Positions 1-64,000 of a stretch of DNA of 64,000 nucleotides are shown here, piece after piece (positions within the stretch are counted from its first letter, which is position 1; each line of letters opens with the position of its first letter). The position numbers and the translations under genes are program-made. The notes below the pieces were generated by a model. It was not told where the DNA came from and did not search any database. It worked only from the letters and a program-made list of their open reading frames with translations. Source of the stretch: Mobula hypostoma (Eukaryota); contig NC_086110.1 in assembly GCF_963921235.1 (NCBI RefSeq), positions 9,734,001 through 9,798,000 of the forward strand, in the 5' to 3' direction.

Positions 1-640
1 TCCAAAGGGATCCCACCAGCAAGCACATCTTACCCCTCCCCCCCCCCACCCCAACACACACACACGTTCTGCTTTCCGCAGGGATTGGTCCCTACGCGAC
101 TCCCTTGTCCATTGGTCTCTCCCCAATTTATATCCCTGCTGCCACTCATCCTTGCAAGCGGAACAAGTGCAACACCTGCCCGTACACCTCCTCGCTACCA
201 TTCAGGGCCCTTAACAGTCTTTCCAGATGAGTCGCCACACTGCACCTTTGAGTCTACTGGGGTCATATACTTTGTCCTGTGCTCCAGATATGGCCTCCTG
301 TATATCGGTGATACCCGGCGTAGATTGGGAGACCGTATTGCCAAGCAGCTATGTTCCGTCCGCCAATTCACTTCGCAGCTCTTCAATTCATACCCTCCCC
401 CTTCAGGTTTTAGTTATCATCTTCTGTTTCTCTCTTCCTCCCCGCCCCCCCCCCACCCCCCCAGCCATGCCGGGTATTCTAAATCTACTCCAGCTTTTTT
501 TTTCTCCATTCCTGCCTTAGGGTTTCGGCCTGAAACGTCAACTGTGTTCTTTTCCTAGATGCTCTCTGGCCTACTAATTTCCTCAGCATTTTGTGTGTGT
601 TGCTCGAATTTCCAGCATCTGCAGATGTTCTATTGAATGT
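1..640 (+). mobile_element. Penelope-like element 3' fragment (GIY-YIG endonuclease end plus terminal repeat)
   Basis: Translation GVIYFVLCSRYGLLYIGDTRRRLGDR matches the Penelope GIY-YIG C-terminus. It is followed by a pyrimidine-rich tract and the typical terminal repeat (...aatttcctcagcattttgtgtgtgttgctc...ttccagcatctgcag). Confidence 0.75.
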
Positions 641-649
641 CGTAGATAG

Positions 650-990
650 AATAGTGTTGATTGGAGTGAGTGACGTCAGAATAGTGCGTCCATAAATCAG
701 ACTGCCAGCTCTCCATTTATGTTCCCTGTCCCGCACGTGACAACGTTTTTCACGGTGTTAATTTTGCATAGAAGAGATGACTTGCAATGCTCAAAGTGTA
801 GTTCCTGTGTATCACTACGCTGTCTTTGGAGATCAAAATATTTATGTGTACTAATCAAAAACCAGGTACTGAAAGCCATTATTTTGCGTCAGTATATGTT
901 TTCCCGCAAATTATCGTACTAGTCTTTACGTATAACGTGTTGATATTGAGTACCTCGTAATTTACTTCAGTAATCGACAAGAATCTATAA
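650..990. repeat. Unidentified dispersed repeat, inverted copy of ~35950-36270
   Basis: Reverse complement aligns by eye to 35950-36270; for example gcaatgctcaaagtgt and cttcagtaatcgacaa are shared. ORFs 719..922(+) and 35979..36200(-) give similar peptides. Confidence 0.8.
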
Positions 991-1110
991 CTTTTAAAGC
1001 AACACAGTCAAAATGCTGGAGGAGCTCAACAGGCCAGGCAGCATCTATGGAAAAAAAGTACACTCGACATTTCGGGCCGAGACTCTTCAGCAGGAGTGGA
1101 GAAAAAGATG
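990..1110 (-). repeat. Short Penelope-terminal-repeat-like interspersed element
   Basis: Sequence aaaatgctggaggagctcaacaggccaggcagcatctatgg...ttcgggccgagactcttcagcagga. Similar copies at ~9925-10055, 16565-16765, 24020-24140, 47775-47900, 58370-58500 and 62385-62520. Confidence 0.65.
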
Positions 1111-1159
1111 AGGAGTCAAGCCGTCCTCTACATCCTTCGTAGCAGTTGTAAAACGCCTG

Positions 1160-1620
1160 AAAGTTGTATTCGCTCGCCATTGGATACCAGAAACATTTGT
1201 ACCACACAACGGTCCACAATTCAGCTGCTCAGAATTCAAAGCCATTATTAGTTATTATGACTTTAAACACCAGACAAGAAGTCCACAGTACCCGCAGGCA
1301 AACGGAGAAGCGAAAGGAGCACTCCAAACGCAACTGAAAAGAATACCCTACTGAAAGCAAAAGACCCCTACAAAACACTGTTAGCTTATCGCTCTGAACC
1401 TCCTGTGAATGCTTACAATCTATAACAGCTGTCTATAGGCCGGAGACTGACAGCAAACCTATCCTATCCGCTTCTATAACCTCGCCAGAGAAAGTGAGAA
1501 ATTTTGAAACAGCAATGTGAAAAAGCGAAGAGTATTCATGATCTGAGACACAGAAGAAAAAAGTTGCCTCCATTCAGGAGTGGTGAAGCTGTTGGAGTTT
1601 CAGACCAATTCACCAATCGT
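1160..1620 (+). mobile_element. Degenerate Ty3/Gypsy integrase core fragment
   Basis: Frameshifted translation resembles VFARH.IPET...NGPQFSCSEF...HQTRSPQYPQANGEA...LLAYRSEP, which is the rve DD(35)E region. Confidence 0.7.
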
Positions 1621-4218
1621 TCGGAAGCATACACCACGAACATTTGTGATCAGAAAACCACAATCAGGTGTTTGATCAAGATCAATCAGGCGAAACAGGC
1701 TTCAAAGTGCATGAAAGGAAGGAAGAGGACCACTTTCCAGAGATGGACGCAGGTGTTTAAGAATCTCCATCCACTACAACACTTTCAGGAACGTACACCA
1801 GATCGGGACGTTTATCTGTCCCACCACACTCCACCGCCCAATAGCTCATAACAAATGACTAAAGAAGCAGGATATTCATGGTTTGTTGCCTCCTGGGTGC
1901 CAAGGTCCGGGATGTCTCTGACCGGGTGCACGACATCCTGGTACAAGTGGGAAAGCAACCAGAAGTCGTGATACATGTTGGCACCAACGACATAGGCAGG
2001 AAGAGGAATGAGGTCCTGAAGTGTGAGCTTCGGGAAATAGGCAGAAGGCTGAAAAACAGAACCTCAAATGTGGCGTTCTCAGGATTGCTGCCAGTGCTAC
2101 GTCATAGTGATGGTAAGAATTGGAGGAGATGGCAGTTGAATGCGTGGCTAAGGAGTTGGTGCAGGGGGCAGGGTTTTAGATTTTTGGACCATTGGGATCT
2201 CTTCTGGGGAAGGTGGGACCTGTAGAGATTGGATGGGTTGCACCTGAACTGGAGGGGGAGCAATATCCTTGCAGGTAGGTTTGCGAGCATGGTTTGGGAG
2301 GGTTTAAAGTAATTTGCAAGGGAATGGGATCCGGAGCGATAGGGTAGGGTGGTGAAAGAAATGCATGGAGTAAAGCCAGATCTAACATATAGAGAGGCTT
2401 TGAGGAAAGAGAAACTGAATAAAGCGTGTAAAGGTAGAAAGATCAAAGGGCTGAAGTGCGTGCAATTCAATGTAAGAAGCATCAGGAACAAAGGTGTTGA
2501 ACTGAGAGCTTGGATACATATATGGTATTGTGATGTCGTGGCCATTACAGAGACTTGGCTGCCACCAGAGCAGGAATGGATTCTGAATATTCCTGGGATT
2601 CTGTGCTTTAGAAGGGATGGGGGGGAGGGGAGGAGGGGTGGCATTACTGATCAGGGATACTATTACAGCTACAGAAAGGGTGGGTAATGTAGCATGATCC
2701 TCTTTTGAGTCAGTATGGGTGGAAGTCAGGAACAAGAAGGAAGCAGTTACTCTATTGGGAGTATTCTATAGGCCCCCTGGTAGCAGCAGAGATACCGAGG
2801 AGCAGATTGGGAGGCAGATTTTGGAAAAGTGCAAAAATAACATGGTTGTTATCATGGGTGACTTTAACTTCCCTAATATTGATTGGCACCTGATGAGTTC
2901 CAAGGGTTTGGACGGGGCAGAGTTTGATAAGTGTGTCCAGGACGGATTCCTGTCACAGTATGTTGACAGGCCGACTGGGGGAATGCCATACTAGATGTAG
3001 TAGTAGGTAACGAACCGGGTCCGGTCACAGATCTCTCAGTGGGCGAGCATCTGGGGGACAGTCCCTGGCCTTCAGCATTATCATGGAAAAGGATAGAATC
3101 AGAAAGGACAGGATTTTTTTTTAATTGTGGAAGGGCAAATTATGAGGCTATAAGGCTAGAAATTGTGGGTGTGAATTGGGATGATGTTTTTGCAGGGAAA
3201 TGTACTATGGACATGTGATCGATGTTTAGAGATCTGTATCAGGATGTTAGGGATAAAATTGTCCCGGTGAGGAAGAAAAAGAATGGTAGGGTGAAGGAAC
3301 CATGGGTGACAAGTGAGCTGGAAAATCTAGTCAGTTGGAAGAAGGCAGCATACATGAGGTAGCATACATAAGCAAGGATCAAATGGGTCTATAGAGGAAT
3401 ATAGGGTAGTAAGAAAGGAGCTTACGAAGGGCCTGAGAAGAGCAAGAAGGGGGCATGAGAAGGCCTTGGCGAGTAGGGTAAAGGAAAATCCCAAGGCATT
3501 CTTCAATTATGTGAAGAACAAAAGGATGGCAGGAGTGAATGCAGGACTGATTAGAGATAAAGGTGGGGAGATGTGCCTGGAGGCTCTGGACGTGAGCGAG
3601 GTCCTCAATGAATACTTCTCTTCGGTCTTCACCAATGAGAGGGAACTTGATGACGGTGAGGACAATATGAGTGAGGTTGATGTTCTGGAGCATGTTGATA
3701 TTAAGGGAGAGGAGGTGTTGGCGTTATTAAAATACATTAGGACAGATAAGTCACCGGGGCCTGAAGGAATATTCCCCAGACTGCTCCACGAGACGAAGGA
3801 AGAGATTGCTGAGAATCTGGCTCGGATCTTTATGTCCTCCTTGTCTATGGGAATGGTACCGGAGGATTGGAGGGAGGCGAATGTTGTTCCCTTGTTCAAA
3901 AAAGGTAGTAGGGAATGCCCGGGTAGTTATAGACCACTGAGGCTTACGTCTGTGGTGGGAAAGCTGATGAAGAAGATTCTTAGAGATAGGATCTCTGGGC
4001 ATTTAGAGAATCATGGTCTGATCAGGGACAGTCAGCATGGCTTTGTGAAGTGCAGAACGTGTCTAACAAGCCTGATAGAGTTCTTGGAGGAGGTGACCAG
4101 GCATATAGATGAGGGTTCTGCAGTGGATGTGATCTATATGGATTTTAGTAAGGCATTTGACAAGGTTCCACATGGTAGGCTTATTCAGAAAGTCAGAAGG
4201 CATGGGATCCAGAGACGT

Positions 4219-4618
4219 TGTCATGGTTCCGTTTGGTTGTTCCCCTCTAACGCTCCTTTCCCGCTGATTATGCCCTAATTAAAGCTACTAGAATTCCAAT
4301 TGCTGCTAGTTTACTTAATTACGGTACACCTGGTTTGTATCAGAGACTGTGAAATAAGTACGATGGCGTCACTACACAGGACGCCAGTTTGTTGGTCTAT
4401 TCTTGTTTGGTACTTCGTTCTCTCGTTCGCTTAGAACCGTTAGTTCTAGGATTAGTTCCAAGTTCTGCTCTAGTTTCAAGATAGTCCCTATAGATCCTGT
4501 CTCCTTGTCAAGATTCCTCCGGTTTGCTGTTCTACGTTCACGTCTACGCCAGCATCCCCAACTCAGTCGACGTGCCGGTGTCCTGCACTTGGGTTCTCCT
4601 CAATCGCCCCGTGCAACA
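4219..4618 (+). repeat. 5' LTR of chromovirus
   Basis: TGTCATGGTTCC...GTGCAACA; direct repeat of 7712-8111. Confidence 0.95.
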
Positions 4619-4665
4619 GAACAAACTGGCCAACATAAACCCAGCAGACACGAATCATTTGCAAC

Positions 4666-7600
4666 AAGCTCCAATAGTTCTTGGCTACCACTGGTTAAGC
4701 CGCCATAACCCTTACATTGATTGGTCTACCGGAAAGATAGCCAGCTGGGGTCGGTTTTGTCAGGCCACTTGTCTGCAGTCGGCCCTTTCCCCTGTAAAAA
4801 CTACCTCGACCTGACCTGCCGTTGAACCCCCTGACTTGTGCAGTGTTCCAGCGGAGTACCATGACCTGGGACAAGTGTTTAGTAAACAACGTGCCCTTTC
4901 CCTGCCTCCACACCGACCATACGATTGTGCTATTGACCTTCTCCCCGGAGCTCCTCTATCCACCATTCGGCTGTATGACTTGCCCCGGCCAGAGAGGGAA
5001 GCAATGGAGGGGTTACATCAGTGAATCTCTCGCGGCGGGTGTCATCCGACCCTCATCCTCCCCGGTGGGCGCAGTGTTCTTCTTTGTGGAGAAGAAGGAT
5101 GGTTCACTACGTCCCTGCATCGACTACCGCGACCTAAATCATATAACCATAAAGAACAAGTACCCACTGCCTCTGATAAGTTCTGCGTTCGAAGCACTTC
5201 ACGGAGCCACCATCTTCTCGAAGTTGGACCTACAAAGCGCCTACCATCTGGTCCGAATAATGGAGGGGGACGAGTGCAAGACGGCATTTAATACCTCTTT
5301 AGGCCACTTCGAGTACTTGGTCATGCCTTTTGGCCCCACCAATGCCCCCGCAGTTTTTTAAACCTTGATTAACGACGTACTAAGAAACTTTATTAAACGC
5401 TTTGTGTTTGTCTATCTGGATGACATCCTAATCTTTTCCAGCAGTCCCCAGCAACACGTTCATCATGTCCGTCAAATCCTGCAGACGCTGGGGGAGAGTA
5501 AATTATCGTAAAGGCGGAGAAGTGCGAATTCCACGTCCCTTCGGTCAGCTTCTTAAGTTATGTCATCGAGAGCGGACAGGTGAGAGCTGATCCCGAGAAG
5601 ATCCGGGCTGTGGCGGAGTGGCCGAAACCCACGGACCGCAAGCAACTCCAACGGTTCCTGGGGTTTGCGAACTTCTATAGCTGGTTCATCAGAAACTACA
5701 GTCAGGTGGCGGCTCCCCTGACCGGACTTACCTCGCCTGCCACACTTTTCCTTTGGAACTCCGAGGCAGACTCAGCATTCGCGGAACTAAAGAGGCGTTT
5801 CACGTCTGCTCCCGTTCTGAATCAACCGGACCCTCCTGTCAATTCATTGTGGAGTTTGACGCCTCCGATTCCGGGGTGGAAGCAGTACTGTCCCAACGTT
5901 CGGGCCCGGATCAGAAGCTACATTCCTCTGCCTTCTTCTCTCGCTGACTGTCTCCCGCTGTACGAAATTTCGACGTGGGGATGCGGGAGCTACTGGCGGT
6001 CAAACTGGCATTGGCAGAATGGAGACTCTGGTTGGAGACGGCTGAACACCCGTTCATCGTCTGGACAGACCATAAGAACCTTGAATATATCCAGACCGCC
6101 AAACATCTGAATTCTCGCCAGGCCCGTTGGGCTTTATTTTTTGGCCGGTTCAGGTTTACCCTCTCCTATCGTCAGGGGTCCAAGAACGGGAAGCCCGATG
6201 CTCTCTCCCGTCAATACGTTTCCGAGGAGGACCTTCCCAACCCCGAGACCATCCGTCCATCATCCTGTGTAATGGCTGCCCTCACCTGGGAGATCGAGTT
6301 CAGAGTCAAAGAGGCCCAACGGATTCAACCTGACACAGGCATCGGACCTCCCAATCACCTGGTTGTACCTGATTCTGTCCGATTGCAGGTTCTCCAGTGG
6401 GGGCACACATCTCGTTTCGCCTGCCACCCCGGAATCGATCGGACTCTGACTCTTCTGAAGAGACATTTCTGGTGGCCCACCATGGACGCCGACACCCGGT
6501 TCCCATGCCTCTGCATGTTCCGTCTGCGCCCGTGGAAGAGCTTCCCATCGGCCACCTGCGGGATTGCTTCGTCCCCTTCCTGTCCCTGGTCGTCCCTGGT
6601 CAAACATCGCTCTGATTTTCGTCACCGGGCTACCCGCTTCACGTGGAAACACTGCCGTACTAACTGTGGTGAACCATTTCTCCAAGTCGGTGCATTTTGT
6701 AGCCCTCCCTAAAATCCCTTCTGCGCAGGAGACCGCAGACCTTCTCGTCACCCACGTTTTCCGACTTCACGGAATCCCTTCGGATATTGTCTCCGACCGG
6801 ACACCTCAATTCATTTCATAAGTTTGGAGATCTTTTTGTCGAGCCCTTGGTGCCTCCTAGCCTATCGTCCGGGTTTCACCCACAGACCAACGGGCAAACG
6901 GAGCGGGTCAACCAGGAGCTGGAGGCGGCGCTACGTTGTATAACAGCCAACAACCCGTCTACATGGAGCAACCATCTCGCATGGGTAGTATACGCCCACA
7001 ACTCTCTGGTCAACAACGCGACTGGAAAATCTCCTTTTGAATGTTCTCTTGGTTATTCCCCCCCCCCCCCTTTGCTTCCCGCCCAGGAAGAAGAGATTGC
7101 GTTGCCATCAGTCCAGGCCCATATACACAGGTGCCAAAAAAACCGGGAAGACACACGCACGGCCCTGCTTCGCTATGCCAACCGTAACCGGAAAATTTCC
7201 GACCGCCATTGTCCTCTGCTCCTGAGTATCGACCTGGGCAGATGTTGTGGCTCTCGTCTAGAGACATTCCTCTGAAGAATCAGCCCAAGAAGCTCGCCCC
7301 CGCTTCCTGGGACACTTCGAGGTTAAGAGCATTATCGACCCCGCGGCAGTCCGGCTCAAACTACCCACGTCTCTGCGGATCCATCCTACATTTCACGTCT
7401 CCTAGTAAAAACCGGTTTCTGTCAGCCCCTTGTGCCCTCCGACCGAACCCCTTCTACCCTCCATCCCGCCCCCGAATCATCGACGACCATTCGGCGTACA
7501 CCGTCCGGCGGTTATTGGATGTCCGCCGTCGGGGCACGAGTCTCCAGTACCTAGTTGAATGGGAGGGATACTGCCCTGCGGAACGTTCCTGGATTCCCCG

Positions 7601-7688
7601 CTCCTACATTCTGGACCCTTCTCTCATCCGGGATTTCCATCGGGACCATCCAGACCAGCCTGGAGGATCGCCAGGAGGCTCCCGTTGA
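4666..7688 (+). pseudogene. Chromovirus pol remnant (protease end-RT-RNase H-integrase-chromodomain), frameshifted
   Basis: PIVLGYHWL (protease end); [43 protein letters not shown] (RT); [10 protein letters not shown]...[10 protein letters not shown] (RNase H); [34 protein letters not shown] (integrase); YTVRRLLDVRRRGTSLQYLVEWEGY (chromodomain). Confidence 0.95.
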
Positions 7689-7711
7689 GGGGTGGGGGGG
7701 GGACGGAACTC

Positions 7712-8111
7712 TGTCATGGTTCCGTTTGGTTGTTCCCCTTTAACGGTCCTTTCTCCCTGATTATGCCCTAATTACAGCCATTAGATCTCCAATTGCTGCT
7801 AGTTTACTTCATTACGGTACACCTGGTTTGCATCAGAGATTGTGAAATAAGTACGATGGCGTCACTAGACAGGTCGCCAGTTTATTGGTCTATTCTTGTG
7901 TGGTACTTCGTTCTCTCGTCCGCTTAGAACCGTTAGTTTCAAGTTTAGTTCCAAGTTCCACTCTAGTTTCAAGATAGTCCCTGTAGATCCCGTCTCCTTG
8001 TCAAGATTCCTCCGGTTTGCTGTTCTACGTTCACGACTACGCCAGCATCCACAACTCAGTCGACGTGCCGGTGTCCTGCACTTGGGTTCTCCTCAGTCGG
8101 GGCGTGCAACA
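7712..8111 (+). repeat. 3' LTR of chromovirus
   Basis: Direct repeat of 4219-4618, preceded by a G-rich PPT. Confidence 0.95.
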
Positions 8112-10753
8112 GACGTTTGGCCAGATTGATTCAGAATTGGCGTGCCTGAAGAAGGCAGAGGATCGCGGTGGAGGGAGTACATTCGGAATGGAGGGTTGTG
8201 ACTAGCGGTGTCCCACAAGGATCGGTTCTGGGACCTCTACTTTTCGGGATTTATATTAACGACCTGGATGTGGGGGTAGAAGGGTGGATTGGCAAGTTTG
8301 CAGACGACACAAAGGTTGGTGCTGTTGTAGGTAGTGTAGAGGATTGTCAAAGATTGCAGAGAGACACTGATAGGTTGCAGAAGTGGGCTGAGAAGTGGTA
8401 GATGGATTTCAACTCGGAGAAGAGTGAGGTGGTACACTTTGAAAGGACAAACTCCATGACAGAGTACAAAGTAAAGGGCAGGATACTTGGTAGTGTGGAG
8501 GAGCAGAGGGATCTGAGGGTACATGTCCACAGATCCCTGAAAGTTGCCTCACAGGTAGATAAGGTAGTTAAGAAAGCTTATGGGTTGTTAGCTTTCATAA
8601 ATCTAGGGTTAGGGTTTAAGAGTCGCGAGGTAATGATGCAGATGTATAAAACTCTGGTTCGGCCACACTTCGAGTACTGTGTCTAGTTCTGGTCCCCTCA
8701 CCACAGGAAGGATGTGGAAGCATTGGAAAGGGTACAGAGATTTGCCAGGATGATGCCTGGTTTCGAGAGTCTGGATTATGATCAGACATTAAGGGAGCTA
8801 GGGCTTTACTCTTTGGAGAGGAGGAGGATGAGAAGAGACCTGATAGAGGTATACAAGATATTAAGAGAAATAGACAGAGTGGATAGCCAGCGCCTCTTCC
8901 CCAGGGCACCACTGCTCAATACAAGGGGACATGTCTTTAAGGTAAGGGGTGGGAATTTCAAGGAGAATATTAGAAGAAGGTTTTTTACTCAGAGTGGTTG
9001 GTGCGTGGAATGCACTGCCTGAGTCAGTGGTGGAGGCAGACACACTAGTGAAATTTAAGAGACTACTAGATAGGTATATGGAGGAATTGAAGGTGGGGGG
9101 GGTATATGGGAGGCAGGGTTTGAGGGTCGGCACAACAATGTGGGCCGAATGGCCCGTACTGTGTTGTACTATTCTATGTTCTATGTTCTTATATTCCTCT
9201 CACTTTGCCGGAGTGTTCAGGTATTCTATCCTGACCTCCGTTAAATACCGAGTTTTTTTTTAACGAGTTCTAATGTTGAAAACGTTTCAGAAAATGAGAC
9301 TGTTCTTTAAAAAAAGGAACTGGTGAAAAAGCTGGAAATAGAGACAGAGAGTGGACATTTTTATGTTTATGTAAGGAGCATAAATTATGGCTATGGATAA
9401 AATGCACTGGATACCTCAATTTCAGTGAGTATAATTTCAATGCAGGTCTAAGGAGAAGAGGTACACACAGTACCTAGATTTTCTTTTTCTCAAGAAGGGG
9501 GAGATATAGTGGAAGGTAATAGTGTTCTTCCTATGTCATTGAGTTCACAACTCCCTCATGGCAAGAATTCACATACTATAACAGCAGGGTTATCAATAAA
9601 GTTCAGTTGAGTATCCTGCATGCTGGTATCCTAGTGTGCTCTGCAATATCCCGCAATAACGAACACACAGTGGGTACCTGAGACTGCCAAAACGTAGACA
9701 AAACTCCAATCAGTTGATTAGCACTCAATAATCAGTCAGTTATGCCGCCTGGGGCAGTTACTTTCTATGAGTTCAGCTTCTTGAAGGATGCCCTCTCGTC
9801 AGCCTTAGAGAATGAAATCTCAGGGTTGTTGAGAGCTGTGGGAATCTGTGAAGATGATTCCATATTCTGTCAGTCAAAGCGATCATAAAATGCATTGAGC
9901 TCATCTGGGAGGGCAACATCGTGATCACTGACAAACAAGAGAAAATCTGCAGATGCTGGAAATCAAAGCAATACACACAAATGCTGGAGGGAAGTTAGCA
10001 GGCCAAGCAGTATCTATAAGAAAGAGTCAAAAGACAGCGTTTCAGTCCGTGATCACTGTGGTGTTTTCCTTCATCCTCCGATGAGTTGTTGAACATTCCT
10101 AATCCACCAAACCGAAGTTCGGTCCATTCAGTGGACCGAGAGCTCCGTATCGGGGTGTCGGCAGTAAGACCTGTCTCAGTGAACTAGAGAAAGTAGCAAA
10201 CCCTCAATTCCCTACGACACAGCAATCTTGCTCTTGTGCCATGCGGTCCGATGATTATACACAGAACTGTACTCCAGACGACCATAAAATCGATATTGCG
10301 GTTAGATAGTTCAAAACTACATCTCTTAAATTGAAATATCAGACTGCAGATTGCGGCGATAGCACTTCAGAAAATGTATATGTTACTTAAGGTTTATTTT
10401 CACTTACTAGATGAAGAGATTTCCATTATTACTCGAGAGCCTTGATACATTCAAGGAAAAGTGGTACCCATAATTAATGCTCCATCCAGTGCCTTGAACA
10501 GTCATATTCCTCAATTATTGTAAGCTCTAGGGCATGTCATCGAGGGCTGCACTGCATTCGCCAGGTTACTTATAAGGGAAACGAGAGCTGTGCTACCAGG
10601 AATGAGTGACACATACATTGCTCCGGATGCCCTGCACCAGCAGGTTCTTCTTATGTCTTGGAAATATCTGCGTTCCTTGTCTAAACCCTATGGGTTTCTG
10701 TCCGACAGTGGGACTCAGCGTAAGTAATCAAAGGTTTCAGCGGCAATTGGTTA

Positions 10754-11692
10754 CGTTGGACAGCAAAATTTTTTCGAAGTTGTTTTTGTTTGTTTATGAT
10801 AGACCACTTGAAGCTGAACGGAAATATAATTTCAGACTACTACTATCCCGTGGGAATTTGGAGAAACTAGAAATGAGCTTTTATTGAATATAATACGTTG
10901 AATTGCATAATCGTGCTGACGCTTTGCAATAGTTCAACTGTTGTTGATGATGTTCGGTTGTACTCAGTGTCTGATGCTGATTGCTTAAGTCTCTAACAAT
11001 AATCAGCCAGCATGAATAGAATCCAGTTCCCCTGATATAGTTTCTCTGTGACCGCAATGGTCTGTTGAAACCTTTCACCATGCTCGTCACTGATCGCGCC
11101 AGAATTTGCAGGGAAGAAGTCTAAATGGGAATGCAGAAAATTCATATTTAGTGACATGTTGCAGTTCATGGTCGTGTGTGCTTGATGTATGTTGTCAAGC
11201 AGCCGCACGTAGTTTGGTGCTCTGTGGTTGCCAAGAAAATTTTGAACATCCTTATATGCCTTCTATGCGATTTTCTCTGGTCCTACTAAAACTTGCCTGT
11301 CATTGATGACATGTTGATTTGTGGACCAACAACAAAGCCTTTCTTATTCTTGGCATCTGTTATTCTGGGAAACATCTGTCTCAGGTATCGATATCATTCA
11401 CGGGATTGTACAGACTTTCTATAACCTGTCCTGCCGTGCAGCATCCGCCTTGAATCCAATAATTAAGGTGCCGAATACAGTCCCAATGCCAATACCAGAG
11501 CCGGCCACTTTTCAGCTTACGTTGTGAGCAACATTATAATTGACTTGATTTATCAATTGAAATAACAAATATAGATGATTTCAAAAGATGGTGCATGATA
11601 GAGATATTCGTGCTGATTTTCATGATAAATAGCCCAAAATCCGTAAGATTCACCCAAAGGTATTCAGGGAGCAAAATCTTTGTTGTCCAGTG
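10754..11692 (-). mobile_element. Chapaev3-like (CMC superfamily) DNA transposon, internally deleted
   Basis: Minus-strand transposase C-terminus YLRQMFPRITDAK...VGPQI...NFLGNHRAPNY...NMSLNMNFLHSHLDFFPANSGAISDEHGERFQQ...YQGNW...LADYC. Imperfect terminal inverted repeats (TIRs): CGTTGGACAGCAAAATTTT at 10754 and the reverse complement of CACTGGACAACAAAGATTTTG ending at 11692. Family assignment rests on recalled motif similarity. Confidence 0.75.
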
Positions 11693-11775
11693 CTTTTAGT
11701 GTAAATGTGGTTTCCCGCAACTTGAACAAAATACATAGAGACTATCTATGGAACTGTGGTGGCCCAGCAATTATT

Positions 11776-11890
11776 TAAATAGATAGATAGATAGACAGGC
11801 AGACAGATAGACAGAGAGATAGATAAAGAGATAGATACATAGATAGCTAAAGATAGGTAGATAGATAGATGGATTAGATAAATAGATATA
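11776..11890. repeat. Imperfect (GATA)n microsatellite
   Basis: Directly visible tandem AGAT/AGAC units. Confidence 0.95.
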
Positions 11891-12654
11891 ATTTATATCT
11901 GTTGGCATCGCCGGATTTGTAGTGTAATATTATTTCAGAAGAATTTGTCAACTTGTTATTCCAGACAACTTCTGCATTATTCATCAAATGTGCATCGATT
12001 TCCGTAGAGCTATCTGTGGGAATAACATGGTACACCAGATTGCTACCATCTAGAATTTGCTTCCATTCGGGTATGCCGCATTTTAATTATCTGTAGGAGA
12101 GTTTTAGGTAATCCAGCGAAACTGTCTCATATTATTCAGATGAAAGTTGCTTATTGCGTTTCATTACATTTGGTGCCCATATATTTCACTGTTGAAACAT
12201 CCTGCATTACCAATATGGCAGCTGGATATATCCCATTTATTCTCCAGTGGCTTTCTCTAATGAAGAACTGCGTAGTCAGTCGGAAAAGTAGGCTTGTTAT
12301 TTGATGATCCGGGGGGTTATTTATTATGTCCTGTGTCATAGTACATGAATCACATAAATCGATCATGTTTGATGTTTGTACACGATATCTTTGAATAAGA
12401 CGATCATAATCGGAGTTCCCTGTTGAAATCAATGTGCCAAAGCTTCATCAACCAGCAATTTCGTCACCATGCTCCAGTGTCTTCTTTTTCTCATACTGGA
12501 TACGGTACAAGAGATGTCTTTACATAACTAATTATGTGCGCAAGTAAACGAAGATCCAGACTTCTGTGTTCCTATTTGGTAACATTTCGCTATGTTGATT
12601 ATCAGTTATAGTTCCTTTTTCTTTAAAACATTCCTGGACTACCTTTTCGAGTCA

Positions 12655-13095
12655 TGGCGTCATAGAAACGTACAGTGGAGAAATAGGCTATTCTGCCCAT
12701 CTAGTCCGTGTCTAAATATTTAAACTGCCGCCTGCAATGGACCTGCACCCGAACCTGCTCAGTGAAGAATATTTCCCTCTTATTGCCCTTAAACTTTTCA
12801 CCTTTAACCCTTAACACATTCCCTCTGGTTGTAGTCCCATGCAACCTCAGTGGAAAAATCCTGCCTGCATTTCCCCCATCTATACCCCTCATAATTTTGC
12901 GTCCCGCTTTCAAATCTCTCCTCAGTCTTCTACGTTCCAACAAATAGTCGTAACCTATTCAACCATTCATTATAACTCAGTTCCTCCAGTCCCGATAACA
13001 TCCTAGCATTTTTTCTGAATTCTTTAAACTTATCTATATATTTCCTGTAGGGAGGTGACCGAAACTGGACGCAGTTGTCCAAATTAGGCCTCACC
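12655..13095 (-). mobile_element. CR1 3'-end fragments (degenerate)
   Basis: LERRRLRRDL...IMRGID...LRVKGEKFKG and KTLVRPNLDNCVQFRSP on the minus strand. Confidence 0.85.
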
Positions 13096-13911
13096 AACGT
13101 CTTAATAGTCGGAGTTTTAAAGCATTGCATGGCGGCCAGTTCGACAGATCGGAAGCCTGAGGAGATGTCGTTCACTCAGTTTAGGAAAGGCAGTGGCTCG
13201 CGGCGTTTTGGAGCTCTGAAGAATGGCAAATCAGGGCTCAGGAATAATTGGCAACAAGTTAAAAAAAAGACAGCGGCAAGCGGAGTGGCCATCGTCGCAG
13301 CGATCCTGTTGGAATGGAGATTTTGAGATTTTAGCTCCTCGAGGCTTGAGCGAGAGAAGGCAAAGGAGCTGTAGGTAGAGATACTGCCCGCCCCCCGCCC
13401 CCCGCCCCCGCCACACACACACACACCACCCCATCCCCTTTTATACATTTGCTAAGTTGGAACAGTGGAGATATCAGGTAGGATAGTGGAATGCTCCCCT
13501 TGCAGGCTATGGGAAGGCAGGGAGACTTCCAGTGTTCCTAACGCCTACACACGCGGGAATGCATCCAGATGCAGTATATAACACTCCACGTTAAGGAACT
13601 AGATGAACACCGGATCATTTGGGAGGCTGGGGGCGGGGTGGTGGGAGATGATAAATACGACATATAGAAAGGTAGTTGCACCCGAAGTTCAGGAAACAGG
13701 AAACTGGGTGACAGTGTGGAAGGTGAAAAGAGTTAAACAGCCATCCCCCTCAACAACAAGTTTATCAGTTTGTATACTGTTGGGGGAGAATGACCAAGCA
13801 TTGGAAAGTCACAGTGATCAGGTCTCTGGCACTGAATCTGATTCTGTGATTCAGAAAGGAAGAGGGGAGAAGAGGCCAGCTGTGGTGATGGGAGATTCAT
13901 TAGTTAGGGAA

Positions 13912-14304
13912 CTCTGTCAGGTGGGACTCATTAGCCTTGGGCGGCCCGTCTAGAAGAAGGAAAATTCTGATTTTAAAACTCCGCTTCCTTGCGGCCACAC
14001 TCACCCACGGGAAAGCCTTCGGGAGTAAACACTGAAGAAGAAATCTGGAGCCGGGGTCCCTAATGCAGTTTGATGTCGTTTACAACTTCACTCTGGCAAC
14101 CTCTGCGACGACATTGGTGCCAGGCTGTATCGGCGCTTGCCCCTCCCTTGGACCACATCAGTGACGTGGAGAGGGAGAACCTGCTACATGGGCAACAGCC
14201 GGTTCTTCAAATCTTCCCGCCCAGGCTTGTGCACTGGAGACGACACAGTCCACCAGAGGCACAAACCCATGATCCCCTGGGATCGACGGCTGCCTGCTAC
14301 TACA
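13912..14304 (+). mobile_element. Short non-LTR retroposon (SINE- or RTE-UTR-like) with TSD
   Basis: 10-bp TSD AGTTAGGGAA at 13902-13911 and 14305-14314; 3' end ...ctgctactaca, a (CTA)-type tail. No ORF or clear tRNA head. Confidence 0.75.
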
Positions 14305-15778
14305 AGTTAGGGAAACAGAAAGAAGGTCATGTGAACGAGGATATGACTCTAGGATGGTATGTGGCCTCCAGCTGCCAAGATCCGATCGAATCCTCAGCAT
14401 TGTTAAGTAGGAGGGTGAATAGTTAGAGATAGCGGTAACAATGACATAGCTAGGAAGAGTGAGGACGTTCTGTAAAAGGAGTTCACGGCTTTAGGTGCTA
14501 ATTTAAAGGGCAAGACCTCCAGGGCTGAGATATTAGGATTATTACCCGTGCCACTTGCTAGTGAGGCCAGAAACAGGAAGATTATACAGTTGAACACTAG
14601 GCTAAGGAATTGGTATAGGAGGGTGAGCATAAGATCATTGAGCTCACTTCAAGGGAAGTGGGACCTGTACAGAAGAGACAGTTTGCACCTAAACTGGATG
14701 GAGACTAATATAGAACAGGGGCGGAGGAACTAGAGTAACAGGGAGATGGGAACCGGAGTGTCAGAACAGGTAATGGAGAGGTTGTGGAGAGAGAGGTTGG
14801 TAAGACCTCAGCCAAAGTCAGGAATCACAAAGTTCATTATGGTGCGACTGATATCCTGAGTTGCATATATTTAAAAGTAATAAGTATCAGCTCAGGACAT
14901 GGATCAACACCTCGAATTATGTTGTTGTGGCCATTAGTTAGGAAGGGCTGGCAGTTGAATATTCCTGGGTTCTGTTGTTTTAGCCGCGGCAGAGCGAGGG
15001 GATTAAAGGAGGAGGGGTAGTTTACTAGTCAGGAAAAATATTGCAGCAGTGCTCAGCCAGGATAGATTGGGAAACCCCAGTAAGGGGTTGTGAGTGGAAC
15101 TGAGAAATACGAGGTGTGTGACCACGTTCATGGGGCTATTTTACAGACCAACCAACTATCCGAGGGTCTTGGGGGAACATATTTGGAGAGAGATTGAAGG
15201 CTGTTGCAAGAAACATAAGGTTGTTATAGTAAGTGATCCTAACGTTCCGGATATTGATTGGGACTCTTGTACAATAGAAGAACGAGGTGGATTAGAGTTT
15301 GTCATATGTGTTCAGGAGAGTTTCCTTGTTCAGTACGTAGAAGTCGCAATGACAGAGTGTGTGATTCTTCATCTGCTATTAGAAAATAAGACAGGACAGG
15401 AGACAGAAATTTGTGTAGGTAAACACTTTACAATTTTTCACTACAGTACCATTAGATTCAAAATAAATAAGCAACAGGATAGGTTTGGTCCGCGGGTTGT
15501 AATTCTAAATTAGGGAAAGGCCCATTATATGGTATCAGAAATGATCAGACAAGTGTAGATTGGGACAGGCTATTTTATGGCAATTGTGTAGTGATAAGTT
15601 GGGAGCCTTCCGAAATGAAATGTGGAGAGTAAACAATTGTCAGAATAAAAGGTAAGGTAACAAGTGTAAGGAACGTTGGTTTTCAAGGGTTACTGAGGCC
15701 CTGGTTAAGAGAGAAAATGGAGGCCTGTTGCATGTATAGGCAGGAAGGAACAAATGTGTGGCTGATGGAGCATAAGAC

Positions 15779-16166
15779 TGTCGTGGTCCCGTCTGGCACT
15801 TCCCCACCTTGCTATTACCTCAGTAATTGGGCCTCAATCCCCTCGTCTAATTTTCCATCAATCTCTGTTCCACTAATTACACACACCTGCCTTCAATCAG
15901 TAAATGCAGTATAAAAACCCTGTAATCACAAGGAGCTGCCAGTCCATTGGTCGACTCTTGAGTGAGTAACCTCGTTTCATGTTTCTTTAGGACTGTCAGT
16001 TCTAAGTCCCGCTTCGTTTTCCTGGATTCTCTACATGAACCTTGTCTCCGTGTAAAGACTGTCCAGAATACCTATTCCACGCTCGCGACTGTGCTAACGC
16101 CTCTCGATCCTACCTCCGTGCCTGTGTCCAACACTTTGGGTCGTCCTCAGCTCTGTCATTGCAACA
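15779..16166 (+). mobile_element. Solo LTR (Gypsy-type)
   Basis: Begins TGTCGTGG and ends TGCAACA; near-TSD AAGAC/AAGCC; internal TATA-like gtataaaaa. The host CR1 sequence resumes on both sides. Confidence 0.8.
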
Positions 16167-16319
16167 AAGCCATGCAAGAGAATACTTAAGAAAAATATCA
16201 GGAGGGCTAGAAGAGAGATGAGGTTGCCTTGCAGACAAGGTGTAGGAGTGTAAGGAAATCTGCAGGTATTTAAAGAGAAATGGGATTGCAAGATACACCC
16301 TCCCATCCATGTACATATC

Positions 16320-16560
16320 TAAATTTTGTATACCTTTGTCAAATCTCCGCACAATCTTCCACATTCTGAGGAATAAAGTCTTAAACTATTCAGTCTTCCA
16401 GATCCTCCAGATCCGGTAATATCCTTGTATATTATTTTCTGTTCTCTTTCGACCTTATTTACATCCTTCCTGTAGGTAAGTGACCAAGTATGCACACAAT
16501 AGTCCAAAATAGATTTCTTAAACTACTTAATCTTAAATTGTTTAATTTGAAACAACTGCA
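16320..16560 (-). mobile_element. CR1 3' fragment (degenerate)
   Basis: YCVHTWSLTYRKDVNKVER...GDLTKVYKI. Confidence 0.75.
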
Positions 16561-16789
16561 ACAAATCATAAACACGAGAAAGTCTGCAGGTGCTGTAAAT
16601 CCAAAGCAATACACACAGAATATTGGAGGAACTCAGCAGGTCAGGCAGCATCTATGGAAATAAATAAGAAGTCGGTGTTTTGGGCCGAGGCTCTTCTTCG
16701 GGACTGGAAAGGATAAAGAAGGTGAGGGGAGAGGAAGGAGTAAAGTTAAAAGGTCAAAGGTTAAACCACATCGGAAGGAAAGCAGGCTG

Positions 16790-17232
16790 AGGGTAGCAGA
16801 AACCAACAGAATCAACAAACTCATTCGTAAGGCCAGTGATGGAACTGGACTCTCTCACGGTGGTGTCTGAAAAGAGGATGCTGTCTAAGTTGCATGCCAT
16901 CTTGGTCAATGTCTCCCATCCACTACATAACGAACTGGGTGGGCACAGGAGTACATTCAGCCAGAGACTCATTCTGCTGAGATGCAGCACAGAGCATCAT
17001 AGGAAGTCATTCCTGCCTGTGGCCATCAAACCTTACAACTCCTCCCTTGGAGGGTCAGACACCCTGAGCCAATAGGCTGGTACTGGACTTATTTCATAAT
17101 TTACTGGCATAATTTACATATTACTATTTAACTATTTATGGTTCTATTACTATTTATTATTTATGGTGCAACCGTAACGAAAACCAATTTCTCCCGGGAT
17201 CAATAAAGTATGACAATGACTATGACTATAAA
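16790..17232 (+). mobile_element. Rex1/Babar-type LINE 3' end
   Basis: ELDSLTVVSEKRMLSKLHAIL...HPLH...RLILLRCSTEHHRKSFLPVAIK, then AATAAA and a (TATGAC)n tail. Confidence 0.75.
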
Positions 17233-17234
17233 CA

Positions 17235-18150
17235 ATGGTTGGGAGGAAAGAATCTGATTGGAGAGGAGAGTGGACCATAGGAGAAAGGGAAGGCGGAAAG
17301 GATCTCGGGTGTGGTAATAGACCAGTGAGAAGAGACAGGAGGCCAGATTAGGGAATACAAGGAAGAGGGCGGGAATTGTTTCTTCGCGGAAGAAGAAATC
17401 AATTTTTTTTGCCATCAGGATGGAGGCTAAAACAACTGAGTATAAGGTTTTGCTTTTCCACCCTGAGGATGGCCTCACAAGAGAAGGCCATGGGCCCACA
17501 TGTCGGAACAGGAATGGGAATGGGAATTAAAATATTTGGCCAGGGCGAAGTTCCAGTTTTGGCGGATGAAGATAAGGTGCTCAAAAAGTGGTCCCTCAAT
17601 TTATCACGGGTCTCATCAATGTAGAAGAGGCCGCATCAGGAGCACCAAACGCAATGGACGAACCTAGCAGATTCGCAGGTGAACTGCTGTCTCACCTGGA
17701 AGGACTGTTTGGGGATATGAATCAAGGTAAGAGGGAAGGTGAATGGGCAGGAGCAGCAATTTGGCCGCATGCAGATATTAGTGTCAGGAGGAACTAATGG
17801 ACAAGGGAATCATGAAGGGAGCGATGAATTGCAGAAGTGGAGTGGGGTGGCGGGGATGTAAAGATATGTTTGATGGTGGGATCCTTTGCAGATGGTGAAA
17901 GTTGCGGCTGATGGTGTGTCAGATTCGGAGGCTCCTGTGGTGGTAGAGAAGATGGGGTGAGCGTGGATGTTCGGGAAATGGGAGAGATGCGAGTGAATGC
18001 TGCACCTATGGTGGAGGAAGAAGGAGAAGATCTCTGATGTCCTAGAATGGAAAGCAGCATCCTCGAAACAGATGAGGCGGAGACGATGGAACTGAGAAAA
18101 GGGAATAGCATTTTTAGAGGAGACAAGATGGAAAGAGGCATAGTCAAGAT
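17235..18150 (-). mobile_element. Penelope-like element 3' fragment
   Basis: Minus-strand degenerate RT thumb to GIY-YIG region (TIKHIFTSPP...HRSLHDSLVH; LRCSKVEEQNLILSCFSLHPDG) and a pyrimidine-rich tail. Confidence 0.7.
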
Positions 18151-18168
18151 AACTGTGGAAATCTTTAG

Positions 18169-18171
<3 letters not shown>

Positions 18172-18200
<29 letters not shown>
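18172..18200. repeat. (TA)n microsatellite
   Basis: Directly visible. Confidence 0.98.
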
Positions 18201-18202
<2 letters not shown>

Positions 18203-18250
18203 ATACCTGTATTAGTCCTATATCTCTACTTTAGGTAAATCATTTTAACA

Positions 18251-18256
18251 TTTAAT
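18251..18256 (-). terminator. Candidate polyadenylation signal ATTAAA of gene A
   Basis: Minus-strand ATTAAA about 56 nt downstream of the proposed stop codon at 18312-18314. Confidence 0.35.
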
Positions 18257-18311
18257 AATAACACTGAAACAAATGAAGATAGGTAGCCAGATAACTATCA
18301 TTCGTCTCAGA

Positions 18312-18442
18312 TCATGTTGAAAACAGAAGCTGCGCCAATTCTTTCCATCGCCGTAAATTCCACCAGATACAAGAATTCTCGAGAACGAAAAGGTGTTCGT
18401 GAGAAAACAGATGCATGGTCAACTGGGTATGGTCCTCTTCAT
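18312..18442 (-). CDS. Gene A (NKp30/NCR3-like Ig receptor) exon 5, terminal cytoplasmic exon
   Basis: Acceptor cattatatttcgttccAG, homologous to the exon 4 acceptor. The phase-1 frame is open: (N)EEDHTQLTMHLFSHEHLFVLENSCIWWNLRRWKELAQLLFST*. A phase-0 reading gives MKRTIPS*. Confidence 0.55.
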
Positions 18443-19400
18443 CTGGAACGAAATATAATGACACGATAATTCAGCACCATTTGCGGAATTGTTTACGCAA
18501 TGATTACAAATATACTTATCATAGTACCCAATGTGCCAGATCCCCAGAATCTCTTAAGCTAAAGAAACTAATGGACTAGTTTAAGCGCAACGTGACACGA
18601 TGGCACAATAGTTATCTGATCTATCACTATTCCAGTGACCGCGGTTCAATTATGATCTCAAGAGCTTCAACATACTCCGGGTGATCGTATCTGTTTCTCA
18701 AAGGTCCCCAGTGTCCTCCCATATATCAAAATGATGGTGTTAAATGAATGTTTTAAAACTGCATGACGGCTTAAAAAATTACAATGATGTTTCTGAATAC
18801 AAAAGAATAATTATAGCAGCTATTATTGGAAAATGCAAATGCACACATTGTATTTTCTACAATATTTACTATGTAACCACTGTTAGCTCATTAGAAGGTA
18901 TTCACTATGTAGCCATGACTTTTGACCTGTTCACTATTAATTCATGAAGAGAACTAGAATGAAATCAAATAGAAAGATAACGGTGGCGGGTAAGATGATG
19001 AAATATGTGGCAGTATGTCAATGCAAGGCTAATTAAGAAAAAACTGTGGTTAGGGATGAGAAGACATATGGTCCAAAAATGTACACTAGGACATAATTGA
19101 ATTGGGGTGTAAAACAATAGTGGAAAGTCAAGAGCGGATGTATTGATGATATGTAATCACAGGCCGATTGGATATGATAATGTAACTAAGATAGGAGAAT
19201 TGCTATAAAAAATGCTATGTACAAGGTTCGACGTGCAGTCAGCATCTAGCTTTCTGATTGTCTCAGCTTTGATTTGCAAATTAAAGTTTAAAACTACTTC
19301 AAAGATTTTCTGCGTCACCTTGGCGTTTGTGAGAAACCACGACACTATCAACACAAGAGATAATTTAGTTTACGTCATTTAAGTACATATGATGAAACGC

Positions 19401-19401
19401 A

Positions 19402-19436
<35 letters not shown>
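19401..19436. repeat. (AAAT)n microsatellite
   Basis: Directly visible. Confidence 0.98.
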
Positions 19437-19598
19437 GTTCCAAGTAGACGTCTTAACACGATTTGATTGGTTGTTAGCGACAGGAAGAATAAGCAGACTA
19501 CGTAAGCACAAACTGTTGTAAAAAGACTCTCGTTAATTCTGTCCAGATCAGATCGTCCAGAATATACGGCGTTATATGTACGCATGAACAAACCTCAC

Positions 19599-19631
19599 TA
19601 TGATTCGCTTTCGTAAAGCATTCCTGGTTAC
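19599..19631 (-). CDS. Gene A exon 4, short cytoplasmic exon
   Basis: Acceptor tcattatatttcgttccAG; 33 nt, phase 1-1, encoding (G)NQECFTKANH; donor GTGAGG. An alternative donor GTTTGT lies 5 nt further. Confidence 0.55.
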
Positions 19632-19829
19632 CTGGAACGAAATATAATGACATAAAAATGTAGCACCATTCGTAAAATTGTTAACGAAATGATCGTAAAG
19701 ATACTTATAGTAGCACACAAATGTCAGCATCTGCAGAATCTCTTGTATTGGCTTTTGCCCAACGTGTCACAGGAGCGCAATAGTTATTCCACCGCAACCA
19801 CTTCCAGCGATCTCAGGTCCGTTGTGATC

Positions 19830-20070
19830 TCAGATGTTTCCACATTCTCCGAGAAATCGCATGTGTTTCTCTAAAGTATCCCGGGAACCTCCCTCATCCA
19901 TAGTAATAGAAGTTAAGTGAACTGGCAACTCTAAATTTCCTGAAGTATGTGTTATTGGCAGAGAATCGTGGGCGTACCTTGTTACAGGGGAATAAATTGG
20001 AGCTTCAAATCCTGTGAAAGCAGGCACAAAGCACAGTAGGCCAAATGTCCTCCCTGTCTATGAGTAGCTA
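19830..20070 (-). repeat. Degenerate SINE-like repeat in gene A intron 3
   Basis: Resembles the common fish/shark SINE body (gcatgtgtttctc...ccgggaacctccc...caatttagagttgccagttcac). A related copy lies on the + strand at ~18600-18730. Confidence 0.45.
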
Positions 20071-20377
20071 CATATTTTGCAAAAAAAAATTCACGATTTC
20101 TTTGCTTACACCAATCGCATTTTCTTGTTCCGGAAAATAGGGTATTCGTTTGGCATGCGAACGAAATATATGGCGAGAGAATTGGAAAAGATAATTAACC
20201 ACGTCATAGTCTGGCCGAGAATTGAATGCTTGACTTCTGCTAAATATCTGAAATACGTGACCCAGACATTGCAGTTAAGAGAAACCCCAGTGATGATTGT
20301 GCTGTCCTGGAAAAGACGGGGAAATGTGTTTTTTTTTGTCGTGCTTGTGGATTTGGGAAATGTTCTGTAAATCATAC

Positions 20378-20491
20378 CCTTTCTTTCCTGCTTTCGGCAC
20401 AGCGTCCCAGTGACGATCATTAGCAGTAGAATCGCCGGTCCGCCCATCGCACAACGGAGAAACCAAATGGAAGGAGAGTTGCCAGAGGAAC
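20378..20491 (-). CDS. Gene A exon 3, transmembrane exon with intramembrane Arg
   Basis: Acceptor ttctttcaaacttccAG, donor G|GTATGA; 114 nt, phase 1-1, open. Encodes (G)SSGNSPSIWFLRCAMGGPAILLLMIVTGTLCRKQERK: a hydrophobic span with R near its N-terminal end, then a basic stop-transfer segment. Confidence 0.85.
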
Positions 20492-20879
20492 CTGGAAGTT
20501 TGAAAGAATATACGTTGTGGAAGCTGAGAAGTAAATATATAACTCTCTTTTCTGAGAGGAGATGAAGGGTCGCTGCTGGTGCTCGTGCTAGTGGTGGCGT
20601 TGGGGTGTGTGAATAATAGCGGATAGGACAACACAACAGAACATAAAAATATAAGAGAAAATTAGTAAATAAAATACACAGCGCTCTGTTTATCAAAATA
20701 AACCCCGTAGTTATTCTGATATTGGACAATTAAAGTGTGTTTAATTGATCTCAGGCTCCATGTGACTATGGCTGATGGATTGCACATGATAAGAGGATTG
20801 TAGCAGCAGTGTCTGAAACAATTTTCCCAATTTTCCCAGTGCAGGATTGACACAATATATAGATAAGCCTGCAAGAGGA

Positions 20880-22085
20880 GAGGCTGTACTTGATCTGGCA
20901 CTGGAAAATTAACCTGGTCAGGTGTCAGATCTCGCAGTGGGAGAGCATTTTGGAGATAGTGATCACAATTCTATCTCCTTTACCATAGCATTGGAGAGGG
21001 ATAGGAGCAGACAAGTTAGGAAAGCGTTTAATAGGTGTAAGGGGAAATATGCAGCTATCAGGGAGGAACTTGAAAGCAGAAACTGAGAACGGATGTTTTC
21101 AGGAAAATGTACGGAAGAACTGTGGCAAATGTTCACGGGATATTTACGTGGAGAGAACTGGAGTTGAGATACTTTATATGTCTCAAATGGAAATCTGATG
21201 GAAACTAGAAACGGAACGGAAACCCCTGCAAACAGTTCAACTGAAAGGTACGGAATCACTGGCAAAGAATGATTTTTTTTCCAAATGGAACACAGAAGAA
21301 ATATCAATACACGTGGGTGGACATGCAAATACAAAGTACATTAAATGTAAAAATTGGTTGCAGAGCAGTGTTTTAATTAATGCCTGTCTTGCAACCCACA
21401 GAACTCGATATTATTTAAAATCCCTTTAAATTCTAGACTAGTGAGTCATACTTCAGTGTTAGGTAAGTTGATGAAGATCCTGAGAGACAGGATTTATGAA
21501 CATTTGGAGAGGCATAAAATGATTAGGAATAGTCAGCATGGCTTTGTCAAAGGCAGGTCTTATGAGCCTGATTGAATTTTTTGAGGATGTGACTAAACAC
21601 GTTGAACCATAGATGCAGTGTATATGGGTTTCAGCAAGACATTTGATAAAGTACCCCATGCAAGGCTTATTTAGAAAGTAAGGAGGATTATTCTGAATGG
21701 AAGTCGGTGAGCAGTGGTGTGCTGCAGGGATCTGTTCTGGGACACCTACTCTTCGTGATGTTTATAAATGATGTGGATGAGGAAGTGGAGGGATAGGTTA
21801 GTAAATTTTCTGCTGACACAAAGGTTGGGGGTGTTGTGGACAGTGTGGAGGGCTGTCAGAGGATACGGGGGACATTGATAGGATGAAAACTGGGCTGAGA
21901 AGTGGCAGATGGAGTTCAACCCAGATTAGTGTGAGGTGGTTCATTTTGGTAGGTCAAATATGATGGCAGAATATAGCGTTCATGGTAAGACTCTTGGCAG
22001 TGTGGAGGATCAGAGAGATCTTAGAGTCCCAGTCCACAGGGCACTCAAAGCTGCTACACAGGTTGACTCTGTGGTTCAGAAGGTA
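20880..22085 (+). mobile_element. CR1 ORF2 fragments in gene A intron 2 (20880-21160 and 21432-22085)
   Basis: AVLDL.L.N.PGQVSDLAVGEHFGDSDHNSISF; RNSQHGFVKGRS; DAVYMGFSKTFDKVPH; VLQGSVLG; FSADTKVG. Antisense to gene A. Confidence 0.9.
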
Positions 22086-22148
22086 TAATTAGCGTGTTAC
22101 ATTCTATGTACTTTATAGATAATATGTTCTCCAGCTACTTTAGCTCAC

Positions 22149-22469
22149 CGTGAACCTTTAGAAGTGATCCGGTTCCATTTCTTGCAGGCGATTCTTTGCG
22201 GGTCAGTGAACACAGAAACAGTCCTGAATCTTGGACCATTACATTTTGCAACTCAAAGTACCAAGTTCTTTTACCTCTCCGACCGGAACGCTTTCTGCTG
22301 CCGGTGCTAGTCCGTTGGTATTCATTCTCGCCCTGTTTCCACCAGTAGACTTTTACCCAGGATTCATCCTGAGAAATGGGAAATACGCAGTAGAACGTGA
22401 CGTTCTCTCCTTTGGATACCACCGCTTCTTTGGGCGATTGAGATACATTGAACGAAGTTTGATTCGCAG
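22149..22469 (-). CDS. Gene A exon 2, germline-joined VJ-type Ig V-set domain
   Basis: Acceptor ctttcctttttAG, donor G|GTGAGC; 321 nt, phase 1-1, open. Encodes ANQTSFNVSQSPKEAVVSKGENVTFYC...VKVYWWKQ...FELQNVMVQDSGLFLC...NGTGSLLKVH: B-strand Cys, C-strand Trp, DSGxxxC and a J-like GxGxxLxV in one exon. Confidence 0.92.
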
Positions 22470-22612
22470 CTAAAAAGGAAAGGTTAATTTTAGTTAAATT
22501 GAATTTTTCATAAATGTAACCTACAGCTGATTCACAGTTAGCTTCAATATTGTGTAATCTAATCGGACATTGATTGATAAATTAAAACACGCAGAAATGA
22601 ATAAAGCTTTAC

Positions 22613-22652
22613 CTATGTAAATGATCCCATTGACTGCCAGAAAGAGAAACAT
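22613..22652 (-). CDS. Gene A exon 1, leader peptide
   Basis: ATG at 22652-22650, MFLFLAVNGIIYI, donor G|GTAAAG (phase 1), then a 143-bp intron to the V exon. Joins in frame (G+CT = Ala). Confidence 0.8.
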
Positions 22653-22699
22653 ACTTGCTCACATACTGCCTAACAGATTCAATGAGTCTGTTGATGTGC

Positions 22700-22760
22700 G
22701 ATGTTAATGGTTGAGTGAGGGAGTGGTTTATATCCTATGACGGATAATATCCTGACGTGG
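22700..22760 (-). promoter_or_regulatory. Candidate core promoter of gene A
   Basis: Minus-strand TATAAA at 22732-22727, about 80 nt upstream of the ATG. AACCAC (RUNX-like) follows immediately; a CRE/ATF-like TGACGTGG lies at 22753-22760. Confidence 0.55.
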
Positions 22761-23059
22761 AGTGGGACGGTGCAGTAAACCAGTGACCAATGCCAGACTA
22801 GGGGAAATAATATATTTAATTATTCGATTTTCATCGCTATTCTCTTTATTAACACTCAGGTTCTTTACTGCTGATTGAAGATCTCGAAATAAATACAGGA
22901 GATTTTACAGGGTTTTGTGAACTTCTACAATCATTATTTTTGTATGACCTAATAGATCTACAATGCCAAATCTTCACAACATTTGCACTTCTAAGCACTT
23001 TTATGATAATTTTGAATAATAAGCAGGAATAGTCTAGGACGATTGGCAAATAAAGATAT

Positions 23060-23750
23060 GTTAAATATGCTGGTTCTTGAGCTGAGCGACTTCGACCCTG
23101 ATCATGAATGTGTGGTCAACTTAGAACACAGAATTTTGCAGGAACTTGTCGAGCTGGAATTTGAAACAAAAATTAGGATCGATGTCCCCATGGTTGGATG
23201 AGATATATCCCAGGTTATTATGGATAATATGAACGTGATATCTGGGGCACTGACCATGATCTGTGCGTCTCAATGGCGACAAGTGTCATACCAAGGCATC
23301 GCAGGATGTCACGCTATTAAGTTGTGCTTTCTTCAAGAAAGATACGAGGGATAATTGTGTGATTATAGACCAGTCAGCTTATGCGACTGGTGAGAAATTT
23401 ATTGCAGAAGATTTTTAAGGACACGATATACGAGAATTTGGATAAGCGCCGTCTCATTAGAGATGAACAGTATAATTTTAGAAGGAACTGATCATGCTGG
23501 GAAGCCTGATTGACTAGTTTTGATTCCGTTGTGAAACAAATTGATGAAGCTAGAGCGGTGGATGTGGAGCATAGGGACATCACGAAGGCTTTTAATGCTG
23601 TTTGCCATGGTTGGCTAATTTAGACAGTTAAAAGCCATGGGATCCAGAGACATTTTGGCATGGATTCGATTTGGCTTATCCACAGAAGCCATAGGCTGAT
23701 AGAGATAAAGCGCATTATTCCTGGAGTTTAGTGACTAGTGTGTTGTGTGT
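23060..23750 (+). mobile_element. Highly degenerate CR1 RT fragment
   Basis: Residual ...DNCVIIDQS...MDVEHRDITKAFNAVCHGWLI...HGIQR pattern. Confidence 0.6.
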
Positions 23751-24153
23751 GTGGGGACGGTGGGGGGGGGGTCTGTTCTTACACACTCTCGGGCTATTAA
23801 GATACAGCTCAAAGGTGATTAGATTTTTTTTTCCATTTGAGGGCATTTGCTGTTTGGTGGAAAAATTGCGATGTTCTTCCATAATAAGGTTATTATTATA
23901 TGTTCTGTCTCTATGTTTATAAGTTGATGCTTGAAAGAAATGGAAGTTAGTTATTTTACACATTGTGATCCGCACATGAATAATTCATTTTTTCTTCACA
24001 TTTCTGTTTTATGTGACTACAGAATATAATTAACACATAAAATTCTGGAAGAACTCAACGGGCTTTTTGGCTGATCGAGCAGCATTAGTAGAGAGAACTC
24101 GTAAGTAGACATTATGAGTTGATTTCTCAAGCTTCTGGTAAACTGCTGAACCC

Positions 24154-25011
24154 TGCTCAAGGAGATCTGTTTTTTGTGAGAATGATGTAATGGTCTTTTG
24201 GAGGTCACCTGATGTGATTTTCCCGCCAATGTGAGGTCACGTGATGACATGTGCCCCGTGACTATATAAGGGTCGACTCAGGTGACGCAGTAGGTTTTTG
24301 AGTTTGTACATTTCCAGGTAGAACGTGTTGTGCCTCCGTTTCTGTTGCGTGTTTGTTTTTGTGACGTAGTTTCATTTTTAAAATGGTTGTACGTTCTGTT
24401 GAAAGATTCCATATTACTTGGACTGGAAATTTGTGGCTGGAAGTGCCAATTCCGACAGTTTTGAAGGGAGAGTGAAGAATTCATCGAAGTGAAGAATCGA
24501 GAGAAGTCGGCATCATTTGGCAGTTTAATAAAGGATCGACCTTATTGAGTCTTCGTTGGAGAGAACCTGCATTGAGATAACTCTTGCAATAGCGCAATGA
24601 GTTCATGCAAAAAGGCTCTCGCTCTCTAAAAGGAATTTAAGGTCAGTCGATTTAAACTGTTTATTTTCAGCATCGGGAATCCTGTGGACAGAACTGGCAG
24701 TAAAGGTGCGTAGGTGAAGAAATCTTTCTCCAGAGAAGTCTCTCCTAATTGATGCGTAAAACTGTTGGACTTTTGAAGTTATCACTTTAAGAACTATATC
24801 TGACTGTATCACTTTAAGAACTGTTTCCGCATTAAACGCTTTAAGAACCAGAGCCGAGTGGCGAGCTGGTGAACAACTGCGTACCTGTTAACCTCCGGTT
24901 AAAGTTTTCCTTTGTTTTTTTTTCCGTATCGTTTATACGTGTTTAATAAATGTTTGGTTGTTTTTATATAACCTGTCTCGATTAATATTCATTGTTGCCT
25001 GTTACGTAACA
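24154..25011 (+). mobile_element. Solo LTR of the same family as the 39070-44290 element
   Basis: Colinear with 39077-39939 and 43464-44290. TATA-like TATATAA at 24263-24269, AATAAA at 24945-24950, ends GTTACGTAACA. The extreme 5' end is degraded and no clear TSD was seen. Confidence 0.92.
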
Positions 25012-25284
25012 TCTGTCCCTTTCTTTCATCTGCGATCTCCATAGTTATTTCTACATTCACCCAAAACCACAAAATCCTATCTCCTTCTCTTCCTCCACTC
25101 AATCCATCTGCTGGTTTTTTGAAACGCATCACCCACTGGCTCCTCTTTCTAATCCTATCTGCCTTCTCCCACTGCCATCACTTGATTCCACGCTCTACCT
25201 TGCTCACACATGAGGTTCTATCGTCTTCAGCCCGATGTCTCTTTCACCAGTCACCTCTGGTAACCCCAGATTAATACAGCAGTG

Positions 25285-25650
25285 TTTCTTCATCAGTCGT
25301 CAGTGGTGTCTGGAGACAAAACGTAATAACATTGTAAGAATTATGACATAGAAGGCAACAGTATACTCACTATATCAAAATTTCCCCCAAATATCTATGG
25401 GTTGACATGGGAAACATCTATAGAACCAGATCACAGATAGCAAGTTCCTGTGATGTGTTTCCTGTCCTGCAATCTGGGATATATCACTTCAAAGTAAAAC
25501 ATCAGCAACAGCTTATTGCAGATGCAAGTTGCTCTCAGCTTACCATTTTCTGTCATTGTTATTCCTAAAAAAACTGTGTGCAATATATAAACATTGCCAG
25601 AATATTGTCCTAACCGTGGTGCAGATAGCCTTCATTCAACTACACGATAT
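25285..25650. repeat. Unidentified repeat, direct copy of ~35535-35935
   Basis: Shared blocks tgtttcttcatcagt, tatgacatagaaggcaaca, aacatctatagaaccaga, tgtgcaatatataaacat, ggtgcagata.ccttcattcaa. Confidence 0.85.
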
Positions 25651-26169
25651 TTAAGAGCTTATCACTAACAAGAGAAGATCTGCAGGCAGCATCTATGGAA
25701 AAATGTGCAGTCCTCAGGTGTAGTATATATGTGTGCTTACTTGATGCTCTTCTGAATACAGTGAGATTGTTTGCAACCTAAAATCTTTCAGTGTCTGAGA
25801 CAGCTCTCAAATCTCCTTTGTTTGGAGAAATCAAATCTCTCGGGCTGGGGGTTGGGGCCTTTATTAGGTTAGTAAAAATACATACTGCGGAAATTAGCTC
25901 CATTTTCTATTTTGTTTCTTTCTTTATTTTTTATGTATTTATTTATTTTGACTCCAAAAATCTTCCTTTATCTCCCCAAGAGTTTATCTTACATCTCTGA
26001 TTCTCTGCTGTGTCTGTTCCTCACTGTAGAGGCAGCCTGCAGGTTATTACAATATATTCCCTTTAGGGTGTACCTCGAAGGCGTTGTCTAGTAACCCTGG
26101 CCCTTTCTCAGTTCACGCATACAGTTAGTAGACTAACATAGGCAGTTTAGGTTGAAAAGTCTTTTTCAT

Positions 26170-26313
26170 ACTTAAAATACATTTGGCACTTCGCATAATA
26201 CTTTTCTGATACCACTGCATGAACCAAAATCGATTGTTTCCATTTAACCTGCAATTATGCCTACACCAACACCTTTCATTCAAACACATAGCTGCAGAGC
26301 AGTATATTGTCGT
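26170..26313. repeat. Unidentified repeat, inverted copy of ~36265-36415
   Basis: Reverse complement gaaaggtgttggtg...ggttaaatggaaacaa...tgcagtggtatcagaa...tattatgc.aagtg...aatgtattttaagtat matches 36300-36410. Confidence 0.8.
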
Positions 26314-27371
26314 TGTTACGTACCCCGTAACTGGGTTGCCAAACCAGCAGAAATGGATCACTCAGTTGGAGTCTGGATTACTAGAACTAAGAAAGTTTTA
26401 TTAAAGAAACAAGCAACACAGTACTCTAATCAAAAAGGATACTAAATGCAACAGTTCAGCAATGATAAACATACATGTACACAGAATTAAGATAACAAGA
26501 TTAATCAAGCTCTATCGTTCTCTAGGGGTAAATGACCAGTTTCAAAGTGACACAAAGTCCAGTTCAATTTAGTTCAGTTCACAGTAATTGTTGCCATGGT
26601 GATGGACAGTGGGGGGGAGGGAGAGAGAGAGCAAAACGAATGAATATTCAACACAGCTTCCACACAGACCTTCGCAGTCAGCTTTCGGGTGAGTCCTTTG
26701 TGATGTCATCTGAGGTCACCGACCGTGACCCCTCTGTTTCCAGATACGATCGTTTCCCTGCGCTGAACCTGGCACCCAGGCAAGGGCGGACACACACCAG
26801 GTTCCCGCCGATCGTGCCTTTCCACCCTGTGCGTCTATGGCTTGATCCCGCGATCAGCCATCCAAAAGCTTCCCACTGACTTGTGAGAGGCGCACCGCTT
26901 CCAGGGTCTCGTTACCTCGGGTGTCGTGTGTGTCCTGCCTTAGCGAACCTGTCCCTTTTTATCCCCCTGCTGGGGTATCGCCTGTCCATCACTTCAAACA
27001 GTTCAGGGTTCAAAGGGGGAGCCGCTCTTGACAGCTCCCGCCTTCTGTTACTCTCTCTCCCGTCCCTTCATTACACATCTCCAAATGCTGCTCCATTGTT
27101 TTCCTTATCTCTCTCTACTCCTGAAGACAGGTGGCAGACCAACTGCTGATCACACAGGACAGCTAACATCTTAATCTATTGTGTATTCTTGTCACACTTC
27201 CCCCTTTAAGGATTTTTACCAGGGGTTAAAAATTACAAACATGAATACATTATTTGATACACACACAAATATACATCTTTATCAGTTATTTGGCTAATAC
27301 AGCGAGTTTGAAGTTGTCAACACCTGACAGACAGTCAGCCATCACATTTTCTGTTCCTTTTATATGTGTTA

Positions 27372-28813
27372 TTAATAATCCCTCAGACCAGGCTCCAATT
27401 TAGCAAACTTCATAGTGGCCAAAAACACTGATGAATTGCGATCAATGTAAACTCTCATTTGGTTTTGTCCCGGACCACAATAACAAGGGTTGTCCCATTC
27501 CGACTTAGTTTTCTCTCGCAAGAACTTAGTAGGAGGGGGAGGGGTAGTGACCGCAGAGTTATTGCAAAACTTCCTACAGTACTCCACCATCTCCAAGAAC
27601 CTTCTGAGGGCCCTCTTGTCTGTCGGGGTTGGGAGGTCAGCGATAGCCTGCACTGTAGCTTGCATCGCTGCCAGCTGCCCCTGTGTCACCACAATTCCCA
27701 GGTAAGTGACCTTCATGCGGCCGAACTCATTTTTTTCAAGGTTCACTATCAAGCTGGCTTCAGACAGGCGTATTAAATTGCCAATACACACCTCTGTGTT
27801 CGTCAGCCCTTTAGTCACTGAATTACTCATTCTATATGGATGTTGCTCACTAGGCTGACCTATTGAAACAGACACCACCCAACGTCCCAGTTCTTTGCAT
27901 CGCCTCAGGACAATCAAACACACGGGTGCGAGTCATTTAATTACTTCTCCTAAAGAGTCGCTTTGTTCGGGGATTAAGGGAGAGACCTTATCAGCAGACC
28001 TGGCCAAAACAATAGCCTTCTCCCATCTGGTCAATACCATACTCATCTTTTCAAAATGGTTTTTTTCTCTTATCGGGGGGACCCTAGCTTCATTGATTTC
28101 CGTGCTAACACCGACTAGGTTTGTTAGCATATCAAAAGCCTGTGACCATCTCAGTTCGCATCGGTCATAATAACATCCTTCCCCCTGGGCAGCTGGTAAA
28201 CCTCTTTCATGGTTCCACCAACTGTTCCCTCCAGTACTGCAAAATGTCCACCGGGGGGTACCTTGTGGGCCAGGTTAAAAACCTCATCCCCATAACTCTT
28301 TTGCACCACCCCCCATTCCTCATCTGCGGGCACGGTACTTGGTCTACCTTGCTTCCTTAGCACTTCCTCCTCCACACAATAGCCTATTTGTTCCCTTGTT
28401 AAGTCTGTGTCAGAGAGAGCTGTCTCTGCCAAAACCATCAGCCCCTCGTCTCGCTCCTGCGTCTGCACAAATTCTTTCCTGGCTACTGCTATGTCTGTCT
28501 CAGCTCCCTCACTACCTCTTGTCTCACTACACTCCTTCTTTTCATTTTCTACCACCTTCTCGTACAAGGTTGGCAGAAAGGTCTCAGCTAAATTTACTAC
28601 CGCAGCCCCATGATGAACCTGTGAGTCCATGGGCGGGGCATCAATGCTGGCAGGCTGACCTGTCAATCTCACGACTGGGAACACGATTCCCCCGGCGACG
28701 TCATTACCGAGCAAGACTTCCACGCCTTTCATCGGTAATTCGGACCTCAACCCGATCGTGACTAGTCCAGAGACCAGGTTGCTTTGTAAGTGTATCTGGT
28801 GCAAAGGGACCAA
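27372..28813 (-). pseudogene. pol remnants of the Gmr1-type element (protease end, integrase N-terminus, RT thumb/connection)
   Basis: LLGNDVAGG (protease); LAHKVPPGGHF (integrase HHCC start); VNLEKNEFG..VTYLG...PTPTDKRALRRFL (RT C-terminus). No YxDD motif remains. Confidence 0.85.
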
Positions 28814-30281
28814 CTCTGTCCCTTCCCCAACACCTTTGACCTTTACCTCCCCAGTCTGGGTCTGAGCTAAACTCTAATGCAATCTTCAGTATTAGTGACT
28901 GACACGCTCCCGTGTCTCTCCAGATCCGCACTGGAACTGGTTTTAACCCCTCCTTCACTGACACTAATCCGGCCGAGATAAACTTCTCGTGCCCTTCCTG
29001 AACTTTGGTAGACCTGTCCTTCCCTAGCAGTTCATTTACCAGCTCGATACAGCCAGTCAAAATCGCTGTTTTTCCTTTTCCCGTCTCCTTCTTTGGGGCA
29101 AAGCACCTGGACGCAAAGTGTCCGACTTTCCCACAATTATAACAGACGACCCCAGGAGACTTCCTACCAGACTGCTCCCGGTCTACCTTATCCTTCTCAC
29201 TAGTCCCCGGCTTACTTTCTGACTTTTCCGGCGGACTCTCCCCGCCATCCTGACTACCCTTCTGGTAGCCTTTACTCGGGGCAAACTTCATTTTATGCGT
29301 TAACGCATACTCATCCGCTAACTTAGCAGCTGCGGCTAACGTGGCTGCCTCTTTCTCATCTAGGTAGGGTCTCATACCTTCAGGGACACAACCTTTAAAC
29401 TGCTCAATCAGGATCAGATGTAGCAGTCTGTCATAATCCCCCTCTACCCCCTTCGAAGCGCACCAACGCTCACAATATGTCTGCATCTCACGGGCAAACT
29501 CTGAATACGTGCTCCTCGCATTCCAGAACCTCTGCCGGTATGCCTCCGGGACCAACTCATAAATCCTGAGGATGGCCTCTTTCACCACCTCATACCTCTG
29601 GGCATCTTCCGCGGACAAAGCTGAGTAAGCTTCTTGGGCTTTCCCTTTCAGTACACTCTGAAGCAAAACAACCCACTTATCCCTTGGCCAGTCCTGACTT
29701 ATAGCCACTTTTTCGAAATGGAGAAAGTACCGATCCACGTTGGTATCGTCAAATGGGGGAACCAGCCTAACCTCCTGGGTCGCCCGGAACCCTCCACCTT
29801 GGTTCGGCATGAGCCCCTGCTCTGCCCTTATCTTTAACTTCTCCAGCTCGAATTCCCTTTCCCTCTTCTTCTCGCTCTCTCTCTCTTCTCGCTCCCATTG
29901 CCTCTCTTTCTCTTTATCCAACTGTCTCTCCCTCTCTCTCTCTTGCCTTTCTAACTCTCTCTCTTTCTCCCGCCTTTCTAACTGCTTCTCTTCTTGTTCT
30001 AACTGCCGTACCCGGAACTCGTGCTCGAGTCTCAGTTTTTCAAGCTGTACCTGTACCGCGTCTCCGGCAGGTTTTTCAATAGACACCACCCCCAGCTCGC
30101 CTTGGGGAAACACACCTTTAGATACATAGTGCTCTACGATAGCTCTGTATATCTCCTCTCTCCTCATTGTCGACTTCCCCTTAGCAAGATTCAACAGTTT
30201 GGCCACAGCTACCAATTCCGATTTCCTGGCATCCTCTAATGCTTCCAAGGTTGGCGCCTTTATAAATTCCTCAGCCTCCAT
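28704..30281 (-). CDS. Retrotransposon Gag (coiled-coil, SCAN-like capsid, CCHC knuckle) running into the protease start
   Basis: 525-aa ORF: WVVLLQSVLKGKAQEAY...YELVPEAYRQRF, CYNCGKVGHFASRC, RDTGACQSLIL. A frameshift at ~28860 ends the pol reading. Confidence 0.9.
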   Translation of the reverse strand: MEAEEFIKAPTLEALEDARKSELVAVAKLLNLAKGKSTMRREEIYRAIVEHYVSKGVFPQGELGVVSIEKPAGDAVQVQLEKLRLEHEFRVRQLEQEEKQLERREKERELERQERERERQLDKEKERQWEREERESEKKREREFELEKLKIRAEQGLMPNQGGGFRATQEVRLVPPFDDTNVDRYFLHFEKVAISQDWPRDKWVVLLQSVLKGKAQEAYSALSAEDAQRYEVVKEAILRIYELVPEAYRQRFWNARSTYSEFAREMQTYCERWCASKGVEGDYDRLLHLILIEQFKGCVPEGMRPYLDEKEAATLAAAAKLADEYALTHKMKFAPSKGYQKGSQDGGESPPEKSESKPGTSEKDKVDREQSGRKSPGVVCYNCGKVGHFASRCFAPKKETGKGKTAILTGCIELVNELLGKDRSTKVQEGHEKFISAGLVSVKEGLKPVPVRIWRDTGACQSLILKIALEFSSDPDWGGKGQRCWGRDRVGPFAPDTLTKQPGLWTSHDRVEVRITDERRGSLAR

Positions 30282-31387
30282 TTCTGCTGTTTGTCTTTTC
30301 TTTCTTTCGGGAATTTTGACCCAATCAATTTACTCCGTCCCAAATTTAGCGTTCAAAATCGCGGACGAGAACCCCACTTATGTTACGTACCCTGTAACTG
30401 GGTTGCCAAACCAACAGAAATGGATCATTCAGTTGGAGTCTGGATTACTGGAACTAAGAAAGTTTTATTAAAGAAACAAGCAACACAATACTCTAATCGA
30501 AAAGAATACTAAATGCAACAGTTCAGCAATGATAAACACACATGTACACAGAATTAAGATAACAAGATTAATCAAGCTCTATCGTTCTCTAGGGGTAAAT
30601 GACCAGTTTCAAAGTGACACAAAGTCCAGTTCAATTTAGTTCAGTTCGCAGTAATCGTTGCCATGGCGATGGACAGTGGAGAGGAAGGAGAGAGACAGCA
30701 AAACGAATGAATATTCAACACAGCTTCCACACAGACCTTCGCAGTCAGCTTTCGGGTGAGTCCTTTGTGATGTCATCTGAGGTCACCGACCGTGACCCCT
30801 CCGTTTCCAGATACGATCGTTTCCCCGCGCTGAACCTGGCACCCAGGCAAGGGTGGACACACACCGGGTTCCCGCCGATCGTGCCTTTCCACCCTGTGTG
30901 TCTATGGCTTGATCCCGCGATCAGCCATCCAAAAGCTTCCCACTGACTTGTGAGATCGCACCGCTTCCAGGGTCTCGTTACCTCAGGTGTCATGTGTGTT
31001 CTGCCTTAGCGAACCTATCCCTTCTTATCCCCCTGCTGGGGTATCGCCTGTCCATCACTTCAAACAGTTCAAGGTTCAAAGGGGGAGCTGCTCTTGACAG
31101 CTCCCGCCTTCTGTTACTCTCTCTCCCGTCCCTTCATTACACATCTCCAAATGCTGTTCCATTGTTTTCCTTATCTCTCTCTACTCCTGAAGACAGGTGG
31201 CAGACCAACTGCTGATCACACAGGACAGCTAACATCTTAATCTATTGTGTATTCTTGTCACATCGTAATTTCTTTATCTTCCTCTCGCCCCACTATTCCT
31301 GAACACCCCCAAGCCTCCCTTTTCCATAGACACAACCAATCCTCTTTTATCTTCTGATCCTAACTCTCATCCATGCCGGGCATAGAC

Positions 31388-34300
31388 CATAAGACCATAA
31401 GACAACGGAGCAGAAGTAGGCCATTCGGCCCATCGAGTCTGCTCCGCCATTTTATCATGAGCTGATCCATTTTATCCTATTTAGTCCCACCGCCCTGCCT
31501 TCTCACCATAACCTTTGATGCCCTGGCTACTCAGATACCTATCAATCTCTGCCTTAAATACGCCCAATGACTTGGCCTCCACTGCTGCCCGTGGCAACAA
31601 ATTCCATAGATTCACCACCCTCTGACTAAAAAAATTTCTTCGCATTTCTGTTCTGAAAGGGCGCCCTTCAATCCTGAAGTCATGCCCTCTCGTACTAGAC
31701 TCCCCCATCATGGGAAACAACTTTGCCACATCCACTCTGTCCATGCCTTTTAACATTTGAAATGTTTCTATGAGGTCTCCCCTCATTCTTCTAAACTCCA
31801 AGGAATACAGTCCAAGAGCGGACAAACATTCCTCATATGTTAACCCTCTCATTCTCTGAATCATTCTAGTGAATCTTCTCTGTACCCTCTCCAACGTCAG
31901 CACATCCTTTCTTAAATAAGGAGACCAAAACTGCCCACAGTACTCCAAGTGAGGTCTCACCAGCACCTTATGGTGCCTCAACATCACATCCCTGCTCCTG
32001 TACTCTATTCCTCTAGAAATGAATGCCAACATTGCATTCGCCTTCTTCACTACTGACTCAACCTGGAGGTTAACTTTAAGGGAATCCTGTACGAGGACTC
32101 CCGTTGCATCTCAGAACTTTGAATTCTTTCCCCATTTAAATAATAGTCTGCCCGTTTATTTTTTCTGCCAAAGTGCATAACCATACACTTTCCAACATTG
32201 TACTTCATTTGCCACTTCTCTGCCCATTCTTCCAATCTATCCAAGTCTCTCTGCAGACTCCCCATTTCCTCAGCACTACCGGCCCCTCCACCTATCTTTG
32301 TATCGTCAGCAAACTTAGCCACAAAGCCATCTATTCCATAATCCAGATCGTTGATTTACAATGTAAATAGAAGCGGCCCCAACACTGATCCCTGTGGAAC
32401 ACCACTGGTAACAGGCAGCCAACCAGAATAGGATCCCTTTATTCCCACTCTGTTTCCTGCCAATCAGCCAACGCTCTATCCACGTAGGTAACTTTCCCGT
32501 AATTCCATGGGCTCTTATCTTGTTAAGTAAGTAGCCTCATGTGTGGCACCTTGTGAAACGCCTTCTGAAAATTCAAATATACAACATCCACTGCATCTCC
32601 CTTGTCTAGCCTACTGGTAATTTCCTCAAAAAATTGTAATAGGTTTGTCAGGCAGGATTTTCCTTTAAGGAATCCATGCTGAGTTCTGCCTATCTTGTCA
32701 TATGCCTCCAGGTACTCTGTAAACTCATCCTTGACAATTGACTCCAACAACTTCCCAACCACCGACGTCAAGCTAACAGGTCTATAATTTCCTTTTTGCT
32801 TCCTTGCCCCCTTCTTAAATAGCGGAGTGACATTTGCAATCTTCCAGTCTTCCGGAACTATGCCAGAATCTATCGACTTTTGAAAGATCATCGCTAATGC
32901 CTCCGCAATCTCCACAGCTACTTCCTTCAGAACACGAGGGTGCATTCCATCTGGTCCAGGAGATTTATCTCCCTTTAGACTACTCAGCTTCCTGAGTACT
33001 TTCTCTGTCGTAATTGTGACTGCGCACACTTCTCTTCCCTGCCACCCTTGAGTGTCCGGTATCCTGCTGTCTTCCTCAGTGAAGACTGATGCAAAATACT
33101 TGTTCAGTTCCTCTGCCATCTCCTCATCTCCCATTACAATTTCTCCAGTATCATTTTCTATCAGACCTATATCTACTCTCACCTGTCTTTTACTCTTTAT
33201 ATACTTGAAAAAGCTTTTAGTATCCTCTTTGATATTATTTGCTAGTTTCCTTTCATAGTTAATCTTTTCTCTCTTAATGACCTTCTTGGTTTCCTTTTGT
33301 AAAGTTTTAAAAACTTCCCAATCCTCTGTCTTCCCACTAATTTTTGCTTCCTTGTGTGCCGTCTCCTTTCCTTTAACTTTGGCTTTGACTTCTCTTGTCA
33401 ACCACGGTTGCATCCTTTTTCCACTCGAAAATTTCTTTTTTTTTTGGAATATACCTGTCTTGCACATTCCTCATTTTTCACATAAACTCCAGCCACTGCT
33501 ACTCTGCCGTCTTTCCTGCCAGTGTCTCTTTCCAGTCAACTTTGGCCAGTTCCTCTCTCATGCCACTGTAATTTCCTTTACTCCGCTGAAACACCGACAC
33601 ATCAGATTTTGGCTTCTCTTCTTCTAATTTCACAGTGAACTCAATCATGTTATGATCACTGCCTCCTAAGGGTTCCTTCACCTCAATCTCTCCAATCACC
33701 TCCGGTTCATTACACAATACCTAATCCAGTACAGCCGATCCCCTAGTGGGCTCAACAACAAGCTGCTCTAAAAAGCCATCTCGCAGACATTCTACAAATT
33801 CTCTCTCTTGAGATCCAGTGCCGACCTGATTTTTCCAATCTACTCGCATCTTAAAATCCCCCACAATTATCCTAACACTGCCCTTCTGACAAGCCTTTTC
33901 TATTTCCAGTTGTAATTTGTAGTCCACATCCCTGCAGCCGTTTGGAGGCCTATAAATAACTGCCATCAGGGTCTTTTTACCCCTGCTATTCCTTAGCTCA
34001 ACCCATAAAGATTCTGCACCTTCCGATCCTATATCACCTCTTTCTAACGATTTAATATCATTTCTTACCAATAAAGCCACACCTTCCCCTCTGCCTACCT
34101 TCCTATCCTTCCGATACACCGTGTATCCTTGGACGTTCAGCTCCCAGAGACATGCATCCTTTAGCCAGGTCTCAGTGATGGCCACAATATCATACCTGTC
34201 AATCTGTAGCTGTACAACAAGATCATCCAGTTTATTCCTTATGCTGCGTGCATTTAAGTACAACACCTTAAGACCAGTATTTGATACTTTTTGCTTTGAT

Positions 34301-34982
34301 TTCACTGCAACTTTATTGCACTTCAACTCATCCCAATGGCTACACATTTGCCCTATCACCTGCCTGTCTTTCCTGACATCTTTACTGCTCACTATCATAG
34401 CTTTATTTCTGTTATCCCCTTCCTCTGCTCTATCATTCCGGTTCCCATCCCCCTGCCAAATTAGTTTAAACCCTCCCTAACAGCTCTATTAAACTTTCCC
34501 ACCAGGATATTGGTCCCCTTCGGGTTCAGGTGTAACCTGTCCTTTTTGAACAGGTCATACTTTCCCCAGAAGAGATCCCAATTATCCAAGAATCTGAAGC
34601 CCTGTCCCCTACACCAGTCTCTCAACCAGGCATTCATCTGCCTGATCCGATGACTCTTGCCCTCTCTAGCATGTGGCACAGGTAGCAATCCCGAGATTAC
34701 TACCCTGGAGGTCCTGCTTCTCAGCTTCCTTCCTAACTCCTGGAAATCTCTCTTCAGGACCTCCTCCTTTGTCCTATCTATGTCATTGGTACCAACATGT
34801 ACCAAGACAACTGGCTGCTCACCAATCACCATTCCCTCTGACCTTCCCTTCTCTGAGGCAGAACTTTCTGTCCTCAATGGTTCCACCTTTGTCCCGCTGC
34901 GCCCTCTCCTCAGTGAGTTCTGCGCCCGCCATGACGCTGAGCTCTTCTTCTGCCGCCTCAGTCTCCGAGCCTTGTTTCTTTA
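31388..34982 (-). mobile_element. CR1 LINE (ORF1 esterase end plus complete but frameshifted ORF2), inserted in a Penelope fragment
   Basis: VVLVHVGTNDI, LNARSIRNK, ITETWL, LNFQKAFHKVPH, KFADDTKIGG. (TCTTATGG)n tail at ~31388-31403; 8-bp TSD GCATAGAC at 31380-31387 and 34983-34990. The host Penelope sequence is 31267-31379 plus 34991-35160. Confidence 0.93.
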
Positions 34983-35534
34983 GCATAGACTCTCCACCCC
35001 ACACCAATGACCCCTTCTCCCATCTTCAACCCTCCTCAGCTTCATGGACACCCAGCCCTGGTCTTCTGCCTGCTCTGGACCTTTTCATTGCCAACCGCCG
35101 ACGGGACATCATCCGTCTAGAAACTCGCATTTCTACCTCCTACCCAAGATCCGCACACCACTGATATAGTTAGATCATTTGTTCCAGCTTGTTCCTGGCT
35201 GAAAAGAACAACTAAGAATAAAATGACTACCGCTAGTCTTAAGAGTCAGATGACTCGGCAGTACAATTTCTCAGGCAAGACAGAATACAAACAAGCAGTG
35301 AAGCGTTACTGTGTCAAACTTTCGACAAATACTACGACGGAATGAATGGGGTTAAATACTATCACAATAAAACAATAATTAGCTGACGTGCATATTCACG
35401 AGCGCAATTGCTGAATCCAATGCACTGCCAAATCCCTGGTTGTGGCACCATCATCTTGAGCCCAATGTCACTTCCATTGAAATTCCATCAATCACCTCTA
35501 TTGACCACTATGATTAATTAAACAACACTAGCAT

Positions 35535-36415
35535 TGTTTCTTCATCAGTGCTCAGCAGTGTTCCGGGACAAACCGTGATAACACAGTGAGAACTATGACA
35601 TAGAAGGCAACAAACTCTTTTATAGTATACCCACTGTATCGAAAGTTCCTCCAAATACCTATGGATTGTCATGGGAAAACATCTATAGAACCAGAGTGTA
35701 GACAGTACCTTCCTGTGGGGTGTTTCCTATCCTGAATTTGAGTGTGCTCAATCTGGATATAACAATGCAAAGTAGAACATCAACAATAACTTATCGGAGA
35801 TGCAAGGGGCTTCAAGATAACCATTTTCTCTCATTATTATTCCTAAAACAACTATGTGCAATATATAAACATCGCCAGAATATTGCCCTAATCGATGGTG
35901 CAGATAACCTTCATTCAATTACACGATATTTCACAGTTTACGACTCTTTGTCGATTACTGAAGCAAATTCTGAGGTACTTATGTATCAACAATTTGTACG
36001 TAAAGAGTACTGCGATAATTTGCAGGGAAAACAGATATTGAGGTAAAACAATGGTTTTCAGATAATAGTACATGTAAGTATTTTGTTCTCCCATCACAGT
36101 GCAGCGTTACACAGGAGCAACACTTTGAGCATTGCAGGGCGTGTCTTCTGGGCAAAATTAACACCGTGCATAACATTGTCATATGAGGTACAGAAAACAT
36201 AAATGGAAAGCTGGTAGTCTTGATTTTATGGACGTACTATCACTCATTCATATCAACACTGCATAAGGTACTGTTCTGTAGCTATAATTGTATCCCACTG
36301 AAAGGTGTTGGTATTGGCGTAAATGTAGGTTAAATGGAAACAAAATAGATTTTAGTTTATGCAGTGGTATCAGAATGGTATTATGCAAAGTGCAAATGTA
36401 TTTTAAGTATTGTAC
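35535..36415. repeat. Longest copy of an unidentified repeat family (other pieces at 650-990, 25285-25650, 26170-26313)
   Basis: Three different sub-segments align by eye to three other places in the window, in both orientations. Confidence 0.8.
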
Positions 36416-36559
36416 AACAGGAACTTTGTTTATACTTGGACAATGCTCTCAGTAAAAGATAGGATTACCCTGTTCATATGACCTCAGTTTGGCCCATCCA
36501 TCAGCCTGACCGAGACTGACAATTTCCCGTTGCAGAAGAAACTATTTCAGGGGGAATCT

Positions 36560-37000
36560 AACAATTTGATTCCCTTTGACAAATTTCACATGGTCCTGTG
36601 AATTATTAAGGAAGTGAAACATAATCGAAATTGTTGCTTCCAGTCAGACTGGAGAATGCAAATGAGGAAATCAAGGATCCAGTTGCACAGGCAGTATAGA
36701 GGCCTGGGTAATGGAATTTAATGATTAGGTTCAAGGGGATGATATAGAATGCCAAACAGTAGTCTCCAGAGAGCATCCTGATGTGTGCATCTTCATTTTC
36801 AAGTGTTCCATCTGATGTTGATCTGTTGAGATGGTGGATAATTTGGAGTGGATCTAAATCACTCCTCAGGGAGGAGTTGATATATTTCATGACCAACCCC
36901 TCCGAGCACTTCGTTACAGTTGATGTAAGTGCTCCTGGATGATAGCCATTGAAGCAGGCTATCATGTTCTTTGGGCAGGAAAACAATGCCGAGATGATGC
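36560..37000 (-). mobile_element. Rex1/Babar RT fragment
   Basis: FNGYHPGALTSTVTKCSEGLVMKYINSSLRSDLDPLQ...NRSTSD...IRMLSGDYCLAF. Confidence 0.8.
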
Positions 37001-37039
37001 TAGAAGCTGTACAAAAAGAAAGCTACAAACACGGTACAG

Positions 37040-38390
37040 TCATATTAACTCCAGAAAGAGGTGACAGTAGAACTCAGCTCAGGCAAAATAGACAAGCGAA
37101 ATAAAGAGCAGGTAAAATGTCCAATTACAGGAGATGTCACATGTCTCCATTCCATGTCAAAGAGCTCTGTTCAACAAAAGAATTGGAAGGTTGGATTCGC
37201 TAAATGCTGTTCAGTGACTGAAGAAGTACCCGGAGCTGCTCACAGGCCTGGAGTTATTGAAAGAATAGTGCCTTATCTAACTGAGGCCAGGCCCTGCTCT
37301 TTGACCACAGCAAGGTGTATACCAGTCCCATTGATGAACACAGTCAAAGCTGAACTTGAGAGAATTGAGGACTTATTGATTGGTGTGCAGGAATTATTCC
37401 AGTTCACAAGCAAAATGGCACAATGAGAATCTGTGTTGACCTAACAAAATTGTATAATGCAGTGAACCGGGAGAGTTTATTCTGCACTCCGTTGAGCACA
37501 TATTAGGTATGCAGATAGAGCAAAGCTCTTCACCAAACTAGATGCAAATTCAAGGTTCTGACAGATCCATTTAGCTCCTGAGTCACAGAAGCTCACAACA
37601 TTTATCACACTATATGAATGCTATACCTTCAGGAGACTCCCTGTTTGGCATCTCATTAACTATTTCAGATGAACATTAACCAAATATTGGAGGGGCTCGA
37701 AGGAGTAGTCTGCCACATGGATGATATACTCATCTCAGGAGGCTCAAGAGAGGAATATGACCGAAGAGTGAAAGCTGCCTTGGAGAAACTGAAATAGGCT
37801 ACAATCACCCTGAATAAAAAGAAATGCCAATTTACAAAGTTACAGGTGAAGTTATTGGGCCACCAAATGTCCTCAGAGTGACTGTAACCAGGTTTAGATG
37901 AACTGGCAGTGGTTCAAAACATGGAACAACCTATGAATGTATCAGAGATCCACAGTTTCATTGGCATGGTAAACCAGCTGGGAAACCTCATTCCAGATTT
38001 GGCAGAGAAAACAAAGCCACTGCGAGACATTTTCTCTGAGAAACGTTTGGTCCTAGTATGCACCACGGGAGATATTAGTATCATTTAAAGCAGAGCTTAT
38101 CTCTCCAACAACCTTGCTAATTTTTTATCTGAACAAAGCAACCAATGTCTTAGCAAATGCCTCTTCCTTTGGCCTAGGTGGAATACTCGTGCAGCACTGC
38201 AGTGGTGTAGTGAAATTGGTGGCAAATGCATCAAAAACTCTACTTCCCTTTGAGCAGCATTACGTACAAATTAAAATCGAAAACAAGACGTTGGCTCTCA
38301 TGTGGGCTTATGAACACTTCAACTGTTAATTCATAGGGACTAAGTTCCTACTGGAAACAGACCATACGCGACTTGTCAGCCTCCTTTGCT
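37040..38390 (+). mobile_element. Degenerate Ty3/Gypsy RT-RNase H fragment
   Basis: IPVPLMNTVKAELER; MRICVDLTKL; FTKLDANS; VCHMDDILI; TLNKKKCQF; NASSFGLGGILVQ; ANASKTL...Y.QI..KTLALMWAYEHF. Confidence 0.85.
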
Positions 38391-38395
38391 TAAAA

Positions 38396-38900
38396 TAGAA
38401 CATAGAACATAGAACAGTACAGCACAGTACAGGCCCTTTGGCCCAGAATGTTATGCTGACCCTTAAACCCTACCTCCCATATAACCCCCCCCACCTTATT
38501 TTCCTCCATATACCTGTCTAGCAGTCTCTTAAATTTCACTAGTGTATCTGCCTCCACCACTGACTCAGGCAGTGCATTCCACGCACCAACCACTCTCTAA
38601 GTAAAAAACCTTCCTCTAATATCCCCCTTGAACTTCCCACCCCTTACCTTAAAGCCGTGTCCTCTTGTACTGAGCAGTGGTGCCCCGGGGAAGATGCGCA
38701 GGCTGTCCACTCTATCTATTCCTCTTAATATTTTGTATACCTCTCATGTCTCCTCTCATCCTCCTTCTCTCCAAAGAGTAAAGCCCTAGCTCCCTTAATC
38801 TCTGATCATATTGCATACTCTCTAAACCAGGCAGCATCCTGGTAAATTTCCTCTGTGCCCTTTTCCAATGCTTCCACATCCTTCCTATAGCGAGGTGACT
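38396..38900 (-). mobile_element. CR1 3' end
   Basis: GLYSLERRRMRGD; GAWNALPESVVEADTLVKFKRLLDRYM; (TTCTATG)n tail at ~38396-38415. Confidence 0.92.
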
Positions 38901-39069
38901 TAGGTGACTTACTTCCACGTCTACAAAGATTCAGAATGAGGCTTATGCGATACTCTTATGACATGTCCCCGGCAAATAGTTCACTGCACCAAACTCTCTG
39001 TCGACGATGGCATGAGTGGACGGAAGCTGACTGACTCCACCCTCGTAAATGATATCTATGTCTACTTAT

Positions 39070-42000
39070 TGCTACATGCTCAAGGAGATCTGTTTCTTTT
39101 GTGAGAATGATGTAATGGTCTTTTGGAGGTCACCTGATGTGATTTTCCTGCCGATGTGAGGTCACGTGATGACATGTGCCCCCGTGACTATATAAGGGTC
39201 GACCCAGGTGATGCAGTTAGTTTTTGAGTTTGTAGATTTCCAGGTAGAACGTGTTGTGCCTCCGTTTCTGTTGCGTGTTTGTTTTTGTGACGCAGTTTCA
39301 TTTTTAAAATGGAAGGTGCATTATCTTAATAGATATTGTATTATTGAACTGAAAATTTGTGGCTGGAAGTGCCAATTTACTCAATTCCGACAGTTTTGAA
39401 GGGAGAGTGAAGAATTCATTGAAGTGAAGGATCGAGAGAAGTCAGCATCGTGTGGCAGTTTAATAAAGAATCGACCTTATTGAGTCCTCGTTGGAGAGAA
39501 TCTGCATCGAGATATCTCTTGCAAAAGGGCAATGAGTTCATGCAAAAAGGTGCTGTCTCTAAAAGGAATTTAAGGTCAGTTGATTTAAACTGTTTACTTT
39601 CGGCATCGGGAATCCTGTGGACAGAACCAGCAGTAAAGGTGCGTCTGTGGAGAAATCTTTCTCCAGAGAAGTCTCTCCCAATTGAACGTGTAAAACTGTT
39701 GGACTTTCGAAGTTATCGCTTTAAGAACTATATCTGACTGTATCGATTTAAGAACTTGTTTTTGCATTTAACGCTTTAAGAACCAGAGCCGAGTGGAGTT
39801 GGTGAACGGCTGCATACCTGTTAACCTCCGGTTAAAGTTTTCCTTTGTTTTTTTTTCCCTTATCATTTATACATGTTTAATAAATGTTTGGTTGTTTTTA
39901 TAAAACCTGTCTCGATTCATTGTTGCCGGTTATGTAACATAATTTGTGGGGGCTCGTGGGATAAGTTCCGATTTTGAGTTTATATTCTGGTAATTGCCAT
40001 TTTGATTTGGAAAAGGGGAATACCCAATTTTTTTTGGTTTGATTGGTGTGTGTGTTGTATTCGGCAACAATGGATATTGATGGTTTTTGGAAGGCGCCTG
40101 ACTCGGGATTTTTAGAGACTGCAAGAAAACCTGTGGTATTGGAGATTGCTAAGAAGCTGGATATTAAAGGGATTATGAGAAATTCCACCAAGGCTTTCAT
40201 ACAAAGAAAAATTGCTGAACATTGTATTAATTTGGAATTGTTTGATCAGGAGGTGTTAGATAAGATTCCACTGAGTAATCTGGAAATGCAGTTGCATCTT
40301 GAACAGTTAAAGTTTGAAACATTTAAAGTGGAAATGGCCGAAAGAGAGGCTAATAAAAAAAGGGAATTCGAGGAAAGAGAAGCCCTTAAAAAAAAAAGGA
40401 ATTTGAAGAAAGAAAAACTGAAAACCAGAGGAAATTCGAGCTAGAGATGCAGAAATTAAAGTTCGGGAGTCAGTCTTCTGGTTCTACGAAACAATTTATT
40501 GCTAGTCATGAGGTTGTTTTGGCTCCTCCATTTAATGAAGCTGATGTGGATGCATATTTCCAACATTTCAAAACAGTTGCTCTGAGTCTAAAGTGGCCAA
40601 AAGACCAATGGCCAGTGATGTTACAAAGTGTAATTGAAGGCAAGGCACAACAAGTTTATACAGCTTTAAATGCTGAGCAAGCACTGGATTATGATATTGT
40701 TAAAGAGAATATATTAAAGGCATACGAGATGGTTCCGGAAGCATATAGATAAAGATTTAGAAGTTTAAAGAAATTGGTGGAAAAAACTTATGTGGAATTT
40801 GCCTATGAGAAATCTGTGTTTTGAGAGATGGGTTTCCTCAAAAAATGTGAATGGGGAGTATAATAAATTGAAGGAGTTGATTTTGCAGGAGGAATTTAAA
40901 AGAAGCATTCCTGTTGAAGTGAGAACATACTTAAATGAACGGGACACTGCTACATTGCAGGAGATTGCTAAATTGGCTGATGAGTATGTTATAATTCACA
41001 AGAATAAATTTTCTCCAGGTAAATTTTTTAAAAGGAAAACTAGCACAGAGAGTCAAGGTAAATCAGACATTAAATTTGAAGTTAGTGAGAAAAGTAAGGA
41101 TGAAGGGAGACATGTGAATGAAAGACATTTTGGTATTATTTGTAATTATCGTAAGAAACCTGGACATGTAGTGGCTAATTGCTTCTGATTGAAAGGGAAA
41201 GAAGTGACCCCAGATGCTTGTGTGCAGCATATTGGAAAACCTGTAAAACCACAGGATTTAGAAAATATTAATGAGGATATGTCAGAGTCTGACCAAGTTA
41301 AGAAGGGATATGAAGCTTTTATAACAGAAGGATTTGTATCCTTGAAAGAAGGATCCAATGCAGTACCGATAAGGATACTTAGAGATACTGGAGCTTCACA
41401 ATCACTAATATTAGACAGTGTGCTAAGGTTTAGTGATGAGTCTGACATTGGTGAGGTAAATTATATAAGAGGAGTAGGGAGTGATCTTATGCCAGTACAT
41501 TTACACAGAGTAAATTTAAGGTCAGGATTTGTTACAGGGATTGTTAAAGTAGGACTACAATCCAGTTTACCTATGAATGATGTTTCTCTTTTGTTAGGGA
41601 ATGATTTAGCAGGTGGACAAGTTTTTCCTGAAGTGCATTTGACAATAAATTCAAATCCTGAGGAACCACAGAGGGATTCTAACACAGATTCTTCCTGTGT
41701 TGTAACAAGAGCTATGGCTAAAAAGACTGATGTAAAGGATGTGGTTGTTACCCACAACAGTTCAAATCAAGATTTGAATTTTGAGGATGTATCAGAAACT
41801 TTCTTACCTTCCTTATTTGGTCAGGATTTTGGTGGTAAGTCTGATCAGGAAGATTTGTCTTTATCTCGGAAGGAGATGATAGCAGAGCAGGGTAGGGATC
41901 CTGAGATAGTTAAATTAAAAGAACAAGCTCTTCCAGATAGTGAAATTGGAAAAGTACCAGTTGGATATTATTTTGAAAAGGGGATATTAATGAGAAAGTG

Positions 42001-44290
42001 GAGATCGCCTACAATTCCTGCTAGTGAGGAATGGGAAGTTAAGCATCAGGTTGTTGTTCCTAAAATTTACCAAAATGAGATTTTGACTATGGCTCATAGA
42101 ATTCCTTTGGGTGGTCATTTAGGAGTAAAGAAAACTATGAACAAAGTTTCTAAACATTTTTATTGGCCTAGTTTAAGACAAGATGTGGCGACATTTTGTA
42201 GAACATGTCATACATATAAAATTGTTGGTAAACCTAATCAGGTTACTCCAGTGGCTCCACTGCAACCAATTCCTGTATTTGGTGAGCCGATTTCAAAAAT
42301 CATTGTAGACTGTGCAGGTCCTTTGCCAAAAACTAAAACTAGACATCAATATTTGTTAACTATTGTGTGCACAGCATCTAGGTTTCCAGAGGCAGTACCT
42401 CTTAGGAATATAACAGCCAAAACTGTGACAAAGGCTCTTATAAAATTCTTCACCTATTTTGGGCTGCCTAAGGAAATACAATCAGATCAAGTTAGTAATT
42501 TTATGTCTGGGTTGTTTCAGCAGATAGTTTATAAACTGGGAGCAAAGCAGATTATTTCCTCAGCCTATCATCCAGAATCACAAGGAGCCTTGGAGAGGTT
42601 TCATTCTACACTAAAAATTAGGACATATTGTGTAGAAAATGAAAAGGATTGGGATGAAGGTATACATTTACTACTTGCAGTAAGGGAGGCAGTACAGGAA
42701 TCATTAGGTTTTAGTCCTTTTGAACATGTTTGGACATAGAGTTCGAGGACCTTTGGCTTTGTTGAAGGAACAGCGGATTAATAAAGAAGTACACACTAGT
42801 TTGTTAGATTATGTTTTGAAATTTAAAGAGAGATTGTACAAAGCTTGTAGTTTGGCCAAGAAAAATTTAAAGTTAGCTCAAGAGAAGATGAAGACGTGGT
42901 ATGATAAGGAAGCCAGGATGAGGTCATTTAAGCCTGGAGATAAAGTGTTGGTTCTTTTCCCAGTGCAAACAAACCCATTACAAGCCAAATTCCATGGTCT
43001 TTATGAGATTAAATGGAAGGTAAATGATGTGGATAATGTGGTTAAAAACTCCAGATCGGAGAAAGACAACACAGCTGTGTCATATAAATATGATAAATTC
43101 GTATTATGAGAGAGAAGTTGCTACTGTGACTGTTAAGGAAAAGGCTTAAGGAAATTAAACTCCAATTTAATAATCCAGTTTAATGTTACAGGAGTACAAT
43201 ATTTTGATCACTCATATTAAGGGTAAAGACAATGTGATCGCTGATTGTCTAGATGTTAAATGTACAATGAAAATTTGCTATTTTTTGGAGTGATATTTTA
43301 TCATTTGTAACACTCCTACTGCACATTAGTTTGTAAAGGGCTGAAAGATAAGATTGTATATATTGTGTGTTTTGTAAATTTTATACCTTTGTATTTTTTT
43401 GTATAAATTGTTAAAATTTTGTTCTTCAAGAGACCAAAATTTTTTCTGGAGGGAGGTGTTACATGCTCAAGGAGATCTGTTTTTTTTGTGAGAATGAGTA
43501 ATGGTCTTTTGGAGGTCACCTTATGTGATTTTCCCACCGATGTGAGGTCACGTGTCACCTGATGATATGTGCCTCGTAACTATGTAGGGGTCAACCCAGG
43601 TAACGCAGTTAGTTTTTGAGTTTGTAGATTTCCAGGAAGAACATGTTGTGCCTCTGTTTCTGTTGCATGTTTGTTTTTGCGATGCAGTTTCATTTGGAAA
43701 TTTGTGGCTTGAAGTGCCAATTTACTCAATTCCGACAGTTTTGAAGGGAGAGTGAAGAATTCATCGAAGTGAAGGATCGAGAGAAGTCAGCATCATGTGG
43801 CAGTTTAATAAATCGACCTTATTGAGTCTTCGTTAGAGAGAACCTGCATCGAGATAACTCTTGCAAAAGGGCAATGAGTTCATGCAAAAAGGTGCTCTCT
43901 CTCTCTAAAGGAATTTAAAGTCAGTTGATTTAAACTGTTTATTTTCGGCATCGGGAATCCTGTGTACGGAACCAGTAGTAAAGGTGCATCTGTGAAGAAA
44001 TCTTTCTCCAGAGAAGTATCTCCCAATTGAATGTGTAAAACTGTTGGACTTTCGAAGTTATCGCTTTAAGAACTATATCTGACTGTATTGCTTTAAGGAC
44101 TGTTTTTCGCATTTAACACTTTAAGAACCAGAGCCAAGTGGAGTTGGTGAACGGCTGCATATCTGTTAACCTCCAGTTAAAGTTTTCCTTTGTTTATTTT
44201 CCCCTTATCGTTTATACATGTTTAATAAATGTTTGGTTGTTTTTATAAAACCTGTCTCGATTAATATTCATTGTTGCCGGTTACGTAACA
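39070..44290 (+). mobile_element. Gmr1-type Gypsy LTR retrotransposon with RT deletion
   Basis: LTRs at 39070-39939 and 43457-44290; 4-bp TSD TTAT at 39066-39069 and 44291-44294. PBS TGGGGGCTCGTGGGAT at 39947-39962; PPT at 43448-43456. Order is gag-protease-integrase, then the RNase H C-terminus (LQEYNILITHIKGKDNVIADCL) just before the PPT. Confidence 0.95.
40043..43109 (+). pseudogene. gag-protease-integrase of the Gmr1-type element (stops and frameshifts)
   Basis: WPVMLQSVIEGKAQQVY; CNYRKKPGHVVANC; ILRDTGASQSLIL; HRIPLGGHLG...CRTCHT; IIVDCAGPLP; IQSDQ; GALERFHSTLK; FKPGDKVLVL. Confidence 0.92.
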
Positions 44291-44445
44291 TTATCGTGAA
44301 TCACAGAGTAAACTAGACTAAATCTGTGCTGAGCTGAAAAAGGATCAAATCTGCTGCAAGGTCATGCAATACTCATGGATGGTCAGCTGTTCTGAAAGGA
44401 GCTCACAAACTCAGCCCTTGCTGGGTTTGAAAGTCACACACTCAC

Positions 44446-44847
44446 CATTCTAGATGGCTTGCCGCTGAAGGGCTCCAGACTCGTTATTCCTGCATCTCTG
44501 CCACCTAAGAGCAAGTAAATGCTTGTGGTGGCCTGGTCTGAGTCCACAGCTGGGAGATTATGTAAATAAGAATAGACTGTTACCGCTGAAGTATTGAGGG
44601 AGACATGAGATAGCAAACAAGTATAATTTGTGTTGTTCTGAGCTGGCTGCAGCACTGTCAAGTGTTTGAAACTCATGAAGTCCCTGGGTGTTCTTCATTG
44701 TCTTGGCCTGTATGTCCATAACTACTTCAGTGCCACTTTTATACCAAGTAGGCGAGAAGTTATTGGGATAAAGGGCAACTGTTTCACACACAATAATGTG
44801 GGTGGTAGCTGAATTCTTTTTCACAAATATCTTTAGTGGAGTTGGTA
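44446..44847 (-). pseudogene. Gene B: Ig C1-set exon (possibly with a decayed TM segment), frameshifted
   Basis: Acceptor ttccattatctgttccgccgcAG, phase 1. Frame 1: VPTPLKIFVKKNSATTHIIVCETVALYPNNFSPTWYKSG...GLHE. After a frameshift near 44670: KHLTVLQPAQNNTNYTCLLSHVSLNTS...SIYLLLGG...SRM. Donor GTGAGT. C..YP...W and YTC..SH.SL are C1 signatures. Confidence 0.85.
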
Positions 44848-45069
44848 CTGCGGCGGAACAGATAATGGAAAAAAGTTAAATGATGTTGCGATATTGAAAT
44901 ATTTTCCTTAAATTAACATCTAGTGCATTAAAAATGATGGTTGCATTTGAAGAAATGTTCTTAAAATAATCCATATCAACTACTAATACCTGATCCTCAT
45001 TCATATGCTGCATGTCTCTACCTCAGCGATAATGATGCTACTTCAGATATTCATATTGTATATTTTTTG

Positions 45070-45918
45070 GAGTGCAAAGACTTCATCCAATAACCATGAC
45101 AACAGGCATCACGTCGAAATTCTAAATTTGTTTCACACATGTAGTGAAGAGTAAACTGCAGTTCAATTATGTGAAGATATCAGGACACTGGAGCAGGGAT
45201 CCAATTGCAGACCCAGTACTGTGCACACAGTGATATTAATTGATCAACAAATCCCAAGGTGCAAACAAAGTCGGCGTCAAAGTTCAGGCAGAGTTCAAAA
45301 CATCCAGAGAAAACCAAAAACCAGAATCGGGAAACAGGAGAGTTGATATTCAGATGGACAAAGAACAGATACGAATGCTGGAAAGGCTCAGGGAAATTCA
45401 TTGGCACAATCTGGCGACAAACAGGTGAAAACACAGGACTAAAATACACTGAGCAATAGACAGAGAGGCAGATGATAGGTGGAGCACAATGAGACAGAAG
45501 TGGCAGCAAAACAGGTAATAACGAAAAACAAGTGAGAGGCGGAGTACTCAGTAATACAGGGGCCGGAGTAGAGCAGGAGTGGGGACAGGAGCACATAGGG
45601 CATGAAAACAAACAAGAGCACATGGCAATACAAAACCACAGACTGATGGCTGGGGGAAAACACACAAAAATACAAATTTCAACTGGAGGTACCAACAGAA
45701 AATGAGTAAGTAAGCGGCTTTATAGTAACATACTCTGTAGAGGTACAGAAGGTGGTGAATATAATATGATTTTGTAATCTCCAGATAGCTTCACCATGCT
45801 ATTTGCAGACTATTGAGGGAGTGTGCAGCTCAGTTTCGACTTTTCCACGCTCCTATTCATAATGCCAAGTAGTTGCCAGCATTGAGTTGCACGCTCTTTC
45901 AAATCCATTACATTTAAT
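45070..45918 (-). pseudogene. Gene B: degenerate Ig V exon split by a solo LTR
   Basis: Upstream of the LTR: ...ATQ...KLSCTLPQ*SANSMVKL(fs)WRLQ, with the same Cys-to-Trp spacing (15) as gene A (CVFPISQDESWVKVYW). Downstream of the LTR: LHIIELQFTLHYMCE (E/F strands with YxC). It lies ~220 bp upstream of the C1 exon. Exon ends are approximate. Confidence 0.55.
45178..45697 (-). mobile_element. Solo LTR (Gypsy-type, 520 bp)
   Basis: On the minus strand it begins TGTTGGTACC and ends CCTGATA (CA degenerated). Near-TSD GAAGA at 45173-45177 and GAAAA at 45698-45702. Confidence 0.75.
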
Positions 45919-45959
45919 CTATAGTTCACGGAATGTCAAACAGTAAATACAGCAGTCAG

Positions 45960-46650
45960 AGATTAGATTACAGTGGTAGGGATGTTTGAAATTGAGCCTT
46001 AATCCAGGCAAGTGCCATGTGATGCATATCAGTAAGTCACAAAGGGACAGGGCACATACAAGAAATGTTGGGCTGCTAAGAAATGTTGTTCAACAGGGAA
46101 ACCTTTGGGTTCAAAGTGGCAACACAGGATAGTGCAGAATGCTTACTTTCCTAGGTTAGGACGTAGAATATAAAAGTTGGAATGCAATTTTGGAATTTTA
46201 TATCATTCTTTTTAAATAACATTAGGATTATCCAGGATAGTCCTGTCTCCACAATATAGAAGGATATATTAGGCCACAGGGAATGGGGATTACTCTTTAA
46301 ATTTTTTTTCTTGGAATGGGAGGACTTCGGCTATAAGAAAAGATGGTATCGCCTAAGTTTCCTCAAAATGAAAGGTTGAGGGTGAACTAATAGTATAAAA
46401 AATTAAATGAGATGAAGCATAGAAAGGCTGGACATCTACTATGGTTTATTCAATAGTAGGAGGATAAGAAACAAGCTAGTGTATACTTGGAAGAAGGGTC
46501 GGGAATTTTGAAAAGGATTGGGGAGAGATTTGAGAGGCATTTAGACAGACCCTCATAAAGTAGGGCATTGAAAGTCGTGGGTCTAATGTGATGGAGATTG
46601 GTGCAGGTGGGCAAAGAGAAGCACAGACATGTTTGACCAACATGTCTTTT
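45960..46650 (+). mobile_element. Highly degenerate CR1 3' fragments
   Basis: Residual CR1 3' ORF2/UTR similarity (...gtagaatataaaagttgg..., ...catttagacag..., ...ggcaaagagaagcacagacatg). Confidence 0.5.
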
Positions 46651-46889
46651 CAGTCTTGTATAAATCTGCATCACTTTAAGCAGCAATTACTTCAGACTGC
46701 GTGTTTGTAGAAAGATGTTTTAAGGTGAATGGTTTTGAAACATGTTTTTGAATATTTTTCCCATATTTACTTGGTGATCTGTCTAATTTACTTTAGGATG
46801 TACGATTTATTTTTCTAACATTATACACTAGTTCTTGGCATTGCCTAATTTTAGATTCCAATCAAAAAAACAATTATTTCTATTTTACA

Positions 46890-47330
46890 AATCTCAAGTC
46901 AGGTCAAGTTTATTGTCATTTCCACCATAATGTGCTGGTATAGTACACAGTAAAAACAAAACAACGTTCCTCCAGGACCCCGGTGCTACATAAAACAACA
47001 CAGAACTGCACTAGACTATGTGAGACAGCACAAGGCTACACTGCCACAAGAAAGCAGCATACAGCAAGGACCACCAGTATCCAGGCTCTGTCATCAGAAA
47101 GGAAGTACAGAAGCTGTAGGTCCCACACTACCAGGTTTAGGAGCAGTTATTACCTTTCAACCATCAGGCTCCTGAACCATAAACAACAAACCAATCTTTG
47201 TTTATATATAGTTTTTTAAAATTAATTCTATTGTATTTCTTTATTTTCCTGTAAATGCCTTCAAAAAATAAATGTCAATGTAGTATATGGTGACATATAT
47301 GTAAAAATTTACTTTGAACTTTGAACTTCC
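46890..47330. mobile_element. Rex1/Babar-like 3' fragments
   Basis: ALSSERKYRSCRSHTTRFRSSYYLSTIRLLN and a (TTGAACT)n tail near 47312-47327. Similar pieces at ~48930-49260. Confidence 0.55.
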
Positions 47331-47979
47331 GAGTGTTAATGTTGAACCATAAGATGCACATGTTAACTAGGCGATTTAAAGAAATTCAACACAGCAGTTC
47401 TGTCAATGACCTGATTCCCAGTCAACTGCTGCATCAGTGACACTTTCCAGTTTCATGGATCAGTGCTGCCCAGCTATGCTTTCACTTTCCTTATGGTGTT
47501 AGAGCTGTTTCAACTGTATTTAACATGTCTGTCTGCTGAACATGCCCAAAAATGAACAGCCTGCAGTTGAACAATCTTTTCACTGGGTGGCACTGTAGTA
47601 AACCGCTCAACTTTCTTGTGTGAGCTTTTTTATTATCTTCCAGTTTACACTGGAGCAAAGTTTTCTAATATCCACAAGTAAGAGAACAAAAGTTGAATAA
47701 TCATTTAGTAAAGTGACAGTTCTGCTAAGCATTCTCATTGGTGAGTGTCCCAACTTGATGCCAAATGAAGTTACAAGCACTATCTGAGAATCTGAAATAA
47801 AAGCAGGATGTGCTGAAGTTGCTCAGGATGAATGAACTTCAATCTGAATTGTTAACTATGTCCCTCTCTCCACAGAAAACACTAATTGCTGAATATCTCT
47901 GAATGGATTTTGGTTCCCAATACCATCTACCAGAAGGAAGAAAGGGTTTCGAGGAGGAAAGTTCTGCCATTCTTAGAAC

Positions 47980-48410
47980 ATAGAACATTACAGCACAGTA
48001 GAGGCCTTCTGGCCCATGATGTTGTGTCCACCTTTTAAAGTACACTGATAACAACCTAACCATTCTGTGCTACATAGGCCTTCATTTTATATCATCCATG
48101 TGCCCCTCTAAGATTTTCTAATGCTGGGGGTGGTAGTATAAGCATCTACTACCACCCCAGTAGGGCATTCACCACTCACCACTCTCTGTGTAAAAAAAAC
48201 TACGTCTGGCATCCCCCATATACTTTCCTCCAACCATCTTAAAATTATGCCCTCTCATATTAGCCATTTCCACCCTGGCTAAAAGTCTCTGGTTATTCAC
48301 TTAATCTAAGCCTCTTATCATGTTGTACACCTCTATCAAGTCACTCCTCACCTTCCTTCACTCCAGAGAGAAATGCCCTTGATTGGTCAACCTATTCTCA
48401 TAAGTCAAAA
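47980..48410 (-). mobile_element. CR1 3' fragment
   Basis: (TTCTATG)-type tail at ~47975-47990 and the typical CR1 3' ORF2/UTR on the minus strand. Confidence 0.8.
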
Positions 48411-49499
48411 TATCCACCATATGCCTTGCCTAAGGCACTGCTAAACTGTTCCATCTAAAATAACATGTAGAGCACAGTGAAAATCAACAAATATTTTCTG
48501 TTTATAGTATTTGTGCAGCAGTGCATCCATTATCATTCCTCATCATTGCACAATGTTCTGATACCAAGATTCTTTTAAGTTCAGGGTCTGACTCTTGGAT
48601 AAAAGATCATCCTTTTCAGACCAGCAGCATCACATTGGTCATTTTTTCCTGACTTGACTGAGGATTTTTACTGGTCTTGTACATACAGATACTAATTTCA
48701 GTTTCTAGCCAATGGGGACACCATATTAGGTTAATGGCATAGGTAGACAATGAACAGTAAACACAACTTTCAATCTTGGCTTCACATGCTGATGTTGAAT
48801 TTTAGCCTGGTTCCAGAAACATCAAAGGATCATCAAGAACTTCCCTTGACACACTATGAAGCACAGGAGAGGATCATCAAGAACTTCTCTTAGCATACCA
48901 TGAAACACAGGCCCTACGAAACAAGGAAGTCCGAATCAGAATCAGCTTTAATATCATCGATGCATATTGTGAAATTTGTTAACTTTGTGGCAGCAGTACA
49001 ATGCAATACATAATAATAGAGGGAAAAACTGCGTGTGTGTGTATATATATAGTAGATAAATTAAATAAGTAGTGCAAAAATAGAAATAAAAAAGTAGTGA
49101 GGCTGTGTTCATGGGTTCAATGTCCATTCAGAAATCTGATGGCAGAGGGGAAGAAGCTGTTCCTGAATTGCTGAGGGTGTGCCTTCAGGCTTCTCTACCT
49201 CCTTCCTGATGATAGCAATGAGAAGAGGGCATGTCCTGGGTGGTGGGTGGTGGGTGCTGGCTTTCTGAGGCACTGCTGAGAAAGTTCATCAGAAGGTAAC
49301 CACCTACAGATGATGTCACTTGCCTCTCCTGTCAGTTTGCTTATGAATGCAATTCTATTTAAGGCTACTTGTTGACAAGAAGTGGATATCACATTGAAAT
49401 GTTAAATTCAGATTGAAAGAAAATTAGTTGACTTGTATGTTTGGAGAAATTAAGCAAAATAAAATTTGCTAGTTGAAAATTTTGAGAAAAATTATTAAT

Positions 49500-50100
49500 A
49501 GTTGTTCAGTAGGGTAGTGGCAGGCTGGTCAGGTGCTTCACTGGTGTGGCAGGCAAAAGCCTCAGTCCTGCTGTCCCAACTTGGGGACATCTGCCAGTCA
49601 ATTGTCACCATTATATTTGCTGACAGAGTTCGTCATTATCATTCTAGTTGCAGAGTACATTCCACCCTGATAAACATCAAGCTGGCACTGAAGGAGCCGA
49701 GCACCAAGAGCAACCCTGATGACATTCCAATCATCATGGGGGCTTCTACATAGCCAACCTGAAGAAGGCTCTGACAAACTACCACCAACATGACACCTGT
49801 AGAACTAGAGGAGCCAACACACTTGATCACTGTAACAACACCATCAAGAACACTTACCATTGCACCCCCTGCCTGGCTGTGCTTCTACTCCCAGCATTTA
49901 AGCAGTCTGAAGACACTAAGACTGCAAAAGTATGATCAGGGAGGCAGAGGAACATATACAGAACAGCTTTGGTTTGGTGAACTGGACCTTCATTAGGAAT
50001 TCATCTTCAGATCTGCATAAATATGTCACAGTTGTCAATGACTTCATCAAGACCTGTGTAGGTGAGTGTGTACCTACACTAATCCCAAGTTATTCTCCCC
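49500..50100 (+). mobile_element. Rex1/Babar endonuclease fragment
   Basis: PIIMG.F..ANLKKALTNYHQHDTCRTRGANTLDHC..TIKNTY and YVTVVNDFIKTCVGECVPT. Confidence 0.7.
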
Positions 50101-51275
50101 GCATTCGCGCTAGATTCTACCACTTACCTATACACTAGGGCACTTCATAATAGCCAATTAACCTACCAAGCTACACATATTTGGGATGCGGGAGAAAGTT
50201 GGATCACACAGAAGAAGCCCACACAGTCACAAGAACATGCAAACTCCGCAAAGTCAGCACCAAAAGTCAGGATTAGGTTTATGGTAATGACAAACTCAAG
50301 TTGATGAGCCCTACTCAGGAAAAACCCTGACAATGAGTCATAATCCAAATTATGTATAGTATATTTTTCAAGTACATAATTTCTGCACAAAAAATCAAGG
50401 AAAAGTTTTTGAAATCATTTTATGTTAAAGATATCATCTTTCTTGCCTAGGGTTGTAAAACAGAAGTAATTTGTTTGAAAATGCCTTGTATTTAGACAAT
50501 AAGCAATAGGAACAGAATTAGGCCATTTGGCCAATCAATTCTTCTCCACCATTCCGTCGCGATTGATTTATTGTCCCATTCACCCCTATTCTCATCTTTT
50601 CCGCATAGCCTTTGACTCCTTTACTAATCGTGAACTTATCAATCTCTGGTTTAAATATAACCCAATGACTTGGCCTCCACAGCCATTCGTGGCAATGAAT
50701 TCCACAGATTCACCATCCTCTGTCTAAAGAAATTCCTCTTCATCTCTGTTCTAAACAGATGTCCTTCTATTCTGATAGAATAGAAACTCTGATCCTAGAC
50801 TTCCCCACTATAGGAAAAATTCTCTTCACATCCACTCTATCTCGGCCTTTCAATATTTAATAGGTTTCAATAAGATCATCCCTCATTCTTCTAACCTCTA
50901 GTGAGTACGGGTCCAGAGCCATCAAATGTTTCTTTAAATCTTTTTATTAAATAAGTATACAAAAGAGTAAGCCATATAGACACTAATACACTGTTAGAAT
51001 ATAATAAAATTTCAGAAGATATTAATACAAAAAAAATTACTACAAACAATGTAATTTAAACATAACATACCAAGGTAACATAATAGTATACTAATTTTAT
51101 ATATATATCAATAGAGAAAAGGAAAAAAAAACCCCAAAAAAAAACCCACCGTGCAACTAACTAAAAACAAAGCAAAGCAATGGGCTAACTTGAAACCAAA
51201 CAGAGTTAAACTTAAAATCACGTCCTCAATCCCGACCTCCATTAAAAACAGTAAAAAAAACAAGAAGGGTATATA

Positions 51276-54200
51276 TTACATTAAATGAAAATATTGAATA
51301 AAAGATCTCCAAGTCTGTTCAAATTTAAATGAGGAGTCATAAAGATTGCTTCTAATTTTCTCCAGATTCAAGCATAATATCATCTGAGAAAACCAAAAAA
51401 AGGTAGTTGGAGCATTAAGCTCTTTCCAATGTTGTAAGATACATCTTTTCGCCATTAAAGTAAGAAATGCAATCATTCTACGGGCTGAAGGGGAGAGATT
51501 ACTGGAAATTTTAGGTAGTCCAAAGATAGCAGTAATAGGGTGAGGAGAGATATCTATATTCAATACCTTAGAGATAATATTAAAAATGTCTCTCCAAAAA
51601 GTTTCCAAAGTAGGGCAAGACCAAAACATATGAGTTAAAGAGGCCATCTGCCCCGGACATCTATCACAAAAAGGATTAAAATGAGAATAAAAGCGCGCTA
51701 ACTTATCTTTGGACATATGTGCTCTATGAACAACTTTAAATTGAATTAGGGAATGTTTAGCACAGATAGAGGAAGTATTGACTAATTGTAAAATCTGCCC
51801 CCAGTCATCCACGGAAATGGTAAACCCCAATTCCTGTTCCCAATCTACCCTAATCTTATCAAATGGAGCTTTCCTAAGTTTCATAATAATATTATAAATC
51901 ATAGCCGATGCACCTTTCTGACATGGATTAAGGTTGATTATAGTATCTAAAATGTATGTAGGAGGAAGCATTGGAAAGGAGGAAAGTATAGTACTTAGGA
52001 AATTTCTAACTTGTAGATATCTAAAAAAATGTATTCTTGATAAGTTATATTTATTAGATAATTGTTCAAAAGACATAAGGGAACCATCTAAAAATAAATC
52101 CAAAAACCGTGAAATACCCTTAGTCTTCCAAGTTTGAAAAGCACGATCCGTAAAAGAGGGAGAAAAAAATATGTTACCTAAAATAGGAATCGCTAACCCA
52201 AATTGGTTAAGATCAAAAAAATTTCTGAATTGAAACCAAATACGCAAGGTATACTTAACTATCAGGTTAGACACCTATTTAAGGCGTTTCCAATCAAAAG
52301 GAAGAGAGGAACCTAAAATAGAGTCAAGTGTAAAACCCTGAACAGATTGTAATTCCAATACTACTCATTTAGGAATGGATAGTATATCCTGGTCCAGTAA
52401 CCAGAATTTCATATGTCGAATATTAATTGCCCAATAATAAAATCTAAAGTTAGGTAATGCTAAGCCTCCATCTCTCTTAGCTTTCTGTAAATGTATTTTA
52501 CCCAGTCTCGGGCTTTTATTCTGCCAAATAAATGAAGAAATTTTAGAGTCAACTTTAGCAAAAAAAGATTTTGGAACAAAGATTGGTAATGCCTGAAATA
52601 TATATAAAAATTTTGGCAAAAAAACATCATAACTGCATTAATACGACCAATCAAAGTTAAATATAAAGGAAACCATTTAGATGAAAGTTGAGTAATATGG
52701 TCTATTAATGGTAAAAAGTTAGTCTTAAATAAATCTTTATATTTACAAGTAATTTTAATCCCAAGATATGAAAAATAATTATTAATCAATTTAAATGGAA
52801 ATTTATAATATAAGGGAAGTTGTTTATTAATCGGAAAGAGTTCACTCTTACTAAGATTTAATTTATAACCTGAAAAAAGACCAAATTGTGCTAATAACTC
52901 TAAAACAGCCAGGATAGATTTTTGAGGATTAGAAATATATAAAAGTAAATCATCAGCATAGAGTGATAATTTATGGGACTTTAAGCCCCGAGTTATCCCA
53001 GTAATATTTGGAGATTCTCGAATGGCAATTGCAAGAGTTTCTAATGCAATATCAAATAATAAGGGATTAAGAGGACAACCTTGTCGAGTACCTCAAAAAA
53101 GAGGGAAAAAAGGTGAACTTAAAGAGTTAGTATGGACCGAGGCCACAGGAGAATAATATAAGAGTTTAATCCAGGATATAAATTTCGAGCTAAAATTAAA
53201 CATTTCAAGCACCTTAAATAAATAAGGCCATTCTACTCTATCAAAAGCTTTCTCGGCATCTAAAGTGATAACACATTCAGGAACATTTTGTGAGGGAGTA
53301 TAAACGATATTTAACAGTGTACGAATATTATAAAAAGAGTAACGACCTTTAATAAAACCCGTTTGGTCTTCTGAAATAATAGAGGGAAGTACTTTTTCTA
53401 ATCTATTTGCTAATAACTTAGAAAAAACTTTAGAATCAACATTTAATAAGGTATTGGTCTATAAGATGCACATTGAGCAGGATCTTTATCCTTCTTTAAT
53501 ATTAAAGAAATTGACGCTCTATTAAAAGATTCAGGAAGTTTACCAAGTTTCAATGAAGCCTCAAAAACCCTACAGAGCCAAGGGATTAATGAAGGAGCAA
53601 AACATTTATAAAATTCTACGGTAAACCCATCAGGGCCAGGAGCTTTCCCCAAATTCATAGAGAAAATAACATTCTTAATCTCATCCATGTTAATAGGAGT
53701 ATCTAACATAGAAGCCATATCCTGTGAAATCTCAGGGAAGTCTAAATTATCTAAAAAATCATTCATATATTTAGAATCTCGAGGAGACTCTGATTGATAT
53801 AAGGAAGAGTAAAAATCACAGAAGGTTTGATTAATCCCCACATGATCAAGTATCAGTTGATCATTTTGGTTATAAATCTGATTAATTTGAGATTTAGCAT
53901 AATTAGACTTCAATTGATTAGCCAACAGTTTGCCAATTTTGTCACTGTGTACATAAAATTCACTTCTTGTTTTCTTTAATTGGTTTACAATCGAGGACGA
54001 GAGTAATAAACTGTGTTCCATTTGAAGTTCAGTTCTTTGTTTATATAACTCCTCAGAAGGAGCTATAACATATTTCTTATCAATTTCCTTAATCTTGTCC
54101 ACAATTACCAACTCCTCCTGCTTCTGCTTCTTCCTCAAAGCAGCAGAATACGAGATAATCTGACCACGAATATAAGCTTTAAAAGTGTCCCAAAGAGTGT

Positions 54201-55050
54201 TAACAGAAATATCCTCTGTATGGTTAATTGTAAAAAAAAGATCAATCTGTTCATTCATAAAGTTAACAAAGTCCGAGTCCTGAAGCAACAGCGAATTAAA
54301 ACGCCATTGTCTATTATTTTGTATATTGGCCAGAATTTTAATAGAAAGCTTAAGTGGAGCATGATCCGAAATGGTTATAGAATCATAATCACATTTAATC
54401 ACTGAGGAAATAAGACGAGAATCAATAAAGAAATAACCAATTCTTGAATAGGAATGATGAACATGTGAAAAAAAAGAAAAATCTTTTTCCTGAGGATGCA
54501 AAAAGCGCCAAATGTCCGTCGACCCAGAATCAGAAAGGAATGAATTAATCAAAGTTGCAGATTTATTAGGTAAGGTCCGTAAAGGAGCCGAACGGTCCAA
54601 AGCTGGAGACAAACAGGTATTAAGATCTCCGCCCCAGATCAATGAAAACTCATTCAAATTCAGAAACTGATGAAATAATGATTTATAAAATTCCGGACAG
54701 TCCATATTAGGAGCATAAACATTAACCAAAACTACTTTTTTATTGAATAGTAAACCACTAACCAATAGAAATCTACCATTCGGATCAGAAATAATATCAT
54801 GTTGTATAAAAGTAACTGAGGAGTCTATAAAAATAGAGACGCCTCGAATCTTAGCATTGGAGTTCGAATGAAACTGTTTTCCCTTCCAGAATTTAAAAAA
54901 ACGTAGTCTGTCCCCCCTCCGCACATGGGTCTCTTGTAAGAATAAAATTTGTGCTTTAAGTCTCCGGAACACTTTAAAAACTTTTTTCCTTTTAATAGGA
55001 TGATTAAGACCATTAGTATTCCAGGAGACAAAATTAATAATAGACTCCAT
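51276..55050 (-). pseudogene. L1 ORF2 (APE-RT-CCHC), disrupted
   Basis: SWNTNGLN...LFLQETH, NVYAPN, GGDLN, SDHAPL, KAPGPDGFTVEFYK, SLDAEKAFDRVEW, QGCPLNPLLFDIALE, ITLYADD, CDRC...HMFWSC. Several frameshifts and stops. Confidence 0.93.
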
Positions 55051-55765
55051 AAACCCTAAAGTCAACCCACAACAAGGAGGATTGACGATAGGCTCGACCC
55101 ACGAACCCGGAGAGGGAACAGAACATACAAGAGATACCGGGAAGAAGAACGCAACCAATACTTCAATAATGTATATAGCCCAAAAAGAAAGAAACTAAAA
55201 CGTGAAGCCCCTCCCACCACCCGCCACCCCATGACCCCAAGGCTAAATCTAACGCAGACCAGCCCGAAAGAAGCAAGCACTAAAACTACCCCCATGACTT
55301 CCGGTATACGCTCCCTAAAAAAAAAGTGTAAATATAAAAAAGATCAGCTGATTATAAAACAGTAAAAGAATAAAAAAAGATAACTCAATTAAAATAAACA
55401 CATAACAGAATAAAAGCCAGAAAATATACTTAAAAAACCGCAATAAACCCCAGACCCATGAATAAACAGAACAACAAAAAAAAAAGATTATTAACATTAA
55501 CTAGTTATAAAAACCTACAAAACAAAATAGATTTTAAAAAAACTACAAAATTTAAGGCCACAAAGGAAATACGTAAAATGACAATAAGGAAGTAACTACC
55601 CAGAATCCCCTGGGAAAAAGAAAGAAATGACGCAGTTAAAAAGAAAGTTTAGCAACCATATTAAGTAATCAAAAATAAACTTTTCTGCCCAAATAGGGCA
55701 AAAAAAAAATTAAGATCGACAAATTCACAGCCTCCGATCAACGGAGATAGTTTAAAAAATTACAA

Positions 55766-56147
55766 TTAAGATGTTGAAGGTGAAAATTGATCCAGATAAC
55801 TCTGGGCATGCGATGGAGAGTCAAAAAAACGGAGGGCTCCATCCAACGTACAAATCCTTAGACGTGCAGGGTAAAGAAGCGCTGGTTTTAAATCCATCTT
55901 GTAGAGTTCCGACATCACAGATCTGTAACGAACCCGTTGATCCCGGATTGGTTTACTGAAATCTTCCACGAATCGGAATTTGAGATCCAAAAAATCAATG
56001 AAACCTTTAGATCGAACAAATCGAAACAGTTTCTCCTTGTCTTGAAAGTAATGAAACCGTAAAATGACATGTCGAGGTTTATCTGACCTAAGCAAGTATG
56101 ATGGAACTCTGTGAACGCGATCCAATAGCGGTGGTTGGTCAGGAAAA
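55766..56147 (-). pseudogene. L1 ORF1 C-terminal fragment
   Basis: LDRVHR...KPRHVILRFHYFQDKE...FVEDFS...LLYPARLRI. Confidence 0.88.
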
Positions 56148-57515
56148 ATCAAATGTTTCACATACATTCCCAGGATCATTCTTGTGAACCTTCTCTGGAC
56201 ACACTCCAATGTCAGCACATCCTTTCTTAGATAAGAAGCCCAAAGTTGCTCACAACGTTTTGAATGCTTTGTGACCAATGGCATAGAAAGCCTCAGCATT
56301 AGATCCTTGTTTTTTGCATTGTAGTCCTCTCAAAATGAATGCTGACATCATAGTTGCCTTCCCTGACTCAACCTTTAGGCAATCCTGCACGATGACTCTC
56401 AAGTCCCTTTGCTCCTCTGATTTCTGAATTTGCTCCCCATTTAGAAATTAGTCTGAGGTTCAAAATTTCAAAGATTCATTTATTATCGAAGCATGTATCT
56501 GCATACAGCTTGAAATTTGGCTTTTCCAAATAAAGAACCTAAAATTCGTTCAGAGAGAAACATCAAACCTACCCTCCCACACAAAAAAGAATGGCATCCT
56601 GAACATCAACCCCCAATACCCCACCCCTGCACAAAATGGAAAAGGAACATTGCCCACCAAAAAACAACCCCTTCCTTGCACAAAAAGATCTAACAAAACT
56701 CAACAGAATATCAATCCCCAAACACCCTCCTCTTGCAGAACAAAACAGAAAAGGAACAGGCAATTAAAAAAAACACAGAATATAAAGCCATAAACCTGAA
56801 AAAGTCCACAATCCATAAACACAACAGTCCAATTCATAAACACTGAACCATAATACAATCCTACGATATCATCGGCATTCATTGAAAAAGAGGAACACCA
56901 CACAAGGCAGAGAGGCCTACCTACCTGCCACAGGGAGCCACACTGCAATAGGCTGCTCACAGACTCCTTCTCCAGTAGCAATCACAAGGCAGGCAGTCGG
57001 TGCTGAAACTCTCACTCACCTTCCACTTTCACCTTGATAAAGTTTTATCTTCCTCGAATAAAGTCTCAATTTTCCTCGAGGGTGTCTTGATTGTGGTTGT
57101 TAATGATATGAATTTCTTAGAGTATTGTGTTTATTTAGGTTTATAAAAACAAGCTTTTATAAAGTTAAAGCAGTGTTTTATGTTTATATGGACTGAAGAA
57201 TGACAAATCATCAGAATGCTATGCTGAATATCCACTCCTTGTGAACTTCTTTATCCTGCAGACTATTGCTCTAAATAAAATTAGAATTATGTGGTCACAG
57301 ATAAATTCTGTTCATAATAATTTTCATGGAGCTTTCTAATTCTGGATTTAACCTTCTTACAGTGTTTCTTTAATTTTACTTCCTACCCCAAGGAGGAAAG
57401 CAAAGCCTCACTTAAGGCCCTACTAACTTTTGCGAGGGTGCGGGGGATCAAATGTATTTTATAGTTTGCCACTGTTGTTATATTTGCAGTGTTAAATTGA
57501 AATAACCTTTGATTG

Positions 57516-57752
57516 TGTTGGGCACGTGGCCAAATGGTTAAGGCATTCAGCTAGTGATCTGAAGGTTGCTAGTTCGACCCTCAGCTGTGGCAGTGTGTTT
57601 GTGTCCTTGAGCAAGGCACTTAAACACACATTGCTCTGGTGTCTGTGCGAGGAGTGGCGCCCCACAAGGACTTCCAATCTGTGCCTTGTAAGGCATGAAA
57701 ATGCCCGACGCAGGCCTCTCATGGTCTGAGTTCGATGCTTCCCCCCCCCCCC
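57516..57752 (+). mobile_element. tRNA-derived SINE (V-SINE-like core) with poly-C tail
   Basis: A-box-like TGGCCAAATGG, B-box-like GTTCGACCC, core GTGTCCTTGAGCAAGGCACTTAA. 11-bp TSD ACCTTTGATTG at 57505-57515 and 57753-57763. Confidence 0.85.
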
Positions 57753-58019
57753 ACCTTTGATTGATACATTGCTTGGCATGGCTTTCTACAGCATCTGCCG
57801 CCTAGATTTGCAAATTACTGGAATATTCACAAAGTACCCATCCTCCCTAGGTGGGGTTCTGTTCCTGTGGACCATTCATGACGTGGACAGTTTACAAAGC
57901 AGAAATACAGTGGCACGCTGAGTTCACAGGTGGCAGAAAATGCCTGCAGTTCTGAAGTAGCTGTCAAATCCATCACACCAAACCCCCTACCACTTGTCAT
58001 AGGTATAATTGGAGAGTAG

Positions 58020-58500
58020 CCTCCAACCTGACAGCATGAATATTGATTTTCTAACTTCTGGTAATTTCTCCCCCCTTCCCTTTGTCTCTTTTCCATTCCC
58101 CATTCTTGCTCCCCTCTAACCCCTTCCCTTCTCCTAATGTGCCCATCATCTCCATTTGGTCCCCTGCTCCTTCCCTTTCCTCCATGGTCCACTCTTCATT
58201 CCTGTCAGATGATCTCTTCTTCAGCCCTTTACCTTTTCCACTTACCTCCTCTCAGCTTCTCACTTCATCTCTGCTCCTCCACCCACCCACTTTCCATTCA
58301 CCTGGCTTTACCTATCACCTGCCAACTTGTGCTCTTCTCCTCCCCCCAACTTCATATGCCGGCTTCTTTCCTCTTCTTTTCCAGTCCTGATGAAGGGTCT
58401 TAGCCTGAAACATCAATTGTTTAATCCCCACCATAGATGCTGTATTTTTTGTGTGTTGCTGTGGATGTCCAGCATCTGCAGCATCTACAGAATCTCTTGT
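58020..58500 (+). mobile_element. Penelope-like 3' terminal fragment
   Basis: SLQPDSMNIDFSNF followed by a pyrimidine-rich tract and the terminal repeat. Confidence 0.75.
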
Positions 58501-59279
58501 GTTTCATATGTACGGGTGTTCATAACCTGGGGGAGGATCAGTAGAAGCTATTTTTAATGGTTCTGTTGTTAAGGAAGCTTGTTAAGATCTTGTTCCAACC
58601 AGAGTGCAACAGCCAGCTGGCAGAAAGACCCAAACAGGGGTAACAGTCAGCAACATTAGGCGGCTCTACAGAGATTACAATCAGGTGGGAGTTCCAGTAA
58701 ACATACCCCTTAATATTGCCTATTAGTCATGATCACATGAAATTCAGGGAAAACTAGTGGGGCAATAGAACTGCAGTGTGAGCTTGCATAGACTCAATGG
58801 ACTGAATGGTCTCCTTTACTGACATAAGGAAATGTGAAAATATGGTATATTTGAATCTGAATCTGAGATAAGAGAATAGTTTGTACTTCCATACTTTCAT
58901 GTTTCCTTACATCACAAAGAAGACCATTCAGCCCATTGAGTCCATGCAGGCTCGCACTGCAGTTTCATCTGTGTTTAAACCTTCCTAATATTAACCACAT
59001 CCTTATAATAAATGCCCTCTCATACCAGTTGCAAATTATATAGGATGCTGAGGACAGTGCCAGCTCATCATAACTAGTACTTGTATAAGAGGAGTAGACA
59101 GACAGGGGCTCCTTTATTGTAGCTCTCACAGGTTCATGGCAAAGGCATTCCTTGGAACCCAGATTTTGGCAGAGATGTATAAGAGGGGCTATAATAGCCA
59201 GTGGATGTTGTCCCCTGGAAAACTGGAGTTAAAATATGAACTGTGAGCGTCTATGACATCTGACATCTGCAGTCAGACT

Positions 59280-59750
59280 GTATTCTGTACCAGGATGCAG
59301 CCTGGATTAGAGTGCATGTCTTATAAAGGTAGGGTGAGCAGGCTAGGGCTTTTCTCTGCAGCAACAGAAGATGAGAGGTGACTTGACGGAGGTGTATAAG
59401 ACTATGTTCAGAGTGGATAGCCAGTTCCTTTTCCCCAGGACAGTAATGATCAATACCAGAGGACATGTGTTTAAGGTGAGTGGCGGAAAGTTTAGGGGAG
59501 ATGACAGAGGTCGAATGTTTTTACACAGAGAGGGTGGGTGCCTGGGGCTCACTGCTGGGGTAGTAGTGAAGGCGTATAAAATATAGACATTGAAGACACT
59601 CTTAGATAGGCAGACAGATGTGAGAAAATGGGGGTTATAGGTTATGGAGTAGGGAAGGGTTAGATTTTTATGGAAAGGTTTATATAGGTTTGCACAACAT
59701 TGTGAACCAAAGGGCTGGTACTGTGCTGTACTGTCTGATGTTCTATATTC
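59280..59750 (+). mobile_element. CR1 3' fragment
   Basis: MRGDLTEVYKTMFRVDSQFLFPR...TRGHVFKVSGGKFRGD; tail ttctatattctatg. Confidence 0.85.
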
Positions 59751-59845
59751 TATGGTCTCTGTTCCATGTTTTTTTTTCAGCCATTGCAGTGAGTATGTGC
59801 TATTCCTGTAATCTCCCTGCAGAGTGCAGTCCCACACATCAGAAC

Positions 59846-59941
59846 CCGTTTTATAACACTTCCTCATTAATAATAATAAGATAGGAATGATGAGAAAAAG
59901 AGAAGCTTTAAGCCAGAATAGGAAGAACATTTTGCGCACAC
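59846..59941 (-). CDS. Gene C: transmembrane exon with intramembrane Lys
   Basis: Acceptor ttagcatcgttacAG; 96 nt, phase 1-1, open. Encodes (G)VRKMFFLFWLKASLFLIIPILLLLMRKCYKT. The donor G|GTTCTG is weak. The charged residue sits in the same position as Arg in gene A (WLK vs WFLR). Confidence 0.65.
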
Positions 59942-59989
59942 CTGTAACGATGCTAATGCTCAACTACAAAGCATTCACCCAAATGCCAA

Positions 59990-60330
59990 CATCTTTAGTC
60001 AGCCAATGTAAAAGGAATCCCAATAATTTTTCACCTAAAAATACTGAATCAGAACACATAAAAAACAAAATATTCCACACTACAATCATGTCCAAACACA
60101 CACAAGTATTTAATTTCTGCATTCAATAGCAGAAATAGTTATATTCATTGTTTCATGAACTTATGGTAAACACCACAATATGATGTGTAGAAACTTCTTC
60201 TCTCTTTCCTCAGAGACTAATGAATATTTGTCCCTAAGGGTGGTAGGAATCAGATCTTTAGATATACTTAAGGTAGAGATGGATAAATATTTGGAAGGTT
60301 GAGGAATTAAGGGCTATGGGGAACAGACAC
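59990..60330. repeat. Local segmental duplication unit, copy 1 (paralogue at 63655-64000)
   Basis: Unique AT-rich sequence plus the same internally deleted CR1 fossil (junction gtggtaggaat|cagatcttta) occurs in both copies. Confidence 0.85.
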
Positions 60331-61473
60331 AGAAGAGGACTTGAAGCCAGCATAGACCAGCCATGATCATATTGAGTAGCTTGAGGTCCTGGTGGCTTAC
60401 TCCTGCCCCTATCTTCGTACATCTTGTGTTCTTGAGAACATGTAATGTACAATATTGCAGGTTACTGCCATTTTAGATTCAACTTGTACAAAACTTCAGC
60501 AAGTTCCTAAACTTTAAAGATGGAAACTGGGAAGACTTATACATGTGACAATAAATAGCAATGTTGCAGTGATGAAGATCAGATTGTAATCAAGAGCTCA
60601 GAAGGGAATAGATATGGATCATATGGAAAACTAGATTAGATTATAGAGATAAAGAAGGCAGAGGTCATGGAAGGATTTAGAAATATAAATGAGTATTTTA
60701 AAATAGGAAGGCAATGTCGAACAAGCTTTATGGTGTTAGGAAGTGTTGCTTGAGCTGTGTTAGGATGTAGCCCACATTGTTAATTAACAGAGATTAGAAT
60801 GAGGGAATTGAAGTGGGGATACTTTGGGACTGTCAGGTTTTGGATGGCATGCAAGTAACTGGAATTTCTGCCTCACAGCTGCAGCGAAGCAGCTTCAATC
60901 ATGATCTCTTTGTGGGGTTTGCATGTTCTCCCTATGACTGTGTGGGTTTTCTGCAGTTGCTCCTATTCTCACCCATGTCACAAAGGTGTGCTGGGAGGTA
61001 AATGACTTAGCCACTGCAAATTTCTTCTGGTGCGTAGGTGAGTGGCAGAACCTAACAGACTTGATGAAGGGTGGATACTCGATGGGCTGAATGGCCCAGT
61101 TCAATGCTGTATAAGTTATTGCTTTGTGACTCTAGAGAATATGTGAATGGAGCTCTCATCAGAATATGAACTAAAGCAGAATTGAATATAAATGTGATTA
61201 TACAGATAATCTTAGTGAAGATAATGGCAGATACCCAAAATTCATTTTCAAGTCAGACATAACACCAGGATTGTAAATAGTTTGTAATGAACTGTTGCTA
61301 GGTACTGGGATGGAATTCAGCAGCTCGGAGTGGGAAGAGTTTTTGCCAGGGACTGAAGAGATTTAGTTGGAAAATACTTATGCTCTGCCAGTACAGGATG
61401 TCAGGCAGGCAAGTGATTAGCAAGGCCTTGGCACCAACATAGCTCCTACCAGTCTCACCAATTTACAGATTCT

Positions 61474-62341
61474 GGGACATGGATAGGTTGGGTGAGTGGG
61501 CAAACTCATGGCAGATGCAATTTAATGTGGATAAATGTGAAGTTATCCACTTTGGTGGCAAAAATAGGAAAACAGATTATTATCTGAATGGTGGCCGATT
61601 AGGAAAAGGGGAAGTGCAACGAGACCTGGGTGTCATTATACACCAGTCATTGAAAGTGGGCATGCAGGTACAGCAGGCGGTGAAAAAGGCGAATGGTATG
61701 CTGGCATTTATAGCGAGAGGATTCGAGTACAGGAGCAGGGAGGTACTACTGCAGTTGTACAAGGCCTTGGTGAGACCACACCTGGAGTATTGTGTGCAGT
61801 TTTGGTCTCCTAATCTGAGGAAAGACATCTTTGCCATAGAGGGAGTACAAAGAAAGTTCACCAGATTGATTCCTGGGATGGCAGGTCTTTCATATGAAGA
61901 AAGACTGGATGAACTGGGCTTGTTATCGTTGGAATTTAGAAGATTGAGGGGGGATCTGATTGAAACGTATAAAATCCTAAAGGGATTGGACAGGCTAGAT
62001 GCGGGAAGATTGTTCCCGATGTTGAGGAGGTCCAGAACGAGGGGTCACAGTTTGAGGATAGAGGGGAAGCCTTTTAGGACCGAGATTAGGAAAAACTTCT
62101 TCACACAGAGAGTGGTGAATCTGTGGAATTCTCTGCCACAGCAAACTGTTGAGGCCAGTTCATTGGCTATGTTTAAGAGGGAGTTAGATATGGCCCTTGT
62201 GGCTACAGGGGTCAGGGGGTATGGAGGGAAGGCTGGGTTCTGAGTTGGATGATCAGCCATGATCATAATAAATGGCGGTGCAGGCTCGAAGGGCCGAATG
62301 GCCTACTCCTGCACCTATTTTCTATGTTTCTATGTTTCTAT
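61474..62341 (+). mobile_element. Young 5'-truncated CR1 (uninterrupted 254-aa ORF2 C-terminus)
   Basis: ORF 61479-62243: WQMQFNVDKCEV...LVRPHLEYCVQFWSP...LRGDLIETYKI...; tail (TTTCTATG)n. Confidence 0.95.
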
Positions 62342-62384
62342 CATGAAAGAGCTAGAGGTGAGACCAAACTGGGTGTTGTAGTAC

Positions 62385-62895
62385 GCACAGGGAGAATGTG
62401 CTGGTGTTTTTGAACAACACATACAAAATGCTGGGGGTACACAGCAGATCAGGCAGCATATATGGAGAGAAATAAACAGTTAGCGTTCTGGGCTGAAACA
62501 CTTCATCAGAACTGTAAAGGAAGTATAGAGGGAGGGGAAGGAGTACAAGCTGGTAGGTGATAGGTGAGGGGTAAGTTATGTGGGTGTGGAAGGGTGGGAC
62601 AAATAATAAGCTGGAAGAGCTAAAGCACTGAAGAAGAAGGCATCTAATAGGAGAGGGCAGTTGCCTGTTGAAAGGAAAGGAAGAGAGGAACCAAAGGGAT
62701 GTGATGGATGATCAAAAGAAAAAGAGTGAGATAGTAACAGAATGAGGAATTGAAAAATTGAAGAGGGAGGGGGTAGAAATTACCAGGTGTTAGAGAAATA
62801 AATGTTGGTATTCATGTCTACTGCCATGGTGAGGCCAAATTCAGGCTGGTGGAGCAACAACTCATATTCCACCTAAATAGCCTCCAACCTGATCC
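62385..62895 (-). mobile_element. Penelope-like terminal fragment(s)
   Basis: Terminal repeat and purine-rich tract read in reverse. A + strand EQQLIFHLNSLQPD GIY-YIG tail lies at ~62849-62895. Confidence 0.65.
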
Positions 62896-63329
62896 CTCAC
62901 AGACATCACAGGTCATAGGTTACCAACCTGAAAATGTCAATCTTACACTTATTGGGTGCTTCCTACCTACTGACCAATCCTCTGCCTGTGCCAGTATATT
63001 ATCCCCAATACTGTGGGCATGTGTCCTAACTTTTTGTGAGACAACTCTGGAAGTTCAATATATCTACTGGTTATCCACTCCAGCAGAGACTTTATCAAAA
63101 TATTCCAATAACTGAACCTCGTTGATAATGTTATGACTTTACAAATGTGCTGCTATTACATTGTTGATAATTGATTCCAATAATTTTACCAACAATAGAT
63201 GTTACCAGGCTAATTGGCCTGTGGTTACTCCCATATTGCAGGGCTTTCTACTACTCTGAAGTCTTTTGGAATGTTTGAGTATGTCTGATGGTGTGCAAGA
63301 TTAAAGCAGGCCTATTTTTATGGATTTTA

Positions 63330-63593
63330 CTGAAAGCCATTACTTCAATGTAAGGACAACAGCAGACGCTCATGGGGTGATCTGAACAATGCAGTCATAC
63401 TCATACTTCAATATAGTATCTCAAAAAGTCATGCATGATCCTCAACTAAGATTATAGGCCTTGTAAAAATAGAGTGCTGGCTTGCAGTCAACAGGAAGCT
63501 GTAAACCCACGTTGATACTCTGAGCAATCATTCTGCAGTAGCATGAGAGGTCAGTGTTGCAGAGTGACCATGCATTGCAAACTGGTCAGGACA
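63330..63593 (-). pseudogene. Possible heavily decayed Ig (C1-like) exon upstream of the gene C TM exon
   Basis: Strong acceptor ttttggttgttgttttgcAG. Frameshifted remnants TLT(S)HAT...VSTW and YEYDCIV...HP; the length is Ig-exon-like. Multiple stops. Confidence 0.3.
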
Positions 63594-63654
63594 CTGCAAA
63601 ACAACAACCAAAATCGCACTGATCTCCTCCCCTCTCCCAATGTATTAACACTTA

Positions 63655-64000
63655 ACACTTTTTTAGTGAAGTTCAAGGGACAGAAGGAAATCCCCATAAG
63701 TTTTAACGTAAATATAATGAATCAGAATACATGAAAAACAAGATAACAACACTACAATCATGTTGAAGCACAGACATAGATATTTAATTTCTGTATTTAC
63801 CGACAACAGTAGTTATATTTTTAGTTTCATGATATATCCCTTATGGTAAACATCCAAAGAATAATGTGCAGAAACTTATTTTCCCTTTCCTGAGAGAGTA
63901 GTTAATCTTTGTCCCCAAGGGTGGTAGGAATCAGATCTTTAGATATATTTAAGGTAGAGATGGATAAAAATCTGGAAGGTTGAGGAATTAAGGGCTGTGA
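63655..64000. repeat. Local segmental duplication unit, copy 2 (runs to window end)
   Basis: Colinear with 59990-60330. Confidence 0.85.

Follow-up and report, generated by a model that had tools for sequence, protein, structure and literature searches.

A probable activating member of an unnamed paired-receptor family of cartilaginous fish, with the relic exon of a sister copy, in the devil ray Mobula hypostoma

Introduction

VJ and VJ-C1 genes that do not rearrange attract study because they may be relics of the gene split by the RAG transposon, an event placed at the origin of antibodies and T-cell receptors (PMC12227049, PMC10751288). A 64,000 nucleotide stretch of the Mobula hypostoma genome (contig NC_086110.1, positions 9,734,001 to 9,798,000, here called the window) was described in a preliminary description as carrying a hidden cluster of three remnants of such genes, designated genes A, B and C, all on the minus strand. 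The locus raises the question of which of these units are genes, to what family they belong and whether any of them is still in working order. The analysis found one gene and one relic exon in place of three remnants, and the gene, judged by its sequence, is probably a working activating receptor.

Structure of gene A

Gene A occupies 18.3-22.65 kb on the minus strand and consists of a leader, a V(J) domain, a stalk with a transmembrane (TM) segment carrying an Arg, and a short tail, with all exon junctions GT-AG and the Ig-type introns in phase 1. Exon 1 (22613..22652), which encodes the leader MFLFLAVNGIIYI and ends at the donor G/GTAAAG in phase 1, is read from a Met corresponding to Met5 of the homologues. 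The complete V(J) domain is held in a single exon, exon 2 (22149..22469; acceptor TTTTAG, donor GTGAGC, phase 1), and shows the Cys, the Trp, the DSGxFxC motif and NGTGSLLKV as its germline J-like strand; Phe takes the place of the canonical Tyr in the YxC motif, and the alignment confirmed that the structural Cys and Trp are kept. Exon 3 (20378..20491), located by tblastn, HMM and splice sites, encodes a short stalk and the TM segment SIWFLRCAMGGPAILLLMIVTGTL, with the Arg near the outer end of the membrane span and CRKQERK after it, and is 69% identical to the Hypanus sabinus protein P0003 (tblastn, E=1e-11). Exon 4 (19594..19631) is a 38-nt tail exon, (G)NQECFTKANHSE, with the donor GTTTGT and 80% identity to P0003 (tblastn, E=3e-9); if this donor is read through, a stop is reached at 19,500. 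The family HMM, run against the six-frame translation, matched the V exon at E=2e-66, the TM exon at 1.4e-10 and the tail exon at 9e-3, and the V exon scored 31.8 bits against Pfam V-set (cut-off 26), in agreement with the earlier description of a V(J) receptor gene that does not rearrange and carries a TM Arg.

The 3' end of the gene is ambiguous, with three possible tails (178-202 aa). A candidate last exon, E5 (18251..18442, minus strand; the end proposed earlier was 18,312), may be used, and depending on the splice it would contribute either MKRTIPS* or a tail of 43 residues. The acceptor of E5, together with 114 nt of the intron before it (18,443-18,556), repeats in tandem the region preceding exon 4 (78%), and the only poly(A) signal is an ATTAAA at 18,256. 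A plus-strand match at 18,320-18,406 to an inhibitory tail exon (E ~0.06) was set aside as due to chance, being on the wrong strand and followed by no ITIM.

In a rearranging Ig or TCR V segment, the exon stops short of the J strand and is bordered by a recombination signal sequence (RSS) made of heptamer, 12/23 spacer and nonamer. The V exon of gene A runs through NGTGSLLKVH into its GT donor, the J strand being included in the exon, and the RSS scan found none adjoining it, so that the assignment to RSS-flanked Ig/TCR segments, a possibility raised beforehand, was rejected. The V domain of shark IgNAR is its best sequence match (6e-8, V profile) as well as its best language-model match, and both are short and devoid of a clear C'' strand; IgNAR V is, however, the product of RAG-mediated joining of V, D and J segments, whereas that of gene A is one germline exon.

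A chondrichthyan receptor family

On sequence grounds, gene A and the gene B exon belong to an unnamed multigene family with V(J)-C1 or V(J)-only architecture. The family is large, with 64 clusters (50% identity) scoring E<=1e-30, and in the searches made here its members were found only in sharks, rays and chimaeras, across 14 chondrichthyan genera, the family genes of each species lying on one chromosome. The second domain scored 45 bits against Pfam C1-set (cut-off 21). From the feature table, members are of two types, one with a TM R[CS] motif and a short tail, the other, inhibitory, with an uncharged TM segment and a long tail bearing ITIM/ITSM motifs (LSYATL, TEYAEL). An AF2 model of the V-C1 ectodomain, built on a 67-sequence alignment, gave two Ig domains with a pLDDT of 91.8 and superseded a model of the gene A V domain alone, which was based on a 6-sequence alignment and unusable (pLDDT 48).

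The V domain of gene A carries the family signature FYC...WWKxGE...DSGxYxC...NGTGSxLxV in its single exon, and both the stalk/TM segment (GSSGxS..W..[RG]CA.GG...) and the tail exon (xEEC.TEAN) match the family type. The C1-set second domain is missing, which does not exclude gene A from the family as V-only products occur elsewhere in it, namely P0002 (Narcine) and P0096 (Callorhinchus); the coexistence of V-only and V-C1 forms and the birth-and-death features anticipated for the locus were thus both recovered. The family is not hidden, as had been supposed, since NCBI already models many members, under mixed and misleading machine-made names (SIRP-, TAPBPR- and CD276-like, and for some distant members NCR3 ligand 1-like). 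A literature search found no paper on it. The product of gene A matched no protein in the databases searched, and the gene may be unannotated, as suspected beforehand.

Gene A and the inhibitory protein P0004

The closest annotated relatives are P0004, an annotated M. hypostoma protein of inhibitory type named SHPS-1-like, and P0003, named tapasin-related protein-like X1. The leader, V(J), stalk/TM and tail exons of gene A are found in both, and its V domain is 90-95% identical to theirs. P0003 shares with gene A the TM Arg motif (WILRCAMG against WFLRCAMG) and the tail NEECFTEANRSE, while P0004 differs in having an uncharged TM segment and an ITIM/ITSM tail. Gene A differs from both in lacking the C1 exon, none being found between its V and TM exons by DNA comparison or with the family HMMs, and in the loss of the ancestral start codon. 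The intron between V and TM carries LINE-like repeat fragments at 21,431-22,066.

The V domains of gene A and P0004 are 95% identical and their TM/tail regions only ~57%, which is the pattern of a paired receptor. In the V tree, gene A falls in a 98* clade with P0003, P0004 and P0005, a clade made of V-C1 proteins, and 5 changes between activating and inhibitory type are required among the 29 scored rows. Thus, gene A is probably an activating-type, type I membrane member of a paired-receptor family of cartilaginous fish, which has lost its C1 domain secondarily and is accompanied in the window by a dead sister exon, gene B, with gene C absent.

The family ectodomain is a germline-joined V(J) domain, usually followed by one C1-set domain, and activating members are marked by a short tail and by a TM segment whose outer end bears an Arg. 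Since gene A and P0004 have nearly identical V domains, gene A would be expected to bind the same ligand and to signal in the opposite way, its Arg probably pairing with an ITAM adaptor that carries an Asp, of FcR-gamma or CD3-zeta type; ligand and adaptor are here predicted by analogy with mammalian receptors only. Gene A and P0004 offer a concrete pair for ligand and signalling work.

Coding capacity of gene A

At the ancestral start of gene A (22659..22664, minus strand; tblastn and DNA read) an ATG is immediately followed by a TGA, so that tblastn aligned M*ASMFLFLAV with MSSSMFLFLAV of P0004, the homologues having MSAS or MSSS at this site. Translation would therefore need the in-frame Met found four codons downstream, and the start-stop lies only 6 nt upstream of it; expression of the gene, with initiation at this Met, is presumed here. 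The nonsense change at ancestral codon 2, so close to the next Met, means that gene A may have been freshly disabled, and a recently dead pseudogene, that is, a decaying V-C1 copy like gene B and younger, is a somewhat unlikely alternative. It would also account for the missing C1 exon, the repeat fragments in the V-TM intron, the duplicated and ambiguous 3' exon region and the failure to find a matching protein in the databases searched. Decay is, however, opposed by the remaining exons, which are all open, with every splice site intact, and by a V domain 95% identical to that of a functional paralogue with its structural Cys and Trp in place. Moreover, the downstream Met is present in P0004 too (MSSSM), and the family has V-only products in other genera, P0002 and P0096. 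The reading of gene A as a probable activating member was therefore retained.

Relationship to known receptor systems

In sequence searches of solved structures, the V-C1 form was best matched by SIRP-alpha, UrIg2, Ig heavy chains and TAPBPR, and the V domain alone by shark IgNAR V, TCR V and PD-L1 V. Foldseek with the V-C1 model did not separate the V-C families, and B7-H6 was among the good fold matches.

The preliminary description had likened the genes to NKp30/NCR3, whose architecture, one V(J)-type domain including a GxGxxLxV strand, then a TM Arg and a short tail, is shared by gene A, and on this basis gene A could be a ray orthologue or co-orthologue of NKp30 that binds a B7H6-like ligand. 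The fold match to B7-H6 and the members named NCR3 ligand 1-like, taken as a sign of B7H6-like genes in the same neighbourhoods, speak for such a relationship. However, the relatives of gene A add a C1 domain and ITIM tails, and its V domain nests in the V-C1 clade (98*), which makes the V-only state secondary. No NKp30 chain appears among the top 60 matches of any PDB search, whether made with the V-C1 form, the V domain or the V profile, whereas IgNAR V, TCR V and PD-L1 do rank among the V matches, and no NCR3-like name occurs among the NCBI-named matches. The NKp30 label was accordingly dropped, orthology being very improbable.

Similarity to the SIRPs is closer, and the family could be regarded as the SIRP family of cartilaginous fish with gene A as a SIRP-beta-like activating member. 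In SIRP-alpha and SIRP-beta-1, too, the V domain includes a J-like strand and a C1-set domain comes next, and the logic of paired ITIM-bearing and charged-TM members is common to both groups. Among solved structures, P0003 matches SIRP-alpha best (2wng, 2e-15, across V and C1), and the nearest representatives outside chondrichthyans are SIRP-alpha-like proteins of birds and the coelacanth (E ~1e-16 to 1e-18); the SIRPs are the best tetrapod sequence match of the family, at a similarity of only ~20-25%. SIRPs have three Ig domains, and their activating forms use Lys and DAP12. Their V-C1-C1 ectodomain thus differs from the V-C1 or V-only ectodomain of the family, and the TM Lys of SIRP-beta from the Arg of gene A. 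In addition, a SIRP-like gene distinct from the family, P0147 (J strand GSGTEVTI), lies on a different chromosome of Hypanus, and in the V tree the SIRPs fall outside the family on very long branches. The identification with SIRPs is unlikely, and the membership of gene A in a distinct paired-receptor family is preferred.

UrIg and UrIg2, antibody-like genes of sharks, resemble the family in that a VJ exon which does not rearrange precedes one or more C1-type domains, and both are known from elasmobranchs only. Among the PDB sequence matches of P0003, UrIg2 ranks second (5e-15), the similarity to 9dmx residing mostly in the C domains. Both have three C domains (V-C1-C2-C3), the crystallised UrIg2 is a disulfide-linked dimer and UrIg has been described as a secreted form only (PMC12227049), whereas gene A and its relatives are membrane-bound, with a TM segment, signalling motifs and at most one C1 domain. 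A bolder reading would hold both that gene A, though unannotated, works as an activating counterpart of P0004, formed by loss of the C1 exon with V kept at 95%, the two being an activating/inhibitory pair of the kind made by pathogen decoy pressure in mammals, and that the short germline-joined V domain of the family is the closest surviving non-rearranging relative of IgNAR/TCR-type V and a further candidate pre-RAG relic alongside UrIg; this combination is decidedly doubtful.

Gene B, a dead sister exon

Gene B was found to be a lone C1-set exon of the same family (VPTPLKIFVKKNSATTHIIVCETVALYPNNFSPTWYK...NYTCLLSHVSLNTSAVTVYS; 44569..44847), upstream of gene A on the minus strand, as established by HMM, blastp, tree and DNA comparison. 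The family HMM detected it as two pieces (E=3e-24 and 4e-11), the frame being shifted by a 2-nt deficit at 44,665-44,671; when the exon was read with an X at the break, blastp gave E=1e-40 and 67% identity to P0014. The position-equivalent donor is CAG/GCC, not GT. In the tree, the domain falls in a 99* clade with P0003, P0004 and P0005, on a long branch of 0.31. Gene B is thus the dead C1 exon of a sister copy, lying among retrotransposon insertions. It had been described as a V-C1(-TM) pseudogene; its C1 exon stands, and the V and TM parts do not, neither exon being detectable in the window with HMMs or Pfam. The V exon proposed as split by an LTR at ~45.0-45.9 kb gave nothing with the family HMMs (E<=50, E<=20) or Pfam (E<=10) and no DNA similarity to the gene A V exon, and no second copy of the supposed LTR (45,183-45,719) exists within the window.

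An LTR retrotransposon on the plus strand (39070..44294) lies directly downstream of the exon and abuts it; its LTRs (39,070-39,943 and 43,457-44,294) are 86% identical, with gag and integrase between them.

As a relic of the same family, gene B is evidence of gene turnover, and together with the near-match of gene A to P0004 it gives direct evidence of paired-receptor evolution accompanied by such turnover. The window therefore adds to the family an activating-type V-only member, whose V domain nearly matches that of an inhibitory paralogue, and a dead C1 exon.

Gene C and the rest of the window

Gene C does not exist. The segment taken for its TM(Lys) exon (59850..59963, minus strand) is the hydrophobic end of an open frame, unsupported as an exon, and this frame runs antisense to a LINE 3' fragment (59,288-59,753); that taken as possibly C1-like (63445..63644, minus strand) has no Ig signal. 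No family-HMM match was obtained at 56-64 kb and no Pfam Ig match on 13 open stretches at 59.3-63.7 kb, the family-HMM matches in the window being limited to the gene A exons and the C1 exon of gene B. A plus-strand match resembling F and G strands at 25,347-25,565 (E=0.01) was attributed to chance, as it has neither the Cys nor the GxG; a second copy of the repeat that contains it is found at 35,530-35,940. Last, the window is filled with transposons.

Structure of gene A

Three minus-strand gene remnants had been proposed in the preliminary description, and this observation is partly confirmed, namely for one gene (gene A) and one relic C1 exon (gene B), with no third gene (gene C); its interpretation as a cluster of innate receptor genes is partly supported. 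What is new here is an activating, V-only and probably unannotated copy of the family, gene A, together with a dead C1 exon.

Gene A occupies the minus strand from 22,652 to about 18,250. A stop-free stretch (22,138-22,581) contains a complete V domain, which scored 31.8 bits against Pfam V-set (cut-off 26 bits). The first protein search with this domain returned a Hypanus sabinus protein named 'SIRP beta-1-like' (92% identity), and full-length relatives were recovered by further protein searches, the nearest protein coming from Mobula hypostoma. All exons were placed by tblastn of the full-length relatives and the family HMM against the window. E1 (22,652-22,613, minus) encodes the leader, E2 (22,469-22,149, minus) the V domain including the J-like strand NGTGSLLKVH, E3 (20,491-20,378, minus) the stalk and transmembrane segment SIWFLRCAMGGPAILLLMIVTGTL, and E4 (19,631-19,594, minus) the tail, GNQECFTKANHSE. 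All splice junctions are GT-AG and the Ig-type introns are in phase 1. The 1.66-kb intron between the V and transmembrane exons was found to hold LINE-like repeat fragments only, and no C1 exon. The protein encoded by gene A has a V(J) ectodomain, a membrane-spanning segment in which an Arg lies close to the outer end, and a short tail that lacks tyrosine motifs.

The V exon, J-like strand included, is directly continued by a splice donor and the RSS scan found no recombination signal next to it; therefore the V domain is germline-joined and non-rearranging, as had been proposed.

Gene A had also been described as intact, a term that has to be qualified on account of its ancestral start. The ATG used by the homologues (22,664) is followed at once by TGA, forming a start-stop (minus, 22,650-22,664), so that the sequence reads M*ASMFLFLAV where P0004, an inhibitory V-C1 protein of Mobula hypostoma, has MSSSMFLFLAV. 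Because of this TGA, translation would have to begin at the following Met in frame (22,652), 6 nt past the start-stop. The ATG-TGA could be a throttle on translation or a sign of recent inactivation. The 3' end is uncertain. Read-through of the E4 donor gives a product of 202 aa, while the end of the intron and the acceptor before E4 (19,632-19,745) are present as a 114-nt tandem duplicate of 78% identity at 18,443-18,556 (minus), which offers a second candidate tail exon from 18,442. A single poly(A) signal, ATTAAA at 18,256, is present, and the possible products span 178-202 aa.

The receptor family

A profile search gave 38 named proteins, every one from a shark, ray or elephant shark, and within each species they sit on a single chromosome. 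Their NCBI names are SIRP-alpha-like, SIRP-beta-1-like, TAPBPR-like, CD276, MHC class II-like, Ig lambda-like, PD-L1-like and NCR3LG1-like. When 1.84 billion representatives were searched exhaustively, 64 clusters scored E<=1e-30; of those looked up, all that belong to the family are chondrichthyan. The closest proteins outside the family were bird and coelacanth SIRP-alpha-like proteins (about 1e-16 to 1e-18), and Hypanus has a separate SIRP-like gene on a different chromosome from the family.

The second domain of the family matches Pfam C1-set at 45 bits. Residues 18-225 of P0004 were modelled with AlphaFold from a 67-sequence alignment; the model, of high confidence (pLDDT 91.8), has two Ig domains. 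Ranked by E-value, the leading Foldseek matches of this model were Ig light chains and TCR-beta; ranked by TM-score (~0.75), they were PD-L1, B7-H6, SIRP, TAPBPR and butyrophilins. For the predicted structure this confirms the Ig fold and picks out no single family. Among solved structures, the best sequence matches of the V domain alone included shark IgNAR V (6e-8 with the profile), TCR alpha/beta V and PD-L1, and its best language-model neighbour was an 'Antigen receptor' cluster of IgNAR type. Those of the V-C1 form were SIRP-alpha, UrIg2, Ig heavy chains and TAPBPR. NKp30 was absent from the best 60 solved-structure matches in every one of these searches.

Genes listed as having a joined VJ are CD79, NITR, SIRP, CD8, NKp30 and PRARP (PMC11599192), and UrIg and UrIg2 are described as elasmobranch non-rearranging antigen-receptor relics (PMC12227049, PMC10751288). 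No description of a membrane-bound V(J)-C1 family was found in the accessible literature; a 2012 NKp30/B7H6 paper, outside that scope, might call some members shark NKp30.

Signalling types and paired receptors

The feature table of the family disclosed two main signalling types. The inhibitory type has an uncharged transmembrane segment and a tail of 70-150 residues with ITIM/ITSM motifs; in the activating type an R[CS] motif marks the outer edge of the transmembrane segment, and the tail has <45 residues and no ITIM. The V-domain tree required 5 changes between types across 29 scored rows. A third transmembrane type, with neither Arg nor ITIM, ends in ...IIVDH, with an Asp inside the membrane or at its border, and has short tails (P0024, P0029, P0038, P0075, P0079, P0082, P0086 and P0101). 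V-only inhibitory relatives, with V(J), a transmembrane segment and a tail carrying three ITIM-like motifs, occur in Heterodontus (P0054/P0158), Mobula birostris (P0067/P0137) and Callorhinchus (P0096); in the V tree P0054 and P0067 lie outside the main V-C1 clade and P0096 inside it.

The V domain of gene A is 95% identical to that of inhibitory P0004, whereas identity falls to 57% across the transmembrane and tail region; with P0003, an activating relative from Hypanus sabinus, identity is 69% in the transmembrane region and 80% in the tail. Such a V domain matching one type, with a transmembrane segment and tail matching the other, is a paired-receptor signature. Since the V domains match, gene A probably shares the ligand of its inhibitory paralogue, with opposite outcome. 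By analogy with mammalian NKp30, NKp46, Fc-alpha-RI and SIRP-beta, the receptor would signal through an Asp-bearing ITAM adaptor.

Gene B, gene C and the transposon surroundings

Gene B, previously read as a V-C1(-TM) pseudogene, consists of a C1 exon alone. This exon matches the family HMM in two pieces (3e-24 and 4e-11) and, with an X at the break, shares 59-67% identity with the C1 domains of the family (E=1e-40); it has a long branch and groups with P0003, P0004 and P0005 (99* clade). The frameshift is of 2 nt, 7 nt (44,665-44,671) standing where the homologues have three codons, and the donor at the equivalent position is not GT. Window-wide, two HMMs of different breadth detected no V, transmembrane or tail exon belonging to a second gene, nor did Pfam match anything on the candidate stretches.

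Gene C, described as C1-like with a Lys-bearing transmembrane segment, was rejected: it had no family HMM match, and 13 open stretches gave no Pfam Ig match. The supposed segment closes a 206-codon open frame, most of which runs antisense to a LINE 3' fragment (59,288-59,753). Two sequences at 60,012-60,318 and 63,684-63,999 form a direct duplicate pair (82%, about 310 bp, 3.68 kb apart), to which no protein and no repeat could be matched.

The window is retrotransposon sequence for the most part, with LINE endonuclease/RT ORFs at about 31.4-34.9 kb and 51.3-55.2 kb, and further LINE and Gypsy fragments at 1-18 kb. The second LINE (51,276-55,158, minus) is possibly recently active; its long frames are an ORF of 571 aa that bears an endonuclease and a 332-aa piece containing a zf-RVT domain. 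An LTR retrotransposon (26,314-31,066) is a young insertion, as its LTRs are 96% identical, and carries a 525-aa gag ORF (28,704-30,281, minus) with SCAN-like and CCHC zinc-knuckle domains. About 270 bp downstream of the gene B exon begins another LTR element (39,070-44,294; LTRs 86% identical), with gag and integrase at 40-43 kb. Its LTRs (39,070-39,943 and 43,457-44,294) are two of three copies of an ~870-bp element, all in the same orientation and 85-89% identical; the third (24,154-25,012) is solitary and lies 1.5 kb upstream of the gene A leader.

Follow-up and report, generated by a model that had tools for sequence, protein, structure and literature searches.

The locus described here (gene A) is unannotated and lies on the minus strand of the 64,000-nt stretch of Mobula hypostoma DNA that was analysed (the window). 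Judged from sequence comparisons, it belongs to the elasmobranch family of VJ-C1 paired receptors as a member of the activating type, and it is probably a decaying copy of this shark-and-ray immune-receptor gene. It has no C1 domain, and its corrected product would be 178 aa long, or 202 aa by read-through, instead of the 212 aa previously proposed.

An earlier note on this DNA had described five exons on the minus strand (22652-22613, 22469-22149, 20491-20378, 19631-19599 and 18442-18312), with GT-AG at all borders and all introns in phase 1. Splicing and translation reproduced its open frame of 40+321+114+33+131 = 639 nt and its 212 aa as stated. Exons 1 to 3 are real: they encode, in turn, the leader, a V domain of VJ type, and the stalk and membrane segment with its arginine (Table 1); the exon 4 donor and the frame of exon 5 did not survive comparison with the tails of stingray RefSeq models. 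Exon 1 of gene A begins at the fifth codon of the family, which is Met in P0148 of the same species and Val in P0001 of Hypanus.

Table 1. Features of the gene A locus (positions are those of the window)
Feature	Positions	Strand	Evidence
ATG then TGA at the family start MS(A/S)S	22659..22664	-	tblastn with P0148, P0001
Exon 1, split leader (MFLFLAVNGIIYI + 1 nt)	22613..22652	-	donor gtaaag; tblastn
Exon 2, VJ-type V domain, 107 codons, phase 1-1	22149..22469	-	Pfam V-set, homologues
Intron 2, 1657 nt, site of the C1-set exon in relatives	20492..22148	-	tblastn, contig depth
Exon 3: stalk GSSGNSPS, TM with Arg133 (IWFLRCAMGGPAILLLMIVTGTLC), stop-transfer RKQERK	20378..20491	-	homologues and hydropathy
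Partner copy of the tandem duplicate, upstream of exon 4	19622..19744	-	repeat search, alignment
Exon 4 according to homologues, 38 nt, GNQECFTKANHSE, donor GAG/gtttgt	19594..19631	-	Hypanus isoform X3, Hemitrygon model
Read-through end of exon 4 (…SEVCSCVHITPYIL…), stop TAG 19500-19498, 202 aa	19498..19593	-	Hypanus isoforms X1/X2
Duplicate of the intron segment and acceptor preceding exon 4	18433..18555	-	repeat search, alignment
Exon 5, supported frame: ATG AAG AGG ACC ATA CCC AGT TGA (MKRTIPS and stop)	18419..18442	-	stingray models
Remainder of the exon 5 first proposed, open in that frame	18312..18418	-	downstream of supported stop; antisense to relic
Inverted relic of the inhibitory paralogues' first cytoplasmic tyrosine-motif exon, KTEAAPILSIAVNSTRYKNSRERKGVREK vs KTGAAAAYYAAVDFKRFKHTPERKSHREK; tyrosine gone	18320..18406	+	tblastn

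Exon 2 encodes a V-set domain (Pfam E 5e-8) that keeps Cys27, Trp42 and Cys86 and is closed by the J-like NGTGSLLKV. Gene A thus has a single-exon VJ-type V with the J-like G-x-G-x-x-L-x-V motif, a feature of many VJ genes (PMC11599192). When compared to RefSeq ray proteins, the domain shows 92-95% identity (E 8.5e-61); the best match in the full HMMER search was P0001 (E 8.5e-61), with 97 of 105 residues identical, and 100 of 105 are shared with P0148. The V signature of the family is defined by invariant Q10, P12, C27, W42, C86 and G98 and by the segments NVTFYC, YWWK.GEN, QDSG.Y.C and NGTGS.L.V. All six invariant columns are kept in gene A, and only one of the eight near-invariant columns is altered (Y84, to F). 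The AlphaFold model of the domain has a confident fold (pLDDT 87.8).

The RefSeq names given to members of the family, 'SIRP-like' or 'tapasin-related-like', are automatic. The likely orthologues of gene A are the Hypanus sabinus 'tapasin-related protein-like' gene (XP_059849417/19/20) and the Hemitrygon akajei gene encoding XP_072926702. They share with it the leader, the V domain (92%), a TM exon containing both LRCAMG and CRKQ.RK, a mini-exon of the form GN.ECFT.AN.SE, and two alternative ends, …SEVCSCVHI.PY… and MKRT..S before a stop. However, in the stingray genes a C1-set exon separates V from TM and the protein begins MSASV, whereas gene A has no C1 and a stop at codon 2, and six changes in the TM exon are unique to gene A. 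This exon is identical at 27 of 37 residues to Hemitrygon P0145 and at 25 of 37 to Hypanus P0001, and both the mini-exon and the terminal MKRTIPS of gene A are matched in stingray activating genes.

The transmembrane arginine of gene A, Arg133, lies within IWFLRCAMGG. In the family alignment, Arg in this column goes with short tails and Gly or Ser with ITIM tails, across species. Since the Arg column tracks short tails, 'activating type' is a fair inference for gene A, and in this sense the earlier description of an activating receptor stands for the type of molecule, although we judge decay likelier than a working receptor. A partner of opposite type with a near-identical ectodomain is found in the same species. 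This is P0148 ('tyrosine-protein phosphatase non-receptor type substrate 1-like', 360 aa), whose locus lies outside the window. Its leader and its exon plan as far as the TM are those of gene A, and its V domain is 95% identical to that of gene A, but it carries a C1, has Gly in place of the TM Arg, bears LSYATL (ITIM) and TEYAEL (ITSM) on a long tail, and is of the inhibitory partner type. SIRPalpha and SIRPbeta resemble the elasmobranch family in having a VJ-type V followed by C1-set domains, an inhibitory member with ITIM and an activating member with charged TM and short tail; the mammalian receptors differ in their two C1 domains and in using a Lys to pair with DAP12. RefSeq names many members of the elasmobranch family after the SIRPs, and it is these automatic names that point to a link with mammalian SIRPs.

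The close relatives of gene A are in all cases V-C1-TM, whereas in gene A itself the C1 is missing. Searches with tblastn using P0001, P0148, P0154, P0150 and P0145 found no C1 match in intron 2, even at E 5 and word size 2. This intron contains only high-copy repeat fragments (~20818-21279 and 21431-22100; contig depths 10^3-10^6), copies of which also occur at 3927-4200 and 8181-8559, and the sole C1 in the window is frameshifted (44851-44569). An organism-B contig matches 20378-20493 and has 331 additional letters with no counterpart here, which is what a C1 exon would give. Because all introns are in phase 1, joining the V exon directly to the TM exon after loss of C1 preserves the reading frame. 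By comparison with the likely stingray orthologues, which are V-C1, the single-V layout of gene A is a derived loss. V-only genes are present in Narcine and Callorhinchus, and C1-skipping isoforms in Mobula birostris and Heterodontus; given these relatives, the absence of C1 makes gene A a variant within the family and no outsider. The V-only protein of Narcine bancroftii (XP_069755609, 218 aa) belongs to the same subfamily (V 56%, homologous TM and mini-exons, short stalk) but, unlike gene A, has an uncharged TM and the ITIM VHYVAI, and is of inhibitory type.

The earlier note had taken gene A for an NKp30/NCR3-like receptor. The likeness in layout was upheld (one VJ-type V, a stalk of ~8 residues, an Arg in the outer TM, a short tail), but identity with NKp30/NCR3 was not borne out by sequence, profile or fold searches. 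The general features listed for NKp30 are one VJ-type V, a short stalk, a short tail and, in the TM, an Arg for pairing with CD3zeta/FcRgamma (PMC6514059), and NKp30 is classed among the non-rearranging VJ genes (PMC10751288, PMC11599192). These features favour the view that gene A is a ray orthologue or direct paralogue of NKp30/NCR3; it would then be a single-V activating NK receptor with linkage to the MHC and a B7H6 homologue as its ligand. We consider this very unlikely. NKp30 was absent among the best 60 PDB sequence matches to the V domain, the best 30 Swiss-Prot-model fold matches and the best 50 PDB fold matches (48,161 PDB representatives). It was also absent among the best 60 PDB matches to a 24-sequence family profile, a list mostly of multi-Ig proteins that is uninformative on NKp30. 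The best V-domain matches listed were VNAR, TCR and Ig V, CD79b and PD-1, tied, and a weak NKp30 match is possible below these; fold searches gave generic V and I-set matches, also tied, and a protein atlas search gave generic V-set clusters only. Furthermore, the family profile search reached only elasmobranch VJ-C1 receptors, none named NCR3, and the window contains retroelements and no MHC marker genes. The single-V state of gene A is recent, since the orthologues in two stingrays have a C1 domain; it results from exon loss in a V-C1 gene, whereas the single-V state of NKp30 is old. In its mode of action, human NKp30 resembles the receptor that gene A would be if it were expressed.

The 3' end of gene A required a different model. 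The stingray RefSeq models end in ...ANRSE-MKRTVST (Hypanus P0144) and ...ANHSE-MKRTIST (Hemitrygon P0145), each before a stop. Gene A reads ...ANHSE-MKRTIPS only with a donor at 19594/19593, exon 5 in phase 0 and the stop at 18421-18419. The supported exon 4 donor sits 5 nt beyond the one first proposed at 19599, and MKRTIPS starts directly after the acceptor ttccag of exon 5. Hypanus isoforms X1/X2 terminate in …SEVCSCVHIAPYNLVIQ and a stop, and 20 of 25 residues are identical to the window over the read-through stretch. The supported tail (…ANHSEMKRTIPS and stop) is short and without tyrosine motifs, as the earlier note had observed for its own tail; the one Tyr added in the read-through form fits neither ITIM nor ITSM.

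That the 212-aa product is the true one, with donor ATA/gtgagg at 19599 and exon 5 in phase 1 through 18312, appears highly improbable. GTGAGG fits the donor consensus better than GTTTGT does, and 131 nt are open in that frame, but the resulting 43-aa tail has no homologue and two stingray models support the other junction, with the stop at the same codon. In addition, positions 18312-18418 have zero depth in all four sequencing runs, and the long open frame is accounted for by its position antisense to a relic coding exon. This inverted relic was detected by tblastn at E 0.2 (P0148) and 0.17 (P0154), with a local score of 56 against a shuffle maximum of 50-52 (60 shuffles per query, whole window). 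The tandem duplicate that precedes exon 5 has 74% identity to its partner at a spacing of 1189, the last 20 intron bases being identical, and the likeness extends for ~250 nt.

These remains may be the footprint of a switch from inhibitory to activating receptor that predated the devil ray-stingray split, a reading we put forward tentatively and regard as rather unlikely. The exon 4 acceptor region would have been duplicated in tandem and its copy joined to an inverted copy of the next exon, which carries the tyrosine motif, and the tail would therefore end after seven codons (MKRTIPS). Since the terminal exon is common to two stingrays, the rearrangement would have occurred before the split and would have founded the activating lineage. 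Loss of C1 would have come second, giving an NKp30-like V-TM(Arg) receptor.

The claim that gene A is apparently intact became doubtful in view of its start-stop lesion, C1 loss, altered conserved residues, lack of a protein model and lack of a transcript of its own among those seen. In tblastn alignments with P0148 and P0001, M*ASMFLFLAV of gene A (asterisk, stop codon) matches MSSSMFLFLAV and MSASVFLFLAV. Ten residues conserved in close kin are altered, including two new prolines: N2, F84 (the tyrosine corner of YxC), E92 and S93 in the V domain, and N4, P6, F10, P18, T27 and L30 in the TM exon (6 of 37 residues). The changes are unique to gene A and fall at positions where its closest relatives, four in the case of V and five in that of the TM exon, share the same residue or nearly so. 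No protein of the locus was found among 5.8 billion clusters in either length range, in which other M. hypostoma RefSeq models were present, and a word-index search with the V domain alone gave no match in the 58-185 aa range. Absence from the protein set is in itself no proof of pseudogene status. The surroundings of the gene in the window consist only of retroelement ORFs and a V-C1 pseudogene, and comparison of gene A with the rest of the window by blastn returned repeats only, with no homology to gene B.

Contigs from four runs showed use of splice sites in relatives but no transcript of gene A's own. Both ends of exon 2 and the exon 3 acceptor coincide exactly with ends of contigs from other runs, and these sites are therefore used in close relatives. 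The V-exon contigs are of two kinds: those of organism A, which are RNA-like, come from the paralogue and carry its residues Y84/G92/L93, and those of organism B come from a stingray-like species. No contig in the runs examined had gene A's own V variants (TTT at codon 84 and GAA TCG at codons 92-93, 22189-22218), which is weak evidence given that Logan contigs, here at depth 3-5 and from unspecified tissue, drop rare variants. Exons 3-5 had zero depth in organism-A runs. One organism-A contig seemingly continues from exon 2 to exon 1 (depth 1.46 in bin 22512-22665); the joint table of contigs is dominated by repeat-derived joints and shows no legible direct joint from V to TM.

On balance, these patterns tip slightly towards gene A being a decaying, V-only, activating-type copy within the paired-receptor family, which is most likely silent or barely translated; we infer that it has lost its function. 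It may be decaying as a copy in a birth-and-death gene family, set in a transposon-rich stretch beside a dead V-C1 gene. Three changes have affected the M. hypostoma copy: loss of the C1 exon, a stop after the family start, and alteration of conserved residues. Several features run counter to decay. Every exon is open, every splice site is canonical and the terminal stop is placed as in stingrays; both cysteines, the Trp and the J motif are retained in the V domain, whose model is confident; the Met at the fifth codon could act as a start; and V-only forms are normal in the family. The same features favour a working V-only activating receptor, with Met start at 22652 and 178 aa, which would couple to an ITAM adaptor (FcRgamma/CD3zeta/DAP12 type) via Arg133 and share the ligand of P0148. 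We hold this to be a serious possibility but not the probable one. It gains from the conservation of the terminal MKRTIPS, the association of Arg with short tails across species, the near identity of the V domain to that of P0148, and the equally short stalks of V-only genes and isoforms annotated in relatives. It has to contend with an ATG-TGA that precedes the proposed start by 6 nt, a stalk/TM exon that has gained two prolines, a tyrosine corner that has lost its Tyr, the missing protein model, organism-A runs without own-variant contigs or any contigs on exons 3-5, and an adaptor pairing that is only predicted. If the decaying copy is still made, its V domain would be held near the membrane and signalling would presumably proceed through an ITAM adaptor at Arg133.

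What is new here is a corrected model for an unannotated locus in a known family. An NKp30-like layout in a ray can arise secondarily, by exon loss from a V-C1 paired-receptor gene, and layout alone is no basis for calling NCR3 homologues in cartilaginous fish. If gene A were a working receptor, it and P0148 would form a classic pair of activating and inhibitory receptors, the activating one having dropped the C1 spacer. Should stingrays share the inverted tail-exon relic, it would provide a structural record, of a rare kind, of the switch from inhibitory to activating. Overall, the locus illustrates turnover in the family, with near-identical V exons in activating and inhibitory members of one species, tails that appear remodelled by duplication and inversion, and copies that may be decaying among transposons.

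The five minus-strand exons proposed in the earlier note for gene A (40, 321, 114, 33 and 131 nt, at window positions 18312-22652) were reproduced with AG/GT borders throughout, and they splice to an open 639-nt frame of 212 aa. Exon 2 encodes a genuine V-set domain (Pfam, E 5e-8): both cysteines and the Trp are kept, a J-like NGTGSLLKV is present, and AlphaFold, given an alignment of 24 family sequences, models the domain confidently (pLDDT 87.8). The V-domain gene at the core of the observation is therefore real, far beyond chance. HMMER, run in full against 1.84 billion representatives, returned 143 matches, headed by a 291-aa protein of Hypanus sabinus (P0001; V identity 92%, E 8.5e-61) that RefSeq names 'tapasin-related protein-like'. 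A word-index search with this protein led to P0148, a 360-aa ITIM/ITSM-tailed paralogue in Mobula hypostoma itself (RefSeq 'tyrosine-protein phosphatase non-receptor type substrate 1-like'), whose V domain is identical to that of gene A at 100 of 105 positions. All close relatives, these two included, share the layout leader-V-C1-TM-tail. The family is large, with members in sharks, rays and chimaeras that carry the automatic names SIRPalpha-like, SIRPbeta-like, tapasin-related-like, NCR3-ligand-1-like, PD-L1-like and MHC class II-like; none of those found bears the name NCR3. Gene A belongs to this known elasmobranch paired-receptor family as an unannotated member of the activating type, hard-wired as V-only.

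Searches by tblastn with five family proteins located V at 22469-22149 and the exon for the TM at 20491-20378, and no C1 match appeared between them with a threshold as loose as E 5 and word size 2. The sole C1 exon in the window (44851-44569, minus strand) belongs to the neighbouring gene B; it shows 59-72% identity to family C1 domains and is frameshifted, its two frames being split between about 44672 and 44664. Gene B is a dead V-C1 pseudogene. Intron 2 of gene A spans 1657 nt and is mostly high-copy repeat (contig depths 10^3-10^6), with diverged copies at 3927-4200 and 8181-8559. Since the V, C1 and TM exons are all of phase 1, loss of C1 keeps the frame intact, and we propose that a V-C1 ancestor lost its C1 exon, the V exon then being spliced in frame to the TM exon. 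V-only genes are also present in Narcine (of the same subfamily; 56% in V, ITIM tail) and Callorhinchus, and isoforms that skip C1 are predicted by RefSeq for Mobula birostris and Heterodontus.

An alignment of TM exons places an Arg in one column of gene A, both stingray counterparts, Hypanus P0150, catshark P0004 and Heterodontus P0116, all short-tailed; the same column holds Gly or Ser in the ITIM-tailed P0148, P0154 (another paralogue), Narcine P0003 and Callorhinchus P0022. By hydropathy, this Arg133 falls within the membrane span, 4-5 residues from its outer end, if the span is taken as 24 residues long, and just beyond it if 19 residues are assumed. The standard reading of a TM Arg in such receptors is pairing with an ITAM adaptor (PMC6514059), and by analogy Arg133 would serve the same role. 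NKp30, to which the earlier note likened gene A, combines a single V with a TM Arg and a short tail (PMC6514059), and is one of several non-rearranging VJ genes (PMC10751288, PMC11599192). The likeness in layout held, since gene A as spliced has the single V, TM Arg and short tail of that general description, but specific affinity in sequence or fold was missing among the best matches listed. NKp30 was absent from the best 60 PDB sequence matches of the V domain (led by skate/shark VNAR and TCR beta), from the matches listed in the family-profile search, from the 30 best Swiss-Prot fold matches (TCR alpha, Ig kappa, CD79b, TMIGD2, CD8 beta and PD-1) and from the top 50 among 48,161 PDB representatives compared by fold (skate VNAR Z 14.1, tied with many). 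The counterparts in stingrays being V-C1, gene A's likeness to NKp30 in layout is convergent and recent, and that gene A is a true relative of NCR3 is highly improbable.

The 3' end of the gene differs from the earlier model. Hypanus isoforms X1/X2 read through the splice donor used by that model's exon 4 and end in …ANRSEVCSCVHIAPYNLVIQ before the stop, and the terminus of Hypanus isoform X3 (P0144) and of the Hemitrygon akajei model (P0145, XP_072926702) is …AN(R/H)SE-MKRT(V/I)ST. Directly 3' of the exon 5 acceptor of gene A lies ATG AAG AGG ACC ATA CCC AGT TGA (MKRTIPS and stop); for this to be read in frame, exon 4 must extend 5 nt further, to GAG/gtttgt (19594/19593). The corrected model encodes 178 aa (stop 18421-18419) or, by read-through, 202 aa (stop 19500-19498). 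The 212-aa product would use the donor ATA/gtgagg, stronger by consensus than GAG/gtttgt, but its junction and frame are contradicted by the Hypanus X3 and Hemitrygon ends and its 43-aa tail has no homologue anywhere; we consider it very unlikely to be the true product. On the plus strand just past the supported stop lies KTEAAPILSIAVNSTRYKNSRERKGVREK, similar to what the inhibitory paralogues encode in their first tyrosine-motif exon (KTGAAAAYYAAVDFKRFKHTPERKSHREK in P0148). This relic gave tblastn E values of 0.2 and 0.17 with two paralogues, and its local score of 56 exceeded the maximum of 50-52 among 60 shuffles per query over the whole window. The long open frame of exon 5 in the 212-aa model exists because it is antisense to the relic. 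The tandem copies of the intron and acceptor region are 74-75% identical, with a 17-nt indel and the final 20 bases identical. Together, duplicate and relic suggest that the short tail arose from an ITIM-type ancestor by duplication of the acceptor region plus inversion of the tyrosine-motif exon.

Features within and around gene A (window positions)
Feature	Position	Strand	Remark
Inverted, tyrosine-less relic of inhibitory paralogues' first cytoplasmic motif exon	18320-18406	+	just past gene A's supported stop
Tandem duplicate, ~250 nt of intron plus exon 4 acceptor	19622-19880, 18433-18690	-	before exons 4 and 5
(TTTA)n-type microsatellite	19394-19443		intron 4
Very high-copy repeat fragments	20818-21279, 21431-22100		intron 2; contig depths up to 10^6 in four runs
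Retroelement ORFs	28704-30281, 32523-33467, 51276-52274, 53443-55158	-	
Retroelement ORFs	41189-42739, 3466-4278, 5975-6712	+	

Four RNA runs, from organism A (X1, X2) and the stingray-like organism B (X4, X5), were compared as Logan contigs. Contigs of both organisms match the V exon and break off precisely where it begins and ends, and so derive from spliced RNA; a 3-nt overhang at 22470-22472 is only apparent, exon 1 and intron 1 both ending in TAG. The differences in organism A (F84Y, E92G, S93L) are the residues of P0148, and organism B has in addition V78I and L83M, of stingray type. Gene A itself reads TTT at codon 84 and GAA TCG at codons 92-93 (22189-22218). One X1 contig extends 63 letters beyond 22149, and since the same run has zero depth on exon 3 it is not a V-to-TM transcript of gene A. 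One organism B contig ends in exon 3 after 331 letters absent from the window, consistent with a C1 exon. Exons 4 and 5 were covered by no organism A run. Consequently, use of the splice sites at exons 2 and 3 is confirmed in relatives, and transcripts of gene A itself were not recovered, the organism A contigs carrying P0148 residues; depths of 3-5 and the contig form make this weak negative evidence.

The description of gene A as apparently intact is doubtful. Relatives start with MSSSM, MSASV or MSSM, and gene A has there ATG TGA GCA AGT ATG, with a stop right after the family start codon (22659-22664, minus strand) and the proposed start at the fifth codon, 6 nt beyond; the ATG TGA pair could act as a minimal upstream frame damping translation. 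Four V positions that are uniform in four close relatives, among them the Tyr of the YxC tyrosine corner, are changed only in gene A, as are 6 of 37 TM-exon residues on which five relatives agree or nearly agree; two of these six are new prolines. No protein of the locus was present at 58-185 aa or 160-509 aa in a 5.8-billion-cluster collection that contains other M. hypostoma RefSeq models. With the start codon followed by a stop, ten changed conserved residues and no protein in the collection, we lean towards a copy in decay; that gene A is a working V-only activating receptor is possible, if rather doubtful. The surroundings are rich in retroelements (gag-like with SCAN and zinc knuckle, reverse transcriptase, RNase H, integrase, LINE endonuclease and zf-RVT) and include the dead V-C1 gene. 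One repeat, possibly an LTR, is found three times upstream of gene A and in the vicinity of gene B, at 24154-24500, 39077-39435 and 43464-43780 (identities 89% and 78%).

The 453-aa Hemitrygon RefSeq model reads a second V exon out of frame. When its residues 105-169 were compared with 22148-22469, residues 105-142 were identical (38/38) to the V exon of gene A translated in another frame, so that 114 nt (or 113, the first codon being Leu with a degenerate first base), AAT CAA (N Q) codons included, are the same in stingray and devil ray. For residues 75-105 of the model, the match in the window is retroelement integrase-like sequence at 6182-6274. These matches suggest a chimaeric model, and two V exons may lie in tandem at the stingray locus. 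The V domain of gene A is nearer to the inhibitory gene of the same species (95%) than to stingray activating genes (92%), and the TM and tail exons show the opposite trend (68-73% to stingray activating genes versus 59% to the inhibitory gene). This mosaic is that expected with homogenised paired-receptor ectodomains, or simply with slow evolution of the V domain.
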